From: a virus
Taxonomy: Duplodnaviria; Caudoviricetes
Strand: one strand, 5' to 3'
Length of the DNA: 56,674 bases
Virus record (IMG/VR): IMGVR_UViG_3300034072_002225
Coordinates: 1-56,674 of that record
The notes below the pieces were generated by a model, which worked only from the letters and a program-made list of their open reading frames with translations, had not been told where the DNA came from and ran no database searches. The position numbers and the translations under genes are program-made. Of this stretch, positions 1-56,674 are shown in pieces; position 1 is the first letter of the stretch, and the number at the start of each line of letters is the position of its first letter.

Positions 1-44
1 TCATAATCCGCGTGTCGGGGGTTCAAGTCCCTCCTCCGCTACCA
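1..44 (+). tRNA. 3' half of tRNA-Met (CAT), probably elongator; integration target
   Basis: Anticodon loop TCATAA (CAT at 2-4), T-arm GGGGG-TTCAAGT-CCCTC, acceptor 3' strand CTCCGCT, discriminator A, CCA at 42-44. 5' half lies outside the window. Confidence 0.9.
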
Positions 45-1653
45 GCGATGCAGTCCTCTTTGGCTGTGTCGCTGGCGGCTTCCCCGAAGCAAGCGCCAGC
101 ACGTTCGCCAGGCTCCCCGTAACTTCGATCCTCGCCATGTCCGCCTCGGTTGGTGCGTCCGACACGATCACCTGTCCGATCAACGAGCGGATCACCGGTA
201 GGAACTGTCTCGCCCGGTTGCCGGTCGCCAGTGCGGTGCCGAGCAGGGCAATGCGCCGACGATAGGATTCGACGATCTGCGGGTGCAGGACGATTGGGCG
301 CAGCGCCTGATGCTCGGCAAGCTCGGCCTCAGCCGCCGCCAGCTGCTCCTTCCGTGTGTCGAGCCCCTGCTTGAGCATCGCGACGTCGATCTGGCCGCTG
401 GCCATGGCGTCGACCAGTCGGCCGATTTCGCCCTTCAGCTGGGCGATCCGCTCGCGCACATTGTGGATGTCACCGGCCATCCGCTTTTCTTCGGCAGCCG
501 AGTGTTCATGGTATCGCTTCACCACCGCGGCGACGACGTCGGGCGCGAGCAGCTTGCGCTGCAGCCCGGCCAGTACGCGCTGTTCGAGGCGCTCGGTCGA
601 GACACGGCGGCCATTCGTGCAGCTGCTGCCCGCCTTGCGATCGCCGCAGCCCCAGCGATCCTTGCTGAGCACGGTATAGGCGCCGCCGCATTCCCCACAT
701 CGTACCAGGCCGGAAAAGACGTGCTTCGGCCGCCGCTGGCGATGCGCCGGGACGCCTTCGTTCTCCGCGTGTGCCTTCTGCACGGCATCCCAGCTCGCCT
801 GGTCGATGATGCGGAGCTGCTCGGCCGGCACCATTACCACCGCATCGGCATCGTTCGCGCGCGAGACACGGCGGCGCGTCTCCGGGTTCTTGCGCATCTG
901 CACGCGGTTATAGGCAATCTGGCCGGCATAGGCCGGGTTATGGAGGATCCCGTTGCGGCGGCCGCGCGTGCCGGTGAGCGTCGTCGGCCGCCACATTTCG
1001 CCGCGCGGCGCCGGCACGCGCTCCGCGTTCAAGCGGCGGACGATGGCGATCGGGCTATCGCCGGCGATCGTCTCGGCGAAAATTCGCCGGATGATCGCGG
1101 CCTCTTCCGGCACGATTTCGCGGTGGCCGCGCTCGACAACGCCGTCGACGATCTTCGGCACTGCCCGATAGCCGTAGCACATGCCGCCCGGCACCAGGCC
1201 GCGCTCGACCGTGCCGCGCTGGCCGCGCCGGATCTTGTTCGCGAGCTCCTTCACGAACAGGGCGTTCATGGTCCCCGCCATGCCGACGTGCAGCATGCCG
1301 ATCGGCCCTTCGGACAGGGTGTGCAGCGCGCAATCGGCGAAGGTCAGGCGCTTGTAGATCGCGTCGGTATCGCCCAGATCGCGGGCGACGCGATCCAGGG
1401 CCTCTGCCACGACGATCTGGAAATGCCCCGCCTCGACGTCGGCGAGCAGCTGGTTGAGGCCGGGGCGGGCGGTGGTGGTGCCGCTGATCGCGAGATCCTT
1501 GTAGACCTCGACGACGTCCCAGCCCTGACGCTCAGCGTATTCCCTGCAGGCGCGCGCCTGGTCCTCGGCCGAGCGCGGGTTCTGCAGGTCGGTGGAGAAG
1601 CGGGCGTAGATCGCGGCGCGCGGGCGCGGCGCGGCGTGGGCGGCTGGTTTCAT
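1..1653 (-). CDS. Large serine recombinase (phage integrase)
   Basis: AAIYARFST catalytic Ser motif, LDRVAR, recombinase domain, CGECG..C..C zinc ribbon, coiled coil. Start probably ATG 1653 (ORF open to 1713). Stop falls in the tRNA anticodon loop. Confidence 0.93.
   Translation of the reverse strand: MKPAAHAAPRPRAAIYARFSTDLQNPRSAEDQARACREYAERQGWDVVEVYKDLAISGTTTARPGLNQLLADVEAGHFQIVVAEALDRVARDLGDTDAIYKRLTFADCALHTLSEGPIGMLHVGMAGTMNALFVKELANKIRRGQRGTVERGLVPGGMCYGYRAVPKIVDGVVERGHREIVPEEAAIIRRIFAETIAGDSPIAIVRRLNAERVPAPRGEMWRPTTLTGTRGRRNGILHNPAYAGQIAYNRVQMRKNPETRRRVSRANDADAVVMVPAEQLRIIDQASWDAVQKAHAENEGVPAHRQRRPKHVFSGLVRCGECGGAYTVLSKDRWGCGDRKAGSSCTNGRRVSTERLEQRVLAGLQRKLLAPDVVAAVVKRYHEHSAAEEKRMAGDIHNVRERIAQLKGEIGRLVDAMASGQIDVAMLKQGLDTRKEQLAAAEAELAEHQALRPIVLHPQIVESYRRRIALLGTALATGNRARQFLPVIRSLIGQVIVSDAPTEADMARIEVTGSLANVLALASGKPPATQPKRTASLVAEEGLEPPTRGL
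31..44 (+). repeat. attL core CTCCTCCGCTACCA
   Basis: Exact 14-bp copy at 48814..48827; identical to the tRNA 3' end. Confidence 0.9.
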
Positions 1654-1756
1654 GCTCGGGTCTCTCGGGCGATTCGACGCGCGCAGCATCCTCGCTTGCC
1701 ATGTCTTCGGCAATGGCGAGCGCCAGATCTAAAATATCGAACGCCGGCGCCGTCAT
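1532..1756 (-). CDS. Small protein overlapping the integrase 5' end (candidate recombination directionality factor)
   Basis: ATG 1756 overlaps the upstream stop (ATGA); MTAPAFDILDLALAIAEDMASEDAA.. 74 aa; runs out of frame into int. Confidence 0.5.
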   Translation of the reverse strand: MTAPAFDILDLALAIAEDMASEDAARVESPERPEHETSRPRRAAPARRDLRPLLHRPAEPALGRGPGARLQGIR

Positions 1757-2196
1757 GCGATCACCGGCACGGTGGGGGTGAAGGGCAGGGGCGGCAGCGC
1801 ACGATCGCGGCGCGCGTAGAAGGCGCGGAAATAGATGATCCACTCCAGGATCCAGCGGACGCCGGCGCGGCGGGATTCGAGATAGGCGTTGCCGGGCTTG
1901 GCGCGGCAGGCCTGGTCGCGGCCGACGAGCGCACGATCGGCGGCCGCCTCGAGCTCGCGCCATTCCTCGGCGCCGGCGCCGGCGGCGAACAGCGCGGCGA
2001 TCGCGCGCCAGGCGCGCAGATCGGCGGTAGCCTCGCCCTGCTCGATCTCGCGACGTTCGATCATGGCGGGGTAGTGTTTCTCGCGAAGCGCGAGCTCCTG
2101 GGCGGCCACAGCGGCCAGCAGCGGGAGCGCGGCGCAGGAAAAGGGCGCGCCCGTCCGGTGCATCGGGATCGATGCATGGGGGGCGCTGGTGGTCAT
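1753..2196 (-). CDS. Hypothetical phage protein
   Basis: ATGA-coupled to neighbours; helical, plausible composition. Confidence 0.7.
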   Translation of the reverse strand: MTTSAPHASIPMHRTGAPFSCAALPLLAAVAAQELALREKHYPAMIERREIEQGEATADLRAWRAIAALFAAGAGAEEWRELEAAADRALVGRDQACRAKPGNAYLESRRAGVRWILEWIIYFRAFYARRDRALPPLPFTPTVPVIA

Positions 2197-2552
2197 GCGT
2201 GGGCCTTGCGCAGCGCTTGAAGCCGCAGCCACTCACCGAAGGTCTCACCACAGTCGGCATCGAGATACTGCTGATACCGCTGCTGCGACCGCGTCAGTTT
2301 CGGTGGCGGCGGGCTGTTCGCTGCCATCCAGGCGCGTCCCTCGTCCGTGACGAAGAACAGATCGTCCCCGCCATACATCGCGACGGCGCGGCGGACCTTC
2401 ATCAGCCCGCGCTCGACGAGGCTGTTGCAGGTTGCGTGATCCGCGCTTCCCTCGCCGGTGCAGAAATGGTTGCGGTACTGCTGACCACGCCCATGCTGGT
2501 CGACGCCGAGCGCGTGCTGCAGGATGTGCAGGTCGTTATCCATGCGGGTCAT
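2193..2552 (-). CDS. Hypothetical phage protein (HALG..YRNHF.. type, wHTH-like)
   Basis: 119 aa, coupled overlaps on both sides. Confidence 0.75.
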   Translation of the reverse strand: MTRMDNDLHILQHALGVDQHGRGQQYRNHFCTGEGSADHATCNSLVERGLMKVRRAVAMYGGDDLFFVTDEGRAWMAANSPPPPKLTRSQQRYQQYLDADCGETFGEWLRLQALRKAHA

Positions 2553-3001
2553 CCCTCGGCGAGCTCTAAGCGAGGAGGGTCGGCGCGATACACCAGCGCG
2601 ACCTGCGGCTGGTCGACGCCGATCGCGATAAGCTCGGTGTCGCCTACCTCGGTGCCGCCGACTTCGCCAAGGACCTGCCGCAGGCCAGTCTCGTCATGGG
2701 CGACGCTGTCGTAATTCCAGCCAAGCCCTTCGCCGAAGCGAACCGCGAGGATCGACGCATCGGCGGGAAGCGGGCGGTCGAACGTCCACTCACCGCCTTC
2801 GCGGCGGGTCGCGACGATATCGTCGCCCCAGGCGACGACCGAGGCGGTGAACGTCTCTCCGTCGCGGGCGGGCTCGGGACGGTTCCAGTCCTCGGCCGGC
2901 TTCGACAGCCACTCCGCCCAGCCCTCTAGCGTGGTGTCGCACGGGAGCACCTCGTCGTTCCAGGGATCGAGATAGTAGCTGGTTTCGGGAAGCGAGATCA
3001 T
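2549..3001 (-). CDS. Hypothetical acidic protein
   Basis: 150 aa, ATGA coupling. Confidence 0.75.
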   Translation of the reverse strand: MISLPETSYYLDPWNDEVLPCDTTLEGWAEWLSKPAEDWNRPEPARDGETFTASVVAWGDDIVATRREGGEWTFDRPLPADASILAVRFGEGLGWNYDSVAHDETGLRQVLGEVGGTEVGDTELIAIGVDQPQVALVYRADPPRLELAEG

Positions 3002-5202
3002 TCCGCCGCCTCCTCGAGATCGGCTTCGCCGTCCTCGTCTTCCAGGCCCTCGCCGTCGTCATATTCGTCGTCGAGATCGTCGAGGCGTTCGGTTCGTTTC
3101 TCGGCCGAGCTGAGCGGCGCGACGGTGTGGGTGTCCAGCCACTCGGGGCGCCAGGTCGAAATCTCGCCGCGATCGCCATCGCCGATGCCGAGCTTCTGCG
3201 CGTCGAGCTCGTCCTCGGGGGATTCCGCCCGGGCCGCGCGGATTACGCGGGCGCAGAAGGCGGCGCTGTCGCCCTTCTTCAGGGTCTTCGCGCGATCGCC
3301 GAGGCCCCATTCCTCGAGCAGCTGCAGGCGCTGCTTGTGGCTGATCAGTTCGAAGAAGGCCTGGTCGAAGATCGCGATGTCGTACCAAGGTGCGGCGCAG
3401 TCCTCGTCTTCCAGCGTGTTGGCCAGTTCGTCGATCATGCGGGGCGCGCGGCCGTCGCCGTAATAGCTGGTGGTGGCGAGCAGGCTGTGCCCGGCGGCGA
3501 TCGCGGCGGCCTGTTGCAGGGTCTTCTCGCCCGCGTTGCAGAATTCCACCCAACCGTCGATCGGATCGTCGGCGGTGACCCAGGGTTCTGCGGCGAGCCT
3601 GGTCATGGCTTCGCGCCATTCCGCGCCGACCGTCAGCGTCTCGAACAGCTTCCGCACCGACGATGGCGCCTTCATGCCGGTCGATTCCTGATCGGCGGGC
3701 GTTTCGATGCCCTGGGCGTGGCCGGAGAAGGTTGGGCGCTTGTCGTACGTTTCGCCGCTAGGGCGCAGGATGGAGCGGGCCTGCGAATAGACCAGGAAGT
3801 CGAGCGCGGCACCCCCGGCAGCGGTCAGCACCAGCTGAACCCGGAGCATCTCGCGGCGATACATCAGCATCGCCTGCATCGCGTCCTTGGTCAGGCCCCA
3901 GGCGGCGCGCTGGCGCTCCTCGGGCGACTTGGCGCCGCCGGCGGCGCGCGTGCTGGCTCCCTTTGGTGTGACGAGGCCAGCCTCGGTGCGGTTCGCGAAC
4001 CACAGGGAGAAGGTGACGCGGCCGTTGGCCTCGACCTTCGGCACGCCGACGATCTGGCCCTTCTTCGGAAGCGGGATCGGGCGCTGGTCGTTCAGCGCAT
4101 CCAGCTCTGCGCGAAGATCCTGATATTCCCGATCCAGCCCCGGGTCGTTGCGCTGGCCTGGCTGCTGAAGCTGGCGCAGCCGCAGCTCGATTTCCTTCGC
4201 CCGCTTTTCCTGTGCCTCCTCCGGGAGCCTGCCCGGGTTCTCGTGGAACTTCAGGTTCCAATCCAGAGAGGTATAGCCGTGCTGGGTGATGGTGGGTGCG
4301 GCATCCGCCCACTCGAATTGGAGGTTCTCCTTCAGGTTCTCAGGCGAGCCCGTGATTGCGACCGTCTTCCCGCGGATCAGCCGCGACGTGTAGGCCCGCT
4401 TAGCCTCGGCGATCTTCTCGTTCGCGAGGCGGCGGAGAATGTCCTCGTGCTCGACGATGCCGGTGTTCGGCTCCTGGGCGAACAGGTCGACGGTGAACAC
4501 GCCGCCGGCGGCGACATAGGCGTCCAGGCCGACCAGGTTGAGCAGCGCGCGGTGCTCGTCCAGGCCGACCTTCATCGCGTCCTTGATGTGCCGGGGAAAG
4601 TGCTGATTGGCCGGCAGCTGCGACAGGTGCTCGTAGACCTGCAGCTGCAGCGCCTGGTCCTCGGTGGCGGCATAGGCATAAGCCTGCTCGTCGTTCAGCG
4701 CGCCGGCGTCATAGGCGGCGAACACCGTGGGGTGCAGATAGGCCAGCCGCAGGATGCGGGCGACGCGCGCCGGATCGAGCGAGAAATGCTTGGCTAGGTC
4801 CGCATCGGTGATCGCGGGATCGCGCTCGCGGATCTGGCGAAAGGCCGCATAGATCTCCGGCGCCCGCATTGCCTCCCGCACATAGTTTTCGTGCAGGCTG
4901 ATCTCGGTGAGCTCGGCATCGGTGCCGTCGAGGATTGTCACCGGGATCGCGTCGAAGTCGAAGTCGGCGCCGTCCTTCTTCAGCTTCTGGATCGCGTGCC
5001 AGCGGCGGCTGCCGGCCAGCACGCCGAGTTTGCCCTTGGGCAGGCCCGCGCCCTTGTGGACCGCGATCGGCTGGATCAGTCCGCGCGCTGCGATCGATGC
5101 GGCGATCTGATCGATGATCGCCGCATCGGGCGTCTTCTCGCGCACGTTGAGGGGAGACTTGGCGAGCAGGGACAGCTTCGCCGTTGCGATGGTAGACTTC
5201 AT
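2998..5202 (-). CDS. Large ParB/RepB/Spo0J-family protein
   Basis: SPLNVR..IAASIAARGLIQPIAV..AGSRR..EISLHENYVRE ParB N-domain followed by HTH; acidic tail. Confidence 0.85.
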   Translation of the reverse strand: MKSTIATAKLSLLAKSPLNVREKTPDAAIIDQIAASIAARGLIQPIAVHKGAGLPKGKLGVLAGSRRWHAIQKLKKDGADFDFDAIPVTILDGTDAELTEISLHENYVREAMRAPEIYAAFRQIRERDPAITDADLAKHFSLDPARVARILRLAYLHPTVFAAYDAGALNDEQAYAYAATEDQALQLQVYEHLSQLPANQHFPRHIKDAMKVGLDEHRALLNLVGLDAYVAAGGVFTVDLFAQEPNTGIVEHEDILRRLANEKIAEAKRAYTSRLIRGKTVAITGSPENLKENLQFEWADAAPTITQHGYTSLDWNLKFHENPGRLPEEAQEKRAKEIELRLRQLQQPGQRNDPGLDREYQDLRAELDALNDQRPIPLPKKGQIVGVPKVEANGRVTFSLWFANRTEAGLVTPKGASTRAAGGAKSPEERQRAAWGLTKDAMQAMLMYRREMLRVQLVLTAAGGAALDFLVYSQARSILRPSGETYDKRPTFSGHAQGIETPADQESTGMKAPSSVRKLFETLTVGAEWREAMTRLAAEPWVTADDPIDGWVEFCNAGEKTLQQAAAIAAGHSLLATTSYYGDGRAPRMIDELANTLEDEDCAAPWYDIAIFDQAFFELISHKQRLQLLEEWGLGDRAKTLKKGDSAAFCARVIRAARAESPEDELDAQKLGIGDGDRGEISTWRPEWLDTHTVAPLSSAEKRTERLDDLDDEYDDGEGLEDEDGEADLEEAAE

Positions 5203-5250
5203 GTGCCGTCCTTCAGTGCTGTGCGGCCGATTCCCCGGCCGCTGGGGGGA

Positions 5251-5652
5251 TTATTCGGCGGCGATCGCGTCCTCGGCGCGGGCCTCGCGGCGGGCGAGCG
5301 TCAGCAGGCGGGCGCGGATCGAATTGGGCGGGCGGCCGGTGCGGCGCATGATGTCGCACACGCGGACACCCTGGCTGCGCAGTGCCACCAGCAAGGCGTC
5401 TTCTTCCGGCGTGAAGGGCCGGACGACATGTCCGCCCCGGCCATAGGGCTCGACCGGCTGGGTGCAGATGCCGCGCTTCTGCGGCGGCGCATCGGCGCCG
5501 AACGACATGCATTGCCAGTCGATCGCGCTGGGGCTGATCGGCGTGCCGGCATCGGTGAAGTGCCTGGCGATCTGGTTGATCGTCCAGCCGTCTTCGCGCA
5601 GCGTGCACATTTCGTCGATCTGCGCGTCGGACAGGGTGCGCTTGCCGCCCAT
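5251..5652 (-). CDS. Double HTH (Myb/GcrA-N-like) DNA-binding protein
   Basis: Two repeats: LSDAQIDEMCTLREDGWTINQIARHF and FTPEEDALLVALRSQG..IMRRTGRPPNSIRARL. Confidence 0.75.
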   Translation of the reverse strand: MGGKRTLSDAQIDEMCTLREDGWTINQIARHFTDAGTPISPSAIDWQCMSFGADAPPQKRGICTQPVEPYGRGGHVVRPFTPEEDALLVALRSQGVRVCDIMRRTGRPPNSIRARLLTLARREARAEDAIAAE

Positions 5653-5653
5653 G

Positions 5654-5839
5654 TCAGCCCTCCACCTTGGCGGATGCGGGCAGGAGATCCTCGCGGACGT
5701 AGCGGACGCCGTGGTGATCCTCCTTCCAGGATGCGGGCATCTCGGCGCTCGGCCACCAGATGGACGGGCCGTGGCTGCCCATGACGAGCGTGATGGATTC
5801 CGGCGCCTCGCGCGGCTCCAGCTTGGTGAATTCGGTCAT
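5654..5839 (-). CDS. Hypothetical protein (61 aa)
   Basis: MTEFTKLEPREAPESITL..; ATGA overlap with the upstream stop at 5836. Confidence 0.6.
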   Translation of the reverse strand: MTEFTKLEPREAPESITLVMGSHGPSIWWPSAEMPASWKEDHHGVRYVREDLLPASAKVEG

Positions 5840-6138
5840 CCTGCGGTGCTCCCAGGCTGTTGCCGGCTGGCGCGATGCACCTCGCGGCCGAGTGGCGTCG
5901 CTTCGATGAAATTGCGCAGCGGCGAATTGAGGAACGGGCCGTCGCGCAGATCCCGCGTGGTGATCAGGCCCTTGCGGAGCAGCGCGGCGAAGGTCCCGCG
6001 GCGCGCGCCGATGTTGCGCGACAGATCGGCCCAGGTGCGCGGGCCGTGCTGCACACCGGACAGCAACAGGCGCATCGGGGCAGACAGGCGTGCCGCGGCA
6101 CGCGCGCGATCCAGGCGAGTGGCGCGATCGCGTTTCAC
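5836..6138 (-). CDS. Hypothetical protein, winged-helix-like
   Basis: GTGA overlap at 6135-6138; TWADLSRNIG..TFAALLRKGLI..TPLGRE pattern. Confidence 0.6.
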   Translation of the reverse strand: MKRDRATRLDRARAAARLSAPMRLLLSGVQHGPRTWADLSRNIGARRGTFAALLRKGLITTRDLRDGPFLNSPLRNFIEATPLGREVHRASRQQPGSTAG

Positions 6139-6431
6139 TCGGCCGCCTCCGCCTCGCCGCGTTCGCCCATCTGGGCGGCGATGCGGGCATAGGCGCGGGC
6201 GGCGCGGGCGGCGGGGCCGTTGGCCTGCTCCGCCGGCTTGCGACCGAGCACCTTGAGGATGTGCGCCTCGGTCCGCTTGGCCAGATGCGACAGGTTCTGG
6301 CGGCGCAGCTTGCCCAGATGATTGCGCAACAGGGCAGGCGCCTCGCCCCAGCATTCGGCGCAGACGATCATCCAGTTCTCGCGCGTCCCGGTGCAGCCAC
6401 GGCGCCGGCAGGTGTAGCGGCGCGCCGTCAT
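6135..6431 (-). CDS. Small Cys-rich (C-x4-C..CxxCW) protein
   Basis: YTCRRRGC..VCAECW; ATGA coupling. Confidence 0.7.
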   Translation of the reverse strand: MTARRYTCRRRGCTGTRENWMIVCAECWGEAPALLRNHLGKLRRQNLSHLAKRTEAHILKVLGRKPAEQANGPAARAARAYARIAAQMGERGEAEAAE

Positions 6432-6532
6432 GCCGCCGGCGTCCAGGCGACGATGATGATCGCCATCGCGCAGACGATGCCGATCATGCAGAGCACGGCC
6501 AGCGCGAGCTCAATGCGGCTAGCCTTGCGCAT
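6428..6532 (-). CDS. Small single-TM protein (34 aa)
   Basis: MRKASRIELALAVLCMIGIVCAMAIIIVAWTPAA; TGATG overlap with upstream ORF. Confidence 0.6.
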   Translation of the reverse strand: MRKASRIELALAVLCMIGIVCAMAIIIVAWTPAA

Positions 6533-7455
6533 CAGCGTGCCTTTCCGATCAGGGTGCCGGTCCGCGCGGTCAGCAACCGGGCGAGGAAGCGCGGCGCGAG
6601 ACGAAGCAGCAGCGCAACGGCGCCGGCCTGCCACCAGGGCAGGCGGGCCGGGCCGGTATCACCGAAGCGATCGCGATCGGCGCGCAAATGGAAGCCGCGC
6701 CAGCGCTGCGGCTGGCGCAGGACGTTGGGGCCGGAGACCATGGACACGGTGGGGCGAAGTCGTCGCCGAAGTGCCGGGTCGATGGACTCGATTCGACGGC
6801 GTGCTAGCGTGCCGCGATTATCCGAGGGGGAATCATCATGGACGCGGTAGAGATCTTTCCGCTTGGCAATGTCGGCTTCCGGCGCGTCTCGGCCGATGGC
6901 GTGAAGCATGTCGGCATCGAGTTGACCGATCAGGCCACTGGTGGCTGCACGATCATCTGGTTTGAGGAGCGACTGTTCATCGGCTTCGCCGAGCACCTGT
7001 CGATGATCGGCGACGAGATCCTTCGAGAGTATCCGGCGCCCCGAATCTAGCGCGACCTTCTTCGTGTAAAATGGGGCGCGGCGGGTGTCCGGCGCAGGGA
7101 TCGGATTTTCCGATATGGTGAAGCTGCGGGGCTGGGTGGGAAACCAGCGCCGCTGGCATCCGCCGCCGTCCTGTACCTTGCGAGGGATGAAGCCTCGCGC
7201 GGCCAGCGCGCGGCCGAGCGCAAGATTGCTGTCGGTCCAGCCGAGAGCCGCGCGCGCTTCCTCAAGCGAGACCCCCGAATCGCGCGCCGCGAGATCGGCC
7301 AGCGCCTGCTCCGCCGATGCTTCGGCTGCCTTTGCCTGGCAGTTGCACAGCCAAGGAAAGGTTTCGCCGAACCGCGGGCAAGCAGCCGTGTGCCCTGGGC
7401 GATCGGCCAGCGGAATACCGAGCCGGTCAAAGTGCTGCTGATTTGTGAGTGCCAT
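6532..7455 (-). CDS. First gene of the early-left operon, hypothetical (hosts a nested antisense ORF)
   Basis: GGAGG RBS before ATG 7455, directly downstream of PL; 3' end coupled to next gene; central part reads like an antisense shadow. Confidence 0.55.
   Translation of the reverse strand: MALTNQQHFDRLGIPLADRPGHTAACPRFGETFPWLCNCQAKAAEASAEQALADLAARDSGVSLEEARAALGWTDSNLALGRALAARGFIPRKVQDGGGCQRRWFPTQPRSFTISENPIPAPDTRRAPFYTKKVALDSGRRILSKDLVADHRQVLGEADEQSLLKPDDRAATSGLIGQLDADMLHAIGRDAPEADIAKRKDLYRVHDDSPSDNRGTLARRRIESIDPALRRRLRPTVSMVSGPNVLRQPQRWRGFHLRADRDRFGDTGPARLPWWQAGAVALLLRLAPRFLARLLTARTGTLIGKAR
6838..7050 (+). CDS. Nested antisense 70-aa protein
   Basis: GAGGGGG RBS, GC3-rich codons, globular composition; candidate promoter TGGACT-N16-TAGCGT at 6783..6810. 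Confidence 0.65.
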   Translation: MDAVEIFPLGNVGFRRVSADGVKHVGIELTDQATGGCTIIWFEERLFIGFAEHLSMIGDEILREYPAPRI

Positions 7456-7483
7456 GATGCGCCTCCGGTTGAACCGGAGACGT

Positions 7484-7536
7484 AAAAATCACATCACAAT
7501 GTGTTTTGCAACCAGATTATCACATTTGCATGTGAA
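7484..7536 (-). promoter_or_regulatory. PL promoter with two operators (7488..7505, 7519..7536)
   Basis: ATCACAT-N4-ATGTG(T/A)(T/A) palindromes; TTGCAA -35 at 7506..7511 with an operator filling the spacer. Confidence 0.75.
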
Positions 7537-7537
7537 C

Positions 7538-8218
7538 TCAAACGAAGCGGGGCTTGTAGCCCCCGATAACCAGGCCCACGATCTCGATCGTATCAACGTG
7601 GTCGCCGGGCGTTTCCACATTGATCGGAAGTTGGTGTTCCGGATGCGTCGAGCGCGGCCAAAGCCAGCGCCGGCCATCGTCATCGACTCGCAGTTCCTTG
7701 ACCGTCGCCTCGATCGTGCCGTCGAACATGTGAAGATAGACAATCACATGGTCCTGATCGCGCGGAGGTCGGATGTCGAGCATGGGTACCCAGATGACCA
7801 GCGATCGATCAGGATACTCCATGTTCATCGAAGGCCCGCGGACTTCCAGGGCCTTGGCTTTTCGACGGAACCGCTCTTCTATGGGCACGTCTACCGCGTA
7901 CCAGAGGGAGCGGTCCCACTCTATCGCCTCGCGAAACTTTCCTGCTTCCACGCTTCCAACAACCCAAATGGAGGTAGGGCTCGGCGGCTCCGGTTCGTCG
8001 CCGTTCAACTTCCATACCGGTACCTGGGCTGTTCGTGCCAGCTTCGCATAGGTCATCTGATCCAGCGCTTCCGAATGGCCGTTCAGGAAGTTGTAGATCG
8101 AGTTGGCGGACACAGCGGACTGTTTTGCCCAACTGGCCGTCTTCAAGCCTCGCTCGTTCATGAAGCGACGAAGGATGTCGCGACGTTCGTCTGCAGTTCT
8201 GACCATGCGGCGCATCAT
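7538..8218 (-). CDS. cI: CI-like repressor (HTH + S24 autopeptidase)
   Basis: N-terminal HTH, VEAG cleavage site, VRGPSMN Ser, ATVKEL Lys. Start 8218 or 8206. Confidence 0.9.
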   Translation of the reverse strand: MMRRMVRTADERRDILRRFMNERGLKTASWAKQSAVSANSIYNFLNGHSEALDQMTYAKLARTAQVPVWKLNGDEPEPPSPTSIWVVGSVEAGKFREAIEWDRSLWYAVDVPIEERFRRKAKALEVRGPSMNMEYPDRSLVIWVPMLDIRPPRDQDHVIVYLHMFDGTIEATVKELRVDDDGRRWLWPRSTHPEHQLPINVETPGDHVDTIEIVGLVIGGYKPRFV

Positions 8219-8229
8219 AGGCGCACGCA

Positions 8230-8283
8230 TTCCCATCCTGATGTGATTGCGCGCTTGCAAATCACATTCTGATGTGGTTTTTA
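8230..8283 (+). promoter_or_regulatory. PR promoter with two operators (8230..8247, 8261..8278)
   Basis: TTCCCAT-CCTG-ATGTGAT and ATCACAT-TCTG-ATGTGGT; TTGCAA at 8255..8260; same architecture as PL. Confidence 0.75.
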
Positions 8284-8290
8284 GCCGCCC

Positions 8291-8653
8291 ATGGTTGAAG
8301 CTGCCCTCGATCGCGTGCGCAAGGTGCTGGCTCTGCCGGGGATTACCCCGGCTGGACTGGCCAAGCGTGCAAAGTTGCATCCGAATTCCCTCTACTCAGC
8401 GACGTCGCCCGAGTGGAACCCGAGCGCGAATACGCTGCGGGCACTGGAGCCGGTGCTGAAAGAGATCGAAGCAGAGCATGTTGTGAGCCATGGCGCTCAC
8501 GATAGTTGCGACGCCAAGCCGGTGTCGCCCGATAGTTTCGCCGATCCTATCGGGTCGGCAGATCCGTCTGCGGCTGGCCTGCCGGGCTCTGAAGCAGCCG
8601 TAGCCGAAGGGGAGGGTGCCCGTTTCGCCCTCCCCGGAGGGCGGGCGGCATGA
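8291..8653 (+). CDS. cro: Cro-like HTH protein
   Basis: Divergent from cI; ITPAGLAKRAKLHPNSL..WNPSANTLRALE. Confidence 0.8.
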   Translation: MVEAALDRVRKVLALPGITPAGLAKRAKLHPNSLYSATSPEWNPSANTLRALEPVLKEIEAEHVVSHGAHDSCDAKPVSPDSFADPIGSADPSAAGLPGSEAAVAEGEGARFALPGGRAA

Positions 8654-9144
8654 CGGAGCAACGCAACCTGACGCTCGGCGTGCTCGAGCAGGACCTGAAG
8701 GCGGCACAGCGCCAGCTGATCCGCGAATTCGGGGGGCAGGTGGCGGCGGGCGAGCATTTCCGTCGCCCGCAGAGCCGATACAGCGATTGCGGCAATGCCC
8801 ATACCCGCGTGCACCTCACCGTGCAGGAGGTGGCGGATCTCGAAGACCGGACGGTGGGGCGTACCGATCACCCGATCGTCACGCGTCATCTGGCGCGGCG
8901 GCAGGGCTTCGAGCTGGTCGGCCGCCCGCGCGCTCTGCCGAACAAGGGCAATCTGATGCTCGCGAGCGGCACGCTGGTGCAGGAGGCCGGCGACGTCGTG
9001 GCCTCGCTCGGCCGCGCGCTGGCCGACGGGAAGATCGAGGCACGCGAGCACGCCGAAATTCGCGCGGAGATCGATCAGCTGATCGAGGTCGCGGTGACGC
9101 TGGGCGCGCTGGTGGATGCCGCCGCTGATGGGGAGGTTCTATGA
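8650..9144 (+). CDS. CII-like phage regulatory protein
   Basis: Position after cro; EAGDV..LADGKIEARE..EIDQL C-terminal motif. Confidence 0.7.
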   Translation: MTEQRNLTLGVLEQDLKAAQRQLIREFGGQVAAGEHFRRPQSRYSDCGNAHTRVHLTVQEVADLEDRTVGRTDHPIVTRHLARRQGFELVGRPRALPNKGNLMLASGTLVQEAGDVVASLGRALADGKIEAREHAEIRAEIDQLIEVAVTLGALVDAAADGEVL

Positions 9145-9539
9145 AGAAGATGCGCATTCCGCTGGCGGTGCCGAGCGACGGTGCCCACCGGCTTGCCTGG
9201 TTCGTAGCCGAGGCGGGGGAGCCCGACGAGGCGATCGAAGACCTGGCCGCCGGCACGATGACCTCCGTTGCGATGTTCGATCGCGTGCTGTCCGGCGAAA
9301 TCGTGCCGGAAGGCGGGTTCGCCGCCGCGATCGCGCGCGAGACCGAAGGCGCCGTGCTGCCCGGAGACTGGAACCGGGCCGCGAGCGGCCTGTGGGGCGA
9401 TCGGCCGAAGCCGCGCCCCTTCGACACCCATACGCGCCCGCCCTCGGGTCAAAAGAAAATGGACCGGGCGCGCCTCGCCGAGATCATGGGGGTTCGCGCC
9501 TCCATGCTCCCGGCCAAGGGTGCCGCCGTTCCCGCCTGA
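9141..9539 (+). CDS. Hypothetical (degenerate Cro-like) protein
   Basis: ATGA coupling; RVLSGEIVP..AIARETEGAVLPGDW. Confidence 0.65.
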   Translation: MKKMRIPLAVPSDGAHRLAWFVAEAGEPDEAIEDLAAGTMTSVAMFDRVLSGEIVPEGGFAAAIARETEGAVLPGDWNRAASGLWGDRPKPRPFDTHTRPPSGQKKMDRARLAEIMGVRASMLPAKGAAVPA

Positions 9540-9596
9540 GCGGGGGCGGCGGCACCGATAGCGGAACCAAATGCCCGGAGCGGGCGGGGATGGAAA

Positions 9597-9947
9597 ATGC
9601 ACCAGGGAACGAACGAAGGCATCGGCGCGGCGATCGCGATCGATGCCGTGAAGCTGTATGACTGGCTGCCGCGCGCCCAGCCCAATGCACGGCTGATCTA
9701 TCACCATGGCTTCCACCTGGGCGGCGTCGACCAGGAGCTTGCCGAGATGCTGCGCTTCGAGGCGGAGCGCGGCATGCTGTACCTGGTGCAGGACAAGCGC
9801 GCCGCCGATGCTCGGGGGCATGACTATGTGGCGATCCGATCCTCGCGGAAATGGGCGGCAGGATCGGCGCGGGCGAAGTCCGCGGGATCGCTTTCCTCGC
9901 AGGCTCGCGCCGCCGGCGAGGCCCTCTTTCGGAGCTCCGGCAAGTGA
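9597..9947 (+). CDS. Hypothetical protein
   Basis: 116 aa; WL..AQPNARLIYHHG..LYLVQ..DYVAIR. Confidence 0.7.
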   Translation: MHQGTNEGIGAAIAIDAVKLYDWLPRAQPNARLIYHHGFHLGGVDQELAEMLRFEAERGMLYLVQDKRAADARGHDYVAIRSSRKWAAGSARAKSAGSLSSQARAAGEALFRSSGK

Positions 9948-11686
9948 GCGCGGCCGATGATCGCGCGGTGATCGCCGCGCTGCGCGCTGGCAAGGTCGGC
10001 GCGGCCGCCGTGCGGGAGGCGAGCGGGCTGAAGGCGCCGGCGTTCAAGGCGGCGGTGCAGCGGCTGCGCTACCAGGGGAAGGTGCAGTGGGATGCGCTGC
10101 AGCTGACCGCTTCGATGATCGAGACACAGGACGCGGCGTCGGTACCCCCCAACCCGACGCCCGAACCGGCGGCGCCCGCTCTCTGCGTCGCCGGGAATGG
10201 GGAGGATGCCGGCGCCACTGCCCCCTCGGCGCCGGCATCCGGCGATCCGGTTCCGGTGCGGCTGCCGAGCGCGGCCGAGCAGCTGCTGCGCGATATCGAA
10301 GCGTGGTGCGCGCGGACCGGCACGCCCGAAATCAAGCTGGGCCTGGTGGCGCTGCGGCACTCCGGGTTCGTGGCGTTGCTGCGCAAGCGGCTGACGGCGA
10401 CGCCGGACACGATCGCGAAGGTGCGGGCGGTGCTGGCGGCGCATCCCGACGGCATGGCCGAGGTGCCGATGCCGGCGAACAATATCTGCGTTCCGAAGGG
10501 GCCGAAATCGGAGAGCGCGGCGCGGGCGATCGCCGCCAAGGCGGTGGGCCAGCTGGTGCGCCGTGGCGTCAGCACTTTGGCCGAGGAAGTGCGGCAGGAG
10601 GCCGAGGCGGCGGCTGCTCGGCGCAAGGCTTCGCGAATGATCTCTGGCCTTGCTGGCGCCAAGTTGGCCCTGCTCTCCGATCCCACGCCCGCCGAGATGG
10701 TGACCACCGCGCTGGCGGAGACGGTGGACGATGCCGCCAAGGCGATGGCGCGGCGCTGGCCGAGGACCTGGGCGAAGGTGTTGGTCGCCGCGCGCGTGGC
10801 CGACGAGCGCCCCGGGCAGACGCTGATCCGCTTGCTCGAGCTGGGGCTTGCCCAGGTGGAGGCGCGCCCCGTGGCTGATCTCGACGGCAAACCGATCATT
10901 TTCAGCGCTCCGATGGTCCGTGCGCTGCTCGACGGCAGGAAGACGCAGACGCGCAGGTTGTTGACGAAGCCGTTGCCCCCGGCTGATGCCAGTGGCGTTC
11001 GCGCGTGGTTCGCGCCTCCGGACGTGCCGACCAAAGGGATTCCGAACCAGTGGGCCGAGAGCGGTCTCTGGGCGTTCCGCAATTCGGACGAGGAAGATCC
11101 TGAGAACGCGTGCGGCGGCTACAACCGATATTGTGGGCCGCTGCCTTTCCGGCCGGGTGACCGCGCCTATGTCCGCGAGGCGCACCTGATCAGGCGCGCC
11201 ATTCCCTGCCTGCCCCACGAGATGGATTGGCAGTCCCTGTCGGGGCCTGTCGTTCACTACCTAGCGGACGGTGGCGAGCTGCGCCACGAAGGCGACCGGA
11301 GGACTGGGCGCGGCATATATCACGGTCCCGTCGAGAAAGCGCGACCGTCCATCCACATGCCGCGCTGGGCCTCGCGCCTGACGTTGTTCGTCGAGGCGGT
11401 GCGCGTCCAGCGGCTGCAGGACATCAGCGAGGCGGATGCCATCGCCGAGGGCATCAGCGAGCATCCATGCGAGGGGCCACACCGCGGCCCGGACGCAACC
11501 TACTGGACCGCTGAGAGGGGGTCCAAGGACTACCTCGGGCGGACGACGCCAATCGCTGCCTATGGTGCCCTCTGGGACAGCCTCCACACCGACCCCGGCA
11601 CGCGCTGGGAGGACAACCCCTGGATCTACGCGCTGACCTTCAGGGTCAACCGCGGCAACGTCGACCATCTGGAGACCACCGCATGA
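9944..11686 (+). CDS. Fusion: N-terminal HTH-like modules + C-terminal ASCH/PUA-like phage protein
   Basis: GTGA overlap at 9944; C-half KPIIFSAPMVRALLDGRKTQTRR..PSIHMPRWASRLTL..RLQDISEADAIAEG..NPW; internal RBS + GTG at 10871. Confidence 0.75.
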   Translation: MSAADDRAVIAALRAGKVGAAAVREASGLKAPAFKAAVQRLRYQGKVQWDALQLTASMIETQDAASVPPNPTPEPAAPALCVAGNGEDAGATAPSAPASGDPVPVRLPSAAEQLLRDIEAWCARTGTPEIKLGLVALRHSGFVALLRKRLTATPDTIAKVRAVLAAHPDGMAEVPMPANNICVPKGPKSESAARAIAAKAVGQLVRRGVSTLAEEVRQEAEAAAARRKASRMISGLAGAKLALLSDPTPAEMVTTALAETVDDAAKAMARRWPRTWAKVLVAARVADERPGQTLIRLLELGLAQVEARPVADLDGKPIIFSAPMVRALLDGRKTQTRRLLTKPLPPADASGVRAWFAPPDVPTKGIPNQWAESGLWAFRNSDEEDPENACGGYNRYCGPLPFRPGDRAYVREAHLIRRAIPCLPHEMDWQSLSGPVVHYLADGGELRHEGDRRTGRGIYHGPVEKARPSIHMPRWASRLTLFVEAVRVQRLQDISEADAIAEGISEHPCEGPHRGPDATYWTAERGSKDYLGRTTPIAAYGALWDSLHTDPGTRWEDNPWIYALTFRVNRGNVDHLETTA

Positions 11687-12855
11687 CGATCACCCTCGAG
11701 GCGAAGCAGCTGCGCGCGATCGCGGTGGAGGCGAAGGACGTCGCCACCAGTAGCGGCGGCTCGGCGCCGATCTTTTCCAACGTGCTGATCCGCGAGGAAG
11801 CGGAAGGGCGGGTGGTGTTCGTCGCCACCGATCTCGACACGGCGATCGAGCGCCAGCTGGTCGCGGTGCGCGGCGATCTGGCGCGGGCGCCGTTGCGCAC
11901 CACCGTGTCGGCCAAATACCTGGCCGACATCACTGCCAAGCTGCCCAAGGATGCCCAGGTAAAGCTGGAGCATGCCGACGGCAAGCTGAAGCTCACCTCG
12001 GGGCGGGCACGCTTCATGCTCGCGACGTTGCCGGCGGAAGATTTTCCGGCATTCCCCCGTGCGGACTGGGATGCCGAATTCGAGATCGGGGGGAACGCGC
12101 TCGCCGAGCTGTACGATCGCCTGAACTTCGCGATCAGCACGGAAGAGACGCGTTATTACCTTGGCGGCATCTTTCTGCACCGGGTGGAGATCGACGGGCA
12201 GGCGGTGCTGCGGGCGGCCGCGACGGACGGCGCTCGCCTCGCGCGTGCCGAGATCCCGCTGCCGGAAGGTGCGGAGGGGCTGCCCCAGCCCGGCGTGATC
12301 CTGCCGCGGCGGGCGCTGAAGGTGATCCGTGGGCTGATCGATCACATGCCGGCCGACACTGAGGATACCCCGCGCACGATCGGCGTCGCCGTATCGTCGT
12401 CGCGGGCGGAGTTCGACTTCGGGCGCGGCGAGCATGGCGAGACGCGGTTCACCTGCAAACTGATCGACGGCACCTTTCCGGACTATGCCCGGGTGATCCC
12501 GACGGCGAACGACAAGCTGCTGACGGTGGAAAAGGCGGCGCTGCGCGAGGCGGTTGCCCGTGTCGCTACCATCATTTCCGACAAGACCCGGGTGGTGAAG
12601 CTGCAGCTTGCCGGCGAGCTGGTCACCGTGTCCGCAACCTCGATCGAGGCGGGGCAGGCGACCGAGGAAGTGCCCTGCAGCTGGACGGGCGGGGCGCTCG
12701 ATATCGGGTTCAACGCAGCGTTCTTGCAGGACGTGCTCGGCGCGATCGATTCGGACACGGTGGCAGCCGAGATCCAGGATGCGGCCGCTTCGACGCTGTG
12801 GCGGGCCGACAAGGAACCCGACGCGCTGTTCGTGCTGATGCCGGTACGCGTCTGA
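11683..12855 (+). CDS. dnaN: DNA polymerase III beta sliding clamp (phage-encoded)
   Basis: PIFSNVLI, ATDLD, FAISTEETRYYLGGI, ATDGARLA, KLIDGTFPDYARVIP, IGFNAAFLQDVL, C-terminal VLMPVRV. Confidence 0.95.
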   Translation: MTITLEAKQLRAIAVEAKDVATSSGGSAPIFSNVLIREEAEGRVVFVATDLDTAIERQLVAVRGDLARAPLRTTVSAKYLADITAKLPKDAQVKLEHADGKLKLTSGRARFMLATLPAEDFPAFPRADWDAEFEIGGNALAELYDRLNFAISTEETRYYLGGIFLHRVEIDGQAVLRAAATDGARLARAEIPLPEGAEGLPQPGVILPRRALKVIRGLIDHMPADTEDTPRTIGVAVSSSRAEFDFGRGEHGETRFTCKLIDGTFPDYARVIPTANDKLLTVEKAALREAVARVATIISDKTRVVKLQLAGELVTVSATSIEAGQATEEVPCSWTGGALDIGFNAAFLQDVLGAIDSDTVAAEIQDAAASTLWRADKEPDALFVLMPVRV

Positions 12856-12980
12856 TGGCCTGGCAGTTCGAGAATGCGCGCCTGACGTCGACTCCGTGCA
12901 CCTTCGTGCACAAGGGGCGACGTTGGGCGTGGTTCCCGATCTGCCCGCAAACGGGGCGCTGGGTGCCCGACGCCTCATGA
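12855..12980 (+). CDS. Small hypothetical protein (41 aa)
   Basis: TGATG overlap with dnaN and ATGA overlap with primase. Confidence 0.55.
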   Translation: MAWQFENARLTSTPCTFVHKGRRWAWFPICPQTGRWVPDAS

Positions 12981-14251
12981 TCCAGGACCTGCGCGCCCGC
13001 ATCGGAGAGGTTCGCGCCAGGGTGCCGCTGCGCGACGTCGTCGAGAAGGCTGGCGTCAAGCTGTTCGGCAGGGGCAAGAAGCTGCGCGGGCAATGCCCGA
13101 TGCATGGCTCGACCTCGCGCAGCTTCGTCGTCGATACCGATAGCGGCTATGGCCGCTGCTATGGCTGCGGGTGGAACGGTGACGTCGTCCGCTTCGTGAT
13201 GGACCGCTATGGCCTGTCGTTCCGCGACGCGATGGAAGATCTGCAGCGGACCGGTGGGGTGTCGCGCGATGCGGCGCCGGCGGCGCCGACCAGGCGCAAG
13301 CTGGCGGCGAAGCCGGAGCGGCCGTTCATCGATTCGGCCGCGCTCGGGCGCTGGATCTGGCGGAAGGCCGTCCCGCAGATCGATTCCGTTCGGACCTATC
13401 TGCGCAGCCGGGGTGTGCCCGATACGGTGTTGGTGGCCGATCGGCTGATCGACGTGCGGTTCCATGCGCTGGCGCCGCTATATGGGTGGCCGGAGGGCCA
13501 GGACGGTCCCTCCGGCGACACGCCGAAGGCGCCGGCCATGTGCGCGCTGATCCGCGAGCCCCAGCTGGGCGACGATGGCCTGTTGCGGTTCGTGCCGATC
13601 GGCCTGCATGTGACCTTCCTGGCGCCGATGCTGGACGGCAAGATGGTGCGCACGCGGCCAGACGGCAGCCAGTACGAGGCGCGCAAGGTACTCGGGCGGT
13701 CGGGGGGTGGGTGCATCCTGCTCGGCGCGCGGAGCGCGCCCGCCGCCGAAAAATGGGTGGGTATCGACCACACCCGGCCGCTGTTCGCAGGGGAGGGCAT
13801 CGAGACGGTGCTTTCCGGCATGGCGATCGCCGGCGCTGGCCCCGAGGCGCTCGGTCTGGCCGCGATCAGCCTCGACAACCTGCAGGGCGACCCGCTGCGC
13901 TGGCGTGGCGGGGTGTGGCCGCTATTCGACATTAAGCCGGATCCGCACGGCCGCAAGGCGGTGTGCTTCAGCCATGTGGGTGCGGTGACCGGCCTGATCG
14001 ATGCGGACATGAAGCCGCTGCCGGGGCCGATCGAGCGCAAGAGCGGACGGCACATGGGGGAATTGGTGGTGGAGCATCGGGGCGGCGCGATCGTGCGCCG
14101 TGCGATCACCACGGCCGAACGGGCGGCAATCTGCGCCAGCCTGTTCGTGCAGAGCTGGCGCGCGGCGGGGTGCCGGCGCGTCACCGCGGTGCGCCCGCAT
14201 ATGGGGCAGGATTTCAACGACGCAGTGAGGGAGGGGGCGTATGGGCAATGA
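12977..14251 (+). CDS. Phage primase: CHC2 zinc finger + Toprim-like domain
   Basis: CPMH..CYGCGWNGDVVRFVM; YLRSRG; GEGIETVLS; DAD; GQDFND. Confidence 0.88.
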   Translation: MIQDLRARIGEVRARVPLRDVVEKAGVKLFGRGKKLRGQCPMHGSTSRSFVVDTDSGYGRCYGCGWNGDVVRFVMDRYGLSFRDAMEDLQRTGGVSRDAAPAAPTRRKLAAKPERPFIDSAALGRWIWRKAVPQIDSVRTYLRSRGVPDTVLVADRLIDVRFHALAPLYGWPEGQDGPSGDTPKAPAMCALIREPQLGDDGLLRFVPIGLHVTFLAPMLDGKMVRTRPDGSQYEARKVLGRSGGGCILLGARSAPAAEKWVGIDHTRPLFAGEGIETVLSGMAIAGAGPEALGLAAISLDNLQGDPLRWRGGVWPLFDIKPDPHGRKAVCFSHVGAVTGLIDADMKPLPGPIERKSGRHMGELVVEHRGGAIVRRAITTAERAAICASLFVQSWRAAGCRRVTAVRPHMGQDFNDAVREGAYGQ

Positions 14252-14272
14252 TCAGGGCCGAAGGGCCGCGCT

Positions 14273-14689
14273 GTGAAGGATTCGATCGCCGCCGATGGGC
14301 AGGAAGCGCGCCTGATCAAGGCGTTCTTCGAGCAGCTTCGCGCTATCGATGAAGAACAGCTTGATCTGAACGAACGCCGGAAGGACATACTGAAGGCCGC
14401 CAAGGATGCCGAGATCGACGGCAAGACGCTGCGCGTGATGATCATGCGTGCCCGCAAGGCGCCGGAAGAGGTGATGGAAGCCGATCGGCTGCTGGAAACC
14501 TATGAGGCGATCACGGGCACCGGCGCCAATGTGGGCGGGGCGCTTTCGACCAAGCGGAACGCCGACGGCACGTTCGAGGTGAAGATGGTGCAGCCCGCCG
14601 AGGCGGCGAAGCTGACCAATGCGGACAAGCGGCTGCGCGACAGCGTGCTGCTCGCCCAGCTCGAGGAAAGGGCGCGGCGGGGCGAATGA
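14273..14689 (+). CDS. Divergent GapR/DUF2312-like DNA-binding protein with C-terminal extension
   Basis: LIKAFFEQLRAIDEEQLDLNERRKDILKAAKDAEIDGKTLRVMI..LLETY aligns by eye with the canonical DUF2312 at 50405..50641. Confidence 0.75.
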   Translation: MKDSIAADGQEARLIKAFFEQLRAIDEEQLDLNERRKDILKAAKDAEIDGKTLRVMIMRARKAPEEVMEADRLLETYEAITGTGANVGGALSTKRNADGTFEVKMVQPAEAAKLTNADKRLRDSVLLAQLEERARRGE

Positions 14690-16290
14690 CGGGGCAGCTT
14701 ATCCCCATGCCTGTGGACGATCCGCTCTCCACGGTGTTGCTGAAGACCAACGATATCGGGAATGCCGAACGCCTCGTCCGCCTGAGCAAGGGCCTGCTGC
14801 GATGGGTGCCGGATCTTGCCAGCTGGGTTGCCTATGACGGCAAGCGCTGGTCGGTGCGGGATGGCGAGCGGATCGCCACCGGCTATGCCCATGAGGTGGC
14901 GCGGCATATCGATCGCGAACAGATCGCGCTGCGCAAGATTGCGGACAGCCCCGATGCGCTCGAGGCGGCCTTCGGATTCGAGGTGCCGCCCGACGTCGCC
15001 AAGGAACGGGTGATCGCCCTGGGCAAATGGGCGGTGAAGAGCGGCGACGCTTCCCGCACCGCGGCGATGCTGATGCAGGCGCGATCGCTGCTGACCGCGC
15101 AGCTGGACGAGTTCGACCGCGACAAGCTGGCGTTCAACACCCAGAACTGGACCCTGCGCTTCGTGAAGGCCGGAGACGGCAGCTGGACGGTGAAGCCGTC
15201 GCCGCACGATCCGGCCGACATGATCATGCAGATCGCCAATGTGGAATATCATCCCAAGGCGGATTATCCGAAGTGGCGAGAGCGCGTGGAGCTGATCCAG
15301 CCCGACGGCGATCAGCGCGACTTCCTGCAGCAGCGGTACGGCTATTTCCTGACGGGGCTTATCTCCGAACAGAAATGGTTCATCGACCAGGGCCGTGGCG
15401 GCGACGGCAAGTCGGTCACCAATATGGCGATCGGCAACCTGATGGGGGACTATTACCGGCACGCCGGCATCGAGACCTTCCTGGAAGGCGGCACCAAGTC
15501 CGGATCCGATCATAGCAGCGATCTGGCCCGCCTGCAGGGCGATATCCGCTTCGTCAGCGCCGACGAGCCGAAGGCGCAATCGACGTGGAACAGTTCGCGC
15601 CTAAAACAGGTGACGGGCGGCACGATCACCTGCCGCGCCATGCGGAAGGAGGAGATCGAGTATGTCGCCCGCTGGAAGCTGGTGATCGAGGTCAACCCGC
15701 TGCCCAAGGTTTCGAACGACGACGACGGCTTCTGGCGGCGCGTCCACCTGACGCCATGGTCCTACCAGTTCGACAAGGGGCAGGCGAAAGCGCGGCCCAT
15801 GGAGGAGCTGCTCGCCGAGCTGGCCGCGGAGAGCAGCGGCATCCTGAACTGGATGATAGCCGGGGCGTGCAAGTGGCTGCAGACGCGGCGCCTGCCGATG
15901 GCGGCCGCGGCAGACCTGGCGCTGACCAACTATCGCCAGTCCGCCAGCGCGATCGGCGCATGGCTGATCGACCGGGCCGATCGCAGCGACAAGGATGCGG
16001 TGACGAAGGCGAGCGTGCTCTACGCCGACTTCAAGACCTATTGCGAGCAGCTGGGCATCGAGAAGCCACCCAGCCAGACTGCGTTCGGCAACAAGCTGTC
16101 CGCCGAGCAGATCTACGGGAAGAAGGATGGCGCGGGCAACATCGTGCGCCTCGGCATCAAGCTGAAGCCGGACGGCATCGGTGGCGGCCTGGGGGCGTCC
16201 GCTGAGGCGCCTGCACGTCCGCCCGCTGCGGCTGCCGTGCCGCCCGCCTCCGGGGCATGGGCGGTCGAGGATGGGGACGATCTGCCATGA
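14686..16290 (+). CDS. P4-family/D5-like SF3 helicase
   Basis: NDIGNAERL D5_N, Walker A GRGGDGKS, LARLQG..ADEP, LKQVTGG, DDGFWRR, C-terminal wHTH. Confidence 0.92.
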   Translation: MTGQLIPMPVDDPLSTVLLKTNDIGNAERLVRLSKGLLRWVPDLASWVAYDGKRWSVRDGERIATGYAHEVARHIDREQIALRKIADSPDALEAAFGFEVPPDVAKERVIALGKWAVKSGDASRTAAMLMQARSLLTAQLDEFDRDKLAFNTQNWTLRFVKAGDGSWTVKPSPHDPADMIMQIANVEYHPKADYPKWRERVELIQPDGDQRDFLQQRYGYFLTGLISEQKWFIDQGRGGDGKSVTNMAIGNLMGDYYRHAGIETFLEGGTKSGSDHSSDLARLQGDIRFVSADEPKAQSTWNSSRLKQVTGGTITCRAMRKEEIEYVARWKLVIEVNPLPKVSNDDDGFWRRVHLTPWSYQFDKGQAKARPMEELLAELAAESSGILNWMIAGACKWLQTRRLPMAAAADLALTNYRQSASAIGAWLIDRADRSDKDAVTKASVLYADFKTYCEQLGIEKPPSQTAFGNKLSAEQIYGKKDGAGNIVRLGIKLKPDGIGGGLGASAEAPARPPAAAAVPPASGAWAVEDGDDLP

Positions 16291-16310
16291 TCGTCGACCA
16301 CAAGATGTTG

Positions 16311-16596
16311 TGTCCGGAGGGTACGGACAGTTGGGCTCTCAACTGTCCGGAATGGGCACGCGCGGCGGCTGCGGGGCTGGGGCGGGTGGTCGGGGAAGCG
16401 ATTTTCCGGGCTGCCTACGGAGGGCTGAGGGGCGTTTTACGGAGGGTCGTTCACAACTGTCCGTACCTGCAAGCCATTGGAAAAGCGGGACTGACGGACG
16501 GTTACGGATAGTTCGGACAGTTTCCGGCGGGTTCGAGGGCTAGGCATGCCTGCGCCTACCTGTGCGGGAGAACCTCACCATAACTGTCCGTACCCT
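16311..16596. repeat. Iteron cluster, putative replication origin
   Basis: Repeated ACGGACAGTT/AACTGTCCGT variants in both orientations (16323, 16341, 16455, 16494-16522 x3, 16582) right after the helicase. Confidence 0.7.
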
Positions 16597-16621
16597 TCTG
16601 AAAGAAGATTGAACACAAGAT

Positions 16622-17365
16622 ATGGATAAGAAAACACCAGAGGTGACCCAGCTGCCGGCGAAGCCGGCACGGGGCGTGCGGCGGCCAATGGTGGCGCGGG
16701 CCGAGCCGATGCTGGTCGAGGTGCAGGTGGCGCCGCTGTCCCATGCACCGGCGGCACGGCCCTGGGAGGCGCGCGGTTCGATCGATGTCGAGCAGCTGGC
16801 GGTATGGGCATTCCGGGATCAGCGTGCGCACCGGGTGGCGGGCCGTGGCCTGCACGACATCGAGGCGGCGGTCTCCGGCATGGAGCCGCGTGGGCGTTCT
16901 GCGGATGGTTGCGCCGCGATCGCCGATATCCAGCACATGGGATGCCGGGTGGATTGGGGCGGCGCGATGATCAAGGATCACGTCCACCCTGCCGCGGAGC
17001 TGCTCGAGCAGCTGGTCGGCTCGATGCAGGATGGGGCGCTGGTCCGGCACTATGCGTTGCTCGCTGGGCGTCCCGAGGGCTGGCGGCAGCCGGTGCGCTG
17101 GTACCGTCCGGTGGTCTGGGACAAGCCCGGTGAGGAAGCGGCCTGGGAATGGACGAACGAAGGGCGCGGCGCACGCGGCTATCGCATGTGCCGGGTCATC
17201 CCCACCATCACGCCCTCCGAGCTGGTCACGCAGCGCGGCGTCTACGCCCGCTGGCTCGACGCGCTGGGCGTGCTGGCCTGGGAGCTATCGATGCACGCGC
17301 TCGGCTTCGCAGTCACCGGCCCGTCGGCGCCTGCGCGACCCTGGGACGGTGAGGGCCGGCCGTGA
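16622..17365 (+). CDS. Hypothetical protein in the late-regulator (Q-like) position
   Basis: 247 aa between origin and cos/terminase; IDVEQLAVWAF..HPAAE..Y..WLDAL. Confidence 0.7.
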   Translation: MDKKTPEVTQLPAKPARGVRRPMVARAEPMLVEVQVAPLSHAPAARPWEARGSIDVEQLAVWAFRDQRAHRVAGRGLHDIEAAVSGMEPRGRSADGCAAIADIQHMGCRVDWGGAMIKDHVHPAAELLEQLVGSMQDGALVRHYALLAGRPEGWRQPVRWYRPVVWDKPGEEAAWEWTNEGRGARGYRMCRVIPTITPSELVTQRGVYARWLDALGVLAWELSMHALGFAVTGPSAPARPWDGEGRP

Positions 17366-17388
17366 TCGTCCTCGACCACCCCCCTGCC

Positions 17389-17435
17389 GGGTCCTCCCGG
17401 CCGGCCCCCGGGGATATGCGGGCCGCAAGGCGCAA
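17389..17435 (+). other. Putative lambda-type cos site (cosQ + cosN)
   Basis: GGGTCCT at 17389..17395 (identical to lambda cosQ), then TGC-GGGCCGCAAGGC-GCA with dyad flanks, immediately upstream of terS. Confidence 0.6.
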
Positions 17436-17504
17436 TGCGTGGGAATTTTCCGGATTGGCGGATATCTTGCGGTTTTCCTTTGCTTTTTTGTTCGGAGTGG
17501 AGCG

Positions 17505-18077
17505 TTGAGCGAGCCCCTGATCGTCTCTTTGGACGAGTTCGCCGAGCTTTGCGGCGTCACCTCGGTCACTATGCGCACGCATCTGCGCGAGCTTGGGCGA
17601 GAGGGTGTCGAGGTGCCGGCGTGGTTGATCGAACGCGGCGATCGGGGGCGGACGTACAAGATCGATGCCGAGGATGGCGTGCGTTGGTGGCAGGCGCGGC
17701 GGGAAGCCGAGGACCTGGGCAATGCCGAACGCGTCCAGCGTATGCAGCAGCTGCGCCTCGAGACGATCGGTGACGCCGGAGACGAGCCTGAGGCCCTGGC
17801 GCTGTCGGGCAAGCAGCGGCGGGAGGAATATGCTGCTGCCCAGGAAGCGATCAAGTACCGCAAGCTGATGGGCCAGCTGGTCGAGAAGGCGCCGCTGCAG
17901 CGGGTGCTGACCAACGCGACCGTCGAGCTCCGCAAGCAGCTGCAGCGTGTGGCCCCGGAGGCGGCGATCAAGCTGGGCCTCTCGGCCGACCAGAGTCGCG
18001 ATCTCGATGGAATCATCGAGCGCGCGCTCGCCCAGTTCGTCGCAACCATCGAGAAACCGCATGCTTTTGAAGACTGA
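17505..18077 (+). CDS. Terminase small subunit (Nu1-like)
   Basis: TTG start after GGAGTGGAG; wHTH VSLDEFAELCGVT..W, coiled coil, KLMGQLV; overlaps terL. Confidence 0.85.
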   Translation: MSEPLIVSLDEFAELCGVTSVTMRTHLRELGREGVEVPAWLIERGDRGRTYKIDAEDGVRWWQARREAEDLGNAERVQRMQQLRLETIGDAGDEPEALALSGKQRREEYAAAQEAIKYRKLMGQLVEKAPLQRVLTNATVELRKQLQRVAPEAAIKLGLSADQSRDLDGIIERALAQFVATIEKPHAFED

Positions 18078-20241
18078 TCAGGGACCGCCCAAGTTCGCGG
18101 ACGCCGATGCGGTGGTGGCCGAGTGCCTGGCTGAGCTGCGGTATCCGAAAAAGGTTTCCGTCACGGCGTGCGCCAATGACCATCGGCACCTTTCCAACCC
18201 AGGCGCCTATTCGGGTCCGTGGCGCGAGAGCCCGCACGATACCCGCTTCGCGGAGCGCGCGCAGGATGCCCTGCATGTCGATTCCCCGTACCGCGAAGTC
18301 GTGGTGATGGGTCCTGCCCAGACCGGAAAGTCCGAAGTGGGCAATAACTGGCAGCTGCACACCGTGCTGTACGACCAGGTCGACATGATGTTCGTCATGC
18401 CGGACAAGACGTCGATCAACCAGTACGTCAAGACGCAGTGGGACAAGATGGTCGAGGTCTGCCCGGATCTCGAAAAGCGACTGCTCCCAGGTGCGTCGGC
18501 CGATACGATCAACCTGAAGCAGTTCAAGGGCTGCAGCTTCTTCTTCCAGTGGCCCGGCGGCCCCACGTTTCGTGCCAAGCCGGTCTCGCGTGGGCGCCTC
18601 GACGATTATGACGACATTCCGCAGGACGTGGGCGTCGCGGCTGGCGGCAAGGGCGGCCAGGGCAGTCCGCTGTCGCTGATGCTCGGACGCGGCGGCAGCT
18701 TTTCCGCCTATAGCGGCAGCAAGGTCTATGCGAATTCCACCCCGAAGCTGGGGGCGAAGCGCGGAATCGAGGCCCTGGTCGCCGCCGGCACCGACGAGCG
18801 CTGGTATGTCGACTGCCTGACCTGCGATCAGCCGTTCATCCTCGATACCGAGCATGTGCTGAAGTTCGATCGCACCGGAACGGCAGCCGAAGCGGCCGAT
18901 ACCGCGGTCGTGATGTGTCCGGATCCCGAATGCGGTGGGTATCATACCCAGTCCCACAAGCGGGCGCTGATGGATACCGGGCGCTGGGTGGGCAAGGGCG
19001 AGACGGCGGTCAGTCGCAAGATTCATCCCGCGGGCAAGGAAGGCGAGCTGCAGCGCAACAGCCGCCTGTCGCAGCGTTGGGACGGGTTGATGGGCTTTCG
19101 GCGCTGGTCGGAAATCGCCGAGCTATGGCGTGCCGCCGAGCTGAAATTCGAGAACGAGCAAGACGAGACCGAGCTGGTCACCTTCTTCCAGACTACGGCC
19201 GGCAAGAACTACACACTCAAAGGCACGGGCGAGCCGCCGATTGCCGAGGACGAGCTGCTGCGCCGAGCCCGGCTGAGCCCGCACCGCTTCGGCGTCGTGC
19301 CTCGCGAGGCGGTTTGTCTGGTCATGTCGATCGACCAGGCCATCAACCGATTCGAGGTGAGTGCCTGGGCTTTCGCACCCGGCTATCGCGCGTGGCTGGT
19401 CGACCGCTTCGCGATCGTGAATTGTGGCGACGAGCCGCTGAAACCGTTCACCAGGCCGGAGCACTTCGCCGTGCTGCACCCGCGCGTGCTGGCAAAGCGC
19501 TACCCCGTGGCCGGCTCACCGAACCTGTCCGTGAAGCCGCTCTGCACCGTCCTCGATACTGGCGGCATGGATTCCGCGACCGACAATGCGTTCGCGTGGT
19601 GGCATTCCATGGTCGCTGGCGATATCGGCTCCGGTCGGGCGCCGGTCCCGGACACTGCGCTGATGCTGTATAAGGGGGGCAACAAGGCGGACGGCAAGTT
19701 GCTCCCGACGCCGACTCCTGATGCGAAGCGTCAAATGCCTGGCGCACCCCCATGTCTGCTCTATGTGCCCAACGCTAATCGCATCAAAGACATGGCGGAC
19801 GTCGGTCTGCGCCGCAGCGATGGAGGCCCGGGATCGATCGTGTTCCCGGGGGATCTGGATGAAGATCAGCAACTGGTGGTTGCACCCTACATCGCCGAGT
19901 TCACCGCCGAGGAGAAAATTGACGGCGTATGGACGCGTCCGAAAGACACCAAGAACGAAACGCTCGACCTGTATGTGATGGCGCGTAGCGTGCTGATCCG
20001 GTTCGGGGGGCACGATCACTCGCTGTCCTGGGTGCCTTCGTGGGCGCGGCCGCCGCGGCTTCGGCCGCTGCCCAGGCCGGAGGTAGGGGTGGCCGAGGAA
20101 CAGGCGCTGGCGGCGCTCGCTCGCGAAACGGCGCCACCAGCGGCAGAAGCGCCCAAGACAAGGGCACCAGCGACCCAGCCCGTACCCATGTCGCCACCAC
20201 GGCGGCCTCGGCCAAAGATCCGTGTGACGCGCGCGCGGTGA
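18061..20241 (+). CDS. Terminase large subunit (GpA family)
   Basis: MGPAQTGKSE Walker A, STPK, CxxC..C zinc motifs, SIDQ, DTGG, NETLDLYV. Confidence 0.95.
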   Translation: MLLKTDQGPPKFADADAVVAECLAELRYPKKVSVTACANDHRHLSNPGAYSGPWRESPHDTRFAERAQDALHVDSPYREVVVMGPAQTGKSEVGNNWQLHTVLYDQVDMMFVMPDKTSINQYVKTQWDKMVEVCPDLEKRLLPGASADTINLKQFKGCSFFFQWPGGPTFRAKPVSRGRLDDYDDIPQDVGVAAGGKGGQGSPLSLMLGRGGSFSAYSGSKVYANSTPKLGAKRGIEALVAAGTDERWYVDCLTCDQPFILDTEHVLKFDRTGTAAEAADTAVVMCPDPECGGYHTQSHKRALMDTGRWVGKGETAVSRKIHPAGKEGELQRNSRLSQRWDGLMGFRRWSEIAELWRAAELKFENEQDETELVTFFQTTAGKNYTLKGTGEPPIAEDELLRRARLSPHRFGVVPREAVCLVMSIDQAINRFEVSAWAFAPGYRAWLVDRFAIVNCGDEPLKPFTRPEHFAVLHPRVLAKRYPVAGSPNLSVKPLCTVLDTGGMDSATDNAFAWWHSMVAGDIGSGRAPVPDTALMLYKGGNKADGKLLPTPTPDAKRQMPGAPPCLLYVPNANRIKDMADVGLRRSDGGPGSIVFPGDLDEDQQLVVAPYIAEFTAEEKIDGVWTRPKDTKNETLDLYVMARSVLIRFGGHDHSLSWVPSWARPPRLRPLPRPEVGVAEEQALAALARETAPPAAEAPKTRAPATQPVPMSPPRRPRPKIRVTRAR

Positions 20242-20454
20242 TAGTCACGTCATCCTCGGGGCCGAGGTGGGCACTGGCTGCCGATCGCCGACCGGGATCG
20301 CAGCCGCTGACGAATAGCCGGAGGTGCCGCAGCGGGTGAATCCCTCGATTATCCGGATACTGCGCGGGATTGATCGAATTTCGCCAGACTGTGTCCAGTT
20401 TTTCGCAACGGCAATTTGCAGCGCGCATAGGGGCTGGACAGGGAGTCGAGATAT

Positions 20455-20484
20455 TTGACAGGGGCAAAAGCGTAGACGTGCCGT
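20455..20484 (+). promoter_or_regulatory. Putative late promoter upstream of head genes
   Basis: Perfect TTGACA at 20455..20460; -10 not clearly identifiable. Confidence 0.4.
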
Positions 20485-20498
20485 GCCCGAGAGAAACG

Positions 20499-20533
20499 AG
20501 CCCGCCCCGGTAGATCCGGCGGCGGGCTTTTTT
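20499..20533 (+). terminator. Intrinsic terminator before the head operon
   Basis: AGCCCGCC-CCGG-TAGAT-CCGG-C-GGCGGGCT followed by a T run. Confidence 0.75.
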
Positions 20534-20560
20534 GTGCCCGGGCCAGTTGGAGAAACCCCC

Positions 20561-20791
20561 ATGGCCTTGCCGCCGGATCAGATCGCAGAGCTGGAAGCTC
20601 GCCTCGCGCGCTATCTCGCGGCCGAGGCGGCGGTGCTCACCAACCAGGAGTATGAGCTCGCGGGCCGCAAGGTGGTGCGCGCGGACCTGAAGGAGATCCG
20701 CGCCGCCGTCGAGGACCTGCGCGGCCAGCTCAATCGCGTACAGGGCGTCGCCCCGCGGCGGGGCCGGGTGCGGCGGGTGGTGCTGCTCTGA
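20561..20791 (+). CDS. Head-tail joining protein (gpW-like)
   Basis: YLAAEAAVLTNQEYELAGRKVVRADLKEI; located between terL and portal. Confidence 0.8.
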   Translation: MALPPDQIAELEARLARYLAAEAAVLTNQEYELAGRKVVRADLKEIRAAVEDLRGQLNRVQGVAPRRGRVRRVVLL

Positions 20792-22500
20792 TGCTCAATG
20801 TCCGCATGAACGCGCTCGATCGCGCCGCGAATTGGGTATCGCCCAGCTGGGGGATGAAGCGGATGGCGGCGCGGGCCACCCTATCGGCTGCCTCGGCGCT
20901 CACCAGCTCGCCGACCAACCCTGACGGCGGCCGGATCGGCGGGCAGGGCGGGTACAAGGGCGGTCATACCAACCGCCGGCAAACGCGTGGGTGGTTCGCT
21001 CGCCCGCGCAGCGCGAACGCCGACACCCTCGGCAACCAGAAGACCGTCATCGGCCGCGCCCGCGATGCGGCAATGAACATGCCGCTGGCGACGGCGGCGA
21101 TCGAGCGGCCTGTCACCTTCACGGTCGGCACCGGCCTGATGGCGATTCCCGACCTGAAGGCCGGCGAGCTCGGCATCAGCGCGGAGGAGGCGCGGAGGCT
21201 CGGCGCCCAGATCGCGGCGGACTTCGACAATTACATGTCGTCGACCGATCCCGATGCGGCGCGGACGGCGACCGGCTATGATCAGCAGGAAATCGTCCTG
21301 CGCGGTGTGCTGGAAAGCGGCGACATCCTCGGCGTGCGCGTCATGCCGCCGAACCAGATCGGACGGTACCACGAAACCGCGTGGAAGTTGTACGAAGCCG
21401 ATCGTGTAGTCTCGCCGGCCAACCACGACGAGGGTGGCCGCCTCGGCGGCGCCGGCAACGTCGTCGCCGGGGGCGTCGAGGTCGACGAGTTCACGGCACC
21501 GATCGCCTATCATGTGCTGAAGACTCCGCCGAACGGCTTCAACGGGGTGGCGATCGGCCGCATGCCGGGGGACACCGTGCGCCTGGATGCGTGGGGCACG
21601 AAGAGCGAGCTGCCCACCTGCGTTCATGTGATGACGGTGAAGCGGCCCGAGCAGTTCCGGGGCGCATCCGTCCTGGCGCCGGTGCTGGAGATCCTGCAGC
21701 AGGTTTCCACCCTCTCCGAGGCGGAGGCATTCGCGGCCGTGCTGACCAGCATGGTCGCGATCATCTACAAGAGCAAGAACGGCAATCCCATGCCGGAGCC
21801 GGACTACAGCACCGATCGCATGGTCGATGCCAGCGAGGCTTGGCAAACCGCCGAGGCGGATGCGGGTGGCCGCGCCTCCGATTATCCGATGGAAGTCGGC
21901 GCGACCTGGGAAATCGACCACGACGACGAAGTGGAGATGAAGTCGCCGGGGCGACCGAATCCTGCGTTCGAGCCGTTCTTCAAGGCGCTGGCGCACCAGA
22001 TCTCTGCTGCGGTGGAAGTGCCCTATGAGGTGCTGATGCTGGCGTTCAACGCCAGCTACTCGGCGAGCCGTGGCGCGCTCGAAGTGTTTTACCAGACCGT
22101 GCGCAAGCGCCGAGACTGGCTCGCCGCGCACTGGTGCACCCCGGTCTATCGCGCCTGGCTGTATGAGCAGGTGGCGAAGGGCCGGTACCGGATGCCCGGC
22201 TTTCTCACCAACCGCACGCTGCGCGAGCGCTGGTCGAACGTGCGCTTCCGCGGTGACGGCAAAATCTCACTCGACCCGGGCCGCGAGGCGAAGGCGCTGG
22301 AAGTGCATGAGGCGCATGCCTGGAAGACCGGGGCGGAGATCACCGCCGAGCTGACCGGCGGCGACTATGACGCCAATGTCGAGCGGCGCGCCGGCGAGCA
22401 TCGCCGCTTCGTCGATGCCGGTCTGCCGATCCCGAACCAACAGGGCGGAGGCAGCGCGCCGGCGACTGACCAGCCCCAGCCAACGGAGGTACCGGCATGA
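20791..22500 (+). CDS. Portal protein (lambda family)
   Basis: RARD..N, VGTG, GGVEVD..PIAYH, RPEQFRG, ASYSASRGA, LDP.REAKA. Confidence 0.95.
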   Translation: MLNVRMNALDRAANWVSPSWGMKRMAARATLSAASALTSSPTNPDGGRIGGQGGYKGGHTNRRQTRGWFARPRSANADTLGNQKTVIGRARDAAMNMPLATAAIERPVTFTVGTGLMAIPDLKAGELGISAEEARRLGAQIAADFDNYMSSTDPDAARTATGYDQQEIVLRGVLESGDILGVRVMPPNQIGRYHETAWKLYEADRVVSPANHDEGGRLGGAGNVVAGGVEVDEFTAPIAYHVLKTPPNGFNGVAIGRMPGDTVRLDAWGTKSELPTCVHVMTVKRPEQFRGASVLAPVLEILQQVSTLSEAEAFAAVLTSMVAIIYKSKNGNPMPEPDYSTDRMVDASEAWQTAEADAGGRASDYPMEVGATWEIDHDDEVEMKSPGRPNPAFEPFFKALAHQISAAVEVPYEVLMLAFNASYSASRGALEVFYQTVRKRRDWLAAHWCTPVYRAWLYEQVAKGRYRMPGFLTNRTLRERWSNVRFRGDGKISLDPGREAKALEVHEAHAWKTGAEITAELTGGDYDANVERRAGEHRRFVDAGLPIPNQQGGGSAPATDQPQPTEVPA

Positions 22501-23849
22501 GTATGCGGGCCTATAGCCGCGCGGAAGTGATGCGGCGCCTGTTCAACGCGCCCCTGCAGGTGCTGCCCGATACGGCAGCAATCGTGATCGGCGCCGTGGG
22601 CAAGCGCTACGATATCGAGCAGCTGCTGTTCGCCGGGGAAGGGCGCACGCTCTCGATCGGCGAGCTCGAGGCGCGCGCCTCGGCGGCCCGGGTCGAGATA
22701 TCGGCCCGCGCCAACATCGACCAGCGTGCGCCGAAGTTGGCGGCCGAGCAGCTGATGCCGGTGATCGACAATGTCGCGCATATCGAGGTGCGTGGTGAGA
22801 CCGTCGCCGAGAACGGTATCGGCCCCATGTCCGGCTTCACCGGTTATGACGGTATCCGCGCCCAGGTGATCGCCGCCGATGCTGATCCTTCGGTGCGCGG
22901 GCTGCTGCTCGATATCAATTCCCCCGGCGGGGAGGTCGATTCGCTGTACGAATGCGTTGGTTCGCTGATGGGCCGCCGCGGCACAAAGCCGATGCGCGCC
23001 GTTATCCGCGGCACCGGGGCCAGTGCCGCATATGCGCTGGCCGCCTGCGCCGACGAGATCACGATCAATGCGCTCGGCATGGCCGGATCGGTTGGCACCA
23101 TCGCTATGCACGCGGATTTCTCACAGCAGCTTGAGCAGGAAGGTGTCCGCGTTACGCTGATCAGCGCCGGCGCCCACAAGGCGGATGCCAATCCGTTTGA
23201 GCCGCTGCCGCCCGAGGTTCGCGATCGCATTGCCGCGCTGGTGAACCTGGCGAACGACCAGTTTATCGCGCACGTCGCCGAAGCGCGGAGCCTGTCCCAG
23301 GATCAGGTGCGGGGCCAACAGGCGCAACTCTATCGCGGCGAGGAGGCAGTTCAGGCCGGCCTCGTCAACAAGGTCATGAGCTGGGCTGATTCGATCGCCG
23401 AATTTTCCCAGCAAGTGAATGGCGGGCTTTCGTCAGGCCGCCCCGCCCGGTCCGCGCCCGGTGCGCGATCTCAGGAGAAGAAGATGAAAACCGAACAGAC
23501 CGCGCCGGCGGCGGATACGCCGGAGTATAGCGCAGCCACCCAGGATGCGGCCGTAAAGGCCGCCGTTGCGGCAGATCGTACCCGCATCGGCCAGCTGATC
23601 GACCTCGACGCCGAGAGCCGGTGCACGCCTGCGCTCTCGGCCGCGATCGTTGATGGCACCAGCGCCGGCGACTTCGCGATCGCCTGCATGAAGTCGACCG
23701 CGCAGCAGCAGCGCACCGCGCTGGAGAGCGCGCGCTCCGATGCTGCCCAGCCCGAGGCACTGCCCCAGGCCCGCACGGACGCGACCGGCGCGCAGCAGAA
23801 GGCCAATCGCGGGCTCGCCTTCCTCAACCGGAACAAGAAGGCCGGCTGA
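22497..23849 (+). CDS. S49 capsid maturation protease (gpC-like) with nested scaffold start at 23484
   Basis: LLDINSPGGEV, ASAAYALA, GSVG, GAHKADANP; in-frame AGGAG..ATG at 23484. Confidence 0.92.
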   Translation: MSMRAYSRAEVMRRLFNAPLQVLPDTAAIVIGAVGKRYDIEQLLFAGEGRTLSIGELEARASAARVEISARANIDQRAPKLAAEQLMPVIDNVAHIEVRGETVAENGIGPMSGFTGYDGIRAQVIAADADPSVRGLLLDINSPGGEVDSLYECVGSLMGRRGTKPMRAVIRGTGASAAYALAACADEITINALGMAGSVGTIAMHADFSQQLEQEGVRVTLISAGAHKADANPFEPLPPEVRDRIAALVNLANDQFIAHVAEARSLSQDQVRGQQAQLYRGEEAVQAGLVNKVMSWADSIAEFSQQVNGGLSSGRPARSAPGARSQEKKMKTEQTAPAADTPEYSAATQDAAVKAAVAADRTRIGQLIDLDAESRCTPALSAAIVDGTSAGDFAIACMKSTAQQQRTALESARSDAAQPEALPQARTDATGAQQKANRGLAFLNRNKKAG

Positions 23850-23927
23850 TCCCACGCAACCTTCGCGCCGCGGCGCGACGTCGGGGCGGCTTCGGCCGCC
23901 CTTCGCTTTTCTGGAAAGGACATCGCT

Positions 23928-24599
23928 ATGGCATATGAACGTGCCGGCTATGAGGTGAGCACGCCCACCTCGTTCACCACGCTGCTGGCCCGCACCGCCG
24001 GCGTTACCACCCGCAAGGTCATCATCATGGCGGGCGAGGGCGTTCGCGTCCTCGGTTCGGTGCTCGGCAAGGTGCCGACCGCGGCGCAGACCGTTGCGGC
24101 CAGCGCCGTCGTCAGCGGCAGCGGCGGCACGCCCGGCAACGGCACCGTCACCGCGCTGACCGCCGATACCGGCGCGCCGGCGGGCGTGTATCAGGTGCGG
24201 ATCCTCAACCCCGCCACCAATGCGGGCAGCTTCGAGGTGATCCGCCCCGATGGTGTCGTCGACGGCAACGGCACGGTCGGCGTTGCCTATAACGGCATCG
24301 TCAACTTCACGCTGAACGACGGCAGCGTCGACTTCGTGGAGGATGACCGCATCGCGATCACCGTCAGCTATGCCGATGACAGCGGCAAGTATCGCCTGTC
24401 GGCGGCCGCCGCAGTGGACGGATCGCAGACGCCGGACATGGTGCTGGCAGAAACGGTCGACGCAACCTCGGCCGACGTGGAGGCGATCGCCTACGAAACC
24501 GCCACGGTGGTGAAGTCGGCGCTGGTCCTCGGCGCTGGCCACACCATCGCGACCATCCGCGATCATCTGCGGCGTCGCGGCATCACCATCGACGACTGA
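23928..24599 (+). CDS. Head decoration protein (gpD-like) with inserted domain
   Basis: GSVLGKV..DGSQTP..VLAE..DA..LRRRGI; lies between protease and capsid. Confidence 0.85.
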   Translation: MAYERAGYEVSTPTSFTTLLARTAGVTTRKVIIMAGEGVRVLGSVLGKVPTAAQTVAASAVVSGSGGTPGNGTVTALTADTGAPAGVYQVRILNPATNAGSFEVIRPDGVVDGNGTVGVAYNGIVNFTLNDGSVDFVEDDRIAITVSYADDSGKYRLSAAAAVDGSQTPDMVLAETVDATSADVEAIAYETATVVKSALVLGAGHTIATIRDHLRRRGITIDD

Positions 24600-24701
24600 G
24601 CCCAGGCCCAGGTCACACGCTGAAACAGCTCTCCCGGGGTGGGGGGCGGCGGCGGCGCGGGAGCGATCCCGGGCCGCCGCTTCGATTCGGAAGGGAATCA
24701 C

Positions 24702-25739
24702 ATGAACGAATCCGATTATCTCTACGGCACCGATGAACTGATGCCGATGGTCGAGGCCCTGGACATCCCGGGCAACTTCCTCCTCAAGCTCGTCTTCCCG
24801 GAAGTGATGGAGTTCGAAACCGAGAACGTCCATTTCGACCGTCTGCAGGCCGATCGCCGGCTCGCGCCGCTGGTGTCGCCGCTCGCGCCGGGCAAGATCC
24901 AGCAGCCGCGCGGCTTCCAGGTCGAGACCCTGACCCCGGCCTATCTCAAGCCGAAGAACAAGGTCGAAGCGTCGCAGGTCATGCGCCGTCGGGCGGGCGA
25001 AGCCCGCGGGGGCAGCATGTCGCCTGGCGAGCGTCGTGCGGCGCAGCTGAACGACTATCTGTTGCAGCATCGCACCAAGGTCGAGCGGCGCCTCGAATGG
25101 ATGGCGAGCTCGGTGCTGCGCACCGGTCAGCTGATCCTCGTCAGCGACGATTACCCGGCGGTCACCGTAAACTATCGTCGCAACTCGGCGCTCAGCATCC
25201 AGCTTTCCGGCGGTCTCCGCTGGGGCCAGAACGGCGTTTCGCCCTATGACAATGTGCAGACCTGGATCGATCTGGTCGGCACCACGTCCAACTGCGCCGT
25301 CAATGTCGTGCTGATGGACGCCAAGGCGTGGAAGCTGTTCATCGACGATCCGAAGTCGCAGAAGACACTCGATCTCACCCTGGGCCAGACTTCTGCGGTA
25401 CAGCTGGGCCTGCAGGCCGGCCTGCCCGGTTCGCCCACCTATAAGGGCCGGATCGGCGACGTCGAATTCTACGTCTACAACGATCTCTACGAAGCCGATG
25501 ACGGCACCACCCAGCAGCTGATCCCCGACTTCACCGTCATGCTGATCAGCCAGGGCGGCGTGGAAGGGGCGCAGATGTTCGGTGCGATCCAGGATCCGCG
25601 GAACAACTTCGGTGCTGCGCGCTACTTCGCCAAGAACTGGATCGACGAAGATCCCGCCGGCGAATTCCTCATGACGCAGTCGGCACCGGTGCTCGGCCCC
25701 CGGCGCATCGACGCCTGCGCCTGCGCCACCGTCCAGTGA
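24702..25739 (+). CDS. Major capsid protein (lambda gpE family)
   Basis: FLLKLVFP..FD..RRLAPLVSP..PAYLKPK..RRLEWMA..DPAGEFLMTQSAP. Confidence 0.95.
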   Translation: MNESDYLYGTDELMPMVEALDIPGNFLLKLVFPEVMEFETENVHFDRLQADRRLAPLVSPLAPGKIQQPRGFQVETLTPAYLKPKNKVEASQVMRRRAGEARGGSMSPGERRAAQLNDYLLQHRTKVERRLEWMASSVLRTGQLILVSDDYPAVTVNYRRNSALSIQLSGGLRWGQNGVSPYDNVQTWIDLVGTTSNCAVNVVLMDAKAWKLFIDDPKSQKTLDLTLGQTSAVQLGLQAGLPGSPTYKGRIGDVEFYVYNDLYEADDGTTQQLIPDFTVMLISQGGVEGAQMFGAIQDPRNNFGAARYFAKNWIDEDPAGEFLMTQSAPVLGPRRIDACACATVQ

Positions 25740-25806
25740 TCGGCTGATCGGTTGACCCCCTCGGGTGGCGCTGCGGCGCCGCCCGTCTTTTTCGGGAGAA
25801 TCCCCC

Positions 25807-26397
25807 ATGTCTCGCATTGCTCTGATCGCCGCTCTCACGCTGACCGGCGGCACCGTTGCCGATCCCTTCACCCTCGCCGCGGGCCGCGAACTCACCGAGG
25901 ATGTTGTCACGTCGCTTGGCCTGGAACCGAAGGACATCAAGCGCCTGGTGGATACCGGCGCGCTGGTGCAGAAGACCGTCCTCGATTCCGGCGCCGGCGG
26001 CGACGAAGTGGTCGACGGCATCTCCGTGCTCGAGCTGCACGATTTCCTCACCCGGCTGGGCATTGCCTGGTCGCCCGACATGTCGATCGACGAACTGCTC
26101 GATCTCTCGCCGCCAGCCTATGCCGGTATCGCTCTCGACGAGATGCGGGACCTGCTGATGGCGGGCGGCATCTCCTTCGAACCGAACGACACGCCCGAGC
26201 AGCTGTTCGAACGCGCGATCGCCCATGTGCCGCCGATCGATATCGACGGCGCCGCTGCAGCCATCGAAAGCAGCAACACCGCGGACGATATCGCCACTGC
26301 GCTGACCGCGCTCAACGTGCCCTTCGCCACCAGTGCGAAGAAGGCCGAGCTGGCGCGGCTGCTCGCCCAGGTCCGCGCGGTGACGCCGGCGGCCTGA
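25807..26397 (+). CDS. DNA-packaging chaperone-like protein (gpFI position) with HeH-like repeats
   Basis: Three short helical repeats (ELHDFLTRLGI, EMRDLLMAGGI, DIATALTALNV..KKAELARL). Confidence 0.65.
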   Translation: MSRIALIAALTLTGGTVADPFTLAAGRELTEDVVTSLGLEPKDIKRLVDTGALVQKTVLDSGAGGDEVVDGISVLELHDFLTRLGIAWSPDMSIDELLDLSPPAYAGIALDEMRDLLMAGGISFEPNDTPEQLFERAIAHVPPIDIDGAAAAIESSNTADDIATALTALNVPFATSAKKAELARLLAQVRAVTPAA

Positions 26398-26401
26398 TCC
26401 G

Positions 26402-26764
26402 ATGCCGATCGAGACGGCCGCCGATCGCGCGGCCCTCTTCAACGAAGACGAGGCCGCGACGCCGGCGCTCTACACCGCTCCGGCTGGCGGACCCGGCCTG
26501 CGCTGTTCGGTGATCTTCGACGTCGAGCGGAGCGACCCGCTCGACGTCGGCACCGATAGCGGGGCACGATCCGTGCGGACCTGGCAAGGTGCGCGGATCC
26601 TTGCCGATCAGGTGCCGGTGGTCGAACAGAAGGGCAGGGTGCAGCTCGGTACCATCTCTGCCGGCAGCTTCGTCCCCAATGGCCTGCTCGTCGAGGTGAT
26701 CGGGCGACCGAAGCGCGATGTTACGGGTGCCGTCTGGGACGTCACCGTGCGGGAAATCGCGTGA
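26402..26764 (+). CDS. Head-tail joining protein (gpFII-like)
   Basis: Synteny; ALYT..G..CSVIFD..P.RD..W. Confidence 0.7.
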   Translation: MPIETAADRAALFNEDEAATPALYTAPAGGPGLRCSVIFDVERSDPLDVGTDSGARSVRTWQGARILADQVPVVEQKGRVQLGTISAGSFVPNGLLVEVIGRPKRDVTGAVWDVTVREIA

Positions 26765-27360
26765 AGGTCGACGTCAAGATGGTCGGCCTCGCGCGCGCCG
26801 CGGAGGCCGGCCTCGCCCAGGTGGCGCGTGGCACCACCGCCGGCATGCGCGAGGCCACGGTGGGCCTGAAAGACGAACTGCGCGACCAGGTGCTGCGCGC
26901 CGGGTTCAATCAGCGTCTGGCGAACACCTGGCGCGGGAATACCTATCCGCTGCAGGGCACCAGCCTGGAGCCCGCCGCCTATGTCTATTCCAAGGCCCCC
27001 AAGATCGTCTTCGCCTTCACAAACGGCGTCACGATCCGCCCGGTGAACGGTGCGCGCTATCTGTGGATTCCTACCGACAAGGTACCGAAGAAGCGGTCGC
27101 GCGGCGGCAGCACCGCGATCTCGCCGGAGGAGGTCGAGCAGCGGTTCGGGCGGTTCTTCTTCCGTCCGGGCAAGCGCGGCGGGCTCGTCGCGATGGTGGT
27201 TTCGACGCGGCGCCGGCGCGGCGCCCATCGCGGGCCGGGGGTGGCGATGTTCAACCTGAGCCGCGCCGTCGACATGCCGAAGCTGCTGGAACTCCAGCGG
27301 CCGGCGCAGAGCTGGGCGGTGCGCGCTGCCGCTCTGATCGAAAGGAATATTGCGCGATGA
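26761..27360 (+). CDS. Tail completion/neck protein (DUF6441-like)
   Basis: GLKDELRDQV..RLANTWR..YP..SL..AAYVYSKAP..G.TIRP..YLWIPT. Confidence 0.75.
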   Translation: MKVDVKMVGLARAAEAGLAQVARGTTAGMREATVGLKDELRDQVLRAGFNQRLANTWRGNTYPLQGTSLEPAAYVYSKAPKIVFAFTNGVTIRPVNGARYLWIPTDKVPKKRSRGGSTAISPEEVEQRFGRFFFRPGKRGGLVAMVVSTRRRRGAHRGPGVAMFNLSRAVDMPKLLELQRPAQSWAVRAAALIERNIAR

Positions 27361-27785
27361 CGCCGCAACTCGCCATCCTGCTGGCGCTGAAGGCGCTGAT
27401 CCAGGCCGCGCTGCCGATGGCGGAGGTTCTCGGGTTCGACGGCGATTCCAGCGTGCCGGAGATCATACCCGCCGGCGGCCTGGTGATCGGCAAGTTCGGC
27501 GATCCTGGTGATCCGGAGATCACGCTCAACCCGCCGACCTATAGCTACCAGCACCGCATTCCGCTGGAGATCGCGGCGCCGGAAGGGGTGGGGGGTATGA
27601 CGCTCGACGCGATGCTGCCGCCGATCGGCGCGGCGATCGCCGCCAATCCCTTTCTGGGCGGCCTCTGCGAATATCTCTCCGTCGAGCAGGCGGGGCGGGA
27701 AGACGAGACCCGTGACGACGTCACGATCAACTGGGCCGACATCAACGTGTTCGCCCATTATTCGACCACCAACCCGCTGGGCTGA
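27357..27785 (+). CDS. Tail terminator-like protein
   Basis: PE.IPAGGL..GDPGDPEITLNPPTYSYQHR..LGGLCE..YSTTNPL. Confidence 0.75.
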   Translation: MTPQLAILLALKALIQAALPMAEVLGFDGDSSVPEIIPAGGLVIGKFGDPGDPEITLNPPTYSYQHRIPLEIAAPEGVGGMTLDAMLPPIGAAIAANPFLGGLCEYLSVEQAGREDETRDDVTINWADINVFAHYSTTNPLG

Positions 27786-27813
27786 TCCCCGGGTTTCTCA
27801 AAAGGAGTGAAGC

Positions 27814-29082
27814 ATGGCTGGACGCGCATTTGGCGCGAACGCGCGGCGTGCCGTGGCGTTCGAAGCATCCTATGGGGCCATCCCCGCCGCTGGTGCGGCC
27901 TGGAAGCGGCTTGCTTTCGTCAGCAGCGCGCTGGGCGAGGAAGGCGGCCTGATCGAGGACGATCTGCTCGGCCTGGGCCGCGAGCCGCAGGACCCGACCG
28001 ACGACGTGCTGAACAACACCGGCGACGTGGTGGTACCCGTCGATGCCCGCGCCTTCGGCTACTGGCTGAAGCTGTACTTCGGCGCGCCGACCAGCGGCAA
28101 CGGCGACGCAGCGGCCGGCAAAATCGTCTTTTCCGCCCAGCCTGCGGCCGATTCGATCGTGACGATCGCCGGCGTGCCCTTCACCTTCAAGGCCACGGGC
28201 GCGACCGGCAACCAGGTGAACCTCGGCGCCGATCTGGCAGCGACGATCACCGCGCTGGTGGCCAAGCTCAATGCCAGCGCCGATGCCGGCGTGGCCGCCG
28301 CAACCTATAGCGGAGATGCGACCACGCTGACGATCACCCACGATACGCTGAACGCGACCGGCAATGCGTTCACCATCGCGGCCGGTGCGGGCAGCAACGG
28401 CACGGCCAGCGGCGATACGCTCTCCGGCGGCACCTATGCGCATGTGTTCACCACCGGCGCCTCGACGCTGCCCTCGGTATCGATCGAGGACGGCAATCCC
28501 GAGATCCCGTCCTACTCCACGCACTTCGGCGCCAAGGGCAACACGATGCGGATCCAGATGCAGCGTTCGGGGCAGCTGAACGCCACGCTGGGCCTGATCG
28601 CGCAGGGAGAAACCGAGCCGGCGGCGGCGAGCGGCAGCACGGGATCGACCACGGTGCAGGTGGCGCGCTTCGCCCAGGCCACGGGCGAGGTGACCGACGA
28701 CGGCGAGGTGCTCGCGACCGTGCGCACGGCCGAGCTCAACTTCTCCAACAATCTCGACCTCGACGAGACGATCCGCGCCGATCGCCGCATCAACGGGGCG
28801 GATCCGGGCAAGGTAGCGGTGAGCATTCGCCTGTCGCTCAACTTCGTCGACCGCGATTCGGTGAACCGCGTCGGCACCAAATACCCGCGCGCGCTCACCT
28901 TCGGCTGGAAGAATGCCGTGGGCTCGCTGATGTTCAGCATGCCGCGCGTGTTCCTGCCGCGCGCGAAGCGGGCGATCAGCGGCCCCGGGGGCATCCTTGC
29001 CGAACATAACGGCCAGGCATCGGGTGCGCAGGCCGCGTCGATGACGATCACCCTCAAGAACGACATTGCGAGCTACGCCTGA
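27814..29082 (+). CDS. Tail tube (major tail) protein with inserted domain
   Basis: RAFGANA..FE..YG..LLGLGREP..GDVVVPVD.R.FG.WLK..LPS.SIE.G.PEIP..NNLD..ETIR.D. Confidence 0.88.
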   Translation: MAGRAFGANARRAVAFEASYGAIPAAGAAWKRLAFVSSALGEEGGLIEDDLLGLGREPQDPTDDVLNNTGDVVVPVDARAFGYWLKLYFGAPTSGNGDAAAGKIVFSAQPAADSIVTIAGVPFTFKATGATGNQVNLGADLAATITALVAKLNASADAGVAAATYSGDATTLTITHDTLNATGNAFTIAAGAGSNGTASGDTLSGGTYAHVFTTGASTLPSVSIEDGNPEIPSYSTHFGAKGNTMRIQMQRSGQLNATLGLIAQGETEPAAASGSTGSTTVQVARFAQATGEVTDDGEVLATVRTAELNFSNNLDLDETIRADRRINGADPGKVAVSIRLSLNFVDRDSVNRVGTKYPRALTFGWKNAVGSLMFSMPRVFLPRAKRAISGPGGILAEHNGQASGAQAASMTITLKNDIASYA

Positions 29083-29627
29083 TGCTGAAGCTGCAGAAGC
29101 TGGCCACCGGGCCGGAATGGGCCGAACTGATGGGTGCGCGGTTCTGCTTCGCGCCGCTCACCCGCCCGATGACGCGGCGCGCGCGCGTGGCTGCGGCCAA
29201 GGCCGTCGAGCCGCAGCGTGGCAAGATCAGCGATGTCGAATTCGGCGAAGCGCTGGGCGATGCCTATAGCGAGGAACTGATCGTCGCGGGTCTGGTCGAC
29301 TGGGAAGGCGTGGGCGATGCCGATGGCAAGCCGCTGCCCTGCACCGAGGTGCACAAGCGGATGCTGGTGGCGGATCCGGCCTGCTTCGATCGCCTCGACG
29401 CGCACTATGTGCTGCCCTTCGCGATCCGGGTGGCGGAGGGAAACGCATCGCGCGCCTCGCCGAATGGCACTGGAGCGGGGGCGAGGCGGGCGCGCGCTAC
29501 TGCCGGATCCAGTGCCAGGCCGAAGGCGAAAACTGGTGCGAAGGATGCGCCTATCGCCAGCATGCCTGCCACACGGCCGAAGGCGAAGAAGCCTGGGCGC
29601 TCGTCACGGCGTGCGAAACCCAGCTGA
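29082..29627 (+). CDS. Tail assembly chaperone (gpG-like)
   Basis: LVDWEGVGDADG.PLP; slippery G-GGA-AAC at 29438..29444. Confidence 0.85.
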   Translation: MLKLQKLATGPEWAELMGARFCFAPLTRPMTRRARVAAAKAVEPQRGKISDVEFGEALGDAYSEELIVAGLVDWEGVGDADGKPLPCTEVHKRMLVADPACFDRLDAHYVLPFAIRVAEGNASRASPNGTGAGARRARATAGSSARPKAKTGAKDAPIASMPATRPKAKKPGRSSRRAKPS

Positions 29628-29836
29628 GGCTGCGGCTGGTGCCCGTGCCGATCGGCATGGGGATGACGGTGCGTAGCGAGCCGTGCGGGCTCGATTTCGG
29701 GGCAGTGATGATGGTGGCCACCGCCGCCGGCGCGGACACGGCGCTGGTGGCGGACGTGCTGCCGGCGGTCGAGCAGGCGATCCTGCTCGGCCAGCGGAAC
29801 GACGAGGAAGCGGAGGACATGGAAGATGACGGCTAA
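29438..29836 (+). CDS. -1 frameshift extension (gpGT-like)
   Basis: The -1 frame is open from the slippery site to TAA 29836: KRIARLAEWHWSGG..YC..C..C..C.Y..EGEEAW..QLR..GLDFGAV. Confidence 0.8.
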   Translation, partial: GKRIARLAEWHWSGGEAGARYCRIQCQAEGENWCEGCAYRQHACHTAEGEEAWALVTACETQLRLRLVPVPIGMGMTVRSEPCGLDFGAVMMVATAAGADTALVADVLPAVEQAILLGQRNDEEAEDMEDDG

Positions 29837-32800
29837 CGTCGCGATCCGCCTGGGGACCGAGGGCAAGGCCCGCGTCGTCGGCGACTTCGCCGAGATCGCC
29901 GATGCGGGCGATCGCACCGCCCAGCGCTGGCAGCGTTCGTTCGAGCGCGCCGGCGCCGACGTCGAGGCGGCGATCAAGCGGCAGGCAAACGCCGCCGCAC
30001 GCCTTGCCGCCGCGCAGCCGCAGACTCCCACGCAACAGGCGTTCCAGGCTGCTGCCAGCACCAACTATTCGGGCCAAAGCGCCCGCGAGTCAGCCGAGGC
30101 CTTTCGCGAGGCTGCTGCACAGCAGGCGCAGCTCGAGGCGCGGACGCGGGCGCTCCTGACCGCGATCGATCCGACGCTCGCCGCGCAGCACCGGCTGAAC
30201 GCATCCCTGGCCGAGGCGAAGGAACTGTACGAGGCTGGTGCGATCAGCGGTGCCCGCTACACCCAGGTGGTGCGGCAGCTGAACGGCGCCGCCGCGGCGG
30301 ATGCCGGCGTCGGTGCCATCGGCAAGAGCGCGCAGGAATCCGCCGCGGTCTTCTCGTCCGCCTTCGCGCAGATGGAGCAGCGTGCGCAGGCGCTGCGCAT
30401 GTCGATCGATCCGGCCTATGCCGCGCAGGTGCGGTTCGACCGCGAAATCGGCAATGCGCGCGAGCTGATCCAGGCCGGTGCGATCTCGCTGGACGACTAT
30501 GTTGCCGTGCTGCGCCGCGAGCGGGCGGCGCTGAACGACAGTGCCGAAGGGCTACGGCGCCACGGTACCGCCCTGGCGGCGATCGCTCCGCAGGCGCAGG
30601 ACTTCTTCACCCAGATCTCGATGGGCGCGAACCCGCTTTCCGTGCTGGCGATCCAGGGCGGCCAGGCAGCGGGCCAGATGCTCTATCTGGAAGGCGCCGC
30701 CGGCAAGTTCGCCCAGTTCATGATGGGGCCATGGGGGCTGGCGATCACTGCGGGCCTGCTGATCCTCGGTGCGCTCACCAACGAGCTGTTCAAGTCCGCC
30801 GGCGCGGACGATACCAAGAAGAAGGCAGCCGAAGAACTGAAGCAGGCGATCGACAGCCTGTACGATTCCACGCTGCGGCAGGTGCAGGGAGAGCAGGCGC
30901 AGCGCAACGCCACGCTGGAAACTGCCAAGGCCTTGCTTTCGAAGGCAGTCGCAACGCGGCAGGCGGTAGCGGCAGAGCTTTCCGCGCAGGCGGACAGGAC
31001 GAAGGCTGCCTTGGTTACCGAACGGTACAACCCTTACGGGATCCCGGGCCAGGGGGGCGCCGTCCAACAGCAGAAGCTTGCGGACCAGCAGAAGCTGGCG
31101 GCGGCAGCCGAGGACCAGGAGCGCAAGGCGCGGGATGCGCTGGCGAACATTCAGATCGTCGACGCGAATGCCCGTGTCGCGGCCTCGATCGACAAGCGTA
31201 CCGATGCAGAGCAGCGTCATTCGAGCGCCGTCAACGATCTGGCGGAGTCTTACAGGAAGGGAAGCATCACCCTATCCGAGTACGAGGCGCAGAAGCGCAA
31301 GCTGGACGTCGGCTATAACGACGAGATCGACAAGCTGACCAAGCGTCGCGAACATGTCGACCGGCACGCGATCGCCCTGGCCCGAGATGCCAGCGCGATG
31401 CAGGCGAACGCCTCGGCCGGCCTGGTGCTTGCGCAAGCCTATCTTCAGGGAGGCGATGCCGCCTTGAAGGCTGAGGCCGCGCGCAAGGGGCTTACCGATG
31501 CGACCCGCAAGGGCATCGATGCGGATGCGCAGACGGCCCGCCAGCTGCAGATCGTGGTCGCCGACCAGCTGGTCAACAGTGCGAGGAGCCTCGACCAGCT
31601 CCGGGCCGAAACCCTCGCCCGCCATGCGGCGAACGATAATGTCGCGGCCGGCACGCTGGCAGTCGCCGACCTCAATCAGCGACTTTCCGATGAAGCGGCG
31701 CTGCGCCCGCTCCTGGTCTTGCAGACGGTAGCGCAGGGCGACGCACTGAAGGTGCTCACCGAAACCATCGCCAAGTATCGCCAGGTGCTTGCCGATGCGC
31801 ATGCAGAGGAAGCGCGCGGCGCTGCCCTCACGGCTACCGACGCGGCCAAGCGCCGCACCGACGATCTCCGCGCCCAGATCGGCGACCTCAGCAAAAGCCC
31901 ACGCGATCAGGCGATCGCAGCGGCAGGCCGCGCCGCCACGGCGGAGGCGGATGCCGGCAAGTTCACCGGGATCGATCGGCAGAACTTCCTGGATCAGCGC
32001 AAGGCCGAGGCGCTGGCGCAGTTCGATCTCCAGCGCGCGCAGAGCGTCGATCAGCGCAAGCGCAGCCAGGAAGACAGCCTTGTGCTTGCGCAGCGCGAGC
32101 TCACCCTCGTCGGCGCAAGCGACGCCGTGCGCGGCAGTGAAATGGGCAAGTTGCAGCTGTCGCTCGATCTCAAGCGGATGGGGCTGACCGAGCAGGATGC
32201 CGAGTACCAGAATTTGCTCCGCAACCAGCTGGCGCTGGATCAGATCAACCGCGAACTGGAGCGCGAGCGGGGTAATTGGGACGAGATCCGCCAGACCGGC
32301 GGCCGCTTCATCGACGATGTGCTCAACACCGACAATTGGAAGAACTGGGGCGATTTCGGCCAGAAGGTGCTGAAGGACCTGATGAACGACTTCATTCGGC
32401 TGGCGGCGATCAATCCGCTGAAGAATGCGCTGTTCGGCGAAAATCTGCCGACGGCCAGCGGGGTTCTCGGCAGGTTGTTCGGCAGCAAGGGAGATTTCGC
32501 TTCCGGCGTCGGCAACGATCCGCTCGGCCTTGGCGGGCTTGGCATCAGGGCCGGCGAGGATCCAAGGGCCGGCCTCGGCATCGATCCCTGGAGCGCGTTC
32601 GGCAGCGGGGGCGGCACGCTCGGTGCGATCGGCGCCGGCGCCGGCATCCTGAAATCGGTTTTCTCGATCTTCGGCAATGCGGTGGGGACCGAGAACTGGT
32701 CCGGCGGCATGATGCTCGCCGGGGAGAACGGCCCGGAGATCCTCTATGCGCCGCGCGGTACCCGGGTGGGCAACGCGCCGGAAACGCGCCGCGCGCTTTC

Positions 32801-32984
32801 CGCGGCGAACGAAGGCGATATGGGCGTGTTGCGGGTGGAGCTTTCGCTCTCCGACGATCTGAACGCCCGGATCGACGATCGCGCGGCGAATGTCTCGGTG
32901 CAGGTGGTGCGGGAATCGGCGCCGGCGCTGATCGATGCCTCCACCTCGGCCACCGTCGCCCAGCTGAGCCGGCGGAGGCTCTGA
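29826..32984 (+). CDS. Tape measure protein
   Basis: 1052 aa, Ala-rich helical; QAQDFFTQ..G.NP..QGGQ; AGENGPE near the C-terminus. Confidence 0.93.
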   Translation: MTANVAIRLGTEGKARVVGDFAEIADAGDRTAQRWQRSFERAGADVEAAIKRQANAAARLAAAQPQTPTQQAFQAAASTNYSGQSARESAEAFREAAAQQAQLEARTRALLTAIDPTLAAQHRLNASLAEAKELYEAGAISGARYTQVVRQLNGAAAADAGVGAIGKSAQESAAVFSSAFAQMEQRAQALRMSIDPAYAAQVRFDREIGNARELIQAGAISLDDYVAVLRRERAALNDSAEGLRRHGTALAAIAPQAQDFFTQISMGANPLSVLAIQGGQAAGQMLYLEGAAGKFAQFMMGPWGLAITAGLLILGALTNELFKSAGADDTKKKAAEELKQAIDSLYDSTLRQVQGEQAQRNATLETAKALLSKAVATRQAVAAELSAQADRTKAALVTERYNPYGIPGQGGAVQQQKLADQQKLAAAAEDQERKARDALANIQIVDANARVAASIDKRTDAEQRHSSAVNDLAESYRKGSITLSEYEAQKRKLDVGYNDEIDKLTKRREHVDRHAIALARDASAMQANASAGLVLAQAYLQGGDAALKAEAARKGLTDATRKGIDADAQTARQLQIVVADQLVNSARSLDQLRAETLARHAANDNVAAGTLAVADLNQRLSDEAALRPLLVLQTVAQGDALKVLTETIAKYRQVLADAHAEEARGAALTATDAAKRRTDDLRAQIGDLSKSPRDQAIAAAGRAATAEADAGKFTGIDRQNFLDQRKAEALAQFDLQRAQSVDQRKRSQEDSLVLAQRELTLVGASDAVRGSEMGKLQLSLDLKRMGLTEQDAEYQNLLRNQLALDQINRELERERGNWDEIRQTGGRFIDDVLNTDNWKNWGDFGQKVLKDLMNDFIRLAAINPLKNALFGENLPTASGVLGRLFGSKGDFASGVGNDPLGLGGLGIRAGEDPRAGLGIDPWSAFGSGGGTLGAIGAGAGILKSVFSIFGNAVGTENWSGGMMLAGENGPEILYAPRGTRVGNAPETRRALSAANEGDMGVLRVELSLSDDLNARIDDRAANVSVQVVRESAPALIDASTSATVAQLSRRRL

Positions 32985-32985
32985 C

Positions 32986-33594
32986 ATGGCGATCCTTCAG
33001 AGCCCCGCGCCGTTTCCGCTGCGCGACAAGAAAGTGCGCCTGCGCGATCCGGGGCAGGTCAATCGGTCGAAATGGACGGGCCGCAGCAAGGTGATCGGCC
33101 TGCCCGGGGCGGCGGCGTGGCTGGTCGCCGGCACGTTCAGCGCGATCACCGACGAGGCGAAGGCGCTGCCATGGCGGGCCTTCTTCGTCGGGCTGCGCGG
33201 CCGGCGCAACAGCTTTCGGGTGCGGGTGGGGCTGTCCCAGCAAACCGGTGCAGCCAATCCGGTAGTGCGGGCCGGCGGTACCGCCGGGCTCACCGTGCCG
33301 CTCCAGGGGCTGCCGGCGTCGCAGACCGTGCTGCAGGCGGGCCACCTGATGACGGTTTCGCTGCCCAGCGGCCATGAACGGCTCGTCTGCCTGCAGGCGC
33401 CGCTGGTCAGCGATTCCGCCGGCAATGCGGTGGCGAGCTTCGCGCCCGAGCTGGGCGAAGTGCCGCAGGCCGGCGCCGCGGTGGAGATCCAGTGGCCGCA
33501 CGCCCTGGTGCGGATGGTGAGCGACACCAATGGCTGGGATTTCAGCGACCGCGTGCGCCAGGGCTTCGCGATCGATACGGAGGAGGCGCTGTGA
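32986..33594 (+). CDS. Distal tail protein-like
   Basis: Immediately after TMP; S.WTG..W..WRAF...LRGRRNSF. Confidence 0.7.
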   Translation: MAILQSPAPFPLRDKKVRLRDPGQVNRSKWTGRSKVIGLPGAAAWLVAGTFSAITDEAKALPWRAFFVGLRGRRNSFRVRVGLSQQTGAANPVVRAGGTAGLTVPLQGLPASQTVLQAGHLMTVSLPSGHERLVCLQAPLVSDSAGNAVASFAPELGEVPQAGAAVEIQWPHALVRMVSDTNGWDFSDRVRQGFAIDTEEAL

Positions 33595-34253
33595 GCCGGA
33601 TGGATTCCACCGCCGCCGCGGCGCTCACCGCCCGCGTCATTCGCCCGGTATTCTTCGCCTATCTGGACATCGTGGGCGATCCGCTGCGCGCCTGCACGGC
33701 GGAAATGTCGTTGCAGCCCTTCGGCAGCGGCGACAGCGATCTCGACGGGCAAGTGTTCGACGCGCTGAACCCCACGATCGTCGATATCGGGCCGGTGGCG
33801 ATGAAATCCGGCGGATCGGACAGCCTGACCGCGCGGCTTTCCGGCATCGTCGGGCTGGACGATGCACTGCTGGCGGTGATCGGCAACAAGGCGAACTGGC
33901 AGGGCCGGGTCGCACGGCTGTGGCGGATGATCCGCGACGAGAATGGCGCCCAGCAAGGCGCAATCCAGCATTACTATACCGGCTATATGGTCGCGCTGGA
34001 CGTGGAGGGCTCGCCCGAGAGCCAGACCATCAACCTTACGATCGAAAGCTATCTGGTCGCCTTTTCGCAGGCGTCGAACCGCACCTATCTCGATCAGGAT
34101 CGCTTCGATCCCGGCGACCTTTCCGCCAAGGCGGCGATCGCGATCGCGAACGGGATCAGCGGCAACCCGCTTATCAGCAACACGCCCGTGGGCGCCGGCG
34201 CCGGTTCGTTCGGCGGCGGCTCCGGGGGGCGCATCCTCAGGAATCTGGAATGA
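33591..34253 (+). CDS. Minor tail protein (gpL/hub-like)
   Basis: GTGA coupling; LSGI..WQGR.ARLW..YTGYM..TIES..DQ..PGD. Confidence 0.75.
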   Translation: MSRMDSTAAAALTARVIRPVFFAYLDIVGDPLRACTAEMSLQPFGSGDSDLDGQVFDALNPTIVDIGPVAMKSGGSDSLTARLSGIVGLDDALLAVIGNKANWQGRVARLWRMIRDENGAQQGAIQHYYTGYMVALDVEGSPESQTINLTIESYLVAFSQASNRTYLDQDRFDPGDLSAKAAIAIANGISGNPLISNTPVGAGAGSFGGGSGGRILRNLE

Positions 34254-34672
34254 CGCGACTGCCCGACTGGGAAGCGCGCCTCGCCGACTATCTGGCGAGC
34301 GTGGCCGATCTGCCGATGGCCTGGGGCCGCCACGATTGCGCGCTGCATGCCGCCAACGCCATCCTGGCGGTGACCGGCGAGGATCATGGCGTGCCGTATC
34401 GCGGCCGGTACCAGACCGAGCTGGGCGCCGCCCGCGCGCTGCGCCGGCAGGGGTTCGACAGCGTCGAGGCGCAGTTCGATGCGGTGTATCCCATCCTCGC
34501 CCCCGCCTTCGCGCAGCGCGGCGACGTGGTGCTGCGGGGCGATGCGGTGGGCGTGTGCATCGGTGCCGAGGCGCTGTTCGTCGGTGCGGAGGCGTTGGAC
34601 GGTGGGGCGCTGCGCGAGGGGCTGGTGCGCTTCCCCCGGCGCGAATGGACGAAGGCCTGGGCGATCCGATGA
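34250..34672 (+). CDS. NlpC/P60-like tail assembly protein (DUF6950-like)
   Basis: RLPDWEARL..WGRHDCAL..TGED..RGRY..AQRGDVV..GVC.G. Confidence 0.8.
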   Translation: MTRLPDWEARLADYLASVADLPMAWGRHDCALHAANAILAVTGEDHGVPYRGRYQTELGAARALRRQGFDSVEAQFDAVYPILAPAFAQRGDVVLRGDAVGVCIGAEALFVGAEALDGGALREGLVRFPRREWTKAWAIR

Positions 34673-37600
34673 GCGGTGCCCTCAAGATCGCCGGCGCGAT
34701 CGTCGGCGTGATCGCGATCGTCGCCAGCGGCCCGCTTGGTGCAGGCATCGGGCTTGCTATCACCAGTACTTTGGGAATGAGCGCCGCCACGCTGACGCTG
34801 ATCTCGACGGGCCTGGCGATCGGCAGCTCCTTGCTTGCGCCCAAGGCCAAGGCGCCCAGCACCAGCCCGGCCGCCACTGATCGCCTGTTCGCCGGGATCA
34901 ACCTGCGCGCCTTCCGCCACCTGGTGTTCGGCCACACCGCCATGGCCACCGAAGTCCGCGACCAGGAATATTCGGACAACCAGACCGTTCTGCACCGCTT
35001 TCTGGTGATCGCCAGCCACAAGGTGCAGGCGGTGGAGCAGCTGTGGTTCGATGACAAGCTGGCCTGGACGGCGGCCGGCGGCGCCCAGGGGGAATTCGCC
35101 GGCTATCTGAACGTCACCCCGGTGCTCGAGGGATCGGCGGCGAACGCCATCAACATTTCGAGCCGGATGGGCGCGTCGCGGCGCTTCACCGGCCTTGCCT
35201 ATCTGTACCTGCGCTACAAGCTGACCGGCAACAGCAAGAACACCGACAGCCCGTTCGCGCAATCGATCCCCACCCGGGTGACGGTGATCGGCAAGGCGGC
35301 GCTCGTCTACGATCCTCGGCTCGACAGCAGCCGGGGCGGCAGCGGCGGCCAGCGTGCCGAAGATCAGACGACATGGGCGTGGAACGACGATGCCGCGCGC
35401 AACCCGGCGCTGCAGCTGCTCTGGTACCTGCTCGGCTGGCGGATCCGCAATCCGGTGACCGGCGAATGGAAGCTGGCGGTGGGCAAGGGGATTCCGCCCG
35501 AGCGCATCGATATCGACAGCTTCATCACCGCCGCGAACCTGTGCGACGAGCAGGTGGCGCGCGCTGCCGGGGGCACCGAGCCGCGCTACCGCAGCGACGG
35601 CATCTTCACCGAGGGCGACGATCCCTCCACCGTGCTCGATAACTTCAAGGCGGCGATGAATGCCGATCTCGACGATGTCGACGGCAAGCTGCGCATCACG
35701 GTGCTGCACAACGACCTGGGATCGCCGCAGATCGGCCTGACCGCCGACGATGTGCTGGATTCCTTCCGCTGGACGCAGACGCCGTCGCTGACCGATAGCT
35801 TCAACGTCATCCGCGGCAGCTATACCGATCCCAGCACCACCTCGCTGTACCAGCAGGTCGACTATCCCGAGGTGCGGATCGACAGCCCGGACGGCATCGA
35901 TCGGGTGCAGACGGTGAACCTGCCGATGGTGCAGTCGCCCAGCCAGGCGCAGCGACTGGTGAAACAGCGGCTGCAGCGCATGCAATATGGCGGCATGTTC
36001 GAGGCGGTGTTCCAGGCAACGGCCTGGCGCTACCGCAAGGGCGACGTGGTGCCCTTCACCTTCCCCGCGCTGGGATGGGCGAACAAGCTGTTTCGCGTGG
36101 TGGCGATGACGGTGCAGGTGGACGGCACCGTGCCGATGACGCTGCGCGAGGAACATCCGGACATCTATCTGTGGGACGCGAGCGACGCGCCGGCGGTGCA
36201 GGGGGCGGTGCCCACCACCTATAACCAGAACCTGCTGCCGGTGGTGCTGGACCTGGCGAATATCGGCAGCCAGGCCGTGGATGCCGCGATCGCGGCCGGG
36301 CAGGCGCTCGACCGGATCGACGCGCTGAGCGACGACGGCGTGCTGACCGGCGACGAAAAGGCCAAGGTGCTCCTGAAGGAGGATGCCGAACTGGCCGCCG
36401 AGTGGAACCTGCTGGATACGCAGGCGGCGGGGCTGTCGTCGTTCGCGGAGGTGGCAAGCGCACGGGTGACCGCCTCGTCGGCCTGGACGGCGTGGATCAC
36501 CTATCGCAATGCCCTTTCGCCGGCGTGGAACAACACGACGCTCGACACCTTCGTCGACCGCACCGTGTTCCGCGGCAAGCTGACCGACCTGCGCTATGCG
36601 CTCAACCTGTTGGCGCAGGCGCTGCGCAAAACAGCCGCGATCGACGGGTTCAATCGGCTGCGGAACACGCGGTTCGAGAATGGTCTATCCGGCGGCTGGA
36701 CGGTCGGTTCCTCGCCTGGGGTGACGGTGGACGCAGGTTATCCGTCCGTCTTCCTTTTATCCGGATCCGGTGTGCCCTTCCTGAAATACAGCGGTGTGGC
36801 CGCGGCGCAGGAGGCGGTGGGCAGTCGCTACTATGTATTCTACCAGGATATCCCCGTCCAAGGCGGCGAGCGGCTGGCGCTACAGGTCGGAATTGAGGGG
36901 CAGGGGAGCGTCTACAACCAGTATCTGCTCGCCCAGTATATCGACAGCGCGGGAAACGGTCTGCCCCAACAGGATGGGGTGCAAACCGTCTTCGGAGCAC
37001 AACCCTTCAACACGAAGCTGCGCGGGTTCGTGACCACACCGGCCAACGCGGCAAAGCTGCGCTTCCTCACCGTGGTGAATGCCCCTGTATCCGGGGGCGC
37101 CTTCACAGGTTTGATCGTGGAGCCGATGGTTTCGACCGCGCGGCCTGATCAGACCGATTTCCCACCATACTCCCCGGGTGTAGCCGATGGTGCGGACGGA
37201 GCACCAGGCGTCCCAGGCGCGCCGGGCGCCAATGGCCAAACGCTCTACACTTGGGTTGCTTTTGCCGACAGCCCGGACGGCTACGTCAACTTCACCAACG
37301 GCGCACCCGGCAACCGGGGATATCAAGGCCTTGCGGTCAATAAGACCTCGGCAACAGAAAGCACGAACGCCGATGACTATCAGTGGGGGCCGTATCGCGG
37401 TCCGGCGAATTTCGGCCTTGTCGGGCATGCCAAGGTCACCATTGGGCCAGACTACATCGTGCGCACGGCTCCTTGGTCAGATTCGTGGGATGCTTCCGGC
37501 TATTCATCTGAGGCGTTCATCGGGGGTGCCTTCACGTCTTCGACGCTGACGGCCAATTCCGGCGGGACGATGTTCGGCCTGAACACCGATCCCGCCACGG

Positions 37601-38619
37601 ACGCCGGCTATTCCTCGATCGACTACGCTTTCTACACCGAGAACACCTATGGAGGCAGCGGGCTGCTTTTCATTTATGAAAGCGCTGGCGCCATCGCGAC
37701 GGGGCGTGCTTGGGCGCCCGATGATGTGTTGACGATCGCCTACAACAACAGGACCGTCACCTATTATCACAACGGCACCGTCGTTCGGCAGATCGGCGCG
37801 CCAGCGGGACTTCGCCTGTACTTCGACAGCTCGCTTGCAGAGGGTGGATCGCGTATCTCAGGCATCAAGTTCGGCCCGGTGGGTAGCGCAGGCGCTGACG
37901 GCGAGCCGGGACCTCCGGGCTCTCCAGGCGGCAAGGGCGACCCCGGCCAGAACGGGGCGCCAGCGGTTTACCTCAAGGTCACCAAGAAGGCGATCGGACT
38001 GGACTCCTACGCCAATGGCGGGGTGAAGAGTTTCGCCAATGCCAACGGCCAGCTGACGGTGATGTCGGGCAGCGACGACGTGACCGCTGGCGCCATTCTT
38101 TCCGTCTCGGCGCAGGGCTGCGCGGGCACGATCAACACGTCGTTCGGCAACCCGGTCGCCGGCCAGCCCAAGGGCTACTACCAGGTGACGGGAATGAGCG
38201 AGGATACCGCCACGCTCACGCTTTCCGCATCCTATGGCGGACAGACGATGATCGAGTTCTTCTCGCTGGTAAAGCAGAAGGGGGGGTACGAGATCGTCGG
38301 CGCGTTGCCCGGCGACAACCTGTTCGAGGGCCGTGTCGTCTATCTCTCGACAGACAAGAAACTCTATCGGTTCGATGGCAGCGGCTGGAACCGATCGGCG
38401 GACGGCGCTGACATCGCGCCGAACTCGATCACCACCAACGCGATTGCCGCGGGTGCCGTGACCGCTGCCCAGATGTCCGTCACCGAGCTTTCGGCGATCA
38501 CCGCCCGGATCGGGCTGCTGCGCACCAGCACGACCGGGTTGCGCACCGAGATCAGCGACAACGGCCAGGCTACGTACAACGCCAGCAATGTGCTGGTGTA
38601 CCAGAACGGCATCTACTGA
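34669..38619 (+). CDS. Tail tip / host-specificity protein (gpJ-like) with collagen-like repeats
   Basis: YDPRLDS..NPAL..AANLCDE..RY..G; C-half has a CBM-like domain and two GXY runs. Confidence 0.9.
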   Translation: MSGALKIAGAIVGVIAIVASGPLGAGIGLAITSTLGMSAATLTLISTGLAIGSSLLAPKAKAPSTSPAATDRLFAGINLRAFRHLVFGHTAMATEVRDQEYSDNQTVLHRFLVIASHKVQAVEQLWFDDKLAWTAAGGAQGEFAGYLNVTPVLEGSAANAINISSRMGASRRFTGLAYLYLRYKLTGNSKNTDSPFAQSIPTRVTVIGKAALVYDPRLDSSRGGSGGQRAEDQTTWAWNDDAARNPALQLLWYLLGWRIRNPVTGEWKLAVGKGIPPERIDIDSFITAANLCDEQVARAAGGTEPRYRSDGIFTEGDDPSTVLDNFKAAMNADLDDVDGKLRITVLHNDLGSPQIGLTADDVLDSFRWTQTPSLTDSFNVIRGSYTDPSTTSLYQQVDYPEVRIDSPDGIDRVQTVNLPMVQSPSQAQRLVKQRLQRMQYGGMFEAVFQATAWRYRKGDVVPFTFPALGWANKLFRVVAMTVQVDGTVPMTLREEHPDIYLWDASDAPAVQGAVPTTYNQNLLPVVLDLANIGSQAVDAAIAAGQALDRIDALSDDGVLTGDEKAKVLLKEDAELAAEWNLLDTQAAGLSSFAEVASARVTASSAWTAWITYRNALSPAWNNTTLDTFVDRTVFRGKLTDLRYALNLLAQALRKTAAIDGFNRLRNTRFENGLSGGWTVGSSPGVTVDAGYPSVFLLSGSGVPFLKYSGVAAAQEAVGSRYYVFYQDIPVQGGERLALQVGIEGQGSVYNQYLLAQYIDSAGNGLPQQDGVQTVFGAQPFNTKLRGFVTTPANAAKLRFLTVVNAPVSGGAFTGLIVEPMVSTARPDQTDFPPYSPGVADGADGAPGVPGAPGANGQTLYTWVAFADSPDGYVNFTNGAPGNRGYQGLAVNKTSATESTNADDYQWGPYRGPANFGLVGHAKVTIGPDYIVRTAPWSDSWDASGYSSEAFIGGAFTSSTLTANSGGTMFGLNTDPATDAGYSSIDYAFYTENTYGGSGLLFIYESAGAIATGRAWAPDDVLTIAYNNRTVTYYHNGTVVRQIGAPAGLRLYFDSSLAEGGSRISGIKFGPVGSAGADGEPGPPGSPGGKGDPGQNGAPAVYLKVTKKAIGLDSYANGGVKSFANANGQLTVMSGSDDVTAGAILSVSAQGCAGTINTSFGNPVAGQPKGYYQVTGMSEDTATLTLSASYGGQTMIEFFSLVKQKGGYEIVGALPGDNLFEGRVVYLSTDKKLYRFDGSGWNRSADGADIAPNSITTNAIAAGAVTAAQMSVTELSAITARIGLLRTSTTGLRTEISDNGQATYNASNVLVYQNGIY

Positions 38620-39602
38620 TGTCCGGGTTCCGGCAATCCGGAGACGATGGCTCGCTGATCTTCGACAGCGCCGGCGGCGGCGTCGCGAAGATCTTCGGCG
38701 AGTTCTCCGCCGGCAGCGCGGCGGGCACGGTTACCGATGATCGGTTGCGATCGGGGGAGGTTTTCATTTTCCCCAAGCGGCCGCTCTCGTCGGGCACCCC
38801 TACCACGCCCAGCTTCACCCTGGGGGACAATAGCATTTCCTGGCCGGCCTCCTCGATCGGCATTCCGACCATGACCTATCTGTACGGTACGGGAGCGGTC
38901 GCGAGTAAAAGCTACGTCTCGTCCCACGTGCCGGGGACCGCGGGGTTTCGCTGCTTCGACGAGGCGGGGAATTTCGTGTTGGATGAGACGTTTCTTACCT
39001 ACCATTATCTTGGCTCCATGAGCGCAAGCCTTTTCTCGGGGCAGGTGGCGCCGCTCGATATCCCGTTCGGGATCGATAGTCTGCCGATCATCGCCTTCCG
39101 GGGCGCGACCTGGGTGGTGATCCTGAACGCCACCAGCATCGACGCATCAACGACCCGGCTGATCATCAAGACCGGCCCAAGTTCGTCGACGGTACGATTC
39201 TATTTCTTCAGCGAGGCGCGCTTCGGCACGTCGCGGGGTATTGGCCAACGCTGGTTCGACAATGCTGGAAACCTGAGGGGCGACAGCAGCATCCCGTTCC
39301 TTCGCGTTCGCCAGACGCTGTCGTTCAACAATTGGTACGGCAACGACAGCATCAACGACCTTCCGGCCGGCCGGCAATTTGCCGTCGTCATGAATGCCGG
39401 CGGGGCGCTGTACACGATCGTGCCTGGCGGCACCGGCGGATCGGGCGACGGGTCCGTCTGGATCGCGGGTGGGCGGGTTACCAATGACGGCACGCGCGAT
39501 ATCGTCACGATTTCGCCCCTGTTGGTGCGCGGCCCCGGCGGCGGAACGGAAAGTGGCCGGTCGAAGGCGATCTATTCGATCGTCGACGTGACTGGCGTTT
39601 GA
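38619..39602 (+). CDS. Tail-tip accessory protein
   Basis: Three G-F/Q-R-x-F-D-x-x-G..D-like repeats; follows gpJ; ends IVDVTGV. Confidence 0.7.
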   Translation: MSGFRQSGDDGSLIFDSAGGGVAKIFGEFSAGSAAGTVTDDRLRSGEVFIFPKRPLSSGTPTTPSFTLGDNSISWPASSIGIPTMTYLYGTGAVASKSYVSSHVPGTAGFRCFDEAGNFVLDETFLTYHYLGSMSASLFSGQVAPLDIPFGIDSLPIIAFRGATWVVILNATSIDASTTRLIIKTGPSSSTVRFYFFSEARFGTSRGIGQRWFDNAGNLRGDSSIPFLRVRQTLSFNNWYGNDSINDLPAGRQFAVVMNAGGALYTIVPGGTGGSGDGSVWIAGGRVTNDGTRDIVTISPLLVRGPGGGTESGRSKAIYSIVDVTGV

Positions 39603-39614
39603 AGGGAAAGATCC

Positions 39615-40247
39615 ATGTTCATCGCAGAATGGCAGGCGCCGAATGGCGCCCTGGCGAAGTATCACCGCGCCACCAGCTTTCAGGGCATGGGCGATGCGAC
39701 GCATGTCGTCGTCGACAGCTACCATGCGGAGGAAATGCAGGTCATCTCCTGGCGCGATACCTACACAATCCCGCCCGAGGTGAAGATCGGCACCCTGGCC
39801 GACGCGGAGGCGCTGCTCGTCGCGCCCGGCGCCCCGTTCGCCGGGGGTGCGCTGGTCAATCCGGCGGCGGCCGACCTCGACCTCGCCCGCGTGCGCGCCT
39901 GGGCCGCGGTGAAGGCGGAGCGGGACAGGTGCGCGGGCGGCGGATGCGAAACGGCGCTCGGTCGCGTCGACAGCGACGAGCGCAGCCGGATCCTGATCGC
40001 GGGCGCGGTGCAGATGGCGCAGATCGCGCTCGCGGGCGGTGAGGCCTATTCGGTCGACTGGGTGATGGCCGATAACCAGCCGGTACCGCACGACGCCCCG
40101 GCGATGATCGCGCTGGGCCTCGCGGTCGGCCAGCATATCGCCGCCTGCTGGGAGCGGGCGCAGACGCTGCGCGCCGCGATCGAAGCGGCGGAAACGGTCG
40201 AGGATCTCACCGCGATCGACATCACGGCCGGCTGGCCCGGCCCATAA
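39615..40247 (+). CDS. DUF4376-like tail fibre assembly protein
   Basis: VKAERD..DSDERSR..I.GAV..W.MADN..IEAAET..L.AI..W. Confidence 0.75.
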   Translation: MFIAEWQAPNGALAKYHRATSFQGMGDATHVVVDSYHAEEMQVISWRDTYTIPPEVKIGTLADAEALLVAPGAPFAGGALVNPAAADLDLARVRAWAAVKAERDRCAGGGCETALGRVDSDERSRILIAGAVQMAQIALAGGEAYSVDWVMADNQPVPHDAPAMIALGLAVGQHIAACWERAQTLRAAIEAAETVEDLTAIDITAGWPGP

Positions 40248-40264
40248 CCAAAAAGGGGATCGCA

Positions 40265-40543
40265 ATGTCCGATACGAACGCCGACAGCCCGCCGGCGAAT
40301 GGCTCTTCGCGCGTGTTTCGCGAATGGCTGCCGGCGCTGGCCGCCGCACTGACCCTGCTCGGGGCGATCACCACGGCGGGGGGCGTGATCTCGAAAGTGC
40401 AGGACAATGATCGCCGCCTGGGCGAGCTGGAGCGCCAGCTGCGCGATCGCGAAGAGGGCAACCAGAAAGTGATCGAGCGGCTGGCGCGCATCGAGGGCAA
40501 GCTCGATGCCTCGGCCGGCCAGAACGGGAGAAACAACCCATGA
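40265..40543 (+). CDS. Small membrane + coiled-coil protein (holin/antiholin-like)
   Basis: One TM then coiled coil ERLARIEGKLD; start of the lysis block. Confidence 0.7.
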   Translation: MSDTNADSPPANGSSRVFREWLPALAAALTLLGAITTAGGVISKVQDNDRRLGELERQLRDREEGNQKVIERLARIEGKLDASAGQNGRNNP

Positions 40544-40788
40544 TCGAGGGCCTGATCCTGATGGTGATCGGCCTCGCGCTGACCTGCGCGGGGCCGGCGA
40601 CGCGGCAGCTGGATGCGCGCAAGCAGCTGCGGCCGCCGATCGTGCAGGCCCTGGATCGGGCCTTTTCGCTGCCGGCCCCGCCGGCGCCGCCGACGATCGA
40701 GTTCCTCGTCGTCCAGGCCGAGGCCGCGCTGGAGCGCGACGCCGCCGCCCGCCGGGAGCGGGCCGCGCGGAACCATCCCCGCGCCTGA
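40540..40788 (+). CDS. Small membrane protein
   Basis: ATGA coupling; N-terminal hydrophobic helix. Confidence 0.55.
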   Translation: MIEGLILMVIGLALTCAGPATRQLDARKQLRPPIVQALDRAFSLPAPPAPPTIEFLVVQAEAALERDAAARRERAARNHPRA

Positions 40789-40812
40789 CGGCGCGCAACA
40801 GGAGGAAAATCG

Positions 40813-41085
40813 ATGTTTCGTGAACGTCTGCGCCGCTGGCGCAGCGCCCTTTCCGCGCGCCTGGTCGACGACTGGCGCAATGCGTGGAAATGGGCATCTG
40901 TCCGTCTGGCTGCCCTGAGCGGCATCCTGACGGCGATCCTTACGGCCGCGCCCGGCTTCGCGCGCGAGCTGTGGGACCAGCTGCCCGCCGAGCTCCGCGC
41001 CGCCGCGCCGGCCTGGGTGCCGCTGTTGGTGACCGCCATCCCGATCGCCGTGCGCCTGTACAGGCAGGGAGGGCGCGATGCCTGA
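40813..41085 (+). CDS. Holin
   Basis: AGGAGG RBS; LVDDWRNAWKWASVRL + two TMs + RLYRQ; overlaps endolysin. Confidence 0.8.
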   Translation: MFRERLRRWRSALSARLVDDWRNAWKWASVRLAALSGILTAILTAAPGFARELWDQLPAELRAAAPAWVPLLVTAIPIAVRLYRQGGRDA

Positions 41086-41680
41086 GATCAAGAATGCGAA
41101 GCGGAAGGCCGGCGTTTCCGCCCTTGTCGCCAGCATCATCGCCGCGACGATCGCCCTCGAGGGCGGCTATGTGAACCACAGCAGCGATCCCGGCGGCGAA
41201 ACCAACATGGGGATCACCAAGCGAACCGCGGTGCAGCACGGCTATACCGGGCCGATGCGCACGCTGCCGCGCGAGGTGGCGAACAGCATCTATTACCAGT
41301 CCTATCTGGTGGCGCCCGGATTCGCTCCCCTCGCCGATATCGATGCAGCGGTGACGAGCGAGCTGTTCGACACGGCGGTGAACATGGGGCCGTACAAGCC
41401 CTCCGCCTGGTTCCAGGCATCGATCAACGCCACCTGTGGCGCCGCGCTGCCGATCGACGGGAAGGTCGGCGCCGCGACGATCGCCGCCTATAGGGCCTGC
41501 CAGGCCCGCCTCGGCCCGGTGACGCTATGCCGGACGATGCTGGATGCGCTCGATGCCCGGCAGCGCGCCGAGTATCTGCGGCTCGTAGGGGTGCAAGCGA
41601 AGTACAAGGCCTTTCTGAAGGGATGGCTGGCGCACCGGATCGGCAATGTCGATCGCGCGAAGTGCGCGGTGCGCCAATGA
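41078..41680 (+). CDS. Endolysin, glycoside hydrolase family 108
   Basis: EGGYVNHSSDPGGETNMGIT, FDTAVNMG, DG.VG..T, FLKGW..RI. Confidence 0.93.
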   Translation: MPEIKNAKRKAGVSALVASIIAATIALEGGYVNHSSDPGGETNMGITKRTAVQHGYTGPMRTLPREVANSIYYQSYLVAPGFAPLADIDAAVTSELFDTAVNMGPYKPSAWFQASINATCGAALPIDGKVGAATIAAYRACQARLGPVTLCRTMLDALDARQRAEYLRLVGVQAKYKAFLKGWLAHRIGNVDRAKCAVRQ

Positions 41681-42018
41681 GCCGCTTCGAGATCTTGTCG
41701 CCAATTCTGCGGCGGGCAGGCGATCGGCTGGCATTCTTCTGTCCTGGGTGCGAGACGCCGCATGTCCTCAACGTGTATGCAGATCGGCATCCGCGGTGGG
41801 GGTACAATGGCAACCCGGAGGCTCCGACCTTCACGCCCAGCGTGCTGAACCGCACAGGGCGTGCCGTGGACCCCAACTTTGTATCCGAGCCAGGTGATCC
41901 GCCAGAGGTCTGTCACGTCTTCGTGACGGATGGCCACATCCAGTTCCTCGGCGACTGCACGCATGCTTTGGCCGGGCAGACGGTGCCGATGACCGCTTGG
42001 CCGGAGGACTGGTCATGA
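41677..42018 (+). CDS. DUF6527-like Cys/His protein
   Basis: FFCPGC..H..W.YNGN..PTFTPSVL..CH.FVTDG.IQFL.DCTH.LAGQTV. Confidence 0.75.
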   Translation: MSRFEILSPILRRAGDRLAFFCPGCETPHVLNVYADRHPRWGYNGNPEAPTFTPSVLNRTGRAVDPNFVSEPGDPPEVCHVFVTDGHIQFLGDCTHALAGQTVPMTAWPEDWS

Positions 42019-42380
42019 AGGTGACCCCCATCGTTCGCGTCGTCCTGATCGCGGCCGCCGTTCTGCTGATCTTCGGTTCGTTGGTCCTGCGATCCTGCCA
42101 GAACGCCGGCACCGCGCGGACCGAGGCGAAGCTCGCCACGGGCCAGGCCGGCGCCGCGATCGAGAGCGGGGGCGATGCCGCCCAGACCATCGGCAACCAG
42201 GCGGCCGCAGAGGCGGCCACCGATGCCCTCACACGGGAGAATGAACATGCGATCCGTACCGCGCCCGGGGCGAATGCTCCCGTCGATCCTGCTGCTCGCG
42301 ATGCAGGGTTGCGCGCCCTTTGTCGCCGCGCCGCCTATCGCAGCGATCCCAAGTGCATGCGTTTCGCTGCTGCCCCGTAA
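42015..42380 (+). CDS. Inner-membrane spanin (Rz-like)
   Basis: N-terminal TM, Ala-rich coiled coil, C-terminal LC..AY..DP.C. Confidence 0.75.
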   Translation: MKVTPIVRVVLIAAAVLLIFGSLVLRSCQNAGTARTEAKLATGQAGAAIESGGDAAQTIGNQAAAEAATDALTRENEHAIRTAPGANAPVDPAARDAGLRALCRRAAYRSDPKCMRFAAAP

Positions 42381-42585
42381 CTGGCAGCAGGGCGTGCCCG
42401 GCGCGCCGTTGCCCAGCGGCGATGTGCTGGCCGACTGGCAGGTATTCGGAGACGCGCAGACCGGCCAGCTGGACAAGGCGAACGATCGCCTGGTCGCCGC
42501 GATCGGCATCGTCGAGCGATGCGAAGCGCGCGATGCTGCCGCCGCAAAGGCCGCCACCCGCCGGCGCGTACTCGGCATCTTCTAA
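42241..42585 (+). CDS. Outer-membrane lipoprotein spanin (Rz1-like)
   Basis: Overlaps Rz in another frame; lipobox LLLAMQG-C. Start 42241 or 42247. Confidence 0.75.
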   Translation: MNMRSVPRPGRMLPSILLLAMQGCAPFVAAPPIAAIPSACVSLLPRNWQQGVPGAPLPSGDVLADWQVFGDAQTGQLDKANDRLVAAIGIVERCEARDAAAAKAATRRRVLGIF

Positions 42586-42609
42586 CCCCAAACTTCAAGG
42601 AACAGCATC

Positions 42610-42927
42610 ATGGCAACCGTTTACGTGACGGTCGGCCGGGTCGCCTCGCGCGCACCCGTGACCGGCGATACCCTGCAGGCGCTGGGCGCCGTGCCGCAGA
42701 AGACCGTGCAGGCGAGCAGCACCGGCAGCTCGGCCGTGGTCGTCGGCATCACCGCCGCGCGCAACCAGGTGTGGAGCATCTACGCGGCCGATGGGCCGGT
42801 ACGCGTCGCGTTCGGCACGGCGCCCACTGCCGCCGGCACTGCCTATTGGATCGTGCCGCAGGGCAGCACCCGCGAATTCGTCTGCGAGGACGAAGGCCCG
42901 CAGGCGATCGCGCTGATGGACGCCTGA
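42610..42927 (+). CDS. Small beta-rich virion protein (candidate head-spike base)
   Basis: AAGGA RBS; 105 aa; VRVAFG.AP.A..G..REF. Confidence 0.65.
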   Translation: MATVYVTVGRVASRAPVTGDTLQALGAVPQKTVQASSTGSSAVVVGITAARNQVWSIYAADGPVRVAFGTAPTAAGTAYWIVPQGSTREFVCEDEGPQAIALMDA

Positions 42928-42973
42928 TCGCCGGCAAAGGCGACGGATCAACACGAAATCGAAGGAAGACGAT

Positions 42974-45058
42974 ATGGGGCTGGGGTTCGGCTATTCGGGC
43001 GGGGGCGGTGGCGCTTCCGTCATGGTGCGCAACGTATCGGTGGCGGCGGGCGCCACCGGCCGGCGCGTCAACCTGGTGCGGCTGCTGGGCAGCGCATCCA
43101 CCTTCTCGCTGCTGAGCGGTACCAACGCCAACATCACGCTGGACAACGGCACCGGGCTGGCGCTGACCAGCGGGCTGGCAGCCGGCGAGACACAGACGGC
43201 GCTGATGCGCGAGGAGGTGGGCAGCGGCGCCACGAAGCGCGCGGTGGAATATGCGGTGAACCTCACCGGCGCGCCGGTCGCGCCCTCGGTCCCGGCGGTG
43301 ACGCTGACCGCCGGCAACGGCCAGATCAGCGTGGCCTGGACGGATGGCAGCAACGGCGGCGCCCCGATCACCTCCCATCGCATCTACCTCGATGGCGTGC
43401 TGGTGGCCTCGCCGAGCAGTGCATCGCCCTATGTGATCACCGGCCTGGTCAACGGCCGCAGCTATACGGTGCAGGTGTCCGCGGTGAACAGCGTCGACGA
43501 GGGGGCGCTTTCGTCGCCGCAGTCGGAGATGCCGACTGCGGCGGGGGGCTTCGCTCCCACAACCTTTGCAATCGCGCCCACCGCCCAGTGGCATCCGAAC
43601 ACCGCCACGATCACGACCGACAGTAACGGCCGCATGACGTCGCTGTCTGACGCTAAGGGCTTTGCAGCACTGTCTGAGACCTCGGCAGGGATTGGCGCTT
43701 TCGTCAGGACAGATGGCCTCGGGCGCAAGTTTTTGTGCTTCACGGGGTCGGAAGGCATCAAGTCCGCCGCCGCGCTGTCGCTCAACCTGCGGAACTGCAC
43801 GGTGATGATTATCGCGCGGAACCATCTCAATGGTCCGACGCGCCCTAGGTGGATGTCCGCTGGCTATAACTCGGGCGGCTCAGCGGCTGCCAACATGCAG
43901 GTGGCATACTTCGACCAGGCAGCCGCGGGCGTGGCGACGGTGATCGGATCGGGAGTCGCCGCAGGCAAGCAGGCGAATATGATCGCGGACTGCCATGTCC
44001 GCGCGTACCTGTGGCGCTGGGGTGCGAATGCTTCGGCCGGCACGGCCAACGCAGGCCTGCGGCTCGCGGTCAACGGCTACAACGACAACGTGGCGCTCAG
44101 CGGCACGCCGCCGACCCCAGTGCCCGGCGTCGAGATCGGTCGCTTTGCGTATTCACCCGGCACTATCGGCACTTGGTCGCGGCTCGACGCGTACGAGATC
44201 ATTGTCTGGACACAGGCGCTGACCGACGCGCAGTGCGATGCGGCGATCGCTGCCGCCATGGCGAACTATCAGCTCAACAACTCGATCCACCAGCTCGTGC
44301 TGGAGGGCGACTCCCGCCGATACGGGTTCAGCTACGCGAATGGCCCCAACGGCTTCGACAGCAGCCAGAACCCAGCGATGCTCATGACGGCCCCAGGCGA
44401 TCCACTGGCCATCCCCGACACCTGGATGGTCACGAACTACGCGGTCTCGTACTCTTCGATTCCTGCGGGAACCGGCGCTGGCGGCAACAACAACCAGACC
44501 TATCGGCGTGATACCAACAACTCGTGGTCAACCAAGCTGAAGACTGGCGGCCGCAACGTGGTCCTCTGGCTGAATGGCGGCAACAATTTCAAGCTGAGTC
44601 CCCCGATGTCTGGCGCGGAGACCTACGCGGCACAGGTGGCGTGGCTGAATACCGCCACCACCGGCGTTCTTCAGCGTGGTTGGGAGAGCATCATGATGAC
44701 GGAGATGCAGTTGCCGTCAGACCTGTATACCCAGACGGACGACCTCCGCGCACTGGAGATGAATGCGGCTCAGCTTGCAGCCGATACTCTCAGCGGGCCT
44801 GGGCAGATCTACGAAGGCAAGGTCAAGGTGGTGCCAATTCACCTGATCAAGCAGGCGGTGACGGACAACGGGCCGAACCCGAGCCCGAACGGCACCATCT
44901 GCGGCTCGCGTGGTGACGAGTCGAATACGCTTTTCTACCTGATCAATCCGGCGACCGGAAACTCTGACGGCACCCATCCGACCAAGGTGCTGAACAAGTT
45001 GCTCTGGTCCGGCGCCGACACCCCTCAGTACGGGATCAGAGCGGCTCTTGGGCTGTAG
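42974..45058 (+). CDS. Fibre-like protein: FN3 + LamG-like + SGNH hydrolase
   Basis: AGNGQISVAW..NGGAPIT..ITGLVNGRSYTVQVSAVN (FN3); EIIVW..ALT (LamG-like); LEGDSR, G.NN, DGTHP (SGNH blocks). Confidence 0.85.
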   Translation: MGLGFGYSGGGGGASVMVRNVSVAAGATGRRVNLVRLLGSASTFSLLSGTNANITLDNGTGLALTSGLAAGETQTALMREEVGSGATKRAVEYAVNLTGAPVAPSVPAVTLTAGNGQISVAWTDGSNGGAPITSHRIYLDGVLVASPSSASPYVITGLVNGRSYTVQVSAVNSVDEGALSSPQSEMPTAAGGFAPTTFAIAPTAQWHPNTATITTDSNGRMTSLSDAKGFAALSETSAGIGAFVRTDGLGRKFLCFTGSEGIKSAAALSLNLRNCTVMIIARNHLNGPTRPRWMSAGYNSGGSAAANMQVAYFDQAAAGVATVIGSGVAAGKQANMIADCHVRAYLWRWGANASAGTANAGLRLAVNGYNDNVALSGTPPTPVPGVEIGRFAYSPGTIGTWSRLDAYEIIVWTQALTDAQCDAAIAAAMANYQLNNSIHQLVLEGDSRRYGFSYANGPNGFDSSQNPAMLMTAPGDPLAIPDTWMVTNYAVSYSSIPAGTGAGGNNNQTYRRDTNNSWSTKLKTGGRNVVLWLNGGNNFKLSPPMSGAETYAAQVAWLNTATTGVLQRGWESIMMTEMQLPSDLYTQTDDLRALEMNAAQLAADTLSGPGQIYEGKVKVVPIHLIKQAVTDNGPNPSPNGTICGSRGDESNTLFYLINPATGNSDGTHPTKVLNKLLWSGADTPQYGIRAALGL

Positions 45059-45188
45059 ACACTGGGGGCGAGGCGTCTGCCGGTGATGTGTCTTGCTCGA
45101 CGTTAGCGATTAGCACCACTGCGAACAGGATCGCCAGCAGCAGCGCAAGTGATAGTCGATTGAACGTCTGGTGTGATGTTTCGTGCAT
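45036..45188 (-). CDS. Small single-TM protein (50 aa, below ORF-track cutoff)
   Basis: AAAGGGGG RBS; MHETSHQTFNRLSLALLLAILFAVVLIANVEQDTSPADASPPVSTAQEPL. Confidence 0.5.
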   Translation of the reverse strand: MHETSHQTFNRLSLALLLAILFAVVLIANVEQDTSPADASPPVSTAQEPL

Positions 45189-45227
45189 TGCGTCGCCCCC
45201 TTTGACTTGGCCTTACCACGCGTTGGC

Positions 45228-45476
45228 ATGGCCGCAACACATCGCAATCTAAACTCGGTGTCGGAGATTGGGACAGTGCCTCCTTTGCTGCAATTCCTAT
45301 CGCTGGTGGTGCGCGTCGAGCCGCTGAAAGGCTGGCCCGGACTGACGCTGGTGGTGCTGCTCGACGGCACCAGCATCGTCTACAAGGCGGGCTACATGGC
45401 GGTGCTCGACCCGATCGAGCATGCGGGCGCGCTGGGCGTGGCCCGGATGGGCGAGCTTCTCCGGGCAGGTACATGA
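45228..45476 (+). CDS. Hypothetical protein
   Basis: ATGA-coupled to next gene; start uncertain. Confidence 0.5.
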   Translation: MAATHRNLNSVSEIGTVPPLLQFLSLVVRVEPLKGWPGLTLVVLLDGTSIVYKAGYMAVLDPIEHAGALGVARMGELLRAGT

Positions 45477-45832
45477 CCGAGATTTGCCCGTGCTGTGGGG
45501 CAGAGCGGTTCCCAAGCTATAGCTATGGCGCTTGGCGATCGGAGGGCGGGATAGGCGGGCAGCCGCGCATATTCTTCAATGGCGAGGAGGTGCCGGCGAT
45601 CCCTGGCGCTCCTGGCCGGCTGCTGGCGGCCATGATCCGCAGCAAGGGTAAATTGCGAACGGCAGCTGGAGCGATCATGTCGGCGAAGAGCCAGGATGCG
45701 AACGGGGTCAAAAACCTTTGGTCCAACATGACCCGCCTCCGTCAGCATGTCGCTTGCGCGACCGGCGGCGCATGGGAGATCCCGAGGCCGGAGGTGAACG
45801 GCCATGTGTACGTGCTGCGAGAACGGAAATAG
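45473..45832 (+). CDS. CPCCG knuckle + OmpR-type winged-helix protein
   Basis: ICPCCG; FNGEEV..RLLAAMIRSKG..VKNLWSNMTRLRQ..YVL. Confidence 0.65.
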   Translation: MTEICPCCGAERFPSYSYGAWRSEGGIGGQPRIFFNGEEVPAIPGAPGRLLAAMIRSKGKLRTAAGAIMSAKSQDANGVKNLWSNMTRLRQHVACATGGAWEIPRPEVNGHVYVLRERK

Positions 45833-45851
45833 CACCTCGACTCCCTCGTGT

Positions 45852-45866
45852 GTTCCCGTCATGTTC
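45852..45866 (+). promoter_or_regulatory. Alphaproteobacterial LexA (SOS) box
   Basis: GTTC-CCGTCAT-GTTC (GTTC-N7-GTTC) 5 nt before ATG 45872. Confidence 0.75.
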
Positions 45867-45871
45867 CGCGC

Positions 45872-46117
45872 ATGCGCAGTGCTGGCCGCCCCTCGATGCC
45901 CCTCGACCAATCGGTCGGCTTCGCACCCCGCGTTCGGATCGTTTGCCAGTGCCCGGGCGGGGTGGGTATCTGCGGGCATTCGGTGATCATGCGCACCGAG
46001 GACCTGTATGCTGCGGCGCCGGGGGCAGTCACCGAGAAGCAGTTTCGCGATCGGCTGCGGTGCAGGAAGTGTGGGAATCGCAGTTGGGCGCGGATTGAGG
46101 CGGCTGGGCGCGGTTAG
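45872..46117 (+). CDS. Small zinc-ribbon protein, SOS-boxed
   Basis: CQC..CGH..RLRCRKCG; 81 aa. Confidence 0.75.
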   Translation: MRSAGRPSMPLDQSVGFAPRVRIVCQCPGGVGICGHSVIMRTEDLYAAAPGAVTEKQFRDRLRCRKCGNRSWARIEAAGRG

Positions 46118-46118
46118 G

Positions 46119-46466
46119 TTATAGCTGCTTCAGCAGCGAGGCCTTCGCGGTGGCGAACTCCTCCTCGGTAAGTGCGCCGCGATCGCGCAGGTTCGCCAGC
46201 TTTCCCAGGGCCTCGGGAATGTCGTTGGACTTTGTCTGTGGCATTTCGTCGATTGCAGGTTCCACCTCGGCGTCTGTTGTGGCGATCGGTGTTGGCGGGG
46301 CTATGGGCGCCGGCACGATGGCCGCGAACAGCAGTCCGAACGGGCCGAAAAAAAGCCCCATGAAGAAGCATGTGACACCGTCGATGCCGCGGGAGCTGCC
46401 TATGACCGCCGAGAACATGCCGAAGACAACTGCGAATATCACAGCCAGCGCGAGAAATGTTTCCAT
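46119..46466 (-). CDS. Membrane protein with SHOCT domain
   Basis: Two TMs with GLFFGPFG; C-terminal EALGKLANLRDRGALTEEEFATAKASLL. Confidence 0.85.
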   Translation of the reverse strand: METFLALAVIFAVVFGMFSAVIGSSRGIDGVTCFFMGLFFGPFGLLFAAIVPAPIAPPTPIATTDAEVEPAIDEMPQTKSNDIPEALGKLANLRDRGALTEEEFATAKASLLKQL

Positions 46467-46493
46467 CTTTATATTCCCCCTTTTGGGGAGAAT

Positions 46494-46691
46494 TTACGGC
46501 TGTCCCAATTCCACGTCCAGCGCAAGGTTGAGCAGTCGGCGGATGGCCTCGGGACGCGAAGGCTGTTCTTCCTGCGCTGATATCCAGGCATCGATCCGGT
46601 CCAGCATTACAGGTTCAATGCGAAGATGCACCGAAAGCGCGCCTGTTTTCGGCCGCCCGCGTTTTCGCGTACCAGATATTGCGTCGGTCAC
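46494..46691 (-). CDS. Ribbon-helix-helix (CopG/Arc-like) regulator
   Basis: KRGRPKTG..VHLRI..LDRIDAW..SRPEAIRRLL. Confidence 0.75.
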   Translation of the reverse strand: MTDAISGTRKRGRPKTGALSVHLRIEPVMLDRIDAWISAQEEQPSRPEAIRRLLNLALDVELGQP

Positions 46692-46772
46692 TATTTTCGC
46701 GTACCTGAAATAGCAGGCCGATGCAAGGTTGCCGCCTCGCATCGGCCCTAACCCACTGCACGGAGGATACCC

Positions 46773-47120
46773 ATGCAACAGGCTGATCATGGCCATAGCG
46801 CCAACCCCGTCGGGAAATCGACCGATAATGCCGAGATCTTTATCGGCGAACCGCTGCGCGCGCTGTACGAGGCCGAGCACCTCGCGGATTATGTGGAGAC
46901 GTTGCTCAGCGTCGGCGAACGGCTGCTGCACGAGGCGATCGAGCAGATCGTGTTTGCGCAGCCGGCCGGCGCCAAGCCGGATGTCCGCCCGCTGGGAGAG
47001 GTGGCCAATCTGATGGGCACCGCGTCGCTGCTGAACGAACTCGGTCGGAAGCAGATGTCGGCGGCGGATGTCGACCTGGAACGCCTGCGCTTTACCGTGA
47101 ACTGGCGGAGGGCGGCATGA
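46773..47120 (+). CDS. Hypothetical protein
   Basis: GGAGG RBS; ATGA-coupled to rha. Confidence 0.7.
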   Translation: MQQADHGHSANPVGKSTDNAEIFIGEPLRALYEAEHLADYVETLLSVGERLLHEAIEQIVFAQPAGAKPDVRPLGEVANLMGTASLLNELGRKQMSAADVDLERLRFTVNWRRAA

Positions 47121-47902
47121 GCGCGGTCGTTCGGATGGACCAGGGGCGCGCGCTGGCGGACAGCCGCGATGTCGCGGATGCGTTCGGGAAGGTGCACAAG
47201 AGTGTGCTGCGGTCGGTAGACGTCCTGCTGTCAGAGCGAGAGGATCTTGGGCACAATTTTGTGCCCAAGATCTACCCGGTGCACACGGCCAAGGGCGCTA
47301 CCCGTTCTGCCCGCGCCTTCGACATGGACCGCAAGGGTTTCATGCTCCTGGTGATGGGCTTCACCGGCGCCAAGGCGCTGTCGGCCAAGGTCGAGTGGAT
47401 CGACGCCTTTGACCGGATGGAAGCCGCGCTGCTCGCGATCGACGCCGACGACGAGGTGGACGAGATCGACGAGGCGCCCGCAGCGCCGTCGATCGGCTAC
47501 TCGGGCGACGAACTGGACGATCTGCTGAAGAAGCTGCGCGTCGTTCGGGAGACGCGGCGGCACTATGGCGCCGAGCAGGCGCGCAAGGTGTGGCGCGAGC
47601 TCGGCATCCTGCCCCATGTGTTCGATCCTTCGGGAACGGACCTGCGGTTGCCCGATCTGCCCGGGGCGGTACTGCCATCGGTGGTGCAGTGGCTGGAAGC
47701 GCGGACGGTGCCGGCGCCGGGACAGCGGGTCGCGTCCTCACGGCTTTACGACGATTATCGCCGCTGGGTGCTCGGTCGCGAGCATGCCGGCGATCCGGCG
47801 ACGATCACCGCCTTCGGCACCGCGCTCAGCAACCTGGGCGTGCACAAGGTGAAGAGCGGCCACGGCCGTAGCCTGCGAATCGGGCGGCAGCTGTTGCACT
47901 GA
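47117..47902 (+). CDS. rha: Rha-family regulator with C-terminal D5-like winged helix
   Basis: DSRDVADAFGK.HK.VLR..MDRKGFMLLVMGFTGAKA..K..WIDAFDRME. Confidence 0.88.
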   Translation: MSAVVRMDQGRALADSRDVADAFGKVHKSVLRSVDVLLSEREDLGHNFVPKIYPVHTAKGATRSARAFDMDRKGFMLLVMGFTGAKALSAKVEWIDAFDRMEAALLAIDADDEVDEIDEAPAAPSIGYSGDELDDLLKKLRVVRETRRHYGAEQARKVWRELGILPHVFDPSGTDLRLPDLPGAVLPSVVQWLEARTVPAPGQRVASSRLYDDYRRWVLGREHAGDPATITAFGTALSNLGVHKVKSGHGRSLRIGRQLLH

Positions 47903-47938
47903 TCTGACTGCCCTTTCGGCGCCACCGGGCCGAACACC

Positions 47939-47964
47939 GCCGCCGGGCAGGCAGGCCCGGCGGC
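47939..47964. terminator. Hairpin between convergent rha and hicB
   Basis: GCCGCCGGGC-AGGCAG-GCCCGGCGGC. Confidence 0.55.
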
Positions 47965-47973
47965 AAGAACGTC

Positions 47974-48450
47974 TCAGGCGCGCTTCCGCGTCGCCAGCTT
48001 CTTCCTGATCACCAGGCGCGTTTTCTGGGGCTTGGGCGCGGACGTGATCGAGGTGCCGGTGCTGTCCAATTTCTTGCCCAGCTTTTCCCGTGCGGCCTCC
48101 GCCAGGAACCGGGAGCGGTTGCTCGCAACGCGGTCGATCTGCGCGAGCAGCTGATCCTCCAGCGTGATCTGGACGCGCACCGCGCGGCCGGGCCGCTCGC
48201 CAGCTACCAGAAGCCTGGCCACCTCGATGCTGTCGCCTTCCGGGTGGATGGCATCGATCGCCGAGGGATCGGGAATCAGGTCGCCGAATTCAGCCATGAC
48301 GGAAAGGTGGCCCTCCAGCGCCTCTTGCGCGCCCTCGGCCGCTTCCTGGGCGGTGCTGCCGGCGGAAACGCAGCCGGGCAGATCCGGGAAGTACACGCCG
48401 AATCCTTCCGGCCCTTTCTCGATGATCGCAGGATAGTAGACGGTTGCCAT
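47974..48450 (-). CDS. hicB: HicB antitoxin
   Basis: YPAII..FGVYFPDLPGCVSAG.T..EA..A.EAL; RHH tail RVQITL..ID..NRSRFLAEAA. Confidence 0.93.
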   Translation of the reverse strand: MATVYYPAIIEKGPEGFGVYFPDLPGCVSAGSTAQEAAEGAQEALEGHLSVMAEFGDLIPDPSAIDAIHPEGDSIEVARLLVAGERPGRAVRVQITLEDQLLAQIDRVASNRSRFLAEAAREKLGKKLDSTGTSITSAPKPQKTRLVIRKKLATRKRA

Positions 48451-48485
48451 TGTCGTTCCCCTCCATGGGATGACAGGGTGGCCGC

Positions 48486-48674
48486 TCAGGGGAGCGGCAC
48501 ACCGGTTTGCTTCGAAATGCTCTTCAACGTGCCGATCGGCAGGTCGCTCTTGGGGTGGGGGACCGTCGCGGTGCCGGGCTTCGTCGGGTGGCGGAAGTGC
48601 TTGTGGCTTCCGGTCTGGCGGACCTCGTACCACCCATCCGCTTCAATCTTCCTGATGACTTCCCGGCTCTTCAT
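48486..48674 (-). CDS. hicA: HicA toxin (mRNA interferase)
   Basis: MKSREVIRKIEADGW..GSHKHFRHPTKPG..TVPHPKSDLPIGTLKSI.KQ.G. Confidence 0.95.
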   Translation of the reverse strand: MKSREVIRKIEADGWYEVRQTGSHKHFRHPTKPGTATVPHPKSDLPIGTLKSISKQTGVPLP

Positions 48675-48689
48675 CACGTCCCCCTATTG

Positions 48690-48706
48690 TGTGTAGCTTA
48701 TACACA
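48690..48706. promoter_or_regulatory. Putative HicB operator
   Basis: TGTGTA-GCTTA-TACACA palindrome upstream of hicA; extra TACACA half-sites at 48734 and 48745. Confidence 0.55.
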
Positions 48707-48813
48707 TGTGGAAGGGGGCGGGCAAGCAGAATATACACATGCGATACACATCGCCGCGTGTGATCGGATGATCAGGCTAGAAAGGAGCGAAGCGGACTAC
48801 GAAGCGCGTATCG

Positions 48814-48827
48814 CTCCTCCGCTACCA
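48814..48827 (+). repeat. attR core CTCCTCCGCTACCA (displaced tRNA 3' end)
   Basis: Exact match to 31..44. Confidence 0.9.
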
Positions 48828-48920
48828 TCCCCAAGAGCCTGAATTAACTTAGAAATATCCTAGGTGAGTGAAGGGTCTTTTGGGACGCTTGGGCGCCAGT
48901 TGGGCGTTCAGTTGGGAAAA

Positions 48921-49976
48921 TCAGCCGCTTTCGAGCTTCCGAATGGTCGATTCTGCAAGCGCGGGATCGCGGCTGAGATAGTGTGAATCCAGGATCTGAT
49001 GGACATCGCGGAGCGAGTGGCCCGTGACCGTTCCGATCTCCGGCGGAGTCGCTCCCGCCAGCGCTAGCCGTGTGACTGCTGTACCCCGCAGATCGTGGAA
49101 GGTGACACCCTCCACCCCCGCCGCGACGCAGGCTTTTCGCCACGAAGCGCGGAAGCCGCTTTCCGTCCAGGGCGTGCCGCGTTCAGTGAGCAGGATGTGC
49201 TCGCCCGCAGCCGGCGCTCGCTCGTCGCGCAGCGCGTCCAGGCGAGCCTTCAGTGGCGCGCCCACGGGAATGATGACCCGCGTGCCGGCATGTCCACGCT
49301 TCCTCCGAACCGTCTTGCGCTGAACCAGCCGCAACGTGCGCCCGTCATAGGCGGCCCAGGTGAGTGCGAGCAGATCGCCCTGCCGCTGACCCGTCCACAG
49401 GGCCAGGGCGAGCGCAAGGTGCAGATGGGCAGGCGCCTTGGCATAGAAAGAGGCTTCGATCTCCGCGGACCAGATCCGCTCCGAGCGAAAGGCGCGATAG
49501 ACCCTGCCGCCGTTGCGACAGGGATTGGCGGTGATCAGGCCACGGTCCAGCGCCCAGGAAAGCACCCGCGCCAGCACCGAATAGCTGTAATCCGCCTGCC
49601 TGCGCGATCGAGTCGCCAGTTGATCGCGCCAGGCCATGAACTCTCCGCGCGTGCGCCGATCCTCCAGCGCCTCGTTGGGAAAATCGCCATAGGCGCGATC
49701 AATGATGCGCAGGTGCTTCGCGTAATCAGCCTGGGTGCGCGGCGCGAGATCGGTGAAGGCGGTGCTGTCCTGAAAGGCATCCAGCAGCGTCCGCAGGACC
49801 GGTGGCCCTTCCTGCCGTTCCTCATCATACGCGCGGTGGTAGCTCGCGATGAACTCACGGGATCCGGGCTCCCCTTCCAGTCGTGGGCCGCCCTTCCAGG
49901 CATAGTAATAGGTGACGATCTGGCCAGAGGAGAGCCGCTTGCGGATGCGGTTCACCCCCTTCAGCTTAACCCGCAT
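48921..49976 (-). CDS. Tyrosine recombinase/integrase
   Basis: TGQRQGD (R), FHDLRGT (HxxR), TGHS, HYL (Y); start MRVKLKGV. Confidence 0.93.
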   Translation of the reverse strand: MRVKLKGVNRIRKRLSSGQIVTYYYAWKGGPRLEGEPGSREFIASYHRAYDEERQEGPPVLRTLLDAFQDSTAFTDLAPRTQADYAKHLRIIDRAYGDFPNEALEDRRTRGEFMAWRDQLATRSRRQADYSYSVLARVLSWALDRGLITANPCRNGGRVYRAFRSERIWSAEIEASFYAKAPAHLHLALALALWTGQRQGDLLALTWAAYDGRTLRLVQRKTVRRKRGHAGTRVIIPVGAPLKARLDALRDERAPAAGEHILLTERGTPWTESGFRASWRKACVAAGVEGVTFHDLRGTAVTRLALAGATPPEIGTVTGHSLRDVHQILDSHYLSRDPALAESTIRKLESG

Positions 49977-50256
49977 TGCGGCCGGCCTTCCAGGCATCAA
50001 ACGGGCTGGCAGGAGCCGCCTCAGCGGCTGCCGTGGCATGGAACAGGATGATCCGGCCATCGGGATCAATCTCGGTTCGCGTGACCTGCAAACCGCCCTT
50101 GTGCGAGGCGCGGATGGCGCGAACGAGATCCGTTGGGCGGAATTTCGGGCGTGCGGACAAGCGAGGCTCCGTCGAAGGGGTGGGATCAGCATTTCGTCGC
50201 CCGGCTGCGGGAAGATGCGGGGCGGCGGAAAAAGGGCGGGCGGAGCTGGGCGTCAT
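49966..50256 (-). CDS. Putative excisionase-like small protein
   Basis: FRPTDLVRAIRA..GL.V..EIDPDGRI..FDAWK; overlaps int start. Start 50256 (ATGA) or TTG 50160. Confidence 0.6.
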   Translation of the reverse strand: MTPSSARPFSAAPHLPAAGRRNADPTPSTEPRLSARPKFRPTDLVRAIRASHKGGLQVTRTEIDPDGRIILFHATAAAEAAPASPFDAWKAGRNAG

Positions 50257-50402
50257 CGTCGACGCTCGCCGAGGATCGCGCCCAGGCTGATCACGAAGAG
50301 CGCGAGCATCACGCCGATCGTCAGCATGCCAATGCCGGCGGCGCGGGCCTGGGTGCGGAGGCGCGGGAGCGCGGGCAGGGGTGGGCGGCGGCCGGCGCGC
50401 AT
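50253..50402 (-). CDS. Small single-TM protein (49 aa)
   Basis: MRAGRRPP..GIGMLTIGVMLALFVISLGAILGERRR; coupled on both sides. Confidence 0.5.
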   Translation of the reverse strand: MRAGRRPPLPALPRLRTQARAAGIGMLTIGVMLALFVISLGAILGERRR

Positions 50403-50404
50403 CC

Positions 50405-50641
50405 TCAGATCCCCAGCGCCTGCTTGTAGGTTTCCAGCAGCATCTCCGCCTCTTCGCGGTGGTGCTTCTCCAGCTTCCGCAGGCGCACGATGGTGCGCAT
50501 CGTCTTCGCGTCGAAGCCGGTGGATTTTGCCTCGGCGTAGACATCGCGAATATCGTCGGTGAGGCCCTTCTTCTCCTCTTCCAGGCGCTCGATGCGTTCG
50601 ATCAGCAGGCGCAGCTGCTCGGCAGAAATATTGTCGCTCAT
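50405..50641 (-). CDS. DUF2312 / GapR-family nucleoid protein
   Basis: [60 protein letters not shown]. Confidence 0.93.
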
Positions 50642-50835
50642 GGGTGCTTTCCGGGTTGGCCGATCATCACCTGCAGGCCGGGGCCGTCGGTGATCGCATC
50701 GGCGAGGAACAGGAGGCCGGTGGAGACGGCCAGGCTGACCGGCGGCGTGGTGCCGATCCTGCCGGCCACGTCGTCGACAGTAAGCCCGGCCGCCTGGCGG
50801 CGCTGGCGGAGATAGGTGCCGGGAGTAGTGGCCAT
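50638..50835 (-). pseudogene. Truncated XRE HTH gene (probable deletion junction)
   Basis: [24 protein letters not shown] start that lacks the recognition-helix/E.G half. Confidence 0.5.
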
Positions 50836-50940
50836 GGGGCGTCCTTTCCTTTTCGGGCAGCAGAAAGCCCTTCCCGGAAGCGGGGGCTCCGGGCTGGGCA
50901 GGTGGTGAGATGATCTGGGCCGGCGCGGCGCCGGCGGGGA

Positions 50941-51234
50941 TCAGCCGGTCACGAGATCGGCGGCGATCCTGTCGTCATTGGCCGGTGGCGGCGGGGCATC
51001 GTCGTTCGCAGGCTGGCGCCATTTGCCCATCGGCAGATGCACCGCCGAATTCGGCCGCATGCTGGGCACCACCATCCGCACCGCCACAAGCTGGGCGACG
51101 AAGATGCAGCCGCAATCATCATTCTTGCAGAGTAGGCGCAGCTCGCGGACGATGGGGGTGATCTGCTCGCTCGTTCGGCAGAACACGGCCGTGCCGCAAT
51201 GCGGGCACGCGAAAAGGCGTCGTTTGGTAGTCAT
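50941..51234 (-). CDS. Ogr/Delta-like zinc-finger activator
   Basis: CPHCG..RTS..C.N..CG..F...L..PS..PN. Confidence 0.88.
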
Positions 51235-51722
51235 AGGGAGTTCCCCGCGCTCTTCCGCGGCCCCGCGCCGCGGCGAATCATGGCGCGCAGCCGGCGCGCT
51301 ATCGTTTTGGTGGCCTGTTCCAGCTCGGCCGTTTCCGTCATCGCGCGCAGCACATGGGTGCGCGTGGCGGAGGGGCGTGCGGCAACCAGCGAATGTTCCA
51401 CCGCCTCGCCAAATTCCTTCGAAGCCCTGGCAAGCTCTTCGACCAGTGCCTTTCGGCATGGCTCCACTGCAATGGCGCTGCATTCCATGGCGGCCTGGTA
51501 GATTGCGAGCAGCGGGAGGCCATCGCCGCCCGCGTCCGCGAAGGCGAGATCAAGCGCGAGGGCCTGGGCCAGCGTGGGCGTGGTCGCCATATCGGGATCG
51601 GACCATTTGTAGATGGTGCGTTCGCCCACGCCCGCGGCACGCGCGGCGGCGGGCACGCCCAGATAATCGGCGATCTGGGTGACAGCGGCGGACCAGGTGC
51701 CTGGGATACGCGCTTTCGTCAT
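51231..51722 (-). CDS. CII-like regulatory protein
   Basis: AARAAGVGERTIYKWSDPD..QALALD..KEFGEA; between cro and ogr. Confidence 0.7.
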   Translation of the reverse strand: MTKARIPGTWSAAVTQIADYLGVPAAARAAGVGERTIYKWSDPDMATTPTLAQALALDLAFADAGGDGLPLLAIYQAAMECSAIAVEPCRKALVEELARASKEFGEAVEHSLVAARPSATRTHVLRAMTETAELEQATKTIARRLRAMIRRGAGPRKSAGNSL

Positions 51723-52114
51723 GCGTGTGGCCGCCGATCGAACGAGGACTGCCCATCGGTAAGGTTGAGGCTCCGGTCGGCCGAAGCCGCCGGAGCCTCC
51801 GCCGCAGTGCGACCCGCGGGGGTATCGGAGAAGTTGTAGGCGTTCGAAGCAGTCGCCTTATCGTACGCGACTGTGCTGGGGCCGGGCTCTAGGTATTCGG
51901 CGGCAGGATAGAGATCGGGACGAAGGAGTGAGCGCGGGACGCCGGTGGTTTGTTCTACATGGAGTACATGCTCTGCGGGAAGCGGGCGGTCATGCTTGAG
52001 CCAGTGGTTCACCGTCGATTGCCTACGACCGATCAGTCTGCCGAATGCAGACTGCGAGCCCGCTGCGCGAACAGCGAGGGCAAGTGCACTGCTAAGCATC
52101 GTTTCCATACCCAT
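51719..52114 (-). CDS. Cro/YdaS-like protein
   Basis: AVRAAGSQSAFGRLIG..QSTV..W..PAEHV..VE..TGV.R..LRPDLY. Confidence 0.85.
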   Translation of the reverse strand: MGMETMLSSALALAVRAAGSQSAFGRLIGRRQSTVNHWLKHDRPLPAEHVLHVEQTTGVPRSLLRPDLYPAAEYLEPGPSTVAYDKATASNAYNFSDTPAGRTAAEAPAASADRSLNLTDGQSSFDRRPHA

Positions 52115-52122
52115 GGGGCCAC

Positions 52123-52188
52123 CTAACGGAATTCCGGTAGCTTTGTCAACCGGAAGGCAGTTGTGGAGGTCTAACGGCGATCCGTTAG
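52123..52188. promoter_or_regulatory. Three operators of the second switch
   Basis: CTAACGG-N4-CCG(G/T)TAG at 52123 and 52171, degenerate copy at 52147 (24-bp period); TTGACA on the minus strand at 52144..52149. Confidence 0.7.
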
Positions 52189-52198
52189 GGTTCATTGC

Positions 52199-52606
52199 AT
52201 GTCGCTAGGACAACGAATTGATGAGCGCCTGAAGGCAATCGGCATCTCTCAATCCGAGCTGGCTCGTCGGGTGGGGGTCAGGCAGAGCACCATCAACGGG
52301 CTTATCCGCGGCGAGTCTCGCGGTTCAAAGCATCTTCACTCGATCGCGAGAACTCTGCGCACTTCGCCTGGATTTCTCCTAGGTGAAACCAACGATCCTG
52401 CGCCGGAGGCCCCAATCATCGAGCCGGAGCGCCCGGTTCAGTTCGTCACCTTGCAGGTTGCGCTTCCTAGTGAGGACGCGCTTGCCGCGATGTTCCGTGC
52501 CATGCTGCGGATTCTGCCGGAGAACGCGACGGAGGACGAGCGCGCTCAAATTCTCGCTCGGCGTTTGCCAGCTGCTCTTTCGCAGCTTCGAGATCTCGCG
52601 CCGTAA
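52199..52606 (+). CDS. XRE-family repressor without S24 domain
   Basis: LGQRI..GISQSELARRVGVRQSTINGLIRG..IARTL..FLLGE; 135 aa. Confidence 0.88.
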   Translation: MSLGQRIDERLKAIGISQSELARRVGVRQSTINGLIRGESRGSKHLHSIARTLRTSPGFLLGETNDPAPEAPIIEPERPVQFVTLQVALPSEDALAAMFRAMLRILPENATEDERAQILARRLPAALSQLRDLAP

Positions 52607-52757
52607 CCCGGTGCGGGTGCAGCGCCCGATCGCGGTGCAACTGCTCCAGCTCCCGCCACAGATCATCGCGCAGTGCCGCGAACACCGCGCACGAGACTTC
52701 GCACGCTGCGCACCCGTGCCCGCATCCCGGCGATAAGCGCAGCACCGCCTTACACAT
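52467..52757 (-). CDS. SOS-boxed Cys-rich protein (candidate antirepressor)
   Basis: AAGGGG RBS; PGCGHGCAACEVSC then helical region; LexA box just upstream. Confidence 0.55.
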   Translation of the reverse strand: MCKAVLRLSPGCGHGCAACEVSCAVFAALRDDLWRELEQLHRDRALHPHRVTARDLEAAKEQLANAEREFERARPPSRSPAESAAWHGTSRQARPH

Positions 52758-52781
52758 CAAAACGCGCCCCTTAGCTTCAAT

Positions 52782-52796
52782 GTTCTATATATGTTC
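52782..52796 (-). promoter_or_regulatory. Alphaproteobacterial LexA (SOS) box
   Basis: GTTC-TATATAT-GTTC on + (GAAC-N7-GAAC on -). Confidence 0.75.
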
Positions 52797-53083
52797 TAAT
52801 ATTGGGCCGGTGATGCTGTAGGAAAGAGAATAAAATACCTATAAATCAATACCTTGCGTGTAATCGTTCAGGTTTTCCGTGCGTGCTTCCGCCTGCCGCG
52901 CCGGAAAAGTCCCCCAATCGGGTCAACGAACATTTTTGAAGTTGAGTTCGTTTCGGTTGTGGTTGATGTAATATTAACCATAATAATAAAATCGTTCTGT
53001 GCAAACGTATTGAGCATCTTTCTCTATCGAATGATGCTGTGCACATCATCCAAATCGGACCGAAGGCACCACCGGGGGTAAAA

Positions 53084-53518
53084 GTGTCTCAAAGCCGACT
53101 CAGTCAAAGCCAGGAACAATGCCTGGAGCTTGTGGCGCAGGGCATGAGTTCAAAGGAAATAGCGCACCGGCTAGGGCTGTCGCCGCGATCGGTCGACACC
53201 TATCTGGTCAACGCCACGGGCGCGCTGAAAGCCTCCAATCGGCGTGAGGCAGCCCGTATTTTCATGGCGAACAGGGTATCGCAAAAATTACCATCGCAAT
53301 CGGCGCCCCTTGTCGAACCGCCGAAATCTGATGAAGTCCACCGCAGGACGGGACTGGCGCTGCTGAAGCACGCACTGTTCCCGATCCCACTTGGGGGAAC
53401 GGTTCACGAGCTGACCGCAGCGGAGAAGCTGCTCTATTCTGCCAGGATAGGTCTTTCCGGCGTGATAGTGCTGCTGACCATTGCAACTACGTTCATGGGG
53501 CTCCTGGCCGTCTTCTGA
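53084..53518 (+). CDS. LuxR-type HTH protein with C-terminal TM helix
   Basis: LSQSQEQCLELVAQGMSSKEIAHRLGLSPRSVDTYL..LKASNRREAA; C-terminal IGLSGVIVLLTIATTFMGLLAVF. Confidence 0.85.
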   Translation: MSQSRLSQSQEQCLELVAQGMSSKEIAHRLGLSPRSVDTYLVNATGALKASNRREAARIFMANRVSQKLPSQSAPLVEPPKSDEVHRRTGLALLKHALFPIPLGGTVHELTAAEKLLYSARIGLSGVIVLLTIATTFMGLLAVF

Positions 53519-53582
53519 AGTCGATCGAGTGGAAGGAAAGCCGTGCAGCCATGGTGGTTGCGCGAACAGGGGAGCTTTGACG

Positions 53583-53954
53583 ATGAAGAACATCAACGCA
53601 GGTTCGGCCATGGTGATCGCGGATGACGTCCGTTCCACCCTGGCTTCGGTAGACAGTGCTCTGACGAGCGGCGCGCGTTTGCTGGGCGTGATGGTGGAAA
53701 CGGCGCACGCGTCGCGTATAACCGCGACGGAAAGCCAGCGTGTGTTGGAAAACGTCCTCGCCGGCCTTTCCAACGTGCTGAGGGGGCGCAGTGACATGGT
53801 GGAGGCTGTGAAGCGGATGACGGTGATCAAGAAGAACAGCAATCTGGAGACGGTGGACGTCGGCTGTGACAATCCGCTGCCCTCCAAGTCGAGCTTCTTC
53901 ACCAGCGCGCACGCCGCCGGCGAGCCCGTGCACGCGCAGGCCGGCGGAGCGTAG
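53583..53954 (+). CDS. Hypothetical helical protein (123 aa)
   Basis: GGGGAG RBS; long amphipathic helices then ETVDVGCDNP and a flexible tail. Confidence 0.8.
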   Translation: MKNINAGSAMVIADDVRSTLASVDSALTSGARLLGVMVETAHASRITATESQRVLENVLAGLSNVLRGRSDMVEAVKRMTVIKKNSNLETVDVGCDNPLPSKSSFFTSAHAAGEPVHAQAGGA

Positions 53955-54011
53955 GGGCCTGGCCTGCATCTCGCATCGCCTGGCGTTGCCGCCTGGGGAG
54001 AAAGCCAGGGG

Positions 54012-54503
54012 ATGCTGATCGTGTACATGTTCATTGCGCTGGCGGCCTTGTGTTGCGCCATCGCAGCGGTGAACGGGGGATGGGAAGGGCGGTGGGCCGG
54101 GGGACTCACCATGTTGACCATTCTTGCCGGGCGCGCGGCAGGCTCCATCGATCTGGAGCTGGCCACGTCGCCTGCCTTCAAGATCTGGCTCGACGGTGCG
54201 TTGCTGGTGGCGCTGATTGCCATCTGTATCCGTAGCCGGCGCTGGTGGCCGATCTGGCTGGTGGGCCTTCAGGGCAATGCGGTGCTTGCCCATGTCGCCG
54301 GCATCATGATCCCAACATACACCCCTTCGATCTATCGGGGGCTGGAGAGCTTTTGGGGCATCCCGTTGATGCTGGTGCTGGCGATCGGCCCATTGCTGGA
54401 CCGCGCGATGAACTTGGTTTCGGCCCAGGCGACCATGGGGGTGGGGGATCGAGATGAACGAGCTTCAGCGCATTGGCGCTCTGGCGAGGATGCTGGCGGA
54501 TGA
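54012..54503 (+). CDS. Multi-pass membrane protein
   Basis: About five hydrophobic helices; GGWEGR, LD, RRWWPIW..LQ..LAH. Confidence 0.8.
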   Translation: MLIVYMFIALAALCCAIAAVNGGWEGRWAGGLTMLTILAGRAAGSIDLELATSPAFKIWLDGALLVALIAICIRSRRWWPIWLVGLQGNAVLAHVAGIMIPTYTPSIYRGLESFWGIPLMLVLAIGPLLDRAMNLVSAQATMGVGDRDERASAHWRSGEDAGG

Positions 54504-54978
54504 ACTCCAGCGGGTGGGTGGTGCACACATAGGGGCATTGCCGGCGCAGGCGTTCGATCAGGATCTGCTGCCTGCCGGAACGCGCGCCGCGACGAGGCAG
54601 GAGCTGGCGGCAGCGGCGCGACGCTATTCGAAGCTACGACGGCGGCGAGAGCAGTATTTCCAGTCGGACATCTTTGCGGATCCCGCCTGGGACATCATGA
54701 TCGACCTGTTCGCCGCGGGGGTGGAGGGGCGGCAAGTCTCGATCAGCAGCGCCTGCATCGCGGCGGCTGTGCCACCCACCACGGCGTTACGCTGGCTTTC
54801 CCAGCTAGAGCGCGAACGGATGATCGAGCGCGTCTCCGACGCGAAGGATCGCCGCCGAACCTTTGTGCGACTGACGAAAGCTGCGGAGCAGGGCGTGGCG
54901 GGCTGGCTCGCCCTGATGCTGGAGACGTGGGAGGCGATTTTTCGGCTGGAGCATGTGCCTGTGTCGCGGGCTTCGTAA
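54454..54978 (+). CDS. MarR-like winged-helix protein
   Basis: RRRRE..F..DIFADPAWDIMIDL..VSISSACIAA.VP.TTALRW..D..DRRRTFV.LT. Confidence 0.85.
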   Translation: MNELQRIGALARMLADELQRVGGAHIGALPAQAFDQDLLPAGTRAATRQELAAAARRYSKLRRRREQYFQSDIFADPAWDIMIDLFAAGVEGRQVSISSACIAAAVPPTTALRWLSQLERERMIERVSDAKDRRRTFVRLTKAAEQGVAGWLALMLETWEAIFRLEHVPVSRAS

Positions 54979-55153
54979 ACCAATCTCACACATCAAGTGG
55001 AAACCCGAAAAGTTCAATACCTGCCGTTCTTTATGGGCGGTCTTTCGGCTGAACGAGAGGGGGAATCAGATTTGGTGATGTGCAGATTTTTGCTTCAGCA
55101 GGTCAGTGTGATCCCGCTTCTGAGGGCGGCAATTATTGATTGTGGGGCGCTCG

Positions 55154-56674
55154 ATGGCTGAGTGGCATGAAGTTGCGTTTCATATGCCTAAATTAGAAAC
55201 GCTTACTGAAATAGAGCTTGAGAATTTATTCTACACTCGAGACGGAATATGGTCAAGAACGACAAAAGAGGCGCAACAAAAATTCGAGGTCAAGAAGATT
55301 GATCTTAATGAGGTGTGGGCATCCTGCGCGCCCGATTGGGAGTGTCCCGGTTGCAATCGTTCCAAGACTGAGCTCTTTCGTGTCACTAAGAGTGAAGTTT
55401 TGCTCGCGCAATTGCATTCCCATCACGATCATTTGATGGATTATTTTCAGCATGCTTTATACGAAAAACTTGGGAAAGACTGGCAGAACGCGCTCCCCGA
55501 GGGGGTAAGGCACCTTGAGACGCTGGGGTCGCACCTTGTTGCTCGCTTTGAGCGCACGCGGGTTTGCATTGACTGTAATGCAGCGGACGGCACAGTGAAG
55601 TCGAGAAATCGTGATATTCCAAAGTATTTCAGTTTTCGGCCCAGTGAGATACGGCGGTTTGTGACGCCGACTCCAAACAAAGAACATTCTATCGATTTCG
55701 AACGGGCGAATGATATTTTCTGTCAAGTACGCGAGGATTTCGAACGGCGCTTTGTGTTATTGAAGAGCCTGGTTGCACTAGCGCTTGCAGGTGGAATGAC
55801 CAGGGAGCGAGGAAATTTGGCGGAGGTGGAGGATCCTCATTCTGTTCGCCATCTCCTGTACAGCCGCTTTGCGCGTGAGAGCCCGGTGTCCTCCGTCATT
55901 CACGACGAAATCCGTTGGTTCAACGCGTGCTCGATTTCACGCGACGGCACAGCTTCCAGGCCGAAAAAGAAGAAAGTTGCTGTGGCCCCAACTGAAGCGG
56001 AGGTCGCTGCTTACGACGGCGGAGGCGCGCTCGACCTTTGGAATGCTGCGCCAGCGGATTGGCGATGCCCCGCATGCTGGCGGGATCGCGGCGAGATATT
56101 GCGCCGGTCAAACAATCCGAGACGGTTATGGAGTGGGAGGCTGGTTCGTCACACCGAGTATATTCTCGCCACACCCACGAAAGATGAAAACAACAACGTC
56201 CTCTTCGATGAATCTGTTGATAGACATGAGTACCACCTGATCTGTCTCGACTGCTCGACGATTCTGACAGGGGTGAAGAGCCGCTTACCTGCCGTCGCGG
56301 CTTTGGAGCCGCTTTTTCAGCTCAGAGACATGGCCGCAGTTGCGACCGCCGCGCCGCATCTGCCGCATGAGGTCGATTGGGATGCTGCAACGGAGCGGGC
56401 GCGTGCCAGTCGGCCGTTCGTGAAGATGGTTGCATCGTACCAACGCCATCTCAATGACGCAGTGGCTTGTAGGGCGAAGTATCGGTCCTTTCTGTCTAGA
56501 AGCGGGGGGGATGAGGAGCGTGCTTGGGCTAGGTTGCGATTTGAATATGCAGATGAGATCAAAAAGGGCGGTTATGGCGACGACCTAATCGTTTGGTTGC
56601 TGAGTGAAGCGGACCGGATAGGGATTGACGAGCCGTATCGCCATAAGCCACGCGATGGGGCGGTCGCTCATTGA
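55154..56674 (+). CDS. Two-repeat Cys/His (HNH/His-Me-finger-like) protein
   Basis: DWECPGC.R.K..HSHHDH..CIDCNAADG and DWRCPAC.R..RH..CLDC; AT-richer than the phage. Start 55154 or 55184. Confidence 0.75.
   Translation: MAEWHEVAFHMPKLETLTEIELENLFYTRDGIWSRTTKEAQQKFEVKKIDLNEVWASCAPDWECPGCNRSKTELFRVTKSEVLLAQLHSHHDHLMDYFQHALYEKLGKDWQNALPEGVRHLETLGSHLVARFERTRVCIDCNAADGTVKSRNRDIPKYFSFRPSEIRRFVTPTPNKEHSIDFERANDIFCQVREDFERRFVLLKSLVALALAGGMTRERGNLAEVEDPHSVRHLLYSRFARESPVSSVIHDEIRWFNACSISRDGTASRPKKKKVAVAPTEAEVAAYDGGGALDLWNAAPADWRCPACWRDRGEILRRSNNPRRLWSGRLVRHTEYILATPTKDENNNVLFDESVDRHEYHLICLDCSTILTGVKSRLPAVAALEPLFQLRDMAAVATAAPHLPHEVDWDAATERARASRPFVKMVASYQRHLNDAVACRAKYRSFLSRSGGDEERAWARLRFEYADEIKKGGYGDDLIVWLLSEADRIGIDEPYRHKPRDGAVAH

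Follow-up and report, generated by a model that had tools for sequence, protein, structure and literature searches.

The closest precedent for the integrase locus described here is the tyrosine integrase IntP of myxophage Mx8, reportedly the subject of a 1996 paper by Tojo. The Mx8 attP is described as lying within the int coding sequence, so that on integration the gene is recombined and acquires another 3' end; the resulting integrase is still active, with changed properties (PMC6070905). In the BPs-type mycobacteriophages attP is reported to lie inside the repressor gene, the viral and prophage forms of the repressor differ, and integration removes a C-terminal degradation tag (PMC3694055). 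The sequence-only reading of our locus had named both the Mx8 integrase and the BPs repressor, and the two sources describe them as it did. The int gene of the SSV-type archaeal viruses also extends across attP, according to the Islander paper (2014).

We analyse here a window of 56,674 nucleotides (the whole of IMG/VR virus record IMGVR_UViG_3300034072_002225), whose int has in common with Mx8 intP an attP core in the int frame and a C-terminus changed by integration. The window enzyme is a serine recombinase and IntP a tyrosine recombinase, so that the mechanisms differ and the former lies outside the Mx8 family; unlike the situation in Mx8, a whole simple dyad attP is embedded in the gene, and it is the antisense strand of a tRNA gene that supplies the new tail. 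In BPs the gene that is split encodes the repressor, and a tyrosine recombinase serves as integrase, whereas in the window int itself is split and a degradation tag is hypothetical; integration is predicted to remove a conserved basic/hydrophobic C-terminal end from int, which might be such a tag. No repressor gene was found at either junction of the window prophage, the nearest genes at the far end being HicA/HicB and Rha. The SSV-type integrases are tyrosine recombinases, and their integration splits the gene in two, with no swap of a short tail. The phiC31, Bxb1 and A118 integrases share with that of the window the three domains and a coiled-coil insert (seen on its homologue P0001), and in all of them the att site is a simple one, dyad-symmetric and about 50 bp long. 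In those three phages attP is beside int and not inside it, attB mostly falls within a protein gene, and a single form of the protein acts in either direction, aided by a directionality factor.

Paracoccus phage vB_PamS_Pami6 is described as an active temperate siphovirus that carries a serine recombinase, with tRNA-Met(CAT) as its predicted site; the available parts of that description mention no int/attP overlap or tail change, and they leave the integration sites of other Paracoccus serine-recombinase prophages unidentified (PMC6536676). In the literature searched, mostly titles and abstracts, we found no description of a serine integrase whose C-terminus is changed by integration.

The prophage and its tRNA-Met site

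Positions 45..48813 hold a complete-looking tailed prophage of 48.8 kb, as judged from PHROGs, Pfam and ORF layout; its genes include those for a ParB-like protein, primase/helicase, large terminase, portal, protease, major head protein, tape measure, tail fibre, Rha and HicAB. It is bounded by two copies of a 14-bp direct repeat that is the 3' end of tRNA-Met(CAT). The att core on the attL side, at the int/tRNA junction (31..44), and that on the attR side, at the far junction (48814..48827), agree at 14 of 14 bases, and the flanking bases differ on either side. No third copy of the 14-mer occurs on either strand of the window when up to two mismatches are allowed (base composition predicts about 0.00027 chance copies per strand).

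The record begins at the int stop, inside the tRNA gene, whose upstream part lies beyond it, and this is why ARAGORN calls no tRNA in the window. Compared by eye, its first 44 bases (1..44, plus strand), which run from the anticodon loop to CCA, show no difference from the 3' part of the intact tRNA-Met(cat) genes found by ARAGORN in L250 and L276. The four read runs consulted consist of assembled contigs, and two of them (X3 and X19) cover one side only. In run X1, from which the window probably derives, a single contig spans 47000..50500 and is identical to the window there; none of that run's contigs, which drop rare forms, holds an excised or empty-site junction. In run X2 a related phage end ceases to match 8 bases past the core copy at 48814..48827.

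Two C-termini for one integrase

The int ORF as listed (the prophage isoform, 1..1713, minus strand) has 570 aa, and the true start probably lies further in, since homologues have about 540–560 aa. Pfam finds Resolvase (PF00239) at residues 33–172 with an E-value of 3.6e-26, then Recombinase (PF07508) at 202–317 and Zn_ribbon_recom (PF13408) at 333–384. The Y-x-R-x-S-x-x-x-Q motif is present as YARFSTDLQ at 36–44, and its serine is presumably the nucleophile; in an alignment of 42 homologues R38, S40 and Q44 are each conserved in 90% or more, and the zinc-ribbon cysteines C339, C342, C356 and C365 are invariant. The coiled-coil insert appears as long paired helices (375–423 and 428–453) in an AlphaFold2 model of P0001, the nearest database homologue at 71% identity, and not of the window protein itself. 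By its domains the window integrase is a large serine recombinase, and catalysis of attP x attB by it is putative.

In the prophage the last residues of this protein are ..SLVAEEGLEPPTRGL; the stop codon (3..1) falls in the tRNA anticodon loop, and the nine-codon tail is read antisense through the T-arm and dictated entirely by the tRNA. When the two junctions are joined by script, the frame continues from ..LVAEE into 48813..48775, which translates as RYALRSPLRSFLA, and reaches a TGA stop at 48774..48772; these 13 displaced codons and their stop (48772..48813, minus strand) would be the end of int in the excised phage. Integration would then replace 13 residues by 9, and both forms occur among homologues. 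P0001 ends RYALRSPLKTFRA, which matches the displaced tail at 10 of 13 residues, and a phage genome of 40,675 bp with direct terminal repeats has a similar 13-residue tail behind a 588-codon open frame. We conclude from these comparisons that the integrase has two predicted state-specific ends.

Most of this had been proposed from the letters alone, and it has held up well. The exact 14-bp core inside the last int codons is there, the Pfam domains agree with the assignment as a large serine integrase, the ORF does run antisense via the T-arm and terminates in the anticodon loop, and the scripted joining returned the same product, with its TGA at 48772..48774, that had been obtained by hand. 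The proposal of two state-specific tails gains from P0001 and from the terminal-repeat phage genome, each of which carries the 13-residue form. Its further suggestion, that the tails could set directionality or stability, is a hypothesis.

Attachment-site geometry and family spread

Eight rebuilt attP sites have one sharp dyad axis (score 0.603; next best 0.375; median 0.255), with half-site symmetry out to about 26 nt per arm. This places the predicted central (crossover) dinucleotide at 33..34. The half-site symmetry puts the P' arm, on the int side, at 34..59, in the codons before and across ..VAEE, and the P arm, on the tail side, at 48791..48816, in the second Glu codon and codons 1–8 of the phage-form tail. 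The whole attP of about 52 bp, as delimited by this symmetry, thus lies inside the last 22 or so codons of int, and the dyad axis would put the crossover between the two Glu codons of ..VAEE. The last five residues of the tail, of the form [RK]-x-hydrophobic-x-hydrophobic-end, are outside attP. A similar dyad scan of attB was dominated by the symmetry of the T-arm itself.

Among 229 complete related int ORFs, collected from viral, genome and metagenome loci, 173 end over the antisense T-loop motif, compared with 55 of 5000 random windows; 96 have their stop inside a tRNA called by ARAGORN on the opposite strand, which is tRNA-Met(cat) in 86 of the 96. The 120 best homologues divide into 77 with a tRNA-coded end, 31 with another tail after the core and 12 without a recognisable core. 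Twenty-five of the 31 other tails have 13 residues (one is a mis-parse, leaving 24 database proteins), and joining the int-side and far junctions gave exactly 13 codons in eight of nine cases (the window and eight genomes). Both junctions are present in isolates of Sphingomonas, Novosphingobium and Croceicoccus. It had been asked whether the attP-derived tails of homologues are random, and those of close homologues are random in neither length nor sequence. The length is nevertheless not fixed across the whole family as sampled: near-full-length open frames at L339, L334 and L337 precede tails of 17, 20 and 26 residues, respectively, and other junctions among the loci of the pattern scan have tails of 14–16. 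That scan of viral contigs gave 86 matching stretches, 80 of them listed as loci, of which many are chance matches with unrelated frames on both sides, and only its 13-codon tails and the three longer ones preceded by a long open frame were used. A 13-mer search of 401 family genomes gave, in the first 150 of 489 matches, 20 places in 9 genomes that were picked by eye as lying on the same contig and strand; these comprise eight tRNA contexts, three 13-residue tails, one long tail and eight other junctions. The IMG/VR provirus records lack the far junction (five of five hold the int-side core alone), which rules out a reconstruction of attP from that source. None of the isolated phages compared is close; the top matches in that set are at 37% (Microcystis phages Mae-JY29 and Mae-JY30) and 34% (Rhizobium phage RR1-A), and among the matches listed in a metagenome scan there were only relatives of at most 43% identity. 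With this distribution, the predicted tail swap is a trait of the integrase family.

A second integrase gene lies close by. A tyrosine integrase (PF00589; 48921..50192, minus strand) of an adjoining element has its 3' end 94 bases from the far core, and short repeats of tRNA ends are typical of tyrosine integrases (Islander paper), so the 14-bp repeat might belong to this or another recombinase, the serine ORF merely running into it. We consider this highly improbable. The tyrosine integrase gene is outside the prophage that the repeats bound, the homologues of the serine integrase run on into a tail that matches 48775..48813, the rebuilt site has the dyad form of about 52 bp that characterises serine-integrase sites, and the junction recurs across the serine integrase family in the absence of this tyrosine integrase.

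Selection on the phage-form tail and its possible role

In the 25 tails of 13 residues (including the mis-parse) the last residue is hydrophobic in 24, as is that at -3 in 24, and R or K is present at -5 or -4 in 22. Class conservation in these three distal motif columns is 0.88, 1.00 and 0.84, compared with 0.04–0.60 in columns of the linker just upstream, a stretch whose length and sequence both vary freely. The four pairs of most similar tails, which were selected after the sequences had been viewed, differ by 13 synonymous and 1 non-synonymous changes (binomial P about 1e-6), and in codons 9–13 alone by 8 and 1 (P = 6.5e-4); pN/pS for all 153 pairs pooled is 0.75, which probably reflects saturation of most pairs. 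The 18 distinct 13-codon tails use TGA (11), TAG (4) and TAA (3) as stop, and the position of the stop is kept.

A sceptic could hold that all this is a neutral by-product: attP happens to be at the 3' end of int, the C-terminus tolerates anything, and the likeness among tails comes from the attP arm and shared descent. Tail codons 1–8 do double as the attP arm, which puts part of their conservation down to a constraint on the DNA, and the tRNA-coded tail owes its sequence to the tRNA alone. Tails of 14–26 residues occur, and in the wider family (35–46% identity) a hydrophobic last residue is not clearly enriched, being present in 52% of 56 ends compared with 43% of 389 other ORF ends. In the P0001 model the tail and its linker are of low confidence (residues 533–553 have pLDDT below 50 and the last block averages 52); the alignment behind it has only 25 rows and low pLDDT is not proof of disorder, but the linker that bears the phage-form tail is probably disordered. 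Against such neutrality, the best conserved tail positions are those outside the attP arm, the changes there are synonymous by 8 to 1, the stop stays put though its codon differs, and the adjacent linker is free to vary. We therefore think the neutral account unlikely and, on these codon patterns, take the phage-form tail to be a selected peptide.

What such a peptide would do is conjectural; it could be a degron or a control of activity or of directionality. It might work in recombination and not in turnover, by docking on the coiled-coil or zinc-ribbon, on the DNA by attP or on a directionality factor, with the two isoforms differing in preferred direction. Gene structure makes the phage isoform the integrating enzyme and the prophage isoform the excising one, the tail is basic, and a review states that the specificity of the Mx8 integrase is modified by its changed 3' end (PMC6070905); the single-chain P0001 model, on the other hand, has no confident contact, and we give a recombination role only about one chance in five.

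The explanation that we favour, with moderate confidence, concerns turnover. The temperate phage would integrate at the 3' end of tRNA-Met(CAT) by its own large serine integrase, whose gene in the free phage ends in the 13-residue tail and wholly contains attP. Strand exchange between the two Glu codons would strand those 13 codons at the far junction, and int would take nine antisense T-arm codons in their place. The last five residues of the phage form would then be a short recognition motif at the C-terminus, one that integrase carries only if it is made before the phage has integrated, and most likely a protease/unfoldase tag that curbs the lifetime or activity of this isoform and is lost on integration. 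A basic-then-hydrophobic C-terminal ClpX signal has a precedent in MuA, which ends RRKKAI (PMC8138137), and the likeness of our tail to such signals is one judged by eye. Sequence comparison shows how the locus is built, that this layout is widespread in the family and that the tail is under selection.

The Islander paper (2014) states that use of tRNA genes by serine integrases was not known, and the finding that most members of the window integrase family are in tRNA-Met(CAT) bears on that statement. The same arrangement may explain the unidentified sites of several Paracoccus serine-recombinase prophages. Large serine integrases are the mainstay of DNA insertion tools, and choice of direction is a central question with them; with int itself containing the attachment site, the enzyme that integrates and the one that excises would by construction be different proteins. 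More tentatively, these enzymes may form a large tRNA-Met-targeting clade with a built-in isoform switch, in which the motif marks the integrating enzyme for removal or remodelling (of the ClpX type) or tunes its direction, integration deletes the motif, and the prophage makes only the differently tailed enzyme for excision. To our knowledge large serine recombinases are thought to depend on separate directionality factors only; if such a switch is real, control of directionality or irreversibility would be encoded in the att site itself.

The prophage and the two ends of its integrase

The first 44 bases of the window (1..44) are the 3' part of a tRNA gene with anticodon CAT, recognized by eye as identical to the corresponding part of tRNA-Met(cat) genes called intact by ARAGORN elsewhere; ARAGORN calls no tRNA in the window itself because the gene is cut. 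The last 14 of these bases (31..44) are repeated exactly at 48814..48827 between unlike flanks, with no third copy of this core in the window even when two mismatches are allowed; base composition alone predicts 0.00027 copies. A tailed-phage genome occupies the stretch between the two copies, where PHROGs matches include primase/helicase, large terminase, portal, head protease, major head protein, tape measure and tail fibre, and Pfam matches include a ParB-domain protein, Rha, HicB and HicA. One contig of the assembled run that is probably the source (X1) spans the whole attR region and crosses the junction without difference; in a run from an unrelated study (X2), a relative matches the phage right end and the core and diverges 8 bases past the core, which fits a phage end at that point. 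The toxin-antitoxin pair HicB (158 aa from its likely start) and HicA (63 aa) lies at 47974..48677, at the prophage right end, and there are inverted repeats in 48678..48770, between hicA and the displaced integrase tail.

The large serine recombinase gene int (1..1713, minus strand) encodes Resolvase, Recombinase and zinc-ribbon domains, with four invariant Cys and a conserved YxRxSxxxQ motif. Its listed TTG start (window 1653..1713) gives 570 aa, but homologues mostly have 540-560 aa and residue 30 is roughly where the alignment starts; translation probably begins at an internal Met. In the prophage the gene is read antisense through the repeat (..LVAEE) and then the T-arm (GLEPPTRGL) to a stop at 3..1 in the anticodon loop, and the first base of the whole provirus record falls exactly on this stop codon. 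When the junctions are joined, the frame runs instead from ..LVAEE into 48813..48775 (RYALRSPLRSFLA) with a stop at 48774..48772. The sequence-only reading had described both ends after joining the junctions by hand, and scripted ORF reading and joining found it right to the base.

A tyrosine integrase gene (48921..50192, minus strand) follows right after the far core with its 3' end towards the tRNA remnant, and 48828..56674 probably belongs to another integrative element that sits in tandem with the prophage at this tRNA. This proximity might suggest that the repeat belongs to the tyrosine integrase, which we consider very unlikely. The other end of the tyrosine integrase element is absent from the window, in which the only additional matches of at least 10 bases to the tRNA part are isolated 10-11-mers.

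Integrase ends among the relatives

The two-ended int is confirmed and extends to relatives. Among the best 120 database homologues (41-71% identity, mostly Sphingomonadales by source names), the C-terminus is the tRNA-coded peptide in 77, another tail after a ..VA[EK][ED] core in 31, and has no recognisable core in 12. The non-tRNA tails are exactly 13 residues long in 25 of the 31 cases (one of the 25 a mis-parse), and the C-terminus of the closest homologue, P0001 (RYALRSPLKTFRA), is identical to the window's displaced tail at 10 of 13 positions. Eight other genomes among the matches listed have an int-side junction and a far core copy 7.6-44 kb away. Rebuilding attP by scripted joining, as the earlier reading had proposed for homologues, placed exactly 13 codons after ..VAE[ED] in eight of nine cases (the window and these eight genomes); in the ninth (G257), whose int side is putative, the tail is longer. 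The homologue tails and joined junctions thus bear out the structural half of the earlier interpretation, namely two state-specific ends. A scan of viral contigs for an Arg codon directly after the core (80 loci among the matches listed, many of them chance matches) gave more 13-codon tails, plus tails of 14-26 residues; those of 17, 20 and 26 residues, at three loci, each stand behind a near-full-length open frame. A 40,675-bp phage genome to which IMG/VR assigns direct terminal repeats, and which is therefore not integrated, also carries the 13-residue form.

Some chromosomal int genes also bear a non-tRNA tail. In genome G421 the intact tRNA-Met is 56 kb off, and the tail arises because int runs on into the far end of the next element of a tandem array; such an array would explain the phage-form tails of homologues P0004 and P0030, which lie on very long contigs (158 and 420 kb). 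In four isolate genomes (L258/L263 in G007, L250/L255 in G010, L265/L261 in G008 and L276/L281 in G014) an intact tRNA-Met lies 35-41 kb upstream and the serine integrase reads a displaced copy, about 48 nt long, of the tRNA 3' half from the anticodon loop, which indicates that another element, crossing over in that loop, inserted between tRNA and prophage. Other elements (L296, L297, L308 and L315, in G088, G193 and G134) share this tRNA-Met core as their end but have another, mutually similar flank, which in the int frame gives tails like GNIESI or EHIANI and then a stop or more sequence; a second element family thus competes for the tRNA end. A 7.6-kb element in G264 (L311/L312, contig C34, 77032..84681) has the same core at both ends and a 13-residue far tail (RFDLGSTLRKIRV); it may be a remnant, or else a small satellite on the same integrase system.

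Reading of tRNA genes is widespread in a set of 229 related, complete int ORFs drawn from viral, isolate and metagenome loci (identity 35-68%, among the matches listed). An antisense T-loop motif lies under the ORF end in 173 of them (control, 55 of 5000 random windows), and the stop is inside an opposite-strand ARAGORN tRNA in 96, 53 of the 229 loci ending too soon past the stop for a whole tRNA. This tRNA is tRNA-Met(cat) in 86 of the 96; the remainder are Gly, Ser, Phe, Leu and Glu. Distant relatives (37-45% identity; e.g. L091, L100, L124, L134) end ..VAG[AV]GFEP[AT]TFRL, and the tRNAs under their stops are likewise mostly tRNA-Met(cat) by ARAGORN, with a few Gly, Ser, Phe, Leu and Glu. 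Two of these loci come from Paracoccus, a genus for which a virome paper (PMC6536676) describes a serine recombinase at tRNA-Met(CAT) in one active phage and gives the sites of its other serine-recombinase prophages as not identified.

The attP site and selection on the tail

A single sharp dyad axis is common to the eight rebuilt attP sites and falls between bases 2 and 3 of their 13-base identity (score 0.603; next best 0.375, median 0.255 over 76 centre positions scanned), and the two arms match each other to about 26 bases, so that the whole attP of about 52 bp lies inside int. By sequence the rebuilt site has the form expected of a serine-integrase site, and from its symmetry we infer exchange at window 33-34, between two Glu codons; the ten identity bases to the right of the crossover would rebuild the acceptor end of the tRNA. 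The int-side arm corresponds to codons for the residues before ..VAEE and the tail-side arm to those for the second Glu and for residues 1-8 of the tail; attP does not extend to residues 9-13 or the stop.

The distal positions are the most conserved of the 25 tails: R or K occupies position 9 in 21 tails, F, I or V position 11 in 24, and V, A or T position 13 in 23 (class conservation 0.88, 1.00 and 0.84, respectively). The adjoining linker on the upstream side contains indels, and its class conservation is only 0.04-0.60. The place of the stop is kept and its codon varies (TGA 11, TAG 4 and TAA 3 in 18 distinct 13-codon tails). The four closest tail pairs, chosen after viewing the list, have 13 synonymous and 1 non-synonymous differences (binomial P about 1e-6), 8 and 1 of them in codons 9-13 (P 6.5e-4). 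Distal conservation, fixed stop place and synonymous excess point to selection on the peptide. Three results weaken a general claim of selection: pN/pS pooled over all 153 tail pairs is 0.75 (attributed to saturation), other tail lengths occur, and the share of hydrophobic last residues in the wider family (52% of 56) barely exceeds that at other ORF ends (43% of 389). These results confine the motif to the clade around the window rather than to all tRNA-reading relatives. The AlphaFold2 structure predicted for P0001 from an alignment with 25 rows of phage-form proteins (mean pLDDT 78.6) contains a long coiled coil besides the expected domains; pLDDT is below 50 in linker residues 533-553 and averages 52 in the last block, which fits a tethered linear motif and is no proof of one.

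A possible role for the phage-form tail

As far as the available texts go, our literature searches found no serine integrase with a tail changed by integration, and according to the 2014 Islander paper no serine integrase was known to target tRNA genes; the same paper notes that the Mx8 and SSV integrases reach across attP. Mx8 likewise has attP inside int, with a new 3' end made by integration (PMC6070905), but its enzyme is a tyrosine recombinase and the window's a serine recombinase. In BPs the split gene is the repressor rather than int; according to PMC3694055, its attP lies inside that gene, a degradation tag is lost on integration, and phages so use integration to strip such tags.

Integration is by necessity the work of the phage isoform, and excision that of the prophage isoform with its tRNA-coded end. 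The role of the tail is a well-posed hypothesis. In the likeliest reading, which is more tentative than the structural findings, the distal motif would be a recognition signal at the C-terminus of the phage isoform that marks it for a shorter life or for remodelling. As rival readings, the tail might act directly in the direction of recombination or be a neutral by-product. The basic-then-hydrophobic end recalls the MuA ClpX signal RRKKAI (Table 1 of PMC8138137), and a degron is given somewhat less than even odds.
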